Positions 1 to 64,000 of a DNA stretch of 64,000 nucleotides are shown piece by piece. Every line of letters begins with the position of its first letter. Position 1 is the first letter of the stretch. The position numbers were made by a program, and so were the translations under genes. The notes under the pieces were generated by a model, which ran no database searches, was not told where the DNA came from, and saw only the letters and a list, made by a program, of their open reading frames with translations. This DNA comes from Haliotis rubra. Lineage: Eukaryota. The stretch lies in contig NW_025766059.1 in the NCBI RefSeq assembly GCF_003918875.1, positions 372,001 through 436,000 on the forward strand. Direction: 5' to 3'.

Positions 1-36
1 CGGGCGGACGATCTAACCACTACACCACGGCGGCGG
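1..36 (-). mobile_element. 5' end of a CACCT-tail SINE extending beyond the window
   Basis: Matches 12080-12117. Confidence 0.7.
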
Positions 37-226
37 TTGAACATAACGATGATATTTTGGAAAGAACACTGACAAAACGAATCGATGGTTTATGGTACCC
101 TGAACTCATGTGTTGGATTATGAGGCAGTACTTCCAGTAAGATAATGTCCTTGGATCGGTTCAAGATGTTCTTCTCAATGTTAGTACTATAGATAACATT
201 TCATCCACAAGCAACCCGTGAAGCAA

Positions 227-431
227 CCCGTGAAGATCCGGATTAGAATTCATCTTCAGCAACCCATGCTTGTGGCCAGGCTCGCTGATTTGGTCGACAC
301 ATGTCATCGTATCCCAATTGCTCATATCAATGCTCATGCTGTTGATCACAGCTAGGTCCACATTCGATTATTTTCATACCGCCGCCATACAAGTGGAGTA
401 TTGCTGAATGCGGCATTAAACAACCAATAAA
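227..431 (+). mobile_element. Long SINE family copy
   Basis: Similar to 42493-42727. Confidence 0.8.
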
Positions 432-2154
432 CACATCTCGTGCACATGCATACATGCTGAAGAAGTTATGACAAAACAAGTTAATGGTATGAAATATGCA
501 GGGCTTGGATCGCCCCTGTGGAATTTAAAAGTAGACGGTATAGTGATAAGGCCTTGGGTGTGTTGAGGTGTTTGACGATGACGAGAACACTGCATAAAAT
601 GTTGTAGGTTTTGTTTGCCTCCATTTCCACCCGTTACATTTGACCTGGTGATGTTTACAAATGGCATAATGGTTTACAAATGGTAGATGAATACTCACAA
701 ACAATAGCCAGTACAAGAATAATAAACACAGCGGTTAGAGAGAACATCCTGTCGATTCGAGTACCACCGAGATACGTATGCTGTCGTGACTACATTTCTA
801 TATAAATACTTCCTGTGTTGTGTCATTGTGTTTAGAAACTCTCGTTACTCTTCCAACATAATTTATCTCTGTGTACACATAAGCTAATATAACACCCCTG
901 TACAAAGTGTTCAATGAGGAAATAATTCAATGACATTTGTTTGTACAGTGTATAGAACATTCTACCAGACCTCGTCGCATACACACAAAAACCGATACAC
1001 GTGAGCTCATAGCTCGCTCCACAATCAATACACACCATACGGTACACAATAACCAGACCACACATCACCGTACAAGGCCCGACTGGCCCAGTTGTCAAAG
1101 GTGTCATAATTCTGCATACAAGGTGTTTTGAATTTAGATTCAGTGCAATATACATTCAGTGTGTGAATAATATATCTAGCAAGTTATTGATGTATTCTGT
1201 ATCTAATTTTCTTAGTTTCAACACCTTGTGAATTGATATAATGTCTAAATATTTATGATATTTTAAATAATTAAGGAAAGAAACATCCATTCATTCATTT
1301 AGACATCAAGTTACACACACATCCTACTGCACACACAACGCATCTTACACACACGAACTGATTATATGTAACATACTTAACGCTGACTCTACACCACAGA
1401 ATAAACATACATTACACACCGACCTTACACACACGCTTACACACACACACACACACACACAAAAGACACAAAACACGACACGCACACTACATGCTGACCC
1501 TACACTAAAGAATACATATGCATGACACTAGACATTCCACACAACTATCGCACACACATACACATGGAACACGCCACACAGGCTACACACAGTCTCTGTG
1601 TCCCACAATAGACGGTCCCAATAGACATATGTGACACTACACACCAACAAGAGTTGAGTTGATGAAAAGTTGGGTTTTACGTCACATCAATATTATTCCA
1701 GCCAAAGAATTACCGGAAAGCAAGCGATGAGAACGAGATCAACGCTGAATTCATGCACAATGAACATACCAAATGAGTTTTATTTTGAAAACATATATAT
1801 TCATTACATTGTTATTCATGAAAAAACAGATAATAAATGGCGTAGCAGATTCATATCTGCAGTTGCAAAAAGATATAATTCAAAAGCAGGCAATTTGTTA
1901 TTCACATTACAGACCGAGACAGACTCCTTCCAATCGTCACTGGGATACTCAGTATACGCATTATGTCTTATCACATGAATGAAACATTTTGACAAATTCT
2001 GGCAGTACTATAGAGCGTACTGTTAATACCAAAACGTCAAACATTTGTCATCTTAGCCTATCGTCAATGAGGACAGTGACGGTATAACATTTGTTTACAT
2101 ACTCCACTACGTTTTGTAATGTGTTCCCAATCTAGATCATACAACCATAGTAGT

Positions 2155-2373
2155 TTGTTTGTTTGTTTGTCGTTTAACGCCGCCTCCAGCAATATTCCAG
2201 TTTGTATATGGTGGTCCAGCTATATGGTAGTGGTCCGTAAATAATCGAGTCTGGACCAGACAATCCAGTGATGAACACAATGAACATCGGCAAACGCATC
2301 TTGGATACGACATGTGATTGCGTTTTCTGACAAGGTTTGCTGAAGACAAATTCTAACCAGAATCTTCACGGGT
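2155..2373 (-). mobile_element. Long SINE family copy
   Basis: Reverse complement similar to 42493-42727. Confidence 0.78.
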
Positions 2374-2623
2374 CACAACCATAACTAGAAACGGGTGTCT
2401 TTTACCAGTTGGGAATGTCAGAGTATCCCCGACTAGTTTTGAAGGGTAAATATCATGACAATTTGAGCTTTGTTTTTGTCTGAGGGAACATACATCCCAA
2501 TATTTTTAATCAAGCAATCAATTGTTTGTCATGTAACGTTGTAACAGTAATACACTGAAATAATGCAGTGAACAATAGATACAAAGCGTTAAGTTTTATT
2601 CATTCCGAAAACATAGAAAAAAC

Positions 2624-2624
<1 letters not shown>

Positions 2625-2676
<52 letters not shown>
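2625..2676 (+). repeat. (CA)n microsatellite
   Basis: Direct reading. Confidence 0.95.
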
Positions 2677-2683
<7 letters not shown>

Positions 2684-3811
2684 CGCACTTCTAACATATA
2701 GTTCCTTTATGACTTTGATATGCTGGAGGTGGCTGACGAGTTACTGTATCTCTTGATATGTGATGGATAATTGAGTAAGTTATCATTGGGGACACCATTA
2801 GTTCCCTTTACGTACGTATCTGATATGTCATCCGTGTATACATGTGAAGGCATGTTTGAAACAATAAAATCCTCAGATACCTTTGAAGCCACATTCGGGA
2901 AAACTGAAGCTACCGCTGAAACGTTCGTAGAAATACAAGCCCGCAATGAAGCCCTTTCATAGTAAATGTACTTCTTGACTATAAAATCAGTAAATCAGTA
3001 AAATGATGGTCAATCATAAAATTGATAACCACAAACGGAACAGAATGCAGAGTGTGCGTTATCACAATACAATGGCTCGTATAGATACATGTAAATGTTT
3101 AAGGCAAATGTAGTATTATAACAGCTTTAATGTCACAAATTCCCGGATCTATTGTACGTGTGCTGTGCATTGTACTACTTTTGTCTATATCATCTGCCGT
3201 ATTAGATCTAAAAACATGCTATGGTTTGGAACCGCATGGACACCACGCATGTTGTCCTTACAGAAATTCAAAAATCCTCATTGATGACTACATTCATTCT
3301 TGGACGTCAAAACATATAAACGATATTATGAATAATTGAAGAAAGAATGAAATTATATGACACAAGATATAAGTTTAAGCCCCTGTGCAAGTGATCACAT
3401 TTTTACATGCAGGTATTAGTATGAAATACGTAAACAGTATAAAAAAGCAAACAGGTATATCATTTGAAATGCTTAAGCTACCAACAACATATATTGTTTA
3501 TCCCCACTGCAGCCAAAACGTTATACATCCAAGTTCATGGTGAATTGTCTTTCGTATTCATTTAATATCAACGCTGAGGAATTATCAGTCTTGGTTATTT
3601 ACGGGAAAAGATTCTATTGAGGGTAAAAGGAAATATAGTTGTGAACATTGTGGGAATGCATCGCTGAACATTATTGATGACACCTGGTGTTTCACAGTCA
3701 TACTGGGTAGTATGCACAATCACATATAACAGCATTGGTGTCACCGCTTCCCATTACAGATGCATGTGGTTTGGTGTGGTGAGTTAAGAGTGGTCCTGAA
3801 CCGAATTGTCT

Positions 3812-5097
3812 CTAAAACTGCAGGCTGGTGTACACGTGCTCGTCACCGTCGTTTGTTTTGGTGCGTTCAGAGATGTTTCCCATTTGAGGAGCAGTAGATC
3901 CAGCGGGTGATGGTCGATGGGCGGCTTGTCCTTGCAATGATGGGTGGGCTGGTCCTGGTGGGTGGGCTGGTTCTAGTCCTGGGGGCTGGTCTGGTCCTGG
4001 TGGATGTGCTGGTGATTGCATTGGTGGATAGGCTTGTCCCTGCATTGGTGGATGTGCTGGTCCTGGTCCTGGTGGATGGCCTGGCCCTGGTTCTGGGGGT
4101 GGCCTGGTCCTATTGGTGGAGAGTAGGGTGGTGGAGGTTGTGCCATTGCAACTGGTGGTTGGATGAATGTTCCAGGAGGAGACTGAATCGTGTGGACATA
4201 TCCAGCATTATATGCACCACTGACCGAATTCGGACCTGGACAAAGACAAAAGGACGTTCTAAGGTTATGCAAGGTTCGACTTTTAGATTGGTCATCATAC
4301 ATCTGTTCGTTGGACTGTTAAGAGAGAAACATGTTAGTGGTCATGATGTACAATATCTGGCCTTTACACTTTCAGTTGCCAAAGCGTCACACAATAACGC
4401 TGGTTGGAATCACCTTTTGCGCTTTTGTTGAACACTGTACATATCAATATTCAAGTAATTATGAATGTTATTAGTACCTGCAGATATAACAGTAAGTTGT
4501 TGCCCGCTCGTCACTACTTGACCTCGATGACCTGGGGATGACTTGCAGCAACAGACGCAGCACACGATTATTCCTACAACTAGGGCGATGAGGAGAGCGA
4601 CGCCAACGACGATGCCGATAATCACACCAACGCTTGAAGAAGAACTCGAGCTGCCGCTATAAACGTTGGGAGAAAACAATGTTATGTAGACAATTTCATG
4701 TTATCTGGTACACCTTGATTCTTATTTTACATAATTATTTTGCTGTTATTGGTTTAAAACTAATGTTACAAGTATCTTTGACTTGTTCAATCCACTACCA
4801 ATGCATTACAGAGCTCAAAGATTCGTGATTGACATTTGTCAGACACGTAAGTATTCCTGAAGATTACCTGAAACAAAGTTGAAGAAAAATATAATCTTTG
4901 TAAGTTTGGTGCAAATAAAATTAATTATGACAGATTGTGGAATGATAATATCAATATGTAAATCCAAATAAACAGTTAATAGCCTTTGTAACCTTTATAC
5001 AGTTAGAAATAGATTGAAACACAGAAACATGTGAGTTCATGGATATAATTTCTTTAATTCTTCAATTTGAACAAATTATATCTGTACCAAGGATCTT

Positions 5098-5163
<66 letters not shown>

Positions 5164-8100
5164 TGTAGCATACACATGCTCATACTCAATAAGAAGAATG
5201 TAAACATGTTGAGGTTTCCTGTGTGTAACGTTTCAAAGCTAGTTTATCAAGCTTTAGGAATGAGAAGCTGACACTGTTGGGAACGCTTCAGTGCGCAGTC
5301 AGTTTTACAGAAGTTATATCTATCACAGTCTACGTCGTCTTTCTCTACATCGCTGAAGAAAAGCTGAGGTCAAAGGCCTTCTAATGTTTGAATAATACAA
5401 ATATGCTCACAAAATACGAAAGCGGTGGAAATTTCCATTCATATGATTTTTTCATAATTTATATCTGGTTTTCCCAAAGCCCAACCACATGAACGTATTA
5501 TTTGACAACGTACTAAAATCTGTTGTGGCATTTTTAGGATAAAACTCAAAATATTACTGCATTTAAAAATGATAACTCAGATTACTGTTTGGTTCTGTGA
5601 ATCTGCAAAATATGACTGCAATGCACTCGGCTTCCTGATACTCACCAGCAATATCTGTAACTGCTAGTTCCACAGCATGAGTATACACATGTCAAGCTCT
5701 TTGTTTGAAAACCGTCATACTCGTAACAATATTCATAGCCAGACGCTGGAAAACACAGACATTGGGAGACGTTAGATATGCTGTAAACATATGCGTTCAC
5801 ACATATAAGGTCCACTGTGTTGAATGCATCAATGAATGGGTTATGTTATTGCTGAACGCCATGCAAATTGCCGAAAATATTGTAGAATGAAAATTGGAGG
5901 CATTGGATAGTATTTACATATGTAGTGAAAGCATGTCGACATTTTGTTAAAAACATTCAGTTATTCAAATGTACTGTGACATATATATTGTGCTTGCAAA
6001 CAATAATAATGTTGTATAGTTTCATAGTGTTATTGGTGTAATACTGCTATCAGATGTTTGTGAAGCGTATGCAATTATGTATAAGAGAACAATAGAACTT
6101 GACGTAGAACACACGCTTGGTGTACCCACTCTACCGTGCTAAGTACATTTCTTGTAAAATCTCATTTTTCCTTCTACAGTATGGTATGCGTTGGACAATG
6201 TCATCGTTAATGAAAAAAATCTATCGCAATTATGCATCTGTATACATGATTAAATGCTTCAGAGAGAAATCGCGAAACGTGTGACTTTTATGAAGTATTA
6301 GAACGCAAATGACAACAAACATTCTAGGCAAGAACCTTTATGTTTGTAAAACATCATATTGTTTGGACGTACTGCTGATTCACTTCTGTTTAACGGACGG
6401 ACGAGTAATCTCTCTGGACCATTGATTCTGCGCATAAAGCTGTGATGATCTTGACGTAAGTTCAATACAGAACAAACTTTATGGATAACAACTTCTAAAG
6501 TTTGTTCTATAGTATACATCCCAACTTCTAAAATGCCACTCAAAGAAGTTTGACGTAAGTTGTTTGTGTATCATCTAGTGACACTGCCTCTTGAACGCGC
6601 GGAGGGTCTCCTGCCTGTAACTATGTTGGAAACTGGGCACAGTCTCATAGTCTCTGAGCAATTCGTTGTTTTCACATTGATTTTCGACTCGCTGTTAGCA
6701 TGCGTAGAGCGTGTAATAATATCCACTGGTCAACTTCCGCTTTGGTCGTATTACTGATAATGTAAACAAACTCTAAATAAAAGCTGTCTGAAGATTATTT
6801 ACGTGTGACAACTGTTCATAGTTGAATACATACATCCACTTGCCCATGCTTTTCAATAATTGATGTCCTGTTTTGGTGGCAACTGCATCAGAGATGTGGT
6901 TTTTTAGTTGTGAGAAGGGGATGTGTAGGAAGGACGGTGGACGGGTGGTGGTGAGATGTGAGCTTGTTAACAAACGTTAAGCTATTTATTTAGCTAATCC
7001 CGGCCCCTTCCATTCATAAATGAATTGAGATCAGTTAAATTCGACGGGTTTTGATTTTGCTTTCTTTAGAGTGTGTTTATACTAAGGTTATCGGAAGTTG
7101 TGGATATATTTTACACGCTCTGCGCATGCAAAATTAATGTGAAACCAACGAATGGGACAGCACCAAAAACCCCAAAATATGACACATAACCAGTGAGCCT
7201 GCAACTTTTGATTTTGTGTAGCTTAATGACGATTTGTCGTGAGCAGTCGCGAGGGTCTGCTTTCAGATCAATCGATCTGCAGTTGTGTTATTTACTATTT
7301 TTTTATTGTTATTTTGTTAGGTCAACGAACAACGTTTTGTCCTGTCAACAAAATTTCACGAGGGAGCGTTCCCATTAGTACCTGGCGCGACTACTGTTAT
7401 GACTGATCTACCCCTCCTGCACACACTGGATATATATGTCTACGGATAATGTCTTGTGGAATAATCTTCCATTCGTCCTGCAAAGTATTAGCCATTTGTG
7501 CAAGTGCTTGGGACTTATTCTGCCTTTGACGCTCACGTTAGTCGAGTTCATCCCACTGGGACACGATCTTGAAATCTTGTAAGCTATGGTAAGACACTGA
7601 CTTTTCAATTATGAAGTAAGCGAACAGTGACAAAATGTGTTGTGTGAGTCGCTATATGGCTGAAATAATGACGATGCGACATTACATTTAAACTCACTCA
7701 CCCTTTCCTCAGCCCAGAAACGTACAGTGCTCCATCGCATTCGCAGATGCAAACACCTCAATACAAGGACAGATTCCGGTGTTCTGGGTCTAATTCCAAC
7801 CTCTCGCAGAGGTTTCCTAATTGTTTGCTCCGATATCCTCCTCGAACCTGACACGTGCCCTGCAGTCTTGGTCGCAGTGGCATGTCGATGACGTAGACGT
7901 AAGGTCCGGTTGATGTTTTCTTGTGTAGGAGTTTTGACTCTTGGTCTACCAGTTCCCGACGCTCTGGGGTCGTCATCTTGAGCTTTAGTTGACTATGCTG
8001 ACCAGTTGGCGCAAAGAACTGCCCAAAGGATTTCTAGGCAGGGGACGCCAAGAAGATCTTCCCGGCCGTGGGCCTGCCATAAATGAGATATGGTACACTG

Positions 8101-11100
8101 GCTTACGTTGAAATGATGTGCAGACTGGTACTATCCAGCTTCAAAGCGTCCTCTGGCGATGTTACGATTGGCAGCGTTCAGTTTCTTCACTTTTCCCACT
8201 TCCAGTAAGTCGACAAACATTTGACAAAATGTAGACAGACATTATACTGCACTTGATTCACGTACACTCTGCATTTATATTTTCCATGACATTTCCGTGC
8301 ATTCTTATTCAAATTGCTGTATAAAGCCACACACGTTTCAGACGGTTGACTTTACGCAATACAATAAGAGTGGCACTATTTGTATTCATATCTTCCTTAA
8401 GTGGCATTTTAGAAGTTGGAAGTCATCTATGGATGACAACTTCTTTATTTCTTGAGCACGACGTTTCAAGTATGAAAACGATACAAGAACCTGTATCAAA
8501 ACGTCGTGCTCTAGAATTAAAGAAGGTGCCATCCCCACATGTTCACAATGTGTGAAGCCCATTTCTTGTGCCCCCCTCAGTGATATTGCTGGAATATTGC
8601 TAAAGGCGGCGTAAAACCAAACTCACTCACTCACTCACTCAAACAACATCAAAGAATACACGGCACGGTACATTGCAGCTGTAACACTAATATTCAGTAT
8701 TTACATGTTTGATATTTAAGTCAAACACAGTATAGGTTTTCTGTTTGACACTGGCTTCATATTCAGCTTAATCCTGACCAAGATTGTACACATAGAAACG
8801 TTATAATTGAGCAGTATTAATGCTGGGCCATACCGTCGTTGAACGAACGTGACAACACCCAACACGGCAAATAAGGAAAACTGTGACAGATTTATTTGCA
8901 TCAACAAATCACAATAGAAGTGCCTAAGTAATCAATTATAATATTGTTTATTGGCCCAGGTGGACAAACATACATTTAAAAGGTATATCAGGTGTAGGAA
9001 ACTACCTGGATGCACTGTCGAGAGTCGATGTATATAACACGTTAATAACAATTAAATACATGATATTTAGCGGAGATGTTGTTCATAAGACTTCATATAG
9101 CACCCTGTACCTGTATATATTAATCAATGTTCAAGCTGCAAAGTTATACCGCAATGACATTTTCAATGTTATACACAGAAAGATTCACAATAACTGGTTC
9201 CACTTCATTACTGCTATTCCATTATAATGCAAAAGCGTAATAACTGTATATATATATCAATTATGGGTAGTAATTCACAACATATTGTTATCAACGGTAA
9301 CTGACTACGCTAATTAGGATGTCTCTCCAATGGTGTTTGTATACTAAGTAGATATATCTACTACTGTATACAAAGACACGCAAATCTGAGAAAACAATCA
9401 CTTCTTAAATGAGAGATAAATGGAAGCTAGTTGTGATGTTTTCCAAATCTAAAATTCCCAATAGTTCTTTGTTGAGTTGGTTTACAAATCAGTCGGGCGA
9501 TGGGGAATACGTGGTGCTGAAGGTGTTCCTGAGAGGCAAATAGAAGTTGTTTTTTTATTCAGGGGCAAGGAAAAGCCCTGAAACGTTGTGTATACAATAC
9601 AAAGAAGTTAACATGCATACTATTTTGTCTTAAACGTGGTGCTGAAGTTGTGATACTCCTTAAACCTGCATGTACTTATAGTAGAGTTATAGACTCATCC
9701 CAACAACATACGTTCAACATACCAGCTGTATAATACTTTTTTCTCATATAGAGCTCCTCTTTGTGTTTCTCTCAAGGTCTGCTTTAGATGTCTGTTCATA
9801 CATTATGAACGTGCAAATAATGCATATATACTCAGTTGAAATGGGTTCTGTACAGTTTTCTGTCAATAATTGATTCTGGACCAGACAATCCAGTGATTGA
9901 CATGTACATATTCATCAACTAAGTCAGCAGCCTCATCACCCAATCCAGTTAGTCGCAACAGGCGTGGCTTTCTGAAAACCAGTTCAAACGCCGATCTTTC
10001 AAAGGGAGAGTGCAACAGGTTATACTACATACAGCCGCATACCATCACTGTTATATAGGCTGGTAAACATCTGTGTAAACAGCCAGGTGCATCAGGCGTG
10101 ACAGCGGCGTAGTTGACAACATGTCTGGCCTGATCATTCGCAGTGAATGGCCAACGTTACTGGAAACATCTGACTGAAGTGTCAGTGTCAGTGTTAGAAA
10201 GATATGATACGAGTGAGTGAGTGAGTGAGTGAGTGAGAGTGATTTCTGTTATATAGCTGCTATCCTAGTGTGGACAGTATATACATTATATCACAGCATA
10301 CTAAATTAACGTAGGTGAAGATACTGCTTGATGCAGAGTGATCGGTTTGGTGAAAGCGTGGTATGGTATTATTAAGTGAGAGATCTAGAGTTACTTTGGC
10401 TTTACGCCGCTTTCAGAAATAGTCCAGCAATATCAGAAATGGGCTTCACACATTGTACCCATGTGGGGATTCTAACCCAGGTCTTCGGTGTGACGAGCAA
10501 ATGCTTTAACCACAAGGACCACCATCACCCATGTGGTCGTATTGTGAACCCATCATGGGTTCTTGGATGAGAACTCACTATAAGCAAACGATGACACCAC
10601 AAGGGGGGCACAACTCTGTCAACCATGTAACCAGTTAATTGAAATATCTGAATTCTTGAATTTGCAATTTGCAATTTGCAATGAAGTAATATACTTACAA
10701 CTGTATTAGACACAGTGAAACGCGGAAAGCCCGGCGAAACATGCACTACTATCACCGGCGGTCTCTTGTTTCAATCACATGTTTAATCTTTAAGCCCGTA
10801 CTGGTATGTGAGCTTTAGTGAGTTTTTACGCCGTTTTCAGCAATAATCCAGCTATATCACGACGTGTGACACCAGCAATGGGCTTCACACATCGTATCCA
10901 TGTGGGGAACGCTTTTACTACCAGGCTACCCCACCGCCACCCGTACTGGAAGGTTACATCATTGATATGTGACAATACCAAAGTTTGGGTAGTAAGGCCC
11001 GACGAGCATCATATGTGTCCAGGATACATGATTGAGAACTACATAGTAATACACACCTGCCCCCCTCATACAGTACACGGCGGGTAGCCAGGACAACGTG

Positions 11101-11311
11101 ACATGCAATATTTGATCTTCTTCTTTCTAAACTAGTGTCTATGACAGAGATCACAGTGACAGTATGTACTTACGACGCAGTTTGGAGTCACTTTGTGTAA
11201 GTAGACACTGTACACGTAATTACTATTATGACCAGTTGGTTACAAATAGTGTTAATACTTACAAATAGAAGCTAGGCAGAGAAGAATCCACCCAGTTTTC
11301 AGAGACATCAT
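3812..11311 (-). CDS. G1: Shisa-like/CYYR1-type (STMC6) single-pass membrane protein, 4 coding exons, one apparent 1-nt frameshift in the last exon
   Basis: Exons 11311-11263 (MMSLKTGWILLCLASI, gtaagt donor), 5745-5646 (SSGYEYCYEYDGFQTKSLTCVYSCCGTSSYRYCC), 4656-4478 (TM VGVIIGIVVGVALLIALVVGIIVCCVCCC), 4235-3812 (PPPPY...HVYTSLQF*). All introns GT-AG, phases 1/2/1. Adding one base at the G5 run 4095-4099 joins the two Pro-rich frames (about 250 aa). Exon 1 assignment is less certain because intron 1 is 5.5 kb. Confidence 0.8.
5101..5157 (+). repeat. (TG)n microsatellite
   Basis: Direct reading; others at 38198-38234 and 51185-51212. Confidence 0.95.
7690..8060 (-). mobile_element. Tc1 transposase remnant
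   Basis: Fragments RRISEQTIRKPLREVGIRPR and VLRCLHLRMRW similar to the 60868-62241 transposase. Confidence 0.65.
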
Positions 11312-11767
11312 CTTGCTGCAGATCGACAACATTCCGCTACACGGAACAGTGCTTCTGACTTGAAAGCTCGTGTTACTGTTTTTGTAAGGAGACAGTGGAG
11401 CACGACTTGAGCGTGTTACTGTTTTTGTAAGGAGGCAGTGGAGCACGACTTCAGTCTTCAGTCTAAATATACCACCCTAAACGCATGGCTGTCACAATAC
11501 TGAACCAATAACACGTTTATACATCCTCCTTCCTTGGCTAACATTCAGTGCTTAGTCATCTCCCTTGCAGCGTGAGTGTCAGTTTTCCCTATTTTATACA
11601 AGGTAGAATGTGAATCGTGACCATCCTCATCTGAAGGGGCAGTGAATAATCGGGATGCTCGGTTAGCTCTGTCGCTTAAGAGTTGCCTCCCCTGCCTCCC
11701 TGTACCGGAGACTTTTTCCAAAGACGTTAAAATATAGTACTTGTTGGTCCCTGCCTGGCACATACCG

Positions 11768-12117
11768 GTGAGGTGAGGTGAAATTGGGTTTAACGTCGCT
11801 TGAGAATATTTCGCTCATATGACGACGCATGCATGCGTGTGCATGTGCGGCTGCTTGTACTAGCCCAGACTTAAGCTGGTTTTATAGTGCTAGCCCACTG
11901 AGATACCATGCCGCAGTGAAGCATGAATACCCCACTCAGACGCATTATACTGACTCCGAGCCGACCAGTCCTTGTAGTACCCATTAATACCGAGCGCCAG
12001 GCAGGGACCAACAAGTACCATATTTTAACGTCTTTTGGTATGAAGCGGTCGGGGAACGAACCCGCGACCTTCCGCTCTCCGGGCGGACGCTCTAACCACT
12101 ACACCACGGAGGCGGTC
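11768..12117 (-). mobile_element. SINE, CACCT-tail family
   Basis: Near-identical reverse complement of 15004-15375. Confidence 0.88.
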
Positions 12118-13386
12118 CTTTCTGCATCAGACTAAGTTGTGACAATGTTGACCATCATGTTTGTGGTCAGTTTACGAGACTCATTTTCAACTGAATACAT
12201 TTCTCTCGTGACGACTGTAGAACAAACGAACAAAGATTTAAAAGATACTTTACTTTGTACATTTTATACATTCCGGGAACACAATCGTTGCCAGCAATTG
12301 ATTGCTTAAAGATTAAATGGCATCAACAAGAACATGGCATATTTCATATGCAAATACAAATGGATGAGTACACAGGAACGGAACAATCCTTCACAATGAG
12401 TGTTGTAACAATATAACATATAATATTACAAAGATCGAAGTAAGTTGTCTGAAAAACTACATTCAGAGGGCACGGTAGGGAGGCCGAGTGGTTAAAAGCG
12501 TTCACTCGTCAAACAAAAGACCCGGGTCCCCACAATACAATATGTGAAGCCCATTTGTGGTGCCCCCCGCCGTGATATTGCTAAAATATCCTGCTCCAAA
12601 ACACACTCACTCTCACTCTCACTCTCTCTCACTCACTCACATCGATGACCACTTCCAGCTTGTCCGAGACCATGCACAGAGGCCTAAACTTGGAGAATGA
12701 TGTTTCTGTTAAATAAATTTAGATGTATGGTACAAGGTAAAAATGGCTTCTTTCCTTTTATTTCCAGATTTACTATCGTTTTCACTAACAAAACCTTGAG
12801 TCAATTTGTCCAATTTTGTACCGTAATTTATCTAGACAATGGTGGTGATCACTGACGCAGGGCCGTTTCAGATTCATCCATATTCAGAAAAGAAGATCTG
12901 TCACACTACACAATCATTAAAGCCTTAAGAGTATTTACATCAATGTAGAAACCTAATTCAGAGGGCAGCATAAAATGTTTAAACAAGGTCGTTGTCCTTG
13001 TAAAAAGAATGAACAATCTGTTCATATGAATATCTATTCCTCGGTACAAAACCTACATATACATATACCTATCACTATGTATTGAACTCTAAATTGTTGA
13101 TAGTCATCATGGCAGCCTATGATGATAGATATGCTTGTGGAGATGGTGTAATATTATTTGATGCTGTATTCACAAGAGGATGCAAAACAAAGATGAAGGT
13201 AAAGTAATAAATGGATGATACAGAACGGTCATGGTGTTGATGAACATGTAATTCCTCCTTCGGAGATGTGTAGACAACATATATTTGCGAGCTAGCTGTA
13301 CATACTTTCAGACAAACAATATAAAAGTGGTAAAATATAAACCCAGGAATTATACATATGACACACATGATGTCAGGAATAATATA

Positions 13387-14260
13387 TACTAAACGCCAAA
13401 AGAAACGCTACCCTCCTTCCTTAATGACGGAGGTACCTATCTTCAGCTGGCCTGTCTGTCTACGGTGACCCCAGTCTGTCTGAAGCCCTAAATAAGTCTT
13501 ATAACCGTGATACGGTGGCATCCGAGGGCGTTGGCAACAGCATTGTATGTCGACCCCATCTGCACCATCCCAATGGTTCTTTCTCTCCCTTCAGCTGTTA
13601 ATCGTGGCATATTTCTCGTACTTGTGTATCAGATCATGTATTCTAGGCTCTCTTTACACCCTATAGAATCATTCCACAAGTAAAATGGATGTAAATACTG
13701 CTTGAATATTGCTGCGTTTGGCGATTGATATTGCTATGTGTAAACAGAAAATGGAAAAGTGTTACTTTGCAAGCCAAAATATTAACAAAGATAATTTTAG
13801 ATGTTCCTAAACATGTTTTCACTATATCAAAGACACGTTTTACTTGTTTTAACTAATGTAAATCAGCAGAAAATGTTTTAAAAGACTGAAATCAAACGAA
13901 TGATTATTTTACAATTTTACAGACTCTATAACAGTTGTTTCTTGTTATAGTAGTTGAAAAATGGTGACTTTAAATGGTTTATCATTGTCCCAAAGCAGAA
14001 TTTTATTTCAACCTTTCTTGTGTACATCAAAATCATTATTATTGGTTTATTTCGGCACAGACGATTATAGGACAATTTAACTCTTCTGAAAAAGATCCAT
14101 TTCACCTAAATATGAATGCATTTGAGAATTGTTCTTTTCGTGATTTGCATAAAGCTGTGCTATTAAGCTTTCTTGTAAACTAAAACCTTCTAACATATCT
14201 TTGTTAGTTTTTCAGTAATTCATAAAGGTAGGAGGATAACGTTTCTTTTGGCGTCTAGTG
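13387..14260. mobile_element. Non-autonomous Tc1-like MITE
   Basis: About 40-bp imperfect TIRs tactaaacgccaaaagaaacgctaccctcc / ggaggataacgtttcttttggcgtctagtg, TA on the left flank, no coding capacity. Confidence 0.7.
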
Positions 14261-14673
14261 TGTATTTGATACACATGATGCCTGCACCGTGTGCCTTTGT
14301 AAGTGATTTTGTTGAAAAAAATATTTTGTTTTAACTTCATTAAAACAATTAAATATGGCAAATATGATGCATTCTATAATGGTCTGTGTGTTTCATTTTA
14401 CAGGATTTTACTGCGTTGTACATGTTTATAACGATATATATATATTTTTAAAGTTGATACACTTACTGACATGGTATATTGACATGCTAAGATTGACGAA
14501 ATATTGCATACTACTACTTACCTTCTACTTATCTGAAGCAAAACATGTAGTGACTGAAGTGGGTTAACGTTTTATGTCATACTGGCAATTTTTCTGTCAT
14601 GACAAACCAAAGCCTGTAACTCACCATAACACTTGTTACGGTGACGTTTATATGTGAGAAAAAAACGTATTTA

Positions 14674-17600
14674 TCATATATCCGTAACTGTGGTAGACCT
14701 TGTTGCAGAAGACGTGGAAGGGGGTCTATGTGTGGATGAATGGGACTGATGAGGAGGGGTGGGGAGACGTTTCATCTCTACTGGAGGCAGGTAATACGGG
14801 TCTGGTGCCGGCGGGGATCGGTAACCTTTATCTGGATAGGTATCCTCGTCTGAAACTAAGCACGTTAGACAGGCGTTATTACATTTATAAAGTCTTTGAA
14901 TAGCATTTAGAAATGATGCACAATAGAAAGAGAGTTTTGTGGATGGAAAATTATTTATTATGAGGAACAACGTTTCTGAGTTTCCTTACTCCTTCATCAG
15001 GTGGACCGCCTCCGTGGTGTAGTGGTTAGAGCGTCCGCCCGGAGAGCGGAAGGTCGCGGGTTCGATCCCCGACCGCGTCATACCAAAAAGACGTTAAAAT
15101 ATGGTACTTGTTGGTCCCTGCCTGGCGCTCGGCATTAATGGGTACAACAAAGACTGGTCGGCTCGGAGTCAGTATAATGTGTCTGAGTGGGGTATTCATG
15201 CTTCACTGCGGCATGGTATCTCAGTGGGCTAGCACTATAAAACCAGCTTAAGTCTGGGCTAGTACAAGCAGGCAGCCGTACATACACATACACACTCATG
15301 CACGTCGTCATATGAGTGAAATAAACCCAATTTCACCTCACCTCACCTCACCTCACCTCACCTCACCTCACCTCACCTTCATCAGGTGAATGAATGGTAT
15401 GAGACAGAAAGCATATATATGTACATGTAAAAGCAACAAAAGTAATAAGACAACAAAGATGCAGGCTAAACAATGGAAGCCAACAGTTAACTGGCGTTGA
15501 TGTGTGATTGGTGATTGTATTTTTTTTTATATATTTACATAGACCATGTACAACAGCTTACGTTGACGTTGAGGTCTTTGACGTTACGAGTGTGTTGACG
15601 TTGAGGTCTTTGACGTTACTAGTGTGTTGACGTTGAAGCCGGTGTTCATTAGCAAACTAGAGTTTATCACAGGGTCAAGCTGTTATAATGTTATTTGGTA
15701 TGTGGTTGGGTAAGGTGAGGTGAGGTGAAATTGGGTTTAACGTCGTGCTTGAGAATATTTCGCTCATATGACGTCGTGCATGCGTGTGTATGTGTATGTG
15801 CGGCTGCTTGTACTAGCCCAGACTGAAGTTGGTTCTATAGTGCTAGCCCACTGAGATACCATGCCGCAGTGAAGCACGAATACACATTATACTGACTCCG
15901 AGCCGACCAGTCCTTGTTTTACCCATTAACGCCGAGCGCTAGGCAGGGACCAACAAGTACCATATTTTAACGACTTTTGGTATGACGCGGTCGGGGATCG
16001 AACCCGCGACCTTCCGCCCCCGGGCGGATGGTTTGGTAAGATTGTAGGTCAAATGCAACAGATAATCATATATTTCTTGCTGTAACAATGACTGTCGGGT
16101 TGAATTAATATCTGAAGTCAAGATTCCAGGTCAGTGTAGGTACGGTGCCTGAGCATCGGTTGTCTGGCATCGGCGGCAAGTGTGACCAGAGTGACGGCTT
16201 TGGACTACCATCATAATATCAACCATCCGGTCATCTAGTCAAAACGCTTATTTACAGACAGCCGTTAAATACCAGGAATACCTGGCTGAGACTTCAAGAA
16301 AATAACGTGATAAATACCTGTTGAGTGATCGTCTTCGTGGCTGTGTGTCGACACTTTTTCATTTTGTCTCCGTGCTTTACGACGTCGGAAGAGACAAAAT
16401 AAGACCACACCCACGATCACAGCAATCACGGCCAAAATCCCCACCACGAGTCCAACAATAAGTCCAGTATCTGCCGTTCTGAAAAGAAGACCAAGACATT
16501 ATCAGTGACATATTGGCAGCTTTATAATACTCACTAATCCGTTTCATTGTCACCCTAGGAGCTTCATCTTATGTTGTGTTGCCAAATACATGTATTGTCT
16601 GAACAGCATATAATGGTGTACTCACAGGCCCTCGTGTCTTTGCGAGGATTAAAGATTTTTTTTTAAATATATAAATATTTGAGACTAAATCTAAAATATA
16701 TACAAGCTGCTAAAAGTCATAGAAAAACGTTTGCACTAAAAAAGAAAATTAAAAAATATATGTCTATACACAATTTAACTGCTATACAGCAACCATTGCC
16801 TTCTAGATAGAACAAGGAATAAGGTTTTGGCAACACTACTAACAACTTCATTATTTGACATTAAAAAACAATATTTCTGTTCTTCGGTAAGATTGAAACA
16901 TTCACCATAGATAGTACAAATATTGTCTGTCAGTCTGTCTGTCTGATAACGTGTCAAAGATTGATAACGTGTCAAGGACGGATAACGTGTCAAATGTCAT
17001 CCCGCCGCAATGTAGCAGTGAGCTTAAATGTTTTTAGAAGGAATTCAGATTTGGAATATGATATATTTCTTGTCAAGAATGGCAATCAACTTAAAATATA
17101 AGCTCAAAAAGGATCTATTCATGTTATAAGATGTATCTTAATCCCGAACTTTACTTACACGGTAACGTGTATGACAGAAGATATTTAGCTAAGCTAAGAG
17201 TGAGTGAGTTTGGTTTTACGCCGCTTTTGGCAATATTCCAGCAATATCACAGCGGGGGACACCAGAAATGAGCTTCACACATTGTACCCATGCGGGGAAT
17301 CGAACCTGGGTCTTCGGCGTGACGAGCGAACGCATTAACCACTGGGCTACCCCACCGCCCCAGCTAAGCTAAGAAATGGGGTGGGAAAAAAGTATTACTG
17401 CTTTAACAGGCAGCCCTCGCTCAAAGAAATGTCATGCTGACATTCTCTATAAAATGTTTTTTTCAAGTTTCACAGCTTGGGTCTGACCCATTTGTTTCTT
17501 GCAGTAACCTATGTGGTATCGATATAATGGTGAAACATGACATACAGACTGAGTTGTGTTTTCTGCCGCTTTTGGCGGTATAGCAGTAATAAACATCAAC

Positions 17601-18614
17601 TGTATAGACCAACCCCCAAAATGAAAATGACAAACATGAAGCACTCGGTCATTCATTATATTGTATACGCTCCTCGCGCATCCAAGACACAGGTACACCT
17701 TGTTCTCATGCGCCTTATCAAGTTCATAAAGACCTTGCATCGTATTCTATTCCTCTACACGCACACGTCAAATCGCATGAAAATTGCTTAACTACATACA
17801 TTTCAGAGCTGTTTAAAAAGCAAAGCGACCTGTCGACAGATGTCCGTTGCTATTTTTAGTGATGAAACGCTAATGTCAATACATTTAGCCATATTTTCCT
17901 GACAATATTACTTTTTGCCTTATGTCTATTTCTTACATTTTATAGTGTATCGTCAATATTAATGCAGAAAAATCGTGTATCGTATCGTCACATGAAAACT
18001 CAAGATACACCGGTGAGCCGATGTTGTTTCACACCTAAGGGACGCAACTCTACATTGGCTTTGTCACCGGTTGACAGCCACCATAAACAAACGTTGTGTG
18101 ACTAATCAAAATATATGAATGGCGTCTCGCCAGTGAAGTACGAGTATAAACCAGTGTGTACTAACCCTGGTTCGCTGCAGCAGTAGGAGGATGTAATACC
18201 ACAACAATTGAATTCGCAGTATCTCTTCGCTGGTTGTCCCATCGGACGCTTTTGTGTAACACATTTCCTGCGCGTATGCTGTAGAGTAAGAATCGGATGA
18301 TAAATACATGTTTAAAATTTAGAAATTGGCGAATCAACAGAAAATTAGACAAAGGGCAGTAGAACATAACTGCGTGTAGTGTTATTGAGTGAGGGATTAA
18401 CATAAAATAATAAATAACGACTATTCCAAGCAGGGAATACCGGCTACAGAATCGCTCCCAAAAACGATGAACGTTTACGCATGAATGATTAGTGTGATCA
18501 AGGTCGAAATCCACATCTATGTTCTGAACATACACCTGAACACGTTAGAATGTAGATGTACTTACATATAGCGATTAAAGGAACAATGACACATCCACCC
18601 TTATAGGAACTCAT
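14674..18614 (-). CDS. G2: STMC6/Shisa-like paralog, 4 coding exons, +1 frameshift in the Cys exon (pseudogene allele or assembly error)
   Basis: Exons 18614-18566 (MSSYKGGCVIVPLIAI), 18278-18166 (SYAQEMCYT/KRPMGQPAKRYCEFNCCGITSSYCCSEPG; 113 bp where 112 is needed), 16478-16318 (TM GLIVGLVVGILAVIAVIVGVVLFCLF, then RRRK), 14849-14674 (DEDTYPDKGYRSPPAPDPYYLPP...DI*). GT-AG introns, phases 1/2/1. Confidence 0.75.
15004..15375 (+). mobile_element. Full-length tRNA-derived SINE (family with CACCT tail), 13-bp TSD
   Basis: A-box GGTGTAGTGG, B-box GGTTCGATCCC, (CACCT)n tail; TSD ccttcatcaggtg at 14991-15003 and 15376-15388. The central part resembles the MetaSINE domain (from memory, unverified). 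Confidence 0.9.
15713..16030 (-). mobile_element. SINE, CACCT-tail family, 5'-truncated
   Basis: Reverse complement of the 15004 copy lacking the A-box. Confidence 0.85.
17199..17361 (-). mobile_element. Short tRNA-derived SINE family (about 160 bp, (actc)n tail)
   Basis: tRNA head with A/B boxes; other copies at about 8533-8640, 10395-10530, 10817-10942, 12467-12640, 30624-30770, 35787-35930, 36115-36240, 39718-39840, 42977-43070, 53758-53870, 53935-54048, 58750-59085. Confidence 0.85.
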
Positions 18615-20069
18615 CGTGACACCGTTCAACATGGCCGTTGTTGACCTAATTAGGTGTGCAGGTGTGTATATCGTGCAGGGCACCCGGCTTGCCTGTGTTG
18701 TGGAACACACAGAGCGTGACGCCCTAGTTCAGGCGTAGACATATGTAAAGCAGTCCTCTACACACGACAGGGTCTGGACAGTTGACTGTGCAAGCTATAC
18801 ATTCAAGGTGCAGGAGCGTATCAGGGAGTGCTGTGCTGTCGGTTTCACATTTGGAAAAATAATGGTATACGCGAGTCAACTGGTAGCCGAGAGCCGTGAT
18901 TGGGTTCAGCAGTCAAGACATGGCCCTACATCAATGTCGAACTGAGTTATGGTATAGAGTTACTGGTCTATTTTCGGACGAGGTATTTACTTAGTTCGGA
19001 GTGTTACACTGGGACGTTGTCGCTGGATTGTTCGGGTAGCCATTACCTGGCAAACAACGATAAATCAGACAACTGTATTTGGTCGATAGACAAAGATGTG
19101 TTTGAAAACTGCAGTCCTGTTTCCTAGTACAGGCAGGCTGACGAGTCTAGTTTTTTTCCGCGTATTGGATACTTACAACTAGCCTCTGAAATATAATTGT
19201 TTTGACAGAAAAACATTTTAATTTGTCTTAATTTAATACAATGAATGTGAGTCCAAAGGCTGTGCTGTGTTTCAGAGCTGCACCTGGTTACCAGGCCTCC
19301 TAACTGGTACTGACTTACAAGGGCTGTATTGGATACATATCTTTCAGGGTCTGTATGACAGATCTCTTGCATAAGATGAAGATTTTTAAAAATCCCCAAA
19401 CCAGCACATGAAAACGAAGAAAAATCAAACATATATATGTACTTATAAAACCCACCAAACTCTCCATGCAGGTACACTATGACCAAGGTAGGGAACTACA
19501 TATGATCCCATGACAAGCTGGTATTCTAAGAATAATGTCTGTTCATCCGTCGAATGTGAGCTTGGCACCTAAACGTGGGGCTTTGTCAACAAATAATATG
19601 ATTTAACATTCATATGTGAGTTTTATTTGAAACTACGTGTGTACAAATATAGTTCAATAGACGCCATGCATATCATGCTGCTAAGGACTCACAGAGTAGC
19701 GAGCCAATGGATCATGAACAGATATTATGAATTGACGCAACAATAATTATCAGGATTAGGGAATGATCAACATATGACTTTGTGCGTGTATTATGTTAAA
19801 TCATAGTCAGTTAGTTCCTGACAGATATGACGTCTAAATAACTTGTAGATCACATAATATTTGAAATGAAAGATCAGCAGATGAGTGAAGAGGTGTATGT
19901 GTGTTTGAGTGGATGAAAGAGAATTAGTGAGTAAGTGGGTGATTAAGTGAGTGAAGTGATGAATGAGTTGGTGAATGAGTGAGTGGATGAATGACTCAAG
20001 AAGATTGATGATTTATAGACACTTTGAACAGTATTTCAGCTGTATCAGTCTGGGGTAGTAGGGCCGCCT

Positions 20070-20317
20070 NNNNNNNNNNNNNNNNNNNNNNNNNNNNNNN
20101 NNNNNNNNNNNNNNNNNNNNNNNNNNNNNNNNNNNNNNNNNNNNNNNNNNNNNNNNNNNNNNNNNNNNNNNNNNNNNNNNNNNNNNNNNNNNNNNNNNNN
20201 NNNNNNNNNNNNNNNNNNNNNNNNNNNNNNNNNNNNNNNNNNNNNNNNNNNNNNNNNNNNNNNNNNNNNNNNNNNNNNNNNNNNNNNNNNNNNNNNNNNN
20301 NNNNNNNNNNNNNNNNN
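20070..20317. other. Assembly gap (N)
   Basis: Run of N. Confidence 1.
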
Positions 20318-20525
20318 ACACGCAACATCATCAAGAAAATCCTGAAATTCGAATCCACGATCAGTGGGACCTCACCATTAACCACGGGACCACCCGTATC
20401 CCCACAATGATGTACAGTTTATTGATTTAAAGTCTTCCCTCTCACATAGCATGACAGTAATACGTTGTTCGGAACAGTTAACTGCATCACAACAGATACT
20501 ATAAACACATGGATGTGTTCTGCTT

Positions 20526-23500
20526 TCAGGCAGTACACAGAGAATCTGTCTGTGGAGGGCACGTTCTTGGTGCTGGTTGACACGATGACTCTGCCGTCGG
20601 TGGGTAGGCTGTTCCAGCCATTACTTCAGCGTATGATGGGGGTGGCTGTGCCATTCCTGGGTAGTAAGCAGGAGGCTGGTCAGGGTAGGCGTGGCTTCTG
20701 TTGAGTGCAGGTGGAGGCGGCAGCGAGCCTAGGTGAAGACAACACAGAAGAAGGACTTATATTGACAGCCATTACATGTGTTATATTGATGTTTTAAGCC
20801 ACACAGCGATATTACAGCAATGTGACGACGGACTGTAAATTGTCAGGTCTAGACATCCGATATTGCAAGCTCTAAATATCCGTATGCATAGTCATTATTT
20901 AAACATGACATTGTCAATGAAACATATTTATAAGAATTACACTCGTTACAACTTCGAAGATCCCTTCAGAAAGTTTAGATGTGGCATGAATAAACTGAAT
21001 GTACCAACCTATAGAAGATCCAGACATGATGATGTCAGTATTGCCATGTGTGCTCAACAGTGTTGAGGATGAGTACCATGTACTATTACTATGCCCTGTT
21101 TATTCTGATTTACGCAGCAGATATATACCCGAACTTTATTATGTAAACCCCAACATACAGAAGTTTGTAAATCTACTTATAATTAATAACCAAAATGCAA
21201 ATGTTAGCTATATTTGTTAACAAACTACATAAGGTTTTATGATGCTTATACCAATGTATTTTTCATGCCAGTGCTCCAAAGAAAATTATGTAAAAAATAT
21301 CATTGTACTTTTGGCCTCATGGCCACTCTACGAAATACATCTGTCTGTCTGTCTGTCGAAACTTCGCTCAAATTACATCGGAGCACTCGTGGTCCCTGCT
21401 TATCAAATCTGTCCAGGAGAAAACATTCCGTTTATCAGGTAACATATATCTTATATGTTTCTATAAAGAGGATTCTACCTGTGGATATGACGGAAGGTCT
21501 GAGGGAGGGGTTGTTTTCATTGTGACGTTGTTTTCTTGACCGGAGACAATAGCAGCAGCGGATAAGTACCATCAAGGTGATCAGCCCAACAGCAGCGACC
21601 CAGCTGTACGACGTCGACGTGATGCTACTGCCGCCGTCGCTGTAGCAGTCGACTTCTTGTCAATTATTGGTATATATTGTGCATAGTTGTAAGTATGTAT
21701 GTGTGTGTGTGCTTGGGTACGTGTGTCTGCGTAGACTTGAGCATAAACATATATGTCAGTGTAAGGATACCTCATGTAAAACATGATGCAGTATTTGACA
21801 TCTGTCATGTACAACATGATGCAGTATATTGACATATCTCATGTACAACATGACGCAGTATATGGACATCTGTCATGTACAACATGATGCAGTATATGGA
21901 CATCTGTCATGTACAACATGCTGCAGTATCTGACACCTGTCATGTACAACATGCTGCAGTATATGGACATCTGTCATGTACAACATGATGCAGTATATGG
22001 ACATCTGTCATGTACAACATGATGCAGTATATGGACATCTGTCATGTACAACATGCTGTAGTATATGACATCTGTCATGTACAACATGCTGCAGTATATG
22101 GACATCTGTCATGTACAACATGCTGCAGTATATGGACATCTGTCATGTACAACATGCTGCAGTATATTGACATCTGTCAGTACAACATGCTGCAGTATAT
22201 GGACATCTGTCATATACAACATGATGCAGTATATGGACATCTGTCATGTACAACATGATGCAGTATATGGACATCTGTCATGTACAACGTGCTGCAGTGT
22301 ATGGACATCTGTCATGTACAACATGCTGCAGTATATGGACATCTGTCATGTACAACGTGCTGTAGTATTTGACACCTGTCATGTACAACATGCTGCAGTA
22401 TATTGACATCTGTCATGTACAACATGATGCAGTATATGGACATCTGTCATGTACAACATGATGCAGTATCATGTACAAACACCTGTCATATACAACATAC
22501 TGCAGTATATGGACATCTGTCATGTACAACATGCTGCAGTATATGGACATCTGTCATGTACAACATGCTGCAGTATATGACATCTGTCATGTACAACATG
22601 ATGCAGTATCATGTACAAACATCTGTCATGTACAACATACTGCAGTATATGGACATCTGTCATGTACAACATGCTGCAGTATATGGACATCTGTCATGTA
22701 CAACATGCTGCAGTATATGACATCTGTCATGTACAACATGATGCAGTATATGGACATCTGTCATGTACAACATGATGCAGTATATGGACATCTATCATGT
22801 ACAACGTGCTGTAGTATTTGACATATGTCATGTACAACATGATGCAGTATATGGACATCTGTCATGTACAACATGATGCAGTATCATGTACAAACACCTG
22901 TCATGTACAACATACTGCAGTATATGGACATCTGTCATGTACAACATGCTGCAGTATATGGACATCTGTCATGTACAACATGCTGCAGTATATGACATCT
23001 GTCATGTACAACATGATGCAGTATCATGTACAAACATCTGTCATGTACAACATACTGCAGTATATGGACATCTGTCATGTACAACATGCTGCAGTATATG
23101 GACATCTGTCATGTACAACATGCTGCAGTATATGACATCTGTCATGTACAACATGCTGCAGTATATGGACATCTGTCACGTACAACATGCTGCAGTATCA
23201 TGTACAAACATCTGTCATGTACAACATGCTGCAATATATGGACATCTGTCATGTACAACATGCTGCAGTATATGGACATCTGTCATGTACAACATGTCAT
23301 GCAGTATGCAGTATATGGACATCTGTCATGTACAACATGATGCAGTATCATGTACAAACACCTGTCATGTACATGTACAACATGCTGCAGTATATGGACA
23401 TCTGTCATGTACAACATGCTGCAGTATATGGACATCTGTCATGTACAACATGCTGCAGTATATGGACATCTGTCATGTACAACATGCTGCAGTATATGGA

Positions 23501-26500
23501 CATCTGTCATGTACAACATGCTGCAGTATATGGATATGGTACAACATCTGTCATGTACAACATGATGTACTGGCATGCATGCAGTGACGACATCATGTCA
23601 CAACATACTGCTGTATATGGACATCTGTCATGTACAACATGATGCAGTATATGGACATACGTCTTGTACAACATCCTGCAGTATTTTGACATCTGTAAGT
23701 ACAAACACCTGTCATGTACAACATACTGCAGTATATGGACATCTGTCATGTACAACATGCTGCAGTATATGGACATCTGTCATGTACAACATGCTGCAGT
23801 ATATGACATCTGTCATGTACAACTTGCTGCAGTATCATGTACAAACATCTGTCATGTACAACATACTGCAGTATATGGACATCAGTCATGTACAACATGC
23901 TGCAGTATATGGACATCTGTCATGTACAACATGCTGCAGTATATGACATCTGTCATGTACAACATGATGCAGTATATGGACATCTGTCATGTACAACATG
24001 CATGCATGCTGCAGTATATGGACATCTGGACATGCTATCATGTACAACGTGGTACATTTGACATCTGTCATGTACAACATGCTGCAGTATATGGACATCT
24101 GTCATGTACAACATGCTGCAGTATATGACATCTGTCATGTACAACATGATGCAGTATCATGTACAAACACCTGTCATGTACAACATACTGCAGTATATGG
24201 ACATCTGTCATGTACAACATGCTGCAGTATATGGACATCTGTCATGTACAACATGCTGCAGTATATGACATCTGTCACGTACAACATGCTGCAGTATCAT
24301 GTACAAACATCTGTCATGTACAACATACTGCAGTATATGGACATCAGTCATGTACAACATGCTGCAGTATATGACATCTGTCATGTACAACATGATGCAG
24401 TATATGGACATCTGTCATGTACAACATGCTGCAGTATATGGACATCTGTCATGTACAACATGATGCAGTATCATCTGTGTACAAACACCTGTCATGTACA
24501 ACATACTGCAGTATATAGACATCTGTCATGTACAACATGCTGCAGTATATGGACATCTGTCATGTACAACATGCTGCAGTATATGACATCTGTCATGTAC
24601 AACATGATGCAGTATCATGTACAAACATCTGTCATGTACAACATACTGCAGTATATGGACATCTGTCATGTACAACATGCTGCAGTATATGGACATCTGT
24701 CATGTACAACATGCTGCAGTATATGACATCTATCATGTACAACGTGCTGTAGTATTTGACATCTGTCATGTACAACATGCTGCAGTATATGGACATCTGT
24801 CATGTACAACATGCTGCAGTATATGACATCTGTCATGTACAACATGATGCAGTATCATGTACAAACATCTGTCATGTACAACATACTGCAGTATATGGAC
24901 ATCTGTCATGTACAACATGCTGCAGTATATGGACATCTGTCATGTACAACATGCTGCAGTATATGGACATCTGTCATGTGTACAGCATGCTGCAGTATAT
25001 GGACATCTGTCACGTACAACATGCTGCAGTATCATGTACAAACATCTGTCATGTACAACATGCTGCAATATATGGACATCTGTCATGTACAACATGCTGC
25101 AGTATATGGACATCTGTCATGTACTACATGCTGCAGTATATGTATATGACATCTGTCATGTACAACGTGCTGTAGTATTTGACATCATGTACAACATGTC
25201 ATGTACAACATGCTGCAGTATATGGACATCTGTCATGTACAACATGCTGCAGTATATGGACATCTGTCATGTACAACATGCTGCAGTATATGACATCTGT
25301 CATGTACAACGTGATGCAGTGTATAGACATCTGTCATGTACAACATGCTGCAGTATATGACATCTGTCATGTACAACATGCTGCAGTATATGGACATCTG
25401 TCATGTACAACATGCTGCAGTATATGGACATCTGTCACGTACAACATGCTGCAGTATCATGTACAAACATCTGTCATGTACAACATGCTGCAGTATATGG
25501 ACATCTGTCATGTACAACATGCTGCAGTATATGGACATCTGTCATGTACAACATGCTGCAGTATATGACATCTATCATGTACAACGTGCTGTAGTATTTG
25601 ACATCTGTCATGTACAACATGCTGCAGTATATGGACATCTGTCATGTACAACATGCTGCAGTATATGGACATCTGTCATGTACAACATGCTGCAGTATAT
25701 GACATCTGTCATGTACAACGTGCTGCAGTATGTATGGACATCTGTCATGTACAACATGCTGCAGTATATGACATCTGTCATGTACAACGTGCTGCAGTAT
25801 ATGGACATCTGTCATGTACAAACATGCTGCAGTATATGGACATCTGTCATGTACAACATGATGCAGTATATGACGTATATGGACATCATGTACAACATAC
25901 TGCAGTATATGGACATCTGTCATGTACAACATGCTGCAGTATATGGACATCTGTCATGTACAACATGCTGCAGTATATGACATCTGTCATGTACAACATG
26001 CTGCAGTATATGGACATCTGTCATGTACAACATGCTGCAGTATATGGACATATGTCATGTACAACATGATGCAGTATCATGTACAAACACCTGTCATGTA
26101 CAACATACTGCAGTATATAGACATCTGTCATGTACAACATGCTGCAGTATATGGACATCTGTCATGTACAACATGCTGCAGTATATGACATCTGTCACGT
26201 ACAACATGTTGCAGTATCATGTACAAACATCTGTCATGTACAACATGATGCAGTATATGGACATCTGTCATGTACAACATGCTGCAGTATATGGACATCT
26301 GTCATGTACAACATGCTGCAGTATATGACATCTATCATGTACAACGTGCTGTAGTATTTGACATCTGTCATGTACAACATGCTGCAGTATATGGACATCT
26401 GTCATGTACAACATGCTGCAGTATATTGACATCTGTCAGTACAACATGCTGCAGTATATGGACATCTGTCATATACAACATGATGCAGTATATGGACATC

Positions 26501-29407
26501 TGTCATGTACAACATGATGCAGTATATGGACATCTGTCATGTACAACGTGCTGCAGTGTATGGACATCTGTCATGTACAACATGCTGCAGTATATGGACA
26601 TCTGTCATGTACAACGTGCTGTAGTATTTGACACCTGTCATGTACAACATGCTGCAGTATATTGACATCTGTCATGTACAACATGATGCAGTATATGGAC
26701 ATCTGTCATGTACAAACACCTGTCATGTACAACATGATGCAGTAGTGTACAAACACCTGTCATGTACAACATACTGCAGTATATGGACATCTGTCATGTA
26801 CAACATGCTGCAGTATATGGACATCTGTCATGTACAACATGCTGCAGTATATGACATCTGTCATGTACAACATGATGCAGTATCATGTACAAACATCTGT
26901 CATGTACAACATACTGCAGTATATGGACATCTGTCATGTACAACATGCTGCAGTATATGGACATCTGTCATGTACAACATGCTGCAGTATATGACATCTG
27001 TCATGTACAACATGATGCAGTATATGGACATCTGTCATGTACAACATGATGCAGTATATGGACATCTATCATGTACAACGTGCTGTAGTATTTGACATAT
27101 GTCATGTACAACATGATGCAGTATATGGACATCTGTCATGTACAACATGATGCAGTATCATGTACAAACACCTGTCATGTACAACATACTGCAGTATATG
27201 GACATCTGTCATGTACAACATGCTGCAGTATATGGACACATGTCATGTACAACATGCAGTATATGACATCTGTCATGTACAACATGATGCAGTATCATGT
27301 ACAAACATCTGTCATGTACAACATACTGCAGTATATGGACATCTGTCATGTACAACATGCTGCAGTATATGGACATCTGTCATGTACAACATGCTGCAGT
27401 ATATGACATCTGTCATGTACAACATGCTGCAGTATATGGACATCTGTCACGTACAACATGCTGCAGTATCATGTACAAACATCTGTCATGTACAACATGC
27501 TGCAATATATGGACATCTGTCATGTACAACATGCTGCAGTATATGGACATCTGTCATGTACTACATGCTGCAGTATATGACATCTGTCATGTACAACGTG
27601 CTGTAGTATTTGACATCTGTCATGTACAACATGCTGCAGTATATGGACATCTGTCATGTACAACATGCTGCAGTATATGGACATCTGTCAGTACAACATG
27701 CTGCAGTATATGGACATCTGTCATGTACAACGTGCTGCAGTGTATAGACATCTGTCATGTACAACATGCTGCAGTATATGACATCTGTCATGTACAACAT
27801 GCTGCAGTATATGGACATCTGTCATGTACAACATGATGCAGGATATGGATATCTGTCATGTACAACATGATGCAGTATATGACGTCTATCATGTACAACA
27901 TACTGCTGTATATGGACATCTGTCATGTACAACATGATGCAGTATATGGACACGTCATGTACAACATGCTGCAGTATATTGACATCTGTTAAGTACAAAC
28001 ACCTGTCATGTACAACATACTGCAGTATATGGACATCTGTCATGTACAACATGCTGCAGTATATGGACATCTGTCATGTACAACATACTGCAGTATATGG
28101 ACATCTGTCATGTACAACATGCTGCAGTATATGGACATCTGTCATGTACAACATGATGCAGTATATGACATCTGTCATGTACAACATGATGCAGTATATG
28201 GACATCTGTCATGTACAACATGCTGCAGTATATGACATCTGTCATGTACAACATGATGCAGTATATGGACATCTGTCATGTACAACATGCTGCTGTATAT
28301 GACATCTGTCATGTACAACATGATGCAGTATATGGACATCTGTCATGTAAAACGTGCTGCAGTATATGGACATCTGTCATGTACAACATGCTGCAGTATA
28401 TGAACAAGGTTATAGTTGGGATTACACCCGTCACCCGCGTGTATAAAAAGAACGTACTTGATAGCACATGAAGACCTACCTTCCATTTCCACAGCAGTGT
28501 CTGTTGTCGATGGTACCACAGCATATGTCGGGGCAGTACAAGGCCTTGTAGCCCCAACGATAACACAACTTAGAGGCATACGCTACACAACAGAGGCACA
28601 TATGATTATTGTTAGGATGCGGTGACCAGACACCTCTCACAATGAGCACAATGTTGATTCGAGGATTTCAGCTGGTATACATTTTTGTCTAACGAACTGT
28701 CGTGTTTGAAGATTTAAGTGAATCTAAAATGAACGGTTGTAGGCACGAGTCGCAGGCTCAAAGTTAAATCGTCAAAGATAGGGGGTTTATATCCATAACA
28801 AAACATGCATTAATTCCAATGTTATAATAGGTCGTGTACAGCTTAAAACAAATGACGTCACTGTATTGTAACCGCATTCCGCGAAATTAAACGACTGTAT
28901 GACGTCATCGTTGGAATAATTAAAGAAATTGATACATTCGAACGCACATTTATGTACGGATTTCTTTATCTATTATCACTGAAGGATATGTCATCCATTA
29001 AATTGTAAAAGTATTTCAAGGGGATAAATTCGTTAAACTACTCTTCTTTTAACAAGTTCTCCAAGCACAAAACAGTNNNNNNNNNNNNNNNNNNNNNNNN
29101 NNNNNNNNNNNNNNNNNNNNNNNNNNNNNNNNNNNNNNNNNNNNNNNNNNNNNNNNNNNNNNNNNNNNNNNNNNNNNNNNNNNNNNNNNNNNNNNNNNNN
29201 NNNNNNNNNNNNNNNNNNNNNNNNNTTCACAGTACAAAGGGATATAGTACTAAGAAAGGTAAGACTTTATAGATGACAACTTCTTTATTATATTATGATG
29301 AGACGTTTCGGTATAGGTACTTATACCGTTATACCATTGTCAAGTACTGTATACTTACAGACAGTGATCCAAGGTACAGCAATCCATGGACCTTTCAGCA
29401 GTAACAT
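20526..29407 (-). CDS. G3: intact STMC6/Shisa-like paralog, 171 aa, two PPxY motifs
   Basis: Exons 29407-29359 (MLLLKGPWIAVPWITV), 28582-28480 (SYASKLCYRWGYKALYCPDICCGTIDNRHCCGNG), 21639-21479 (SDGGSS...WVAAVGLITLMVLIRCCYCLRSRK...VIST), 20728-20526 (GSLPPPP...PPAYYPGMAQPPPSYAEV...CTA*). Total 516 nt, open, all GT-AG. Confidence 0.85.
20860..21330 (+). mobile_element. CR1/L2-group LINE 3' fragment (G3 intron 3)
   Basis: KFRCGMNKL...CHVC...VEDEYHVLLLCPVYSDLRSRY C-terminal motif with a short tandem (tctg) tail. Confidence 0.65.
21775..28402 (+). repeat. 34-bp satellite array (about 6.6 kb, roughly 190-195 units) in G3 intron 2
   Basis: Unit GACATCTGTCATGTACAACATGCTGCAGTATATG with 33- and 38-bp variants; accounts for all repetitive ORFs here. 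Confidence 0.97.
29077..29225. other. Assembly gap (N)
   Basis: Run of N. Confidence 1.
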
Positions 29408-30084
29408 CTCGACACTGATTCGCCAATATATGGGTTGTTCTGTCCTTGAAGGGCATTAGATCGTGACGGGGTATCTACAAAATAGCCTTGTCAATGCACA
29501 CCAGCAAAGTCCTGATCTATGACACTGCACAAGACTATCTAAGATTCCTCTGTTTCTTCTACGTTATGAAGGCACTTTATGCATGACGATCATGCACTCA
29601 TGCCTTTAGTGTGATGGTAGTACGAAATATTGGCAGAAAGAAACGGGCAACTGTTTTGAATGATTTTTTTTCTGTATATATCTGAAGAGCTCGGATTTCG
29701 TTACTGTGCACATAACACTCTCGGGTATGGCTCGGTGACTACTGTGCAGGCAGGGTAATTTAGGCGTCTGAGCACAGAGGGGTCTACACAATATCTGCAT
29801 GCACACCCGACATCTATACCAAGACACAGCCAGTAAACCTCATGTCACGGCGACTTGGAAACAATGGACGCTGGGTCAGACAAACCGGTGGCTGACAGCA
29901 TCAGCAGCCTTCAGTGAAGCATAGTCACACATTGTTACCAAACGATCCTCATTTAGGTCGTCTCATGCTGGGCCTCTTCTAAGCCAGAATACATGGCATG
30001 GCATTTGGAATACCTCCCATTTACAGTCTGCTTCCTTATATTACAGCGACCTGTTGTGTAACTGTTTAACTGTGGAGTGCTATA

Positions 30085-30520
30085 GATGTAAGGATTCACC
30101 GGTCGTACAAGCATTCCCTGGTCGTATTCTCTGATAGTGTAAGGATTCCCTAGTCGTGTAAGGATTGCCCCGGTCGTGTAAGGATTCCCCGATCGTGTAA
30201 GGATTCCCCTGGTCGTGTAAGGATTCCCGATCGTGTAAGGATTCCCCTGGTCGTGTAAGGATTCCCCGATCGTGTAAGAATTCCCCCGGTCGTGTAAGGA
30301 TGCCCCGGCTGTTTAAGGATACCATGGGCGTGTAAGGATTCCCCCTGTCGTGTAAGGATGGCATGGTCTTGTAAGAATTCCCCGGTCTTGAAAGGATTCC
30401 TCCGTGGTGTAAGGATTCCCCGGCTGTGTAAGGATACCATGGTCGTGTAAGGATTCCCCCGTCGTGTAAGGATGGCATGGTCTTGTAAGGATTCCCCGGT
30501 CTTGAAAGGATTCCTGGTTG
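30085..30520 (+). repeat. About 19-21-bp minisatellite (gtcgtgtaaggattcccc)
   Basis: About 20 degenerate tandem units. Confidence 0.9.
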
Positions 30521-32051
30521 TATACGGATATTCTGGTCATGTTTAAAAGTGTGGACGCAAACCTCTAAACAGTGCATAACGTTTGAGTGTTAAAATCACT
30601 CAATACTTTTTGTCATATACGTGGAGTGAGTGACTTTCGTTTTACGCCGCTTGTAGCAATATTCCAGCAATATCACAGCGGGGGACACCTGAAATGAACT
30701 TCACACATTGTACCCATGTGGGGAATCGAACCCGGGTCTTCGGCGTGACAAGCGAGCGCTTTGCCCCACCGACCTCATACACGTGGATCTCAACTAGACG
30801 GCCTTTATCTAATAAGCACCATGGCCGAAATAACCAACCCTTTTGTCAGTTTCATGCGCCCATGACCCAGCTAGGACTTGCTGGTGTGGAATACGGCCAT
30901 TTGTTTGTTTTTGCTGCAGGTACACATTGCTTGGGTCTGTACCAAATGGGTGTATGTTTTTTATGCCTCTCTTTAGTTAAGCTGTCACGTCGTCAAAATG
31001 TATACTGTTCAACGCAAACAACGTATCTAAATCACTCCCATTATCACATTCAACACCAAAATATCAACTTTCGAAGGTGTCTTCATTGTCGATGCACAAT
31101 CCGCCCAGTAGAATCGTATCCATGTAATTCACAGACACACAAAAAAATGGTAGTTTTATATATGTTTTAATCATTTACAACGTAATTATCGTTATGATGA
31201 TATGGACATTATATTTAAAAAATTGATGAATCGTGTAAAGGAATCGGAAAATAAAGCCACGTGTCGCAAGAATTTTTTCCTGCGTATCAAGGCAAAAACG
31301 AAAGTTGAAAACGTTTGCTTTCGCTCTATTTACAGTTTCACAATTCAATGAATGAAAACAGACAGACGTGTCACCATAAAAAAACAAAGCAGGAATTATA
31401 ATTTCAAATATATTTCATAGAAAAATAAAGTCCTTCATATGTCAAAATAAACTCTCAAGAACAGTCTAAGACTCTAATGACAATGATAAGAGCTTTGATT
31501 ATTGTGCTCTTAAACTATTACAGTATGATAAATATACACATGAACTTTGAGTTCTATAAACATCACAAAATAATGCACACAAATAGGATCACAGATGGGT
31601 GATTTTGTGCTTAAATTTCCGTCATGTTTCTGGTTAGAGTCCGTTCTATGATGCTGACACATGCCATGCATCATAATGCATCTCCCATCCTCACATGCAT
31701 CTCATGTGGTTGTCATGCATACTTTAGAAAGACATATAGAAAAATGTTTTATCATTCAATATACATATTTACATTCATGAATGATATGTTCACTTGACAA
31801 TGAATGTGTTTCCACACAACACACATCAGTCAATATTCTTGCATATTTCACTATACATATTTTCATTTAAACATATAGTTGCATAAACTCACACGATCAC
31901 TGGGTCAAACATGAATATGTAACGAAAGTAATAGAATTACTTCAAGCTGGTTCCGTTCCTTATCATCATTAGCCTTATATAATCTTATACAACTATATAA
32001 ACGTGTTGGATTTTAAACTGTTTGAGAGCCTTCTAGAAGTTGTATGTAATG

Positions 32052-32213
32052 GGAATGACAAGTCTTTATGGATGATCAACTTCTTTGTTGTAAAATAGCG
32101 ACGTTTCGGTACAGATACTTATACCGTTTTTGCTTGAAAACGGTATAAGTATCTATACTGAAACGTCGCTATTTTACAATACACAAGTAGATCATCCATA
32201 AACGTGTCATTCC
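32052..32213. repeat. Long imperfect palindrome formed by two inverted copies of a dispersed repeat end
   Basis: About 78-bp arms centred near 32132; related copies at 29270-29345, 8400-8470 and 6480-6545. Confidence 0.85.
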
Positions 32214-33299
32214 TATGTGGTTAATTTTGACAAGGGAATATGAACGTGTGTTGAAGTTCCCATTCGGAATGCTGCCTTGGCCACTACGATGTTTACATTT
32301 CGGATATTAATTCCTGATTTGGTGGTTCCAGTGTGACGTATCAATTTATCGCTAATATATATATATATATATATAGCCTCCTCTAATAAGAAATCTAAGA
32401 AATACGAATGTGGTATATGCAACGCTGGTAAAATGACCGGGTTAGTATATGCTTGAAAAACAAATTTTAAAAAACTAATTTAGGGGTTATGTGCATTTTA
32501 ACCCATTATACAAACTATATAGATCTTACATATCTGAATAAATGCTAACTAGTTAAACATGCAAACCCTGCAAAAACAGGCAATACCGTCTTTACTGTTC
32601 TTCCATGTCACTAATTCGATACATCTCCAAGTTTCATGGTTTAAGGTAGTGTCACATCCCACTCATTGAATATGTTTCAGAAGTTATACGTGACGTGACT
32701 TCCGAATTATTCACCTCTTGTCTATTATATGATATTGTTTGTATGAATTGATTCGTGAACACAACATATCTGTTCGTAATCTTCATGTGGAAATATGGTG
32801 ATGTTGGATTACATATCAGTCGTACAGATAATAGTCAGATATTAGTCTTTCCGATTAAACACCGGTATTTGAATACAGCTTCGGTTCCATATATGTGCAT
32901 ATGTATACATATGAAATGTTGAAATACTATCATATCATATCAAAACATATCACTGTCAATCAGGAAGTTGAACGTTTAGCCCTCGTCAGTTGAAACAGAA
33001 TACCCGTATGCAGCACACGTTGCTTAATATAGCTGCTTACAGTCACCTAACAGCCAATCATCCGACGGATTGTAACCACGGGATCAAAACTTAGGGATGA
33101 TGTTTATACCATTTCGGATTTTATTTAAAAAACGCACTTTGCACTTTTTGGCATTACTGTCTGTAAAATCCCTTATCGACCATTTCCTTTTTCATTTTAT
33201 CGGAGTATAGATCACGAATAGCTATATTCGTTATGAATCATCGTCACATTTCGTGTTTGTAGTTCACCTTAGGGGGACTATTCAGTTTTTAAGGCGAGT

Positions 33300-34850
33300 G
33301 AAATACTTTTTTTTATCACTTTATTTCTTTTTGATGGGTACATAATTGTTGCATTTGTGGTACATAAATATACAAAGTATGAACACGAGTGGTAGATAAT
33401 CCGTAGGCTAGAAGAATACATTGTTATTGTAATTTATGTGAAGAGGTTATGGCAAGATGACCAAAAGGTGAAGAATTTACCATAGTTGCAGTGCGAAAAG
33501 GCAGTACATTTGTCAATTTCATACAGGTTGTGTAGGTAATTCTTTAATCCAACAAACTGCGGATGCGAATTAAAACATCTCTTTGCATATATATAGTATT
33601 TTGTTGCGATGATAATCAGGTTTAATACATCATTTCGTTTTTCTTTATATCCAAAGATGATATGTTTTGCATCCAGAATTAATCTTGTGCCTGTATCTTG
33701 TTCAATCCAGGCTTTCAGTTGTTGCCACAACGTTTTCACATGTACACACTCACAAAATATGTGGATAATTGATTCGATTGTAACATTACAAAATGTACAA
33801 GAAGCAGATTGTGTCAGTTTATAGTTAAATAAATCTTTGTTTGTTGTAATGATTCTTTGGACAATTTTATATTGAAGCCATCTGAATTGTGTATTACAAG
33901 TTGTTCTGAAAGGTACATAGTTAAAAACTTTCCAGAGTTGTTCTGATATATCTACGTTGATATCCCTTTCCCATTTAAGTTGGCTGTTTAGCTTTTCTTT
34001 TAATGTATGTTTCCTTAACAAGACAGAGTAGAAAATCTTGCATCCTTTACGTTCTTTGTAAAGAATACGTATATTATTAGGAATAAATGGCTCCTCTACT
34101 TTACACAGAGTTAGTTTTTCGAAAGTAAGTATGATTTGATGGAGTTGATGATAATAGCACTAATGTTCTGCGCAGTCATGAGAGTTTTTGAGCCTGTATT
34201 GTTTCAAGAATTAAAGGTACATTTAGCGTCGTCATTGTCTTATCAACTTGTTTTAGTTTGTCTTTATAATTTCTTTCAACCATTCAGCCTGGTTGTGTTG
34301 AAACTGAATTCCGAGTAAAGTAAAGGGTCTTTGGGACCAATCTAGTTTGAAGGTCTTACAGTATTGAATGCTTGAGTATTGCATAGAATCAATCCATATT
34401 AATTTAGTTTTTTCTATGTTTATTTTAAGGCCAGAAAATTCAGCATATTTATTAAGTATACCCAAGGTTGCTTGAAAGCATTTTTCCATTCCATCGTTGT
34501 GTCGTCTGCAAATTGCGTTAATAAATATTCGATCTCAGGAAATTTTATACCCTTTACATTTTTATTTTCCCTCAACATTTGTGCCAAAATATCTGTGCAG
34601 ATAAGGAAAAGATATGGTGAAAGTGGGTCGCCTTGTCTACATCCTCTCGAAATATTAAACATTCTCTGGAAAAACCATTTACTAGAACACTTGACTTTAT
34701 ATCATTGTAAAAAGTCTTAATCCAATGTGTAATAGAGGGTCCAAAATTAAAAAATCTAGACAATTCTCAATAAATTTCCATTCAACAGAGTCAAAAGCTT
34801 TTTCAAAGTCGATTAGTATAAGTAAACCTGGTATATTCATTTGTTCGGTG
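33300..34850 (-). mobile_element. 5'-truncated L1/Tx1-clade LINE (ORF2 RT and C-terminal zinc-binding region), degenerate
   Basis: LILIDFEKAFDSVEW, GCRQGDPLSPYLF, TQFADD, CTFC...ESIIHIFCEC; stop at 33434; AATAAA and A-rich tail near 33305-33325. Confidence 0.9.
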
Positions 34851-35612
34851 GAATACTTAGTGTATGTTTCGTTAAACAATGTTTTCTGTACCAAAACACA
34901 CACGTACGCTTGATAATCCCTGCATGAAATATGTTTCTGTCGTCGAAACACCAGTTCTTATCTCCCGCTAAAATTATCTAAATATTGCAAGTTTCCTTGG
35001 AATGCCCACATTAATATATACCTTCATATATAAATATATTGTCATCCGGTCAGTGATTTGTCAGTCGGACTGCAACAACAGTCAATATAAAACTCGCTAT
35101 CAAAGGGGCGCTACTCTAACCCTAGTTTAGGAGACGTTACTTTTGTTAGAGTCCGCCTGCCCTGTCATAATGTAAGGAAGCACAGAGTGAGATGTGCACA
35201 CAGCGGCAAAATGAAGCAAGGTATAACAATACGGTACACTGCGGCCAGAGTCAACTATTTTAACTTGGGTAAAAAGTCGTAAATACGTAACGGCAGATGA
35301 GGAGCCCGATTGTTTGCGTAAACAGGACTAACTATTTAGATGTCGTAAAAGCCCATGCTTACAATACTTGTCACACAAACATATAATAGACAAGGAAACT
35401 GATCCTGTTTGGCTTGTGTCCTCAATAAATTATTTCGTTGTGCATAATCCCGAAGTTGCCCAAACTTCTTTAAGCAGCTTTGTTCCTGAAAGGCACTGCT
35501 TTTCAGCAGCTCAGGCTATTGTTTTGATAATGCGATTATTTCTGACTTGATCACCGACTGACAAGGGCGACGCCCTAGTAGTCCCTACTTGACCTTTCAA
35601 ATTTGAATTTAC

Positions 35613-38193
35613 CTGCATATGACCCAGCAGATGCCATATTTATCCGTTGGCTATACCCTGCCGAGACATCTACCCATGATATAATTACGTCATTTATGAT
35701 GTTTGTTTTACAATGATGTGTGATGATGTTTATTTTTGATACAATACGGACTGTGGAATATGCAGAAAACGACATCTGTGAGATTGTGAGTGAGTAAGGT
35801 TTTACGCCGCTTTTAGCAATAGTCCATCAACATCACAGCGGGGAACATAAGAAATGGGCTCAACACCTTGTACCCATGTTGGGAATCGAACCAGGGTCTT
35901 CCACGTGACGAACGAACACTTTAACCACAACTCTACCCTATCAGTTATAGGGTAGACTGATGGGAAACTTAACGTCTTACGTATTTTATTTTCTTAATCG
36001 AGATCCAAAGAAGTTTAATATATTTACACATGTTATCTATTGAAAAATCGTTTTTGCGAATGTCAAAAGTTTTTTTAAATCAACCCAACGGCAGACTTTG
36101 CAATAGTGGGAGAGTATGATTTTACACTTCTTTATAACAACACCAGATATCAGCTTTACGCATCGTATCCCTAAAGGGATTCGAACCCGGTTATTCAGCG
36201 TGACGATCGATCGCCTTAATCACCAGGCCACCCCGCTCCCTGGACATTACTATGCGTCTCACAATGTACCATAACGATGTATATCGTCTTAAGTTAGGAA
36301 GATATTCAATGTTACGATTGNNNNNNNNNNNNNNNNNNNNNNNNNNNNNNNNNNNNNNNNNNNNNNNNNNNNNNNNNNNNNNNNNNNNNNNNNNNNNNNN
36401 NNNNNNNNNNNNNNNNNNNNNNNNNNNNNNNNNNNNNNNNNNNNNNNNNNNNNNNNNNNNNNNNNNNNNNNNNNNNNNNNNNNNNNNNNNNNNNNNNNNN
36501 AAATATTGATACGTCTACAAAGAGGCCACATTACTTGTTGATACGACAGCAAGCTGATTGGTGGTCATTAAGCGGCCATGCTGTGCCTGTCTCCTTCTAC
36601 AGCAGCAGATGCATGTCACAATGATGGCAATGAGGCCCACGGTCCCGAACCCGCTTCCTGTGTATATTCCGGTATACGAGTACCTGCAATGGAGATTGAA
36701 CATTCTGTGTGTCACGAGAACATACATAATACGTACGTGTCTCTCCCCGATTATTTACATGCTGGCGAGATGTCACTGGTTAACGACTTAGTGCGGAGAA
36801 AAAACCTAACGACGATGATAATGATAAAATATTATTAAATAATAGTATACGATATAATAGCAACAATATTTTTTACGGTAATAGATTATTAATAGGAATA
36901 ATTTACAAAGTAAATTTGTAGATTGTCCGTATCCAAATGATAGAAATATAAAACACGCCATGTATATGTTTGACTCCTGCCACTTTCTATCTTAAATTTG
37001 TCATACATTTAAAGCAAACTGCCATTGACGGTTGCAGACTCCGTACGACTGTAGTGTATCAGCTTCTCATATCACCACACAACATCGTCTTGTTTCACAC
37101 ATTTTTAATTTCCCCAAGAGAAACAGTAGAGGTACATAGCTGGTTTGAATATGGCCGCCGAATGACGTCACATAGCACTCGGTTACAAGTATACTCATGC
37201 CAATAATGGTTGTCACCCCCCTCCCCACCCTAACCCCAACCCCCTCTCCGATAAAAAAAATTGAAGGGGGTGACAACCATTATTGGCATGAGTATATTTA
37301 TATTCTGTAAGAATTTATCTCTAACCCAGACCGTGCACGTGAATAACATGAATAACCTCAATCCAAAGGTTAACATATCAATACATTACAACGATACCGA
37401 GTTGCACACGCACGTACGCATGCACGTACACACACGCACGTACACACACACACACACAAATACTAAACACAAAAATAACACATATACCAAAAAACATGCA
37501 AACCACACACATACGCACTCAAACTCATACTAATACACATATACATACACACACAAACGGCACACAGAGACACTTACACACTCACACACTCACACAAGCA
37601 CCCACCCATACACACACAAATGCACACACACGTGTGACCTACCGTGTACAGCAGTATCGGCTGTAGCTTGTCCCGCAACACGAGTCGGAGCAGTAGAGTT
37701 GTCTAACGCTGCTACCGTAACTTCTCTTGTAACAGACCTCGTAAGCACATGCTGAATAAAGAAATGTTGATTGTTACCGATGATCATACATAAGGATGGA
37801 GCATGATGCTAAGGAAATACACGTCAAAATGTCAAGCATTTTACATGTTATAACCAATATTTGATTTATATATCATTTTTATTAGATATATCGTTAAAAC
37901 GTATATATTTATATTTCCTTCTTTATGCAAACGTGCACTGGACTATATAACATGCCCGTCGTGATAAAACTATTATTGCTAAAAGCGGCGTAAAACTAAA
38001 CTCACTCACTACATAACATGATAATTGCCGTGGCGTGTGAGGTTAAGCATGTGTTTCTCACTGCGTAACGAATACTGTGGACAAGAGCTCGACCTTCCAC
38101 TCCAGTTGATGATTATGCAATGTCGTGATGTATACGATTAACTGAACGCCACCTCCATGTGAGTAGCTGGGGTCACGCACGTATTGTGAGTGA

Positions 38194-38237
<44 letters not shown>

Positions 38238-40484
38238 AACCACAACAATAACATAATAACAGAGATTTGCTTCTACAGTTAAAGTCCTTCCAAACATATC
38301 CTCACAAATTTGATTTATGATTATTTATTTGCCTATTGAGTAGCAACAGACAAATACGATCACCATTGTTTCTTCGATCTCATAATAGTCAACACGCAAT
38401 TATCCTACTTTGATATATAAATTACTTTGGGTTTTTAAATAATTTCTTTATTTTTGTTGCATTTGTACATAGTTGCACATGTATATAAATTGTCTATATC
38501 AACAAAGGGTGACAAGATGACCAGAATTTAGTAAATTGGTGATTAATAAGATGTCCGTACATTTTTTGCTGTGTATTTCGTGAAGTAATAAAAGCATGTG
38601 AGTTCTTTCTGAATCATTTAAAAAATGTATTGGTTTTTCATGTGTTCTATTTTTTAAAATAAATTGTTTGCATACAATTATTAAAAGATTTATTGGCCCA
38701 AAATTTGGTAGCAGAGAGCAAAGAAGTATATCTTTCTTGTTAAGTTTAATGGATAAATCGGCTTCCTGGTTGACCCATTTTTCAAATTGTGTCCAGATGG
38801 AACTCAAATGGTTGCAATACCAAAACAGATGATATAAATTAACTTAAAAATATTAAAAATGCGATGTTCATAACATTTACAGTCCTACATATACTGTGCA
38901 TCCAACCCACCCCGCCCCACCACATCCCCATCGTGGGGCATTGGTCTGCCCACGGTCGGGAGAGGGCTAGTCGCGTCACACGAGCTGCTAAAGAACTGGC
39001 CTGTCAATGTAAGGTATACCTGTAGGCTAGCGCTATAGAACCAAAATATGTCTGAACTGGAACGAAAAGACAAACACACATATGTAAGACGTAATCGTGA
39101 AGGCGTCATAATCCACCGCACGGCATACGAGCAATGACTTTACGGTATGAATTATATTCTCCTTCAGGTCCTGCAACGCACGAACAAAACAGATGACATA
39201 ATACATTACTAAAATACTTCTGACCGCGATATTAATTCAAACCTGTTCTGGTTTCTTTACTTACGGAGTACATGTGTACATTCCCTCAAACGTATTTTTC
39301 TTGATTATTTGAGGCAACTTTGTCAACTCTGTGACATTTAATTTTGTAATCAACACGATGGGATTCAAAATAAAATTAGATCCTCAATTTCCTTCCGTAA
39401 GAGGAAAAGTGAATCGGATGGCAATCAGTCAATGTCTTTTGGTAGATTGTGTGTCTTCGTTAACCGAGTGAACGTTCCTCATGACATCAATCACTGGATT
39501 GTCTTGTCTAGATTCTCAGTGAAACGTTAAACAAACAAAACATGGGTGGAGAATGAAAGCGTGACCTTGTCAACTTCCTGCTATGCGTCAGATCTCATGA
39601 AAGTGGCAATGACAATACCTCAGTCGGTCAAAAACACAATAGTTTGTACAACTGAAGTATAAGTAACTGGACATGTCGGTGTCAGCTTTCTAACTTCCTT
39701 CTGTCATTGTATGTGAATGAGCGTGGTTCTACGCCAGTCTTAACGATAATTAAGGTATATCACGATGGGTGACACAAAAAATAGGCTTCACACATTGCAC
39801 TCATGTGAGAAAAACGAACCCGGATCTTCCTCGTGACGAGCTGATACTTGAATATGATGTTTGAACAAGTTTCAAATAGTTTCAGGTTTTAGCATTAGGG
39901 ACCGTTCAAAATTTAATTTGATTTTAATGGGGGTCCACCCATTCTGTTCTGGGGTGGTAGGGGAACATAAATTTTGTACACACACATGTACTAGGGGTCA
40001 GCAATTTTGTACATATAAATGTTTAAAAATTATGCTTACAAATTATGGGACGATGGGGGGTCATGACAAGCAGGATGGGTCATTTACTTTGTACATAAAT
40101 TTAGGGGTGGGATGGGGTGATGTATTCACATTGCACATTGCTTCTCCATAAAAATCAGTATCACCCTCACTAGCCACGAATTATGAACGGTCCGTTAGGA
40201 CTAGAAATATGGTCTGGGTCACGGGCAGATATGTACTGTATGTACAAGAAATATTGTTTGGTGTCAGCTTGGGGCAGTGTTGCTTACATTCAGTGAACAG
40301 CCACCTGTCTTCGAGTTTCCAGTCCAGTTACATGATCACAAATGGGGACATGAAGGTACAAGGACCAGCACACGAATCAATGTATCTAGATTCCCTACAG
40401 CATTACAGTTGTGTCTATATACTATGTATACTCACAGGCTGTGATTAATGGTAGAATAATCCACAAAGTCTTCAGCGAAATCAT
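35613..40484 (-). CDS. G4: STMC6/Shisa-like paralog, 3' end unresolved
   Basis: Exons 40484-40436 (MISLKTLWIILPLITA), 37751-37643 (SCAYEVCYKRSYGSSVRQLYCSDSCCGTSYSRYCCT), 36683-36535 (RYSYTGIYTGSGFGTVGLIAIIVTCICCCRRR...VVST) and a probable 45-bp phase-1 exon 35657-35613 (YSQRINMASAGSYA). Terminal exon not identified; an N-gap lies at 36321-36500. Confidence 0.78.
36321..36500. other. Assembly gap (N)
   Basis: Run of N. Confidence 1.
37190..37296. mobile_element. Small foldback MITE (G4 intron 2)
   Basis: 31-bp perfect inverted arms tatactcatgccaataatggttgtcaccccc, TA at both ends. Confidence 0.75.
38410..38840 (-). mobile_element. L1/Tx1 LINE 3' fragment
   Basis: HLFWYC..SSIWTQFEKWV...INLLIIVCKQFI, similar to the ORF at 33434-34021. 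Confidence 0.65.
39898..40194. mobile_element. PIF/Harbinger-like MITE (G4 intron 1)
   Basis: TIRs gggaccgttcaaaatt / aattatgaacggtccg flanked by a TTA duplication (39895-39897, 40195-40197). Confidence 0.65.
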
Positions 40485-41305
40485 TCTGAGCAGTGGCAAA
40501 ATGTCGACAATTCACCCTTAGGTTGAGTAGATCCCGGATGTAGAGGTATAACCGACCCGCTAACCTGTGACCTATGACCGGGTGAGAACACAGTGGAGCA
40601 TAACGCCCCTATACAGACACAATGCGGACGATATTCATCCCAGTTCGTCGCTGATATTTCGAAATCCCTTCCGTCCTCAACGCATGAGAGGTTCTAAGTA
40701 AACAGCGGGCCTCGCGTGCGTCACTCCTTCATGGACATGACAGTGCACAATATTCGACAACCTATATAATCCTTGAGGCATGATCTTCTGGCCCGACATA
40801 CATACCGTCTATATAACGTTCTGTGTAAATAAACTAGTCACGCGTCTACCCACACTCAAAGTGTTGTTAACCAATGAATAATATCACAGAATATGGCTTA
40901 CAAGGACGTTCGGAAAGAGCGGTTAGTGAGGTGTCACGTCACTGCTGGCAGAGTTGCATCAGTTATGTGGAATGACACGGGTCTCAGCCGTGATGAGGAA
41001 AGTTGATTCACTATTCTCATTCAAGGGTAATAGCCTGTTCCTGATGCTAATATTAGTCAATTTGTATTGCACAAAGCGCAGCCAGGGTATAAAAATTCAG
41101 TCGAATGCTTGATCGGACATTTAGGACTTGAGTGAAGTTCTAAAGTTGGAAAGTCTGGAGAAGTACGTAGTTTAAGGGGCAGACAGGTCCACTGAATTCA
41201 GGACATTTTGATACGTACTAGTAATTAGGAGAAATAATTTGACGAGAATTCCCAAAACACAGAACCTGCATGGCTCAAACACAGCTTTAGGACGGTATGC
41301 AATGA

Positions 41306-41681
41306 TGAAGGGGTCGTTGTCGGTAGGGGTAGTACAGATGTGTACCCTGGCCATAATCGGAATACAGAAACGTACCCCAGGACGATTCCATTCCCACTGT
41401 GTCGTTTTCTTGATCGGAACCATCACACTGTTGTATTAGATACATTTAATTGCATAATGTAAGTAACGAGAGTACACAGTAACGGATATTTCGCGAAGCA
41501 TAACACCACCGGAATCAGTTGAACGGGAACATGTTCGGATTTGGGTTGCGGAATATGGACTTGTCCGCCTTTTAGGGTACCGGGTACGTTTCTGTATTTT
41601 TACTTTGTTTAGGGTACATTTCTATATACAGAAACGAACCTGCGGTATGTATGTAGTACCTTTGCCGACAACGACCTCTTC
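41306..41681. mobile_element. Foldback/MITE-like element
   Basis: Inverted arms gaaggggtcgttgtcggtaggggtagtaca / tgtagtacctttgccgacaacgacctcttc plus an inner inverted aatacagaaacgtaccc. Confidence 0.6.
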
Positions 41682-42492
41682 GGCGTCTGTAACAGACATT
41701 CAGAGAGTACAGTTAGTGGGTATCACGTTGATTCTGGCTCTATTGCATTAGCTATTGTGCGTTGACACGGATCTCAGCCATGATGGGGAAAGTGTGGCCA
41801 TGAGCCTGTTATTAACACGTATACCGAGGAAATAATGAGACGCCTATTTCTCAAGTATTGTGTGACTAGATTTTCTGGTCTTGATCTCTTGATTGCTATG
41901 TTAACAGGCCGCCACCGCATGGACATGAGCACTGTTGTGCCTCTACCTGCAACAACGCTAGTCTTTTTATGCACATTGTGAGTGTTAGTTGCTACCGGTT
42001 GGGCAAAACATGTTTACCCCTTTCGCAAACACCCGGTGTCATGAATGATCTTCAGTGATTCATTCATTTGATTTTGTCCCGTGAAGATCCAGGTTAGAAC
42101 TGATCTTCAGTAACCCATGCTTGTCGTAAGGCGACTAACTTGATAGGGTGGTCAGGCTCGCTGACTTGGTTGACACATGTCATCGTGTCCCAATTGCGTA
42201 GATTTGATGCTCATGCTGATGATCACTGGGTTGCCTTTAACCCTTAATGGAATCTATTTCGGCGAATAATGGCGACTAGGGATCCTATGGCGCAGACATT
42301 CTGTACTTAGCAGTATTCCCCAATATGACCATTTCCCGTAAATTAGTAATCGAGCCAAACCCGGAATCGTTTGGGAGCTATTTTTCTGTGAATACTTCTT
42401 CATTTATATCTACACAGTCCAGGGTTATTTTCAAACCATGCATTATTTAATGATATAATTAACTTAATGAATCTGTTTATGCAGTTATGGAG

Positions 42493-42727
42493 CCGTGAAG
42501 ATCCGGGTTAGAATTGATCTTCAGTAACCCATGCTTGTCGTATCCCTAACGGGATCGGGTGGTCACGCTCGCTGACTTGAGACATGTTATCGTATCCCAA
42601 TTGCGTAGATCGATGCTCATTATGTTGATCACTGGATTGTCTGGTCCAGGCTCGATTATTTACAGACCGTCACCATATAGCTGGAATGTTGCTGAGTGCG
42701 GCATAAAACTAAACTCACTCACTCACT
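42493..42727 (+). mobile_element. Long SINE family (ccgtgaagatcc...(actc)n tail)
   Basis: Multi-copy in window: 227-431(+), 2155-2373(-), 9860-9995(-), 39420-39535(+), 42078-42235(+), 50345-50590(-), 53310-53516(-), 60129-60240(+). Confidence 0.85.
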
Positions 42728-42765
42728 TACTTATATAGTTATAAATAAGAGAAGCAAGTGCATCC

Positions 42766-42944
42766 TTCGGAGGTTGTGACGTAGTACGCATGTTGTGTGC
42801 ATATAGACGGAGACGACGTGCGACAATTGGACCTGCACAGACTCGATCAGACGTGCTTATTTATAACCTATCAGGAATGTTCCACGAAACCTGCGACATT
42901 GGGGATACTTCGTGGTAAGTAGCTGTGCCACGAGATAGTGCACA
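42766..42944 (+). repeat. 5' LTR of Gypsy element
   Basis: Closely matches 49388-49568; ends in CA shortly before the PBS. Confidence 0.8.
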
Positions 42945-44829
42945 CCTTTATATTGGCGCTGCGACAGTGAAACTGAACATGGGTACAATGTGTGAAGCCC
43001 ATTTCTGGTGTCCCCCGCCTTGATGTTGCTGGAATATTGCTAAAAGCGCCGTAAAACCAAACTCAGTCAGACAGTAAGTCCTTGTTGACAGATTGTCAAT
43101 TTTACCGTAACTCGGCGCTGCCGTTGGCCGATTTTGCTGGTACAACTAGTATTGTAATTCAGTGAGCCTACGCTCATTCTCCGGTATTGCGTATGAAAAC
43201 AGGCAACCCGACTTCGACAGCCACGGACCTTTGCCGGCTTTGGAAATGTCATGTTGAATTTAATTAGTGTCTGACTATTTATTGACTACTCTTGTACTCT
43301 TTGTGCTATATTTTTAATGCGAAGGTGCTTTGCACTTTCTTTGACAATTCTTGCTTGTTGGTAATTTGTAAATTTGGTCTCTGACCAAGTTGGCAAAACA
43401 AAAGTGCTCTGTAATTTTGTCATTTGAAAGTTTGTAATTTGTAATTTGGCCTCTGACTAGTTTTGAAACAATAGTGCTCTGCATTATTATTTCAGACATC
43501 TGTATCAGATAGATTATTAGTTTTAAATTGTTATCTGAATTCAAATACACTCATGTAGTCTTTCACTATATTGTCCTGAATAGTGCTCTGCATTATTCCT
43601 TCTGTCTCCTTTGACATACTAATACCAATTCCTACATATCAAGGTACCTATTGAGGTGCTCGGCACTTGGTATTTTGTACATATAGTCTCTGACTATATT
43701 TTGTTGTTGAAGTGCTACGCACTGTGACAACTAGGGAAAAGTTTCCAGTTTATTACTCTTTGGGGAGTACTTTGCACTTGAATAATTTCCATGTAACATC
43801 CTTTGGTGTTCCGCACTGTAGGATAGTGACATAGTCTCTGACTATATTTTTAAGGAGTGCTTTGCACTTCTTGGTTTCAATTGTCATTTTGTAGCGCTCA
43901 GCTGCTCTGCATTTGATCAACCCTAACACGGTCTTTCACTATATTTAATTGGTGCTTTACGCCAACTTTATCTGATTATTGTGCCTATTTGCCTCTGAAC
44001 GTTTTCCCTCCAAACTGCGAATACAATTACGGAGATGCTGGTTTTGTCAACTATGCCACTTATGAGGAACTTGTGGGGGTCGAAGAAATAGACGCCCGCT
44101 TTGCAGGTGAATTCATCCAACTTTGAATGAAGCGTGGAGATTTGAGCTACATTGACTTTAAATACAATCTTCACGGAATTCCGGAGGTAGCCCTCAACAA
44201 CTTAGATAACTCACCTTATGCCATAACTAATACAATGGTAAAACAGGAAACGCGTACGTTTGGACAGTCTCCACGTCATGTGGCCAACTGTTTTCATCTG
44301 AAGATAAAGGCAACACAATGGCAGACTTCATAGACTGCACTTTAGGTTCAGAGGGGCGTACAACTTCCACAATGGATCTAGGGACCAGTGACTGGCCTAG
44401 GGACTATTACATTGATGACAGCATCGATTATGTAGTCAAGTGGAGCGAAGTCGACATGCAATATACAGTGGCCCGCATCCCTGCTGGAGACGAGGTAGCT
44501 GACGTTTCTCTACCGTCCGTCCTCAACCAACAATGGTGGGACAGAGGCCCCAAGGAACAAACCAGTGCTTATCTTATATGCGACAGGTGCAAGGGGAAGA
44601 AACTTCAATCTCTTTGTGGGCTACACACCATTCAATGTGGAAGAGATGAGAAACTTCCTCTGCTCATCCCGTAAATCTAAGGAAACAGGGAGACAAGCAG
44701 CAATACAGGAAGTAAAGTATTTTTTACACCCAGTTCAACAGCCCATACCCATGGCCGAATAGAATCAACCATTACGGGAGGTGGTCATTAATAAAACAAG
44801 GAAAGATGCCAGCTATTGATTGCCGGTTA

Positions 44830-47800
44830 GGATAGAGTATGTGGAAGTGGCTGCAGTAGTGATTCCGGTGCGACTGCGACCATCATATCGGAAAAAAGTC
44901 TACAACACCTTACAGCCGATTCCACCATCATTGAGAAGACATTAGGAACGCTGGCAAAGACCTTAACCACGATAGGGAAGCTGGTAGGCCCAGGAGGCAT
45001 CAAAGTGGGACGGAAACAGTTTCAGGACAAGGTGTATGTGGCACCTATCAACGACAAGATATTGTTGGGCCTTGATTTCATGCGGTTACACAAGATATGT
45101 ATTGAAATGGATGGGGATTGGCTACGTCTTGATGATGAGATGTTTCCCCTAACATACTCGCCTAAGGAACCGGCAGTGTGTAGTACGCAGGTGGCTATAA
45201 AGTTCGCAACATGGTTGCCACCAAGAACGGTTGTGTTGTCTCAATCCACGATCACCAACCCTCAAATGGAAAACTTCTTGATAGAGCCTGCTCCCAACTT
45301 GAACATCATGATCCAAAGAACCTTAGATTCACAATCAGCAACAAAAGTCTGCTTAATAAATAGAAGTGATAATAGCCAAGGGATTTATCATTGGCAAGGC
45401 CACTCCTGCAACTATAAAGGAGGATGGACCCCAAAAAGGACATATTGAAGTTGCAAAGTTTGTCAGAAGGACAAATGGTGAGGTTAGGCACATTCCTGAT
45501 CACCTTCATGATTTGCTGACCAGGTCATCAGAGAACCCTCACGGAGGACCAAGCCATTCTGCAGGAGGAACTCTTGATTGAGTACAAGATGTGTTTGCAA
45601 TTTACGGCACTCGAGCACTATATTGACACAGGGGACGTTGACAACCTTGAAGCAGATTACCCCATCGACATCCGAATGGGCCGCTCAGGTCGCTCAACTG
45701 CTGTACAAGCTGACAGGCAAGAGGAAAACATTCACATGGGGCGAGGAAGAGGAGTCTGCATTCAAGGAAATGAAGGTCCCCCTTAACAACAACACTGGTT
45801 CTGGCTATTGCCAACATGGAAGATGCTTTTGTCCTTGACACGGATGCAAGCAACACAGCCATCGGAGCCGAACTCATCCAGATTCAGAATGGATCAGAAA
45901 AGGTCATACCGTATGGAAGCCTGGCACTGACTTCGGAGCAGTTGAAGTACTGCACTACCCAACATGAACTCCTAGCAATAGTGAGGTTAACAAGAATGTA
46001 TCGACATTACCTGGTCGCACTTCAGAGAGACAGTGGATGACATAGTTCCACTAGCGAAAGCTAGGTCATTGCACTCCGCTGAAGGGGATGAAGTGTCCTA
46101 TGATTTTCTTGGAGAGGGGTGGGACCTATCTTGGCTCACTGATGAAGCGGACATCAGTCCAGTGGACACAGGTGGTTCGGCAGATTCTCGACCGCCTGCA
46201 GTAAACATCAGGGGAAGCAAAGACATACCAGCTGGCCACAGGTGATACAGCTGCCACTATGCCAACCCTTGCGGACATCAGGAATGCCCAGAGAGCCGAT
46301 CCCGACCTAGACATAATCTTGGGATATGTTTTAAATGACATCAACCCTCGTGAAGGGAACTGTTTTTATGTATTCCTGCAAGCAAGGCCTTCTATGTCAA
46401 CAAGGAGTTGCACTTTCTTAAAGATGGGGTCCTATACATGAATACAGATGAAGGTGATTTACCAGTAGTGCCCAGGAAGTTGAGGGATGACTTAATCTAC
46501 CTCCACCAGGGTATCCCCTCATCTGGTCATCAAGGAAAGAACAGAACAAAGCAGAGGATGAAGCCCAAATACTTCTGGTATGGCATGTCCAGGGACATAA
46601 CTCAGGATATCGCCTCATGTCCACAATGCAATACTTGCAAGAAGCCCAACCGGATTGCAAGATGCGAAATGGCACAATGCAATGCAGGGTACCCCATTAA
46701 GAGGGTTGATTTTCTGGCTCCTCTTCCTAGAACCCCCAGGGTCAATGAGCACATCCTTGTGCTTGTTGATCAGTTTACAAACTGGGTTGAGGTGATGCTG
46801 CCCCATCGCAGTCAGCAGAGGGCACAGTCAGTGCCCTGATAGGCTGCATCTCAAGGTTGGGATTTTCCCTTTACCTCCACACAGACCAAGGTAAACATTT
46901 TGAGAGCAAGGTCTTCCAAGAAATGTGCCAGACACTCCAGATCCACAAGACGCGCACCACAACATACCATCCATCCTCGAATGGCCAGGTTGAGACAATC
47001 AACAGAATCCTTGTGGATGCGGTGCGGTGCAATATTAGCGGACAACAAGATGAGTGGGACAAGATGCAGGAGCCCTCAGAAGCTCAGTCAACATAAAGAG
47101 TGCCTTCACCCCAAATCGGCCCATGTTGGGCCGTGAAGTATGTCACCAAGCTGACATAGTCTTCCCATTTCCACAAGCGGAGACAGACTCCACTGTCGGA
47201 GACTATGTCAGACGGATGTCGGAAAGGATGAGCTCTGTTCATGCAGCTGCAAGGCAACCTTACAGGCCAGGGTCAAGACCCAGAAGCGAGGCCATGACTT
47301 ACGATTGATGAGCAACTCCTACAAAGTGGGAGACCTTGTGCTTATCCTCATCATCGCTGAAAAGCTTTGCCCTTCTTGTTTGGTTACAATCAAGAAATGC
47401 AATGGTGGTAGTAGAACACGATAAGTTACAACTATACAAGGGTCGGGACATCCCTGAGTGGCTACGCAAGTAGCTTGCACAAGGACATAGTAAAATGCCT
47501 GTAGTATGAGAGGAGATCAAGAGCTCAACGGGAGACATCTCTGAGGAAGCCCTCGAGTGGAAACCTGGCGTGGGCGATGACTCTACCACGGAAACCAGCC
47601 CTGCAGCTATGGCTTCGACAGTTGATGCGAGCTTAGACGATGAGACGTTGTACTGTGTCTGCAGACAACCCTTTGAAGGACGTTTATAATTGGGTGTGAC
47701 TGGTGCCTTGAATGGTACCATGGTGATTGCGTGGGTATCTCACCGGCCCAAGCATCAGAAATAGACAAGTACAAATGTGATCAGTGCAGGTCTCAGACCT

Positions 47801-47832
47801 CATTTGCTGATGCAGACGTGTCACAGGCATAG
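44830..47832 (+). pseudogene. pol: Gypsy pol pseudogene (PR, RT core deleted, RNase H, integrase, PHD finger)
   Basis: Motif fragments in shifting frames with many stops; no YxDD region between EHYIDTGD (about 45610) and LYKLTGKRKTFTW (about 45700). Confidence 0.85.
47648..47787 (+). other. PHD finger (C4HC3) coding segment at the end of pol
   Basis: LYCVCRQPFEGR[F]IIGCDWCLEWYHGDCVGISPAQASEIDKYKCDQC, with one 1-nt frameshift near 47683-47686. Confidence 0.88.
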
Positions 47833-48234
47833 ATGTTACAGAAGACTGTATATATACATAGGTGTATATAGGTGTTAGTTACCATGTTGATAGTTATGCC
47901 ATTGTTCCACATTTTGTATTGTTAAGCCACCATCTCAAGTTAAATATCTTTGGGCAGGAAAGATGTCGAGTGATGAAGAGAGGTATTGCCGCACGAAGAA
48001 CGAGACCTGTAGCACCCCACCATAGAAACGCCATGACTAAAAAGCGCAGTGGTGAGGAGACCAGACCAAACAGCTTTCAACAGCAGGGATAAACATAGGA
48101 ATAGCCGAAGGGGCCAAGGGGATAAGTGTTGCAGTCACCAGCACCTGGCTTCAGAAGAAAAGGCAAGGAAAAGGGACATTGCTTTCCGAAGCCACTATCA
48201 CAGGCCACTACAAGACAAGCGTATTGTTCCGCAA

Positions 48235-48430
48235 ACCAAGCTCCGCCTGTCAAGTCATATCACCGGACTCCGCCTGTCAAGTCAGGATACCGGGCTCCGC
48301 CTGTCAAGTAGGGATCACCAGGGCTCTGCCTGTCAAGTCAGGATACCAGGCTCTGCCTGTCAAGCCAGATCACCAGGCTCGGACTGTCAAGTTGGATCAC
48401 CAGGCTCTGTCCAAGTTGGATCAACCGGTC
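48235..48430 (+). repeat. About 24-27-bp tandem repeat inside the Gypsy 3' region
   Basis: caggctccgcctgtcaagtcaggatac-like units, about 7-8 copies. Confidence 0.85.
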
Positions 48431-49387
48431 ATCAAGCTCAGCTACACTAGCTGTAAGCCCATACCAGTGTTTGATTGCCGTTTTTTCCCCTCCCTGCTGG
48501 CGAAGAGGCTGCAGAGTGAAACCATGGACTTGAAGGCCCTACTGAATTTGGAACCTCACAACCCCAGTCCGCAGCTCAAAGGTGGAGTCGCAGTGACCTG
48601 GTCTCCAGAAGCTTGGCCGGTAATATCTAGCAGACTGTCCAGCGAGGATGCAGTGCTACAGGGCATTGGCTTAAACCCACGCCTGGTCAAGAGGCATGAA
48701 GATAAGATTAACACCTTCCTTCAGTTGCTGCATTGCACATCTGCCCTTGCAGATCAAGCTGCTTAGAGAGACATTCTCAAGCATACGTCCAGAGGAAAGC
48801 CTGTTCTGTTGGACATCTGGTCTTTTATGGACTGCCCTTTGTCAGTGCTGCTGAAGAAGCTGCTGGACCTGATTGGGCCTCACAGGTTGTGGCATGAGAC
48901 ATTCGTTATCGATCTCAACCTGGGCACAGCAGACGCCACATTCCTTCTGGTTAGGCTCCCTCGATCCATTTCAACGTTGGCGGATGTGTCCAACACATGA
49001 CTGGGGACTAGAGAAGGGCACTTCCCCGGAAAAGATAGTGCTGGGGTCGGCAGCACCCAGGAATGCGCCAAAAGGGGCTGCATACTCTGTTCCCAGGGAC
49101 CTATTTATGTTCACTGAAATGGCCGCGCAGACCCGACAGGTAGATTTTCGGTCATTCTCCAAGGATTGTAATACCAACGCCTCAAGAGTGTTCCGCCTCG
49201 GAGGAGAGGGAGGGAGGAGTAGAGTGGAGACTCACATATGAATCACAAATTGTTGAGTTAGTGTTACTGTTATTCGTTGGAACACTGTTACCGGTTAAAC
49301 GTGTAAATATGTTACATTGACACCGTTTCAAGTGAAATGATTATTCTGTTTGCTTCCTCACATTATCCCTTTTATGACGGGGAGGAG

Positions 49388-49568
49388 TGCGGAGGTTGTG
49401 ACGTAGTACACATGAACGACGGACGTCACATTGTGTGCATATAGACGGAGACTACTTGCGACAATTGACCTGCACAGACTCGATCAGACGTGCTTATTTA
49501 TAACCTATCAGGAATGTTCAACGGAACCTGCGACATCGGGGATACTTCGTGGTAAGTAGCTGTGCCAC
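49388..49568 (+). repeat. 3' LTR of Gypsy element (3'-truncated)
   Basis: Starts with TG immediately after the polypurine tract; matches the 5' LTR up to gctgtgccac. Confidence 0.8.
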
Positions 49569-50344
49569 CTCTATAATCCTGTATAAGCGAGTGTAGTCAG
49601 GGGCATACCGTTATAGAAAAAAGCCCGGGCTTACAAATGATTGTTGCTAAAAAGGTTGGGCAAGCCCTCAATACTATCCACATTTACAGCTTTGCAACCT
49701 ATCGGGCTTACACGAAAAAAATTGGCTTGCTACGCGCTTGGTAGTGCTTGACTATGATGATGGATCACGGATGTGACTCAAGCTGCCCCCATTATAACTC
49801 TCTATTATAATGTCGAACAGTTTCTCCCAACATCCTTCGTTGTCCGGTTTTGAGTAATATAATAACTGGATGACGTTGTTGTAAAGAAATGAGTTCTGTC
49901 ACAGTGACAGGGCGGGGTAGTATGCTGACGCTAAACACAACAACAAGCCGTGACTATATACAAGTCGACGGGAGAGATTTCTATAGGGTTGTCACAAAAC
50001 GTAGTGATTATGGTTTATCTGAATAAGGTCACACATTCAAATGTGGTGATACAAGTGTGACACATAGATGCTGTGGTATATTAATAACAGGTTTGTTTGG
50101 GATGACGCTGACTGTAACACGGGGTCATGCTGTGAACTGTGACGTCATTCACCATGTGATCACTTACTTGGATGAGCAGAATTATCTAATAGAAAGTAGA
50201 ATTTGCACAGACGTGCTTCAGGAAATGATTCTGTATTTATTCGCACGAGAGAAGAGGGGGGTCACAGCCCGTCCGTTTCTACAGCACAATCTCGTGTTAG
50301 TTACATACACGATGTTAACTTTACATTACTAAAATTGGAATTTT

Positions 50345-50590
50345 TGAGTGAGTAAGTGAGTTTAGTTCTACGCCGCACTCAGCAATAGTCCATATGGCGG
50401 CGGACTGTAGATAATCGAGTCTGGACCAGACAATCCAGTGATCAACAGCATGAACATCGATCTACGCAAATGGGAACCGATGACATGTGTCAACCAAGTT
50501 AGCAAGCCTGACCACCCGATCCCATTAGTCGCCTCTTACGACAAGGAGCTGACGGTTACTGAAGATCAATTCTAACCCGGATCTTCCCGC
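50345..50590 (-). mobile_element. Long SINE family copy
   Basis: Reverse complement similar to 42493-42727. Confidence 0.82.
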
Positions 50591-51210
50591 ATGACATTTT
50601 GAAGTTAAATGTTCAGTGGGCATTGTTGTGATTTCAAAGTGATTCACGTCTCAGTTCACATTGAGGATGAACTTGTTAAAGGAATATGAGATCTAGCTAT
50701 TGACAGCTCGGCACCAAAACCATTGACGCCCTTGGATCATGTCATCTTACCGGTATTTTCATAACTACTGTTATTATCATCGCTCTCCTCTTCATGTAAA
50801 GTGCTGTTACCACCAAACTCATCATCATTGTAATTTTTAATATCGCCATCCATGTATTTTATGGATAAAATAGCTAAACCTGGGATTTAAGTTTGCATTT
50901 GGTATTCCTGAAATATACACATTTTTTATCAGTTGGATATCTAATGTTTCTTGCAGCATTTAAACCCAAAGATTTTTATGCAAGAAAACTTATTTTTGTA
51001 TAATTATATAAATTATCATCTAAGTACTATTTCCAATAGTACGGATCGATGGTTATTCTGATAATGTGAAGCACTTGACACTCATGTCACAGCACGTCTT
51101 CTGGTTAGTGACGGTTACAGAAAAGGACAGCTGATGACGATCCAGACCGGAGGTTCGGGATGAACCTTGTAGTTTTTATAGAAATGTGTGTGTGTGTGTG
51201 TGTGTGTGTG

Positions 51211-52039
51211 TGCCATCCCAAAATAGAATCGCATAGGCCAGAAATCTGTTGCGAAAATGTTCTTTTTCAAACATGTATAACTCGTCCACAAATAGACTTT
51301 AGTGCATGAATTTTTACACCAGTTTAGAAGAAGGTAATGTCTTTACAACCAAGTGGATACTTTTAGATGACGGAGACGTTAAGCGCGATGGTGACGACGT
51401 AGCACGGTCCCGACGTCGTTCCGTACAGTTTGACCGGATATCCTCCGAAGTCCAGGCACCCTGGCTGCTGTGCTCTCACCCATGGCAGCACTACAAATGT
51501 AGTACCCGGATGTACCGATCTTGGGCTGCAGTGGTGACTCGAGGTCTGCCTGTACGGGGACGGGTATTTGTTATTCCTGTTTGGTTGTAACGAGCTGCAA
51601 GCCGTGATATCGTGCTCAGACTTCAGACGCCTAGCAACAGAAGATTGGTTATCTCCAGTGTGCATTCTTTCAATGGCGATGTTCCTTGTCGAAGAGTCAA
51701 GACGTGGCGTAGTCATTTGACCTTGAAACTCCTTCAAAACGAATGCCAATTTCCGAAAGTAATCTGGATTTTTATTGCCAGACAGTGCATGCTCGTTGCT
51801 ACACAATTTCAACTGGAAGGTGATTTCTGTTGCGTTGTGGCGATGCCTATTTGATCCCTTGTAAGAAATCTCATCAAAATCAACATTTTCAGGTAAAATC
51901 GATTTTTTACTTGTGCAATTGTGTAAAATCATGTCATGAACACTTCTGTTACATATTTTGACGATTGTTTGAACACAATAGGTACTTAATAGATTATTAA
52001 AAAAACAAATCGCCTATGCGTTTCTTTTTGGGGATAGTA
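51211..52039 (-). mobile_element. Degenerate non-autonomous Tc1 element
   Basis: Degenerate TIRs (ccatcccaaaatagaatcgcatagg / cctatgcgtttctttttggggatagta); N-terminal HTH remnant PRLDSSTRNIAIERMHTGDNQSSVARR. Confidence 0.75.
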
Positions 52040-52736
52040 TATATATGTATAGGTAAATTTAAACAGACATGTTACCAGGAGAAAGATTAACTCTTCGACG
52101 TTTTTGATGAGTGCAAGAAACATCTCATACCCAAATCCTAAGGACGATGGGTGGCGGGAACATGGCGTTACGGAGCTCACAATTACTGCTGACTCTGGAA
52201 ATCTGTGTCATTTTTGTGTGAGATGTTTTGAAACGTATCGAGAAAAGAATTTACGCCAGTGAACCACGTCTGTATTCCAAACCCTTCATAAACCCTGTAC
52301 ACGTTTGATAATGGAAGCTCGTCTTTCCAGAGGTCAAGGTGAACGCATGATTCAGGAACAGTATGCAAACAACACAGTAAAGTTCATCGAAAGAGGCCTT
52401 TGACGTAGGGCCTTGTAGAGCGCCCAGTCCAATTCCAAGATTTTGACACATTTACAAGAGATACCTGAAGTATTACAGAGACTACTCTTTGTATAACATA
52501 AAACCCATTTTGCGTGGATAATCGACAATCTTTATTCTCATTCGTTGATGTTTTATCTAATAAACGTATCATCTTTTGGTGTTATATTTTTCATAAAATG
52601 TGCACAGGACATTTAAAAGCCTGCTTTAAAGTCACCCTTGTTACTAAGGCACATTGAAACATATTGACACAAGTCACAAAATACAAGGCTAAAAGGTTGA
52701 CCGAAAATCTTCATGGTTCTCTTTAAGGCAAAATCA

Positions 52737-55282
52737 TTAAGGAATGGTCTCATAGACATGGCTGTCGCTGACGGATGCTGGGTACTCGGATGTAGGACTT
52801 GGGGTCTTCTTCATTGTCGGTGGGTCGACCTGGGGAGGTGAGGCCTTCCTGGAGTTAGGGACGTAGGCTGGTGCCGTGGGCTTTATGGAGACTATTTGTG
52901 TTGGTGGCGAGTAGGGTGGGGGAGGGTAACTTAGTCCCGCCGGTGGGGCGCCACCTGGGTGTGGCTGAGCAGGGTAACCGTACCCAGGGTTAAAGGCCGG
53001 TTTCGGAGTACCTGGATCAAATAAATTACATAGTAGATCAGAAAACAACCAATTAACCAGGCATATTAGGTTCTGAAATACTCTAATGAAACCGCCAATG
53101 AATCCGCTAGTGAATCCGTTAAAGCTATCAAGTTCTGTTCACAACTGAACTTTAACATATTTTTATTTAAGCCAGAGCCACGTTCCACTCCAAAACTCGT
53201 AAGCTTTTCGCCCAGAGACCCGTCCCACAGAGCCTTTTAAGTTCTAAGACGATCGAAAGCCTAAATATAGGCCACCGCCACCGCCACCGTCACCGTCACC
53301 GTCACCGTCAACGCACTCAGCAATATTCCAGCTGTATGATGGCGGTCTGTAAATACTCGTGTCTGGACCAGACAATCCAGTGATCAACATCCTGAGAATC
53401 GATCTACGCAGTTGGGATACGATGACATGTGTCAGCCAAGTAAGCAAGCCTGACCACCCGATCCCGTTAGTCGCCTCTTATGACAAGGTTGGGTTGCTGA
53501 AGACCAATTCTAACCTCGGTGCCAAAGAACAAAGGTTTCAGTAAGTGCTGTTTGTACCTGATGGTTTGACAGCTCGTTTGTTTGTCTTCACAGCTCGGCC
53601 TTGTTCTCTTCTCGAAGACTTCCGGCAACACACGCAGTACAGAGTGATTCCGACGATAATTCCGATGAGAGCGACGACCCCAACGGCGATGCCAGCAACC
53701 GCGGGAGTCGACAAACCAGACGTGGTAGCGCTGAAATGTGAAACGTTGATAATGCAAGGGGCCATGGGTAACTTGGTGGTTAGAGCGTTCGCTGAAGACT
53801 AGGTTCAATTTTCCTCATGGGCACACTGTGTGGAGCCAAATATTCCACCAATATTACTAAAATGGCCACAAAACACGAGTGGTCCTGTTATTTCAGGCAT
53901 TCCCCCAATATTCGCAGCCCATAGGGTCAATGAGTATTCCAGCAACATCTGAAACGGGTTTCACATTTTGTACCCATCTGTGGAATCGAATCCGGGTCTT
54001 CGGCGCGACGAGCGAACGATTTAACCACTCCACTGCCTCACCGCTCCCATATGCGTTTTAGAATCTTATGATCGTTAAGGATATAATCACTGTTGCCATG
54101 TTGTCTCGTGGTCATCGTCGACGACCGCCATCACTGAGAGACTTTCCCCCAATGAAACGACGTGGCATAAGCTAAGACTGCCAAGCGTGGCTTCAGATCA
54201 AACACACTCACTATTTTCATTTTCAAATGTATCGTGCCATAATTAGTTCAAGTTGTCAGAGTTCAAATAATTCGGATTCACTATGTAGTCATCATTCTTT
54301 AGTAACACATCAAATGTCATGACAAAATATACCATGCTTCTCAGAGTCAACGCCATTACAGTGATTGCAGGTATGTCGCTCTAATTCCATGTTTACTTTT
54401 CAACCTGGAACCTGGATAATTGTTGATTCGTCATGGTTCGAGACAACACTAACCATGTAGACGTCAGCCAGTACAGACACCTGACATGCTTGACATACAG
54501 CCAACACCTTGCCGGTGTTCAATGTAGTCATCTCATATTTTTCCATACCAGCCAATAGTTCGTTTGATTCTACACTGACTGTTTTACCGAGAATGCCAAT
54601 GTTAGAATGCATGGTCGTTTACGCCAAAGTCGCATTACACTTATTTGATGGTATGTGTTCATACCTAAATTGATAAGACCTTTTGTGTTCAGCGTCTCTG
54701 ATGGTGTAAGGGCATACCGTCATCATCGTAACCATCTGATTTGACCAGCATGGACGCCTGGTGCTGTTTGTTTTTAACTCACCTTGTAGAGCAACAATAC
54801 CGCGAGTCAATGTTCCCACAGCATCGGTCAGCACATGTCAGTTTCTTCTCTGGTCCATTGTCGGGTCTGCCCCCAGGGCTTGCACCTGACCGTTTCTGTC
54901 GCATGTAGCATTCTTCATATGCCAATGCTGAATAAGATGAACCGTGCACTTACTTAATGGTGTCAGCCATACAATTTACATAAATAACATAATCTAAACA
55001 AGAAAGACTGTAACTACAGAACACACACATAGAATGAGTTGAACCATATATTTTAGCTTGTAAGGAACATCATACTGAACAAAATTAATCAGTCTCTCTT
55101 TCTCCGCACACAAAGTAAACACTTTAAAGAAGGTTATCTATCACCTCTATAATATAATCAAAATCATGGTTATTTTTGTACACTATTTTGTATAAATCTG
55201 TCTACACAGATGGTATGTAACTATGCTACTCACACACTGTGATCAGGACAGAGAGGATGAAGGCATCATGCAAGGAGACCAT
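52737..55282 (-). CDS. G5: intact STMC6/Shisa-like paralog, 213 aa, PPPY motif and C-terminal HVYETI
   Basis: Exons 55282-55234 (MVSLHDAFILSVLITV), 54927-54783 (SLAYEECYMRQKRSG...KKLTCADRCCGNIDSRYCCST), 53730-53558 (TM AVAGIAVGVVALIGIIVGITLYCVCC), 53011-52737 (GTPKPAFNPGYGY...YPPPPYSPP...SHVYETIP*). Total 642 nt, open, GT-AG, phases 1/2/1. Confidence 0.87.
53310..53516 (-). mobile_element. Long SINE family copy (G5 intron 3)
   Basis: Reverse complement similar to 42493-42727. Confidence 0.82.
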
Positions 55283-56199
55283 CTTTTCCCAGTGTAAATG
55301 TAAACTGTCACTGGTGTATGACCGTGTTTTCAGTACGAGAGGTGACGTGGTTTCTCATGTAAACACGCCCTGATGTGAAACTATAAGGTCTATCCTTAGT
55401 GTCGTCAGTGGTGCACGGCGTTCAGTACATGTTGTTGTGGGTTGTTGTTTTCAGTTCGGTGCTGGCTGCTTGTTTGATTCTATTTGATAAAATATATAAT
55501 AATATGCTCCATGAACTGACAGTTTTCAATGATTGTATTGGGTTTGTTGCATTTTATACCATCACTTTCAAGAAGCTGAGATTGAAGGAGATAAAAGGAA
55601 CTAAAGGTTCACAGAGAATAAATCTTTTCTGTAAAATAATATACACAAATACTACATTGCTCTTATCAAGGAATCTTTCTATGTTAAAGACTAAATCTGG
55701 ACTGTAACCTTGTGTTTTACATTTTTTTGACACTGTAGGTCTAACAGAGATGTGGATTCAGAAGTCGGACGTTTTATTCCAAACTAGGCCAGCTCTGAAT
55801 ATCCAGGATAACAATGATTTCCACAGAATAGACTTCTTCCTGTTACTTGAGACGCAGTGTGAGATGAGGGGCAAGAGTAACCTCCCCTGGAAACCTAAGA
55901 AACAGCAGAACTTTCCATAATGGTCTGGGTCAGAGAAGGGTCATAGTACATTCTATAACTCTGTCTAAATATTGCACAAGTAAAGGTAGCGCTTACACAA
56001 TGAAAAGCCATGCAGAAGGTGAACGATGGCAGAAAAATGTTCGGTGTCATGGTCAGGATTAAAAACGCTGAAAAGATATGTTATGAGTGACAACCAGAGT
56101 TACTGGTCAAATAGTTAAGTCATGATGCTATAGTTAAAATGGGCCTTACTGTGATGCATACCGATTAGTTTGTCGTATTAAACGTTTCTAGTTTCTAGA

Positions 56200-57400
56200 G
56201 ATGGTGTATTCATATTCCAAGATGGAGCTCCTGAATGTTTCAAATCAGACCGGTGACTTTCCATGTAGTGTAGTGAAGATCTAGTTCCTCTGGGACAGAA
56301 CGAAGTGAGGAGGCCAACATTCTGGATTATTTTGAAGGCCGTCTTGGGATTGCTGTTTGGATTGGGGGCTAGAAATTAATACGGTCATACAGAGGCAAGG
56401 GTAAATGAATGTACGTATTTTCGCCGAGCATATTTTCTATCTTCTGGAAGCTAACATCGACACGTTCGGAATCGCAACACAATCCATTAACACTGACTTT
56501 ACGTGCGCTTCTCTCAGTCATTTAATAACGATGTCAATTATGCAAGTTCGTTTAGATTTTAAATGGAGTAGTTTATCTTTGGGAAAATGTTTGTCTTTCG
56601 TTGTAAAAGCAGTTGATGCCCTATTTGCAAATATTGGTGAGCGAAGGTTTCATATCATATTGGTGAGTCACACTCATAAGCCGTCGAAGTAAGGAAATAC
56701 GAGTCTAAAAATAATATCGAAACTGATACATGGTATGATCATTTTAGAAAATATTACTGATGCTACAAAGGATGTTCACTTTGACTATCAGCTCGGGAAA
56801 AGTGTTACCATGACAACCTTCATCAATATTTGAATTGTAAAAAAGAAAATCAAAATGATGGGTTGAAGGAAATTAGTGTTTTTCAAACATTCTGTTTATA
56901 TTCTATCCATATACCTTCAATAGCTTTTTGTATGGTTTTATAAAAGTATTTCCCCAAAGCTTTGGCTGCAGGTATGAGTCTACACATCATGTACTGATAC
57001 ATTCAGTCATCAAGGCATTCTTCTTCGTATGTGATTCTGTTATCAATGGCAGGTTTACATTTTGGTCAGGTGGATTAAATATATCGCGGTAGAATGGACA
57101 GGTTCAAGACAATAATTACAATGGTCAGTGCACATGAATATCCTGTGATGACTATCCTCAGAAATAGATTTGGTGCAGAGCGCACATTGGTTGTGAGGAT
57201 CATGCGAATGGATACCTGGAAATTAAAGCAAGATTCTTTCATATTTATAAAAATACAAGGCACAAGAAATAAGGGAACCCCCCAAGTGGAATTTATAGTT
57301 GAAACAATGCTACATAAAAGTTGCAAGCTGATTGCATTCGAACCCACATCGGAAATCACTTATGGCTGACACGAGAGTCAGTACCATATTACTTTTACAT
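56200..57400 (-). mobile_element. Highly degenerate CR1/L2-like LINE remnant
   Basis: TWGVP..LVPCIFIN resembles GVPQGSILGP; scattered RT-like fragments. Confidence 0.35.
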
Positions 57401-57480
57401 GATACACGTGCATCATGCACCACACGTGCATTCTAGCCTATAAAACTGACAGTAAGCGTGTCCCTCTATCTCTTGTGAAA

Positions 57481-57700
57481 ATGCCACCTCGACAGTATCT
57501 GACAAACGCACAGAAATGGCAGGCCATTGGCATGATAGAGGGTGGACAATCTCAGAATAATGTTGCTCTGTTCTTCAGGAACCCTAAAAGCGTCATTTCC
57601 CGTCTCATCAAATTTAACGTCAGACAGGGGGCTTTAAAGTAAGGACCGGTCGAGGAAGACGCCCTAAAACCAACCCAGACAAGGCAAAATCCTAAACTGC
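57481..57700 (+). mobile_element. Tc1 transposase N-terminal remnant
   Basis: MPPRQYLTNAQKWQAIGMIEGGQSQNNVALFF...SVISRL...GRGRRPK paired-like HTH. Confidence 0.65.
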
Positions 57701-58437
57701 TAAAGAGAAAAGTGTTTACGTCATGCAGACAACGCACTTGTCACGTTGACCGGTGGTACAGCTGTATTTTGCTCTGTCATGCAGTCCAAAGGGCATGTTG
57801 TCTATTTGTGAATAACAAACAAATATTTCAGAAATTTCTTTTCAAATTATGAATTTGGAAAGATTGAAACACGTAAATGGTTCAATCAGTGACATTGTTT
57901 TGTTACGAAAACATTGGGCACAACTTCTGAGATACGAACTTTGAACATAATGCATGTAGTTACGGCTAGCAACCACTTATGTTATCTTGTATTGTGTCTG
58001 TATTGACTCAAGTTTTTTCTGCTGATAACATCACGTGTGCTGCCCTTGTCTGAGCGGCGCTAGACACCCGTTTAGCATATACAGCTTACAATTACTTAAC
58101 AAGTGTTATCGACGCATTGGGTTGTTACATATCAGGCATTTGTCGACAACCAGAGTAGGCTATGGTGGAGTTGGAGTAAGTGTGCTGCTGTTTGGACATC
58201 TGGTCTCAGGTAGGTGTGACACGTATTCTTTGTAACCTATACAATTATAAAAAATGACATAATTTCCAACAGGCCCAACATTTCTGACACAATCTTACCC
58301 AAATTACGTTAATTGTATTAACCGTATTAGTTACACGTACGACCCATACAGGTTACCTGATGTATTTCCTAAATATGTTTCAAATATCAAATGCTTTTAA
58401 ATATTTTGAGGTAAGGATTGTTTTTTTTCATTTTGTG

Positions 58438-58535
58438 GAAGCTGCGGTGGCTGTGTGGGTTAGATCGCTGACTTTGTGTGCTGGCGATTGCCTGACAATG
58501 AGAGTGTGGGTTCGAATCCCGAAAACGACCCAACC
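58438..58535 (+). mobile_element. tRNA-derived SINE head, different family
   Basis: A-box TGGCTGTGTGG and B-box GTTCGAATCC with an over-long spacer; not a clean cloverleaf. Confidence 0.45.
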
Positions 58536-58749
58536 TAAAACAAGTGCTAGAATCTCTAACGCTTCGAAATGCGTTTTACTACGCGCGATTTGATTGGTTT
58601 GCCACGATTCATGGCAATAATGGCGTACGATAGGGGTACGAATCGTCTTGTAGGTCACGGAAAGAGGCGAGTAGTTACGAATGTCTAACACCTGTGGTTC
58701 TGTGAAGCTCACCTCATCTCCAATATGATAGACACTTTGTTCACGGTTT

Positions 58750-59085
58750 GGGGCGGTGGGGTAGCCTAGTGGTTAAAGCGTTGGCTCGTCACGCCAAAAC
58801 GACGTCTCAATAGATAACGTGTTATTACAGTAAATATATTAAACTTCTTTGGATCTCGATGTAGAAATTAAAATACGCAAGAGGTTAAGTTTCCCATCAA
58901 TCTATCCTATAACTGATCGGGTAGAGTTGGTTAACGTTCGTCACGTCGGAAGACCTGGGTCCGAATCCCCGTGCCGTGACATGGGCACAATGTTGTGAAG
59001 CCCATTTCAGTCAGGTGTCCCCTGCCGTGATGTTGCTGGAATATTGCTAAAAGTGGCGTAAAACCAAACTCAATCAGTCAGTCAG
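58750..59085 (+). mobile_element. Short SINE head followed by a composite SINE with a non-tRNA 5' extension
   Basis: Segment 58800-58930 recurs in reverse at 35930-36045, joined to the same SINE 3' part. Confidence 0.7.
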
Positions 59086-59124
59086 TTGTTCATGGTTTCG
59101 TAACACAGTCGTTCTGATAAAACG

Positions 59125-59365
59125 GTAGTCACCCTTGGTTGACAAAAGCGACGTCTGTAATCAACGACATATGCCTCTCGATATCGTGATTGTAATCTGC
59201 TTATTAGTTACTGTATTTGATGAAACGGTTGTCGCCCTTGGTTTACCAGACGTCTGTTATCAACGCCATATGCCTCTGATATCGTGATCTGCTCTCTGAT
59301 TATCGTCGCCCTTGGTTGACCAGACGTCTTATCAACGCCATATGCCTCTCGATATCGTGATTTGC
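59125..59365 (+). repeat. Three imperfect copies of an approximately 60-bp unit
   Basis: gtcgcccttggttgaccagacgtct...atcaacgccatatgcctctcgatatcgtgat. Confidence 0.8.
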
Positions 59366-60867
59366 TAATTGGTGACTGTGAAATGTTAAAAGTTGCCACA
59401 ATGAGCTGTCATGTTGCAACTTCCTACATGCCACTTGCTCGTAGCTGTTCGTGACTTGACAACAAAATGTATGGTATTTCAACATGGTGTAATGAGTGAT
59501 ATATTTAGTATGTCATGAATTAAGATGTGATGTGTTGAAAAGTCATGTTATTTTGGTTAATTATGATATTATTGCCTAACTGTTCCATTTCACTCAATTA
59601 TCGTTATTCTGCTGGATCACCAAACTCACAATACCCCGAATAAACGATTGAGCCCCCCAGACATCATTCGTCATTCGTTCCGGCGAATATAGCTATTACA
59701 TAGACAAAGGTCAAGATTCTCAAGTTTGCAAAGTGAACAACTCGCCCCATGTTGAAGACATTTGAACTCACACTTGATTACAATTACCAAATATCGTCCT
59801 AAAATCTGTGTGTATGTGTACTGCGAATATTGCGCAGGAAGTAAGTGGATATCATGGCCATTTGATAGCACAACAGAGGGGGCAGATCCTCTTTATAGAT
59901 ATAGATAGTGTTGTGCCCATTAGGTGCTTGTTCATATCAGACGTGTGTCATGTGCATCCAGGCTTCACCCTACACACGCCAAGTATCGCTTTCAAACCGG
60001 AAGTTGCGAAGTGTTTATAAGGTCATTTATCCTATTTATAATCATGTAGTCGGTTATGAAATATTATAGATAGATATTTACCGTGGGTTACATATGTCTG
60101 TAATAATATGCTCCTTATCAAACCCGTGAACCCGTGAATATTCGGGTCAGAACTGATTTTCGATCGAAAGAGGCGAGGCGACTAAAGGGATCTACTGGCC
60201 AGGCTCGCTTATTTCGTATTCCAATTTCGTAGATCAATGCTTTTTTTTGGGGGGGGGGGGGGAGATATTGTTTGTGTGTAATAACGCCATTCGTTATCTG
60301 AACAATGATCCGATACAATGCGTTACAACGTGCATATACAGTGTATCCCTAGACACACTCAGATGACAAATATAATTATCTTACCTTCATGTAAAATACT
60401 TAAATTTCATTGGTCAATGGCGCTTTAACAAGATTCCCTGTCACCCCTCTCAGGAAGGTGACAACTGGAAAAAATATTACCCGCTCCCACGGTAACCTCC
60501 AAGCTCCCCGCCTAGAAGATGAAGCGTTAACAATCGTATGACGTCATAATATGACGCATGCCGTGCACTGAATTCGAAAAAACGTTCGATCAGCTGCTTT
60601 TGAGTTCGCTTTGTACAGATTTATTTAACCGACTTTAGTCGGAAGCGATCTTCCATATAAAATAAAATGAAATTTTGTACATTTAACATGGCGATAAGAT
60701 AAATACGTTGTGTGCTTGTCCCTCGGGTAATACGGTCTGATGTACGCCATTTTGTAGCAGTGTCATCCCTTTGCTGTGTCCGAATGTGTATGTTAATGGC
60801 ATGTATACTCTTACAAAAATGTAGGGTAACTTCATTTTTAATTTACGATTGAAACCATTGGGAGATA

Positions 60868-62241
60868 AACTCTGTCAAAAAAAGAAACGCAACCCCTGTA
60901 TTTTAGAGATTTTGATCTGAAGTTTTAAGACGACACAGCATTGTTATTATTTAAGACAGAAGTCTGAAATTTGGCAGAATAATAACCAAGATGGGCATGT
61001 TTAAAATTGTCATTTCAAAAGTCATCTCACAGACACCAGTTTGTCACCAGGGGGGGCGTCTTTCTCAGTATCTCGTATGAGCACCACGAGCTGCAATCAC
61101 TGCACGGCATCTCCTTGGACAAGAACGGATAAGACGCCGGATTCTTTCCTGGGGAATGGCTCTCCACTCCTCCTGCAGTGCAACGCCGAGCTGTTGCAGC
61201 GTCTGTGGCGGCGGCTGACGTTGACGTACGCGTCGACCCAGAGTATCCCACAGGTGTTCAATAGGGTTGAGGTCTGGTGATTTAGAGGGCTATGGCAAGA
61301 CATTGACGTTGGAATTCTGCAGAAAGTTCATTGTTGCACGTGCAGTATGAGGCCGGGCGTTGTCTGGTTGAAAAATCTGTGTCTGTTGGTCAATAATCGG
61401 GAGAAGGTGAGGCTCCTATACACACGTTTTCTTCCGTCGTGATGTTGCAAAAGAAAACGGGATTCATCAGAAAACCAGATGCGCCTCCAGTTTTGTAAAG
61501 TCCATATCCTTACGTTGTTGCACCACCTGAGTCGTCGGCGGAGATGTAGGGGGCGTAGTACAGGTCCAACAACTGGTCTACAGGCACGTAAACCCGCTTC
61601 TTTCAGACGGTTCCTAATCGTTTGAGCTGACACTCTCCTCAAACCTGGTATTTGTGTGGCAGTCACGGTTGGTAGGGCATGCCGATTACGCAGGTGATGG
61701 ACCCGGATGTACCGATCTTGAAGGGGGGGTCGTGATTCTTGGCCTTCCACTTCTCGGGCGATCGTTGGTCAAATTGAAGTTGTTGTAGCGGCTCCAAAGT
61801 CGGGATATCGTTGTTTTGTGAACATTTAGGTGCCGTGCAACAGTTCCAAAACTTTCTCCGGCTTGAACACGACCAATGGCGATATTTCGGTCGGCAGCAC
61901 TCAATCGTGGCATTTTTCACACAGCTTTTCGGCGACAAATGAATGAATATAATACGAAAGCACATGGGCTTTTATACACCCCTACATTAACTGCCATTTT
62001 CATGATTTGCATGTGTTTTTTTTGTGCGAAGTCACCATGAGGGTCATTTCATGCGTTGTGACGGAATAAGCAATAAAATACACTTATGCGTACAAATGCA
62101 GTTGTTTGGATGGTAATCTTCATTAATTACGTGTATAATTTCAATACATTCGAATAACATTTAGTTTGGAAGCAATAACTTCATTCAAACGAATTTTTCA
62201 TATCTGAGGACAGGGGTTGCGTTTCTTTTTTTGACAGAGTT
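60868..62241 (-). mobile_element. Tc1/mariner DNA transposon, internally deleted and frameshifted
   Basis: Perfect 32-bp TIRs (60868-60899 and 62210-62241), TA on both flanks; transposase remnant 61913 to about 61027 (MPRLS...GRPR, WFSDESRF, DNARPH, SPDLNPIEHLW). Confidence 0.95.
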
Positions 62242-63353
62242 TATATCCGAGTCAACCAATGTTCATATGATAATAATGAATGTTTTGAGGGTGCATCACC
62301 ACTTGCACTTCATTATGACCATTGTTCATCTTGAAAAATGATTGGTGCATACCGTGAAATTTGCATGTGTACGATTTTCATTTATAAACAAGCAAACACA
62401 AACGGCTAGAAACAAACAGTAGCAACTGTGTGATGCAAGATGATTGTCAAAATTAATGGTCTACAGTGATTTATCGACCTTCTTGAAAACCGTCAAAATC
62501 AAGAATGACACCCCATGCACGTTTATGGGGCTTCTGTGTTGTGCACGTGCATCCCATGCGTTGTGTTTAGGGGTGGTGATAAAGAAATATGGTGGCGCGT
62601 TCATAAGATGTGTGTCATTGAAACGTTTGTTAACGCTTATACTATCTATCCAAATTGAAAGTTCAGATTACCCTACTTTAAGATTATGTATTTCAATCAA
62701 TATTAACTATCTAATATATCATGGTATCTCATATCATTATATAAAGCTATTTTCGATAGTCTGAAAAAAACATTATTTGACAATGAATCTTCATAGAAAT
62801 AGGTTTGATGACATGAAAAGTTTGCAAAAGAAAGAGTTTTTTCAAACATCAATGAGTTATTAGATATGCTTTTGAATTATTAAGATACATTATAGATTCT
62901 TACTTATATCACCATATACGAACATGAAATTAGTCAATGTATCAAATCTTTACGAAGTATAAAAGCCAGCGGTCTGATGATATTAATCAAGGAGACACAG
63001 TGTTAAAGCCACTCTCTACGCTCCTGTACATTTTCGGACTGAAAATGAGCTAATGACGCTGCATAAGTAAGGCGGCAAATTCCTTCCTTCAGACCATATT
63101 TACCATCTTCACTTTGGAAATTATTTGAGAGATTTGTAAACATTTTCATGACCATTTGCAGTCGACTTCATCAGCCAAATGCTCACAAACATCTCATTGG
63201 TAGTTTATCCCAAGATACGAAACTGTCTACCCATATTGACAATATACGCTACTCTGAAATAATATTCTTTTAAATAGATCAACAGTATCTTTTCCGAAAC
63301 GCATCTGAAGTTTGGGATAACTGTACGTACGTCAACTCTGATATTCTGGGAAG

Positions 63354-63438
63354 GATTCAACTGGAAATAGAATAGGTACCAGATTCAACTGGAAATAGAA
63401 TAGGTACCAGATTCAACTGGAAATAGAATAGGTACCAG
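63354..63438 (+). repeat. 28-bp unit x3
   Basis: gattcaactggaaatagaataggtacca repeated. Confidence 0.9.
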
Positions 63439-63471
63439 TCTTCCTCTGTACGATTCCCGAAATAGTTTATA

Positions 63472-64000
63472 CACTCTTCAAAAAAAGAAACGCAAAACCC
63501 AAATATCAATGAAAATTTGGTGTTTTTCAAGGACGTGTAGATCAGCGGAAAACAAAAATACATGAATGAAATTGTGTGGAGCAATGCATTGCTATCTTGT
63601 CCATATTTCATGAGAATAACAGTCATCACAGTCATAACTGCTGTCCACCAGGTGGTGTTGAAGTCAGTATTTCGTATGACCACCCCCAGCTGCTACCACT
63701 GCCCGACACCTCCTGGGTACAGATAGAATCAGTCGTTGGATGTTTTGTTGTGGAATCCTTCTCCATTCCTCCTGCAGCATGTGGAACAACTGTTGAAGAT
63801 GCTGTGGTGGAATACAACGTCGACGTACCCGTCTATCGATCTGATCCCAAAGGTGTTCGATTGGGTTTAGATCCGGGGATCTGGAGGGACAGGGGAGGGT
63901 ATTGATGTTGTTATTGGCCAGGTAGTCCACGGTGGCACGTGCTGTGTGGGGCCTGGCGTTGTCCTGTTGGAAGAGCTGCCGTTGACGGTCAACAAAGTGA
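63472..64000 (-). mobile_element. Tc1 (DD34E) transposon, 3' part; continues beyond the window
   Basis: TIR cactcttcaaaaaaagaaacgca after TA at 63470-63471; open transposase C-terminus FQQDNARPH...SPDLNPIEHLW with exactly 34 residues between D and E; stop at 63664. Confidence 0.93.

What the first reader, a model, noticed from the sequence alone, without database searches (positions are those of the whole stretch)
3812..55282. Hidden tandem array of five strongly diverged six-cysteine single-pass membrane adaptors (Shisa-like/CYYR1/WBP1-type)
Seen in sequence: five same-strand genes share one blueprint. Each has an exactly 49-bp signal-peptide exon, a phase-1/2 Cys exon with C-x(9-24)-C-x3-CC-x(6-7)-CC, a phase-2/1 TM exon and a phase-1 tail exon (unresolved in G4). 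Outside the cysteines, CY and CCG, the proteins share little identity. Established: this cysteine pattern with a TM segment, juxtamembrane Cys cluster and PPxY motifs defines the STMC6 Shisa-like superfamily, adaptors that recruit WW-domain Nedd4-family E3 ligases. Inference: a lineage-specific expanded and diversified cluster, possibly a recognition or receptor-degradation system in a mollusc. Most exons are invisible in the ORF track.
Basis: partly seen in the sequence, partly recalled or inferred. Interest (0 to 1): 0.82.

Follow-up and report, generated by a model that had tools for sequence, protein, structure and literature searches.

The report
Abalone CYYR1/Shisa-like membrane adaptor gene array
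The window from the blacklip abalone genome holds a real tandem row of small four-exon genes for CYYR1/Shisa-like single-pass membrane proteins, but most of them are already in the public annotation, they have one-to-one counterparts in another abalone, and one (perhaps two) copies are broken, so it is a solid but fairly ordinary gene-family expansion.

Summary
Five minus-strand paralogs, plus the first exon of a sixth at 747-699, share one plan. It has a 49-bp first coding exon, a Cys exon (C-x9-24-C-x3-CC-x6-7-CC), a TM exon with a juxtamembrane Cys cluster, and a Pro-rich tail exon. All 14 introns are GT-AG.

Corrections:
- Gene D's Cys exon is 113 bp and out of frame. It carries a 1-bp insertion relative to Haliotis asinina.
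- Gene E's tail changes frame near 4089-4111.
- Gene B's tail is absent from the readable sequence, and a gap starts 35 bp after its TM exon.
- No gap cuts an exon.

The genome is Haliotis rubra. RefSeq already models A (CYYR1-like), B (truncated), C and E (shisa-5-like), so the array is not hidden.

Pfam CYYR1 passes its cut-off for A (33.2 bits) and E (32.7 bits). Shisa_N and WBP-1 sit at or below their cut-offs.

The family has at least 13 Cys exons in this genome. H. asinina carries A to E in the same order. Orthologue pairs group together on a tree, with dN/dS of 0.16-0.66. The duplications are therefore old and the genes are constrained. Rapid diversification is not supported.

The likely function is a PPxY adaptor for WW-domain HECT E3 ligases, as for human CYYR1. 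This is inferred, not shown. The scan's notes hold no earlier record of this family.

The parts
52737..55282 (-). Exons: 55282-55234 (49 bp), 54927-54783 (Cys, 145 bp), 53730-53558 (TM, 173 bp), 53011-52737 (tail with stop). It has one PPPPY motif and a C-terminal HVYETIP.
   Evidence: The model is identical to RefSeq 'CYYR1-like' P0016, 213 aa. Pfam CYYR1 scores 33.2 bits, above the 31-bit cut-off.
36535..40484 (-). Gene B (G4). Exons: 40484-40436, 37751-37643 (Cys, 109 bp), 36683-36535 (TM, 149 bp). The tail exon was not found.
   Evidence: RefSeq P0002 (108 aa) is truncated after the TM exon. tblastn with the H. asinina orthologue's tail finds no B tail in the readable window.
36321..36500 (.). 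Assembly gap that starts 35 bp after B's TM-exon donor. It may hide B's tail exon. Not filled.
20526..29407 (-). Gene C (G3). Exons: 29407-29359, 28582-28480 (Cys, 103 bp), 21639-21479 (TM, 161 bp), 20728-20526 (tail, with PPAY and PPSY). The gap at 29077-29225 lies in intron 1.
   Evidence: The model is identical to RefSeq 'shisa-5-like' P0004, 171 aa.
21772..28406 (.). A 34-bp minisatellite of about 6.6 kb that fills intron 2 of gene C. It produces spurious plus-strand ORFs and CC..CC motif hits.
14674..18614 (-). Gene D (G2), a probable pseudogene. Exons: 18614-18566, 18278-18166 (Cys, 113 bp, frame broken by a 1-bp insertion), 16478-16318 (TM), 14849-14674 (tail, no PPxY).
   Evidence: Alignment to H. 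asinina shows CAGCGAAG against CAG-GAAG. The XP accession numbers of E, C and B are consecutive, so no protein model sits where D lies between E and C. dN/dS is 0.66.
3812..11332 (-). Gene E (G1). Exons: 11311-11263 (or from the ATG at 11332), 5745-5646 (Cys, 100 bp, last Cys codon split TG|C), 4656-4478 (TM), 4235-3812 (tail). PPPPY is followed by a frame break near 4089-4111. The conserved ending EHVYTSLQF lies in the other frame.
   Evidence: RefSeq P0007 (203 aa) ends in the shifted frame at 3976. H. asinina orthologue P0015 (245 aa) keeps the frame through to ...HVYTSLQF. H. rubra has 23 extra nt there.
699..747 (-). The 49-bp first coding exon of a sixth paralog (F). Its Cys, TM and tail exons lie just off the window, at about C1169:371.5, 367.2 and 364.9 kb.
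   Evidence: loci L010, L001.
20070..20317 (.). Assembly gap in the C-D intergenic region, 208 bp past C's stop codon. It touches no exon.

Best explanation
This is part of a conserved tandem array of CYYR1-like (STMC6, Shisa-like superfamily) genes in the blacklip abalone Haliotis rubra.

Architecture (shown): each gene has four coding exons. They encode a signal peptide, a small six-cysteine ectodomain, one TM helix with a juxtamembrane Cys cluster, and a disordered Pro-rich cytoplasmic tail.

Status of the copies (shown): A, B and C look intact as far as they can be read. D carries a frameshift and is probably a pseudogene. E is out of frame in the assembly.

Mechanism (inferred by homology): the tail's PPxY motifs dock WW domains of HECT E3 ligases of the Nedd4/WWP/Itch type at endosomal or plasma membranes. 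This would regulate the ligase or direct it to membrane cargo. A conserved C-terminal Y-x-x-hydrophobic motif could act as a sorting signal.
For: - Identity of genome and gene models: database proteins on a contig of the same length as C1169 match my exon junctions exactly.
- Family: Pfam CYYR1 is above its cut-off for A and E. Shisa_N scores on the Cys exons and CYYR1 on the TM exons, exon by exon. The best CYYR1-profile hits in the whole genome are these genes.
- Gene structure: four small exons, as in human CYYR1 (PMC1863428).
- Reality and constraint: A to E keep the same order in H. asinina. The tree pairs the orthologues. dN/dS is 0.24 for A and 0.16 for B, and 0.24 for the pooled tail exons of A and C.
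- Motifs: PPxY is present in A, C, E and F, and in the H. asinina B orthologue.
- Mechanism in relatives: human CYYR1 binds WWP1, WWP2 and ITCH WW domains through PPxY and sits on late endosomes (PMC11399591). WBP1, VOPP1 and TMEM207 bind WWOX through PPxY (PMC6125347).
- Partner: a locus with four WW exons, of the WWP/Itch type, exists in this genome.
Against: - No transcript or protein data were available here.
- B and C do not reach any Pfam cut-off on their own.
- D lacks PPxY and is frameshifted.
- E's PPxY is followed by a frame break.
- WW binding was not shown.
- The vertebrate CCSYYAY box is not conserved.
- C, D and E show only weak constraint, with dN/dS about 0.6 from small counts.
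Confidence: 0.78

Rival explanations
1. They work like Shisa proper rather than CYYR1. The ectodomain would bind and retain, or modulate, specific receptors (Frizzled or FGFR retention, or ion-channel auxiliary subunits), and E3 recruitment would be secondary.
For: Shisa_N is the only Pfam hit on the Cys exons. The CCG-x5-RYCC core is Shisa-like. RefSeq names some copies shisa-4/5-like. A mussel atlas found Shisa-domain genes over-represented in gills and speculated about a role in receptor trafficking (PMC5549309).
Against: Shisa_N scores sit at or below the cut-off. Full-length A and E pass the CYYR1 cut-off instead. The ectodomain is only about 35-50 residues. A separate, much better Shisa_N exon exists elsewhere in the genome, at 40.7 bits.
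Confidence: 0.1
2. A rapidly diversifying, lineage-specific recognition or immune family.
For: Paralogs differ strongly outside the cysteines. There are many copies, in several clusters. dN/dS is about 0.6 for C and E. Few recognisable relatives exist outside Haliotis.
Against: One-to-one orthologues in conserved order in H. asinina. Orthologue pairs are strongly supported. The Cys exons pooled give dN/dS 0.28, and no gene exceeds 1. A homologue with the same architecture exists in a scallop (P0022).
Confidence: 0.07
3. A decaying array whose copies are mostly non-functional relics.
For: D is frameshifted here and its H. asinina copy has lost the AG acceptor. E and the paralog at 274 kb have frame breaks in their tails. 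B's tail is missing.
Against: A, B and C have intact frames, GT-AG introns and dN/dS below 1. E's downstream frame stays open for 96 codons and ends in the conserved motif. That fits a one-base error in a run of C in the assembly better than decay.
Confidence: 0.05

Closest known systems
[quoted passage not shown]
   Same: Four small coding exons. Signal peptide, a small Cys-rich ectodomain with the C-x3-CC...CC pattern, one TM helix with flanking cysteines, and a PPxY tail. A and E pass the Pfam cut-off (PMC1863428; PMC11399591).
   Different: CYYR1 is described as a single locus in human (PMC1863428), against at least 13 Cys exons here, in tandem arrays. Each protein has one or two PPxY motifs instead of three. 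There is no CCSYYAY box. Tails are longer, and several copies end in a conserved HVY-x-x-L/I motif.
Shisa family (Pfam Shisa_N, PF13908)
   Same: The CCG...RYCC core. Single-pass type I topology. Pro-rich tail. Marginal Shisa_N hits on the Cys exons.
   Different: Scores lie at or below the cut-off and the ectodomain is much shorter. A better Shisa_N exon lies elsewhere in this genome.
WBP1 / WBP1L / VOPP1 (Pfam WBP-1, PF11669)
   Same: STMC6 architecture and PPxY tails that bind WW proteins (PMC6125347, PMC6991692). There are sub-threshold WBP-1 hits for C and for the B orthologue.
   Different: Scores of 18.6-25.9 bits fall below the 28.1-bit cut-off, so these are not members by profile.
NDFIP and ARRDC PPxY adaptors
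   Same: The proposed mode of action is the same: a membrane-bound PPxY protein recruits Nedd4-family E3 ligases (PMC11399591).
   Different: Unrelated folds and topologies. This is an analogy only.

Membership tests
STMC6 (single-TM proteins with six conserved cysteines) | Six conserved ectodomain cysteines in the pattern C*C*CC*CC | tested here: met
   The pattern C-x9-24-C-x3-CC-x6-7-CC is present in A, B, C and E. In E the last Cys codon is split across the intron. In D it appears only if two frames are combined.
STMC6 (single-TM proteins with six conserved cysteines) | N-terminal signal peptide and a single TM helix | tested here: met
   A hydrophobic 16-residue first exon in all six genes. 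One Kyte-Doolittle TM segment per gene. No dedicated signal-peptide predictor was run.
STMC6 (single-TM proteins with six conserved cysteines) | Pro-rich C-terminal tail with PPxY motifs | tested here: met
   A has PPPPY, C has PPAY and PPSY, E has PPPPY, F has PPSY. D has none. B's tail is unread, but its H. asinina orthologue has PPPPY.
CYYR1 (Pfam PF10873) | Whole-protein score at or above the 31-bit gathering cut-off | tested here: met
   A scores 33.2 bits and E scores 32.7 bits. The 274-kb paralog scores 48.9 bits. The truncated B and C do not reach the cut-off.
CYYR1 (Pfam PF10873) | Four small coding exons | tested here: met
   compared with PMC1863428 for the human gene.
CYYR1 (Pfam PF10873) | CCSYYAY box and three PPPY repeats (PMC1863428) | tested here: not met
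   After the last CC come Ser/Thr-rich stretches. Only B has a Tyr-rich CC-TRYSYTGIY. Each protein has one or two PPxY motifs.
Shisa (Pfam PF13908 Shisa_N) | Score at or above the 22-bit cut-off | tested here: inconclusive
   Cys exons score 22.1, 21.3, 20.5 and 13.1 bits. Full-length A scores 20.6 bits.
WBP-1 (Pfam PF11669) | Score at or above the 28.1-bit cut-off | tested here: not met
   C scores 18.6 bits and the H. asinina B orthologue scores 25.9 bits.
Functional class: WW-domain E3 ligase adaptor | PPxY-dependent binding to Nedd4-family WW domains | not testable with these tools
   Needs a binding assay. The one computational attempt is listed under Tried and rejected.

The most novel reading that the evidence does not exclude
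Abalones, and perhaps vetigastropods more widely, have turned the single-copy CYYR1-type E3-ligase adaptor into a stable battery of a dozen or more paralogs. Their ectodomains differ strongly while the PPxY and sorting motifs are kept. Each paralog would then steer WWP/Itch-type ligases to a different membrane cargo or tissue.
Probability: 0.15. Interest if true: 0.45.

Novelty: new member of a known kind. Interest (0 to 1): 0.27.

Why it matters
It documents that an invertebrate can carry a conserved multi-gene array of CYYR1-like adaptors. In vertebrates the family is described as a single gene, and its function was assigned only in 2024. That gives a natural set of ectodomain variants for asking what the tiny six-cysteine domain does. 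On the practical side, it flags annotation problems in the H. rubra assembly: a truncated B, a frame-shifted E, and an unannotated broken D.

Tried and rejected
- **Complex prediction.** I paired a single-exon WW domain from the genome's WWP/Itch-like locus (L026:5893-6012) with the PPPPY part of A's tail. The result was no verdict, score 0.06. It is no evidence either way.
- **Pfam on the tail exons alone.** No hits.
- **Pfam Shisa_N against the whole genome.** It found only one unrelated, stronger exon. The family's own exons score too low for a 1.4-Gb search, so I used a profile of the family instead.
- **DNA search for a second copy or haplotig of D.** Only the window copy was found.
- **Pei and Grishin 2012.** Not held in the library. 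Its definitions are cited through PMC6125347 and PMC11399591.
- **A bacterial-type promoter scan.** Irrelevant for a eukaryote and ignored.
- **Plus-strand CC..CC hits at 22-28 kb.** These are minisatellite artefacts.
- **Joined spliced proteins.** I did not type or join exon translations for any search. Exons went in by reference. Full-length proteins were used only when a search returned them as database entries.
Full report
**What is in the sequence**

All the genes lie on the minus strand. A six-frame motif scan found five exons with C-x3-CC-x6-7-C(C). They sit at about 54.8, 37.7, 28.5, 18.2 and 5.7 kb. The core motif occurs 5 times, against 0.015 expected in Markov simulations. Plus-strand hits at 22-28 kb are artefacts of a 34-bp minisatellite.

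Each Cys exon has an AG acceptor in phase 1 and a GT donor in phase 2. Upstream of each lies an ATG-to-GT exon of exactly 49 bp that encodes a hydrophobic 16-mer of the M-x-S-L-K type. A sixth such exon lies at 747-699.

Downstream of each Cys exon lies a TM exon in phase 2/1, with a juxtamembrane Cys cluster. A, C, D and E also have a phase-1 Pro-rich tail exon. All 14 introns are GT-AG.

**Corrections to the observation**

- **Gene D.** Its Cys exon is 113 bp, so the conserved AY..CY start and the CCG..CC core fall in different frames. Aligned to the H. asinina copy, H. rubra has one extra base, and it is not in a homopolymer. The H. asinina copy has an intact frame but GG in place of the AG acceptor. 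D also lacks PPxY and has no RefSeq protein model. It is probably a pseudogene.
- **Gene E.** Its tail has PPPPY in one frame. The conserved ending ...EHVYTSLQF, with its stop at 3812, is in another frame. Relative to H. asinina, H. rubra has 23 extra bases beside a run of five C. A 24-base in-frame insertion with one C missing from the assembly would explain why the downstream 96 codons stay open. That is inference.
- **Gene E start.** E also has an in-frame ATG 21 nt upstream, conserved in H. asinina.
- **Gene B.** Its tail is not in the readable sequence.

**Gaps**

The gap at 36321-36500 begins 35 bp after B's TM donor. The gap at 29077-29225 lies in C's intron 1. The gap at 20070-20317 lies past C's stop. 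No exon crosses a gap, and I did not fill or look up any gap.

**Identity**

I searched the exons one by one by reference and did not join them.

- Pfam Shisa_N scores 22.1, 21.3, 20.5 and 13.1 bits on the Cys exons of A, B, C and E (cut-off 22).
- Pfam CYYR1 scores 25.2 and 19.4 bits on the TM exons of A and E.
- A profile of 13 Cys exons, run against 1.84 billion representative proteins, found only ten clusters.

Several of those hits are RefSeq proteins of Haliotis rubra on a contig of 1,566,203 bp, the same length as the window's contig. They reproduce my junctions exactly:

| Gene | Protein id | Length | RefSeq name |
|---|---|---|---|
| A | P0016 | 213 aa | CYYR1-like |
| B | P0002 | 108 aa | uncharacterized (truncated) |
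| C | P0004 | 171 aa | shisa-5-like |
| E | P0007 | 203 aa | shisa-5-like (ends in the shifted frame) |

Full-length A and E pass the CYYR1 cut-off, at 33.2 and 32.7 bits against 31. B and C belong through their clear paralogy. The best CYYR1-profile hits in the whole genome are these genes. Human CYYR1 also has four small exons, a TM domain and PPPY repeats (PMC1863428).

**Size and age of the family**

A family profile finds at least 13 Cys exons in the genome:

- eight on this contig: the five here, F at 371.5 kb, and others at 274 and 219 kb;
- three near-identical copies on C2569;
- one on C780;
- others on C2070.

The 49-bp first exon recurs in the paralogs outside the window.

H. asinina chromosome CM074527.1 carries orthologues of A, B, C and D in the same order and orientation within 22 kb. 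E lies further along the same chromosome. A maximum-likelihood tree pairs the orthologues with strong support, so the duplications predate the species split.

Nei-Gojobori dN/dS, computed exon by exon:

| Gene or exon class | dN/dS |
|---|---|
| A | 0.24 |
| B | 0.16 |
| C | 0.61 |
| D | 0.66 |
| E | 0.63 |
| Cys exons of A, B, C pooled | 0.28 |
| Tail exons of A, C pooled | 0.24 |

These values rest on small counts.

Outside Haliotis, only weak relatives appeared, in Patella and in Pecten. The Pecten protein has the same architecture.

**Mechanism**

Shown: the architecture, the motifs, and conservation.

Inferred: the PPxY tails recruit WW-domain HECT ligases. Human CYYR1 does this with WWP1, WWP2 and ITCH on late endosomes (PMC11399591). 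WBP1 and VOPP1 do it with WWOX (PMC6125347). The abalone genome has a four-WW locus of the WWP/Itch type.

The conserved C-terminal Y-x-x-L/I in A, E and the B orthologues may be a sorting signal. That reading rests on my own knowledge of such motifs.

**Verdict**

The finding is real and well described, but it is already annotated. It is an old, constrained expansion of a known family rather than a hidden, fast-diversifying system. The scan's notes hold no earlier record of this family.

Noticed in passing
window 21772-28406: A 34-bp minisatellite of about 190 copies (6.6 kb) fills intron 2 of gene C. It creates long spurious plus-strand ORFs.
   Followed up: partly
window 40.5-52.7 kb: The spacer between A and B is about 12 kb here but 3.4 kb in H. 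asinina. The extra DNA is GC-richer. I did not verify that.
   Followed up: no
window about 50403 and 53345; also L002, L004-L007, L015-L017: A dispersed repeat recurs at many loci. One frame reads ...GS.VVKAFARH.EDPGSIPH.GTMCE.H.WCPPP..WNIA. It is probably a SINE or transposon fragment, and it produces chance PPxY hits.
   Followed up: no
L002 and L011 (C1169: about 270.7-276.0 kb): The paralog at 274 kb (RefSeq P0003, shisa-4-like) also seems frame-shifted in its Pro-rich tail. Another frame reads the ...PPPYS...SEHY ending that its H. asinina relative P0006 has.
   Followed up: partly
L021:24380-24390 (H. asinina): The H. asinina copy of D has GG where H. rubra has the AG acceptor of the Cys exon. 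D may therefore be disabled independently in both species.
   Followed up: partly
C2569:8-12 kb, 39-41 kb, 85-92 kb, and C780:224-230 kb (L004, L013-L016): Four near-identical CYYR1-like copies, each with an MYGVQIGCV first exon. They indicate recent segmental duplication or uncollapsed haplotypes.
   Followed up: partly
L026:4646-6012 (C2589:864.6-866.0 kb): Four WW-domain exons in 1.4 kb, the pattern of a WWP/Itch/Su(dx)-type HECT ligase. This is a candidate partner of the PPxY tails.
   Followed up: partly
window 37380-37640 and 1350-2700: Long (TG)n/(CA)n microsatellites. One lies in intron 2 of gene B. They mimic hydrophobic ORFs in TM scans.
   Followed up: no

What the first reader, a model, noticed from the sequence alone, without database searches (positions are those of the whole stretch)
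47299..47832. Gypsy integrase fused in frame to an H3K4me3-reader-type PHD finger
Seen in sequence: after the integrase C-terminal motif (VVVEHDKLQLYKGRDIPEWLRK) the same frame runs through an acidic linker of about 55 aa into LYCVCRQPFEGR(F)IIGCDWCLEWYHGDCVG...KYKCDQC, a complete C4HC3 set. It has two premature stops (TAG and TGA, each one C>T change from CAG and CGA) and one 1-nt frameshift. Established: LYCxC...CDxCxxW[FY]HGxCVG is the BPTF/CFP1/DIDO/PHF2 class of PHD fingers, whose Tyr and Trp form an H3K4me3 cage, and chromoviruses carry a chromodomain at this same position to steer integration. Inference: a Gypsy lineage using a PHD finger to target active promoters. Its 5' LTR lies about 2.3 kb upstream of the G4 start codon, which fits but proves nothing.
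Basis: partly seen in the sequence, partly recalled or inferred. Interest (0 to 1): 0.8.

Follow-up and report, generated by a model that had tools for sequence, protein, structure and literature searches.

The report
Gypsy retrotransposon integrase ending in PHD finger
The window holds an old, broken copy of a jumping gene whose DNA-inserting enzyme ends in a small module of the kind that recognises the histone mark of active gene starts. Intact relatives of it are common in abalone, other molluscs and a sea urchin, but whether the module steers insertion is untested.

Summary
At 47,312-47,832 the integrase C-terminal motif, a roughly 57-codon acidic linker and a complete C4HC3 PHD finger lie in one reading line. 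That line is broken by TAG (47,471), TGA (47,507) and a one-base frame change near 47,687.

The copy is a dead Ty3/Gypsy element at 42,766-49,575. It has 187/188-bp LTRs that are 95% identical, a 4-bp target duplication (ATCC), about 240 codons of RT deleted and many stops. Its only sister copy carries the same three defects.

The fusion is not a one-off capture.
- In the same genome, 25 of 28 other PHD matches sit directly behind a Gypsy integrase. They fall into at least four other families.
- One of these has an uninterrupted 1,452-aa PR-RT-RNaseH-IN-PHD frame between LTRs that are 99.5% identical.
- In public data, 113 of the 120 best relatives end in the same PHD. The named ones come from six mollusc genera and a sea urchin.

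The closest solved structures are H3K4me3 readers (PHF2, Cfp1/Spp1, PHF8, DIDO1, KDM7A, BPTF). The cage Tyr/Phe, Met and Trp are kept in 106, 111 and 111 of 111 proteins.

Promoter targeting remains an inference.

The parts
42762..42765 (+). Left target-site duplication ATCC
   Evidence: The same four bases follow the 3' LTR at 49,576-49,579.
42766..42952 (+). 5' LTR (187 bp)
   Evidence: It aligns to 49,388-49,575 with 95.3% identity over aligned bases and three indels.
42953..42969 (+). Primer-binding-site-like sequence TTGGCGCTGCGACAGTG directly after the 5' LTR
   Evidence: Read. Family C elements carry GTGGCGCTGTGACAA at the same place.
44861..45373 (+). Aspartic protease region of pol
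   Evidence: tblastn with full-length Pol-PHD proteins gives 25-33% identity.
45366..45687 (+). Start of reverse transcriptase, followed by an internal deletion of about 240 codons
   Evidence: In one search the query position jumps from about 393 to about 633 at window position 45,687.
45683..46019 (+). RNase H region
   Evidence: tblastn gives 56-67% identity.
46339..47470 (+). Integrase, read in several frames with stops: H2C2 zinc finger, catalytic core, C-terminal domain ending ...HDKLQLYKGRDIPEWLRK
   Evidence: Pfam Integrase_H2C2 E=1.6e-14 and rve E=4.3e-5 on the pieces. tblastn gives 40-56% identity.
47471..47473 (+). In-frame TAG directly after the integrase C-terminal motif
   Evidence: The same stop is present in the C2135 copy.
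47474..47647 (+). Variable, acidic linker of about 57 codons, containing an in-frame TGA at 47,507-47,509
   Evidence: In relatives the linker is unconserved, with a median of about 20 aa and a range of 5-59.
47648..47787 (+). PHD finger (C4HC3), LYCVC...KYKCDQC, with a one-base frame change at about 47,687
   Evidence: Pfam PF00628 E=4.3e-8. tblastn gives 43-56% identity to the terminal PHD of intact Pol proteins.
47830..47832 (+). Stop codon ending the Pol-PHD reading line, 14 codons after the last zinc ligand
   Evidence: Relatives end a median of 5 aa after the PHD.
47833..49378 (+). 3' internal region of unknown content, with a 27-nt tandem array at 48,213-48,422
   Evidence: It is shared with the C2135 copy. 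It has no Pfam match and no TatD-like remnant.
49379..49387 (+). Polypurine tract GGGGAGGAG
   Evidence: Read, directly before the 3' LTR.
49388..49575 (+). 3' LTR (188 bp)
   Evidence: Homology with the C2135 copy ends at 49,541.
49576..49579 (+). Right target-site duplication ATCC

Best explanation
Window 42,766-49,575 is an old, non-functional insertion of a Ty3/Gypsy LTR retrotransposon. It belongs to a lineage whose Pol polyprotein has the order protease, RT, RNase H, integrase (H2C2 finger, DDE core, SH3-like C-terminal domain), short variable linker, PHD finger, stop. That part is shown.

The PHD is of the methyl-lysine-reader type of PHF2, PHF8, KDM7A, DIDO1, Cfp1/Spp1 and BPTF. Shown: sequence and predicted-fold similarity, and conserved cage residues.

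Inferred: in active elements the finger holds the integrase-cDNA complex on nucleosomes that carry H3K4me3. This would bias new insertions towards the starts of active genes. Chromovirus chromodomains bias insertion towards H3K9me chromatin in the same way, and an engineered LEDGF-PHD fusion sends HIV-1 to transcription start sites.

In the window copy itself the module is dead: two stops, one frame change, and Ile where all 111 intact relatives have the cage Met.
For: Element anatomy:
- LTRs, 4-bp target duplication, PBS and PPT.
- pol runs in the same order as intact Pol-PHD proteins.

Lineage in the same genome:
- 25 of 28 other PHD matches lie directly behind a Gypsy integrase.
- One copy has an open 1,452-aa frame with Pfam PR, RVT_1, RNase H, Integrase_H2C2, rve and PHD. 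Its LTRs are 99.5% identical.
- That family has at least 9 insertions with 4-bp target duplications.

Lineage elsewhere:
- 1,132 hits, and 113 of the top 120 have a complete terminal PHD.
- Named sources are Haliotis, Ostrea, Pinctada, Batillaria, Nucella, Gigantopelta and Lytechinus.

Selection on the finger:
- The PHD columns are conserved about as well as the integrase zinc finger, while the linker is not.
- Cage Tyr/Phe in 106/111, Met in 111/111, Trp in 111/111.

Class of the finger:
- Best PDB sequence matches are PHF2 at 1.4e-16, Cfp1, Spp1, PHF8, DIDO1, KDM7A and BPTF.
- The AF2 model (core pLDDT above 90) superposes on H3K4me3-bound DIDO, BPTF and PHF2 fingers at about 1 A over about 52 residues.

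Predicted complex of the PHD with abalone H3 residues 2-41:
- Score 0.35 against a best control of 0.01, contact agreement at least 94%, partner pLDDT at least 53.
- The tool's verdict is 'weak support'. The mark was reached by 51 of 78 solved complexes and 2 of 108 mismatches, and passes at 0.60 or under are more often wrong than right unless the guess was likely beforehand.

Precedents:
- A PHD put in place of the LEDGF chromatin-binding part moved HIV-1 integration to within 2.5 kb of TSSs in 50.3% of events, against 3.8% (PMC4176367).
- Chromodomain targeting by chromoviruses, Gao 2008 as cited in PMC6673714.
Against: - There is no binding measurement and no insertion-site data. The predicted complex is only weak support, and solved PHD-H3 complexes may be remembered by the model.
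- In six annotated or gene-called neighbourhoods of relatives in other species, no evident host gene start lies beside the element. The neighbours are element ORFs, other transposon genes or unnamed short calls.
- One young abalone copy sits in an arm of an inverted repeat.
- Flanks of about 30 LTR ends of one young family do not differ from background in GC or CpG o/e. This is a poor proxy.
- Retained insertions are filtered by selection, so none of this refutes targeting.
- The position aligned with BPTF Tyr17 is Asp in 58 of 111 proteins. Many members therefore have a two-aromatic half-cage plus Met, as in Cfp1-like fingers, whose preference among K4 methyl states cannot be read from sequence.
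- Bias towards promoters could be harmful. Grau-Bove et al. argue this to explain why bromodomain-transposon fusions are rare.
Confidence: 0.6

Rival explanations
1. The finger reads chromatin for a purpose other than choosing insertion sites. It might hold the pre-integration complex on chromosomes in general, or act after integration to keep the element's own chromatin active.
For: The evidence for a histone-reader finger is the same. It sits at the very end of Pol and is not tied to a known DNA-contacting part. Retained copies show no obvious link to gene starts. Craig et al. discuss TE PHD fingers as possibly involved in chromatin remodelling.
Against: The finger is covalently joined to integrase at the place where chromoviruses carry their targeting chromodomain. 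Integrase is not known to stay at the locus after integration. This second point rests on general knowledge and was not tested here.
Confidence: 0.2
2. The finger binds something other than methylated H3K4: unmodified H3, another histone mark, or a non-histone peptide with an H3-like N-terminus.
For: The PHF2 finger, the best sequence match, has also been solved with a VRK1 N-terminal peptide (7m10). The BPTF-Tyr17 position varies: D, W, Y or C. Some related plant fingers in the hit list bind H3K27me3 (5z8l, 5znr).
Against: The invariant Trp and Met and the near-invariant Tyr/Phe are the marks of the methyl-lysine cage. From general knowledge, readers of unmodified K4 lack the Trp. Nearly all top structural matches are H3K4me3 or H3K4me2 complexes.
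Confidence: 0.12
3. The window's PHD is a one-off capture of a host exon (for example from the BPTF-like gene), or a chance cysteine pattern, and has nothing to do with the element's biology.
For: The window's family has only two copies in this genome, both broken in the same way. The best non-transposon match is a host BPTF-like tandem PHD at 58% identity.
Against: The element matches Pol-PHD proteins of many species in the same order, and the PHD ends the protein at the same place. At least four other families in the genome and 113 of 120 public relatives share the arrangement. The finger lies inside LTRs bounded by a target duplication.
Confidence: 0.02

Closest known systems
Chromoviruses (Ty3/Gypsy elements with a chromodomain at the integrase C-terminus, e.g. 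MAGGY, Tf1; Gao et al. 2008 as cited in PMC6673714)
   Same: A small histone-reader module is fused after the integrase C-terminal domain through a short linker, at the very end of Pol. The proposed role is to tether integration to marked nucleosomes.
   Different: The module here is a zinc-binding PHD finger of the H3K4me3-reader type, not a chromodomain. No Pfam Chromo match was found. The expected target is therefore active gene starts rather than H3K9me heterochromatin. Whether the lineage branches within or outside the chromoviruses was not tested.
PHD fingers in other transposable elements: CR1-like LINE ORF1 (Kapitonov and Jurka 2003), Chlamydomonas REM1 and Gypsy-7a_cRei (Perez-Alegre 2005; Craig et al.), Ginger1-9_HM transposase (PMC2836005), cnidarian retrotransposons with PYGO-like PHD (Grau-Bove et al.)
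   Same: A transposable-element protein carries a PHD finger. Published surveys already state that PHD and chromo domains often occur together with RT and integrase domains.
   Different: In Gypsy-7a_cRei the finger is drawn between RNase H and integrase. In CR1 it is in ORF1. In Ginger1 it accompanies a Ulp1 protease. The cnidarian fingers are PYGO-like. Here the finger is PHF2/Cfp1/BPTF-like, terminal, and found in molluscs and a sea urchin. Two mollusc transposon surveys do not mention it.
Host H3K4me3-reader PHD fingers: PHF2, PHF8, KDM7A, DIDO1, Cfp1/Spp1, BPTF
   Same: They are 47-59% identical over about 52 residues and superpose at about 1 A on the model. They have the same zinc ligands, the cage Tyr and Trp, and Met at the BPTF-Tyr23 position as in PHF2, PHF8, DIDO and Cfp1.
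   Different: The finger is attached to a retrotransposon integrase rather than to a demethylase, remodeller or methyltransferase subunit. The BPTF-Tyr17 position is often Asp. Which host gene donated it cannot be resolved from about 50 residues.
Engineered LEDGF/p75-PHD fusions that retarget HIV-1 integration (reviewed in PMC4176367)
   Same: A PHD finger linked to the integration machinery is enough to move integration to TSSs: 50.3% against 3.8% within 2.5 kb.
   Different: That system is artificial, and the finger is on a host cofactor rather than on integrase. Here the fusion is natural and direct, and its effect has not been measured.

Membership tests
Ty3/Gypsy LTR retrotransposon | Two LTRs in direct orientation, flanked by a short target-site duplication | tested here: met
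   LTRs of 187 and 188 bp, 95.3% identical, with ATCC on both sides.
Ty3/Gypsy LTR retrotransposon | Pol domain order PR-RT-RNase H-IN, with integrase last | tested here: met
   tblastn hits run in that order. Pfam finds Integrase_H2C2 and rve. About 240 codons of RT are missing in this copy.
Ty3/Gypsy LTR retrotransposon | Primer binding site after the 5' LTR and polypurine tract before the 3' LTR | tested here: met
   TTGGCGCTGCGACAG follows the 5' LTR and GGGGAGGAG precedes the 3' LTR. A related family has the same PBS type. The matching tRNA was not identified.
PHD finger (Pfam PF00628) | Profile match above the curated cut-off, with all eight C4HC3 zinc ligands | tested here: met
   33.5 bits against a cut-off of 24, E=4.3e-8, with X at the frame break. 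The ligands were read. An intact relative scores 40.9 bits.
H3K4me3-reader class of PHD fingers (BPTF/PHF2/PHF8/DIDO/Cfp1) | Cage residues: aromatic residue before the first Cys, and Trp two residues before the zinc-binding His | tested here: met
   The window has Tyr and Trp. In the lineage, Tyr/Phe is present in 106/111 and Trp in 111/111. The positions were mapped through the BPTF alignment.
H3K4me3-reader class of PHD fingers (BPTF/PHF2/PHF8/DIDO/Cfp1) | Third cage position (BPTF Tyr23; Met in PHF2, PHF8, DIDO and Cfp1) | tested here: not met
   The window copy has Ile there, in FIIGC. All 111 intact relatives have Met. The feature is met for the lineage but not for this dead copy.
H3K4me3-reader class of PHD fingers (BPTF/PHF2/PHF8/DIDO/Cfp1) | The closest solved structures are H3K4me3-bound fingers | tested here: met
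   phmmer against the PDB and Foldseek with the AF2 model, both using the intact family C finger.
H3K4me3-reader class of PHD fingers (BPTF/PHF2/PHF8/DIDO/Cfp1) | Measured, methylation-dependent binding to the H3 tail | not testable with these tools
   Only a predicted complex with unmodified H3 residues 2-41 could be made: score 0.35 against a best control of 0.01, verdict 'weak support'.
Chromovirus | Chromodomain at the integrase C-terminus | tested here: not met
   Pfam finds PHD and no Chromo domain in the intact relatives. Nothing after the window's PHD matches Pfam.
Chromovirus | Placement inside the chromovirus clade in an RT/IN phylogeny | not tested
   No reference set (GyDB or Repbase) was at hand.
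Promoter-targeting retroelement (as Tf1, MLV) | New insertions enriched near transcription start sites | not testable with these tools
   There is no gene annotation or chromatin data for this genome. Proxies were uninformative.

The most novel reading that the evidence does not exclude
A widespread marine-invertebrate Gypsy lineage (molluscs and echinoderms) uses an integrase-fused H3K4me3-reading PHD finger to insert next to active promoters. It would be the natural counterpart of engineered LEDGF-PHD retargeting and the euchromatic mirror image of chromoviruses. Most of its families also carry a third gene for a TatD-like nuclease, which no held paper describes in an LTR element.
Probability: 0.35. 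Interest if true: 0.75.

Novelty: new variant of a known kind. Interest (0 to 1): 0.55.

Why it matters
Chromatin-reader modules on integrases are one of the few ways a retroelement can choose where it lands. So far only the chromodomain, which reads heterochromatin, has been shown to work this way in nature.

A natural integrase-PHD fusion of the H3K4me3-reader type would give the opposite preference. It could be tested directly, because the abalone genome holds young copies with intact frames and clear target duplications.

It also bears on two other questions: how transposons shape regulatory regions in molluscs, and how compact natural tethering modules could inform integration targeting.

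The general idea that transposons capture PHD fingers is already published, so the gain is a defined, abundant and testable lineage rather than a new principle.

Tried and rejected
- **Other copies of the window's family.** A DNA search of the genome found only one other copy, 5'-truncated and with the same three defects. An intact IN-PHD frame cannot be shown within this family.
- **The 'G4' gene.** ORFs within about 3 kb of either LTR are transposon remnants or have no match: a LINE RT tail at 38,499-38,807(-), a Tc1-like remnant at 51,363-51,932(-) judged by eye, and no Pfam or Atlas hit. The remark could not be evaluated.
- **Insertion preference.** GC and CpG o/e of 1-kb flanks of 30 family C LTR ends were 0.81, against 0.74 for window background, with medians of 0.80 and 0.82. 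There is no difference, and the proxy is weak. Six neighbourhoods of relatives in other species showed no evident host gene start next to the element, but the sample is tiny and filtered by selection.
- **Expression.** No run on record as RNA holds the family C IN-PHD stretch. A 2,714-nt contig from a run only guessed to be RNA covers 6,903-8,342 of L033 without gaps at about 94% identity. This is no proof of transcription.
- **Predicted PHD-H3 complex.** Weak support only: 0.35 against a best control of 0.01. I do not count it as evidence of binding.
- **Representative-library search with IN C-terminal domain plus PHD.** It gave 6,093 hits at E<=1e-3, but host multi-PHD proteins are mixed in. 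Only about 25 of the 147 new representatives clearly show the integrase motif plus a terminal PHD, so it gives no clean size for the lineage.
- **TatD-like remnant in the window's 3' region.** None found.
- **One-off exon capture or chance pattern.** Rejected (see rivals).
- **Literature.** Seven full-text searches found no description of this lineage. Repbase and GyDB could not be searched, so a prior database entry cannot be excluded.
Full report
**1. What is in the window**

- The integrase C-terminal motif ...VVVEHDKLQLYKGRDIPEWLRK ends at 47,470.
- TAG follows at 47,471 and TGA at 47,507.
- The same frame continues through an Asp/Glu-rich stretch to ...LYCVCRQPFEGR at 47,686.
- After a one-base frame change, the next frame gives FIIGCDWCLEWYHGDCVG...KYKCDQC and stops at 47,830.

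With X at the break, the piece matches Pfam PHD at E=4.3e-8, above the curated cut-off. The upstream pieces match Integrase_H2C2 and rve.

**2. The element around it**

- Direct repeats at 42,766-42,952 and 49,388-49,575 are 95.3% identical and are flanked by ATCC on both sides.
- A PBS-like TTGGCGCTGCGACAG follows the left repeat, and GGGGAGGAG precedes the right one.
- Full-length Pol proteins of relatives align in order:
  - protease at 44,861-45,373;
  - the start of RT up to 45,687;
  - a jump of about 240 residues;
  - RNase H at 45,683-46,019;
  - integrase at 46,339-47,470;
  - the PHD at 47,630-47,802.

The PHD therefore lies inside a true LTR element and ends its pol. The copy is old and thoroughly broken.

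**3. The sister copy**

The only other DNA copy in the 1.38-Gb genome, on contig C2135, is homologous from 47,203 to 49,541. It has different flanks and 91% identity, and it carries the same two stops and the same frame change. These defects therefore predate the split of the two copies. The window's own family offers no intact frame.

**4. Is the fusion real at lineage level?**

Yes. I searched the genome in six frames with the second half of the finger, which gave 42 matches. Of the 28 non-self matches that were fetched:
- 25 have a Gypsy integrase directly upstream and in the same order;
- the three exceptions are a host BPTF-like tandem PHD, which was hit twice, and a Cfp1-like exon.

At least four further families are represented.
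- One copy (L033:4011-8366) is an uninterrupted 1,452-aa frame. Pfam finds protease, RVT_1, RNase H, Integrase_H2C2, rve and PHD, and no chromodomain.
- Its 221-bp LTRs differ at one position.
- That family has at least nine full-length insertions with 4-bp target duplications, TG...CA LTR ends and the same PBS type as the window element.

**5. Beyond this genome**

The word-indexed protein search with the integrase-PHD part of that frame found 1,132 proteins.
- Of the best 120 (46-59% identical), 113 carry a complete C4HC3 motif within 0-26 residues of the Pol C-terminus.
- The named ones come from Haliotis rufescens, Ostrea edulis, Pinctada imbricata, Batillaria, Nucella, Gigantopelta and the sea urchin Lytechinus pictus.
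- In an alignment of 111 of them, the PHD is conserved about as well as the integrase zinc finger, while the linker is not conserved at all.
- The linker has a median length of about 20 residues.

**6. What kind of PHD**

- The best matches among solved structures are PHF2 (1.4e-16), Cfp1, Spp1, PHF8, DIDO1, KDM7A and BPTF.
- An AF2 model of the intact finger (mean pLDDT 78, core above 90) superposes at about 1 A on H3K4me3-bound DIDO, BPTF and PHF2 fingers.
- I mapped the BPTF cage through the alignment. That Tyr10, Tyr17, Tyr23 and Trp32 form the cage is my recollection. The entry title of 2ri7 names only a Tyr17 mutant and gives no residue roles. The 111 proteins show:

| BPTF cage position | Residues in the 111 proteins | Window copy |
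|---|---|---|
| Tyr10 | Tyr/Phe in 106 | Tyr |
| Tyr17 | Asp 58, Trp 20, Tyr 15, Cys 8 | Phe |
| Tyr23 | Met in 111 | Ile |
| Trp32 | Trp in 111 | Trp |

- A predicted complex with abalone H3 residues 2-41 scored 0.35 against a best control of 0.01. The tool rates this as weak support: the mark was reached by 51 of 78 solved complexes and 2 of 108 mismatches, and passes at 0.60 or under are more often wrong than right unless the guess was likely beforehand. Contact agreement was at least 94% and partner pLDDT at least 53. Solved PHD-H3 complexes may be remembered by the model.

**7. Mechanism**

Inferred: the finger tethers the intasome to H3K4me3 nucleosomes. Two precedents make this plausible.
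- Chromodomains sit at the same position in chromoviruses.
- A PHD finger put in place of the chromatin-binding part of LEDGF moved HIV-1 integration to TSSs, with 50.3% against 3.8% of events within 2.5 kb (PMC4176367).

I could not test insertion preference. There is no annotation for this genome, a composition proxy showed nothing, and six neighbourhoods in other species showed no evident host gene start beside the element.

**8. Prior knowledge**

- PHD fingers in transposons are published: CR1 ORF1, Chlamydomonas REM1 and Gypsy-7a_cRei, and Ginger1-9.
- Grau-Bove et al. report that PHD and chromo domains often occur together with RT and integrase domains, with PYGO-like examples in cnidarians.
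- Two mollusc transposon surveys do not mention PHD, and no held paper describes this lineage.
- Repbase and GyDB could not be searched.

I therefore rate it a new variant of a known kind.

**9. Earlier notes of this scan**

One note (s1-347334) names the genome as blacklip abalone, which I did not check. Another first-reader note (s1-333081) flags an integrase-PHD fusion elsewhere in this genome. This agrees with the many loci found.

**10. Limits kept**

I read breaks through only with X or as separate pieces. I make no statement on how the breaks arose.

Noticed in passing
L040:14206-16356; L047:12667-13959; L048:14506-16251; L050:14763-17351; L051:13690-15921; L034:6788-8888; C2270:175695-177217: In most families of this lineage the Pol-PHD gene is followed within 24-63 bp, on the same strand and inside the LTRs, by a third ORF of 430-862 aa. 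Its C-terminal half matches Pfam TatD_DNase (E=1.4e-32). It is present in Haliotis rufescens, Lytechinus pictus, Pinctada, two ENA contigs and families B, C and E of this genome. In Ostrea edulis only its N-terminal, non-TatD part is found. It is absent from the window copy and from family A. No held paper mentions TatD in an LTR retrotransposon.
   Followed up: partly
P0006, P0020, P0064: Gypsy Pol-PHD proteins are deposited as proteins of bacterial MAGs (Sedimenticola sp.; Candidatus Thiodiazotropha from lucinid clams). They are almost certainly host-animal contigs binned by mistake into symbiont genomes.
   Followed up: no
P0074: One metagenomic Pol-PHD protein also carries Pfam PF01885 (Tpt1/KptA RNA 2'-phosphotransferase), a further accessory domain in this lineage.
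   Followed up: no
window 48213-48422; L033:1029-1539: The window element has a 27-nt tandem array in its 3' internal region, also present in the C2135 copy. The family C element has a roughly 41-nt tandem array between its 5' LTR and gag.
   Followed up: no
G000:C2270:166144-166455 and 177896-178859: The young family C element sits inside one arm of an inverted repeat with arms of about 565 bp that are 98% complementary. This looks like a foldback or MITE-like structure.
   Followed up: no
window 52737-53048 and 53538-53765, minus strand: This may be a host gene. One ATG-started exon encodes a single-pass membrane segment, and a second exon is rich in Pro with PPxY-like motifs. It lies about 3-4 kb beyond the 3' LTR and points away from the element.
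   Followed up: no
window 61331-61750 (-) and 51363-51932 (-): These are Tc1/mariner-type transposase remnants. The first matches HTH_Tnp_Tc3_2 at E=6.5e-11. The second has a similar helix-turn-helix by eye only.
   Followed up: partly
window 22886-27836 (+): A 5-kb run of overlapping plus-strand ORFs of 131-245 aa has no convincing Pfam match among the four tested. It may be another degraded mobile element.
   Followed up: partly
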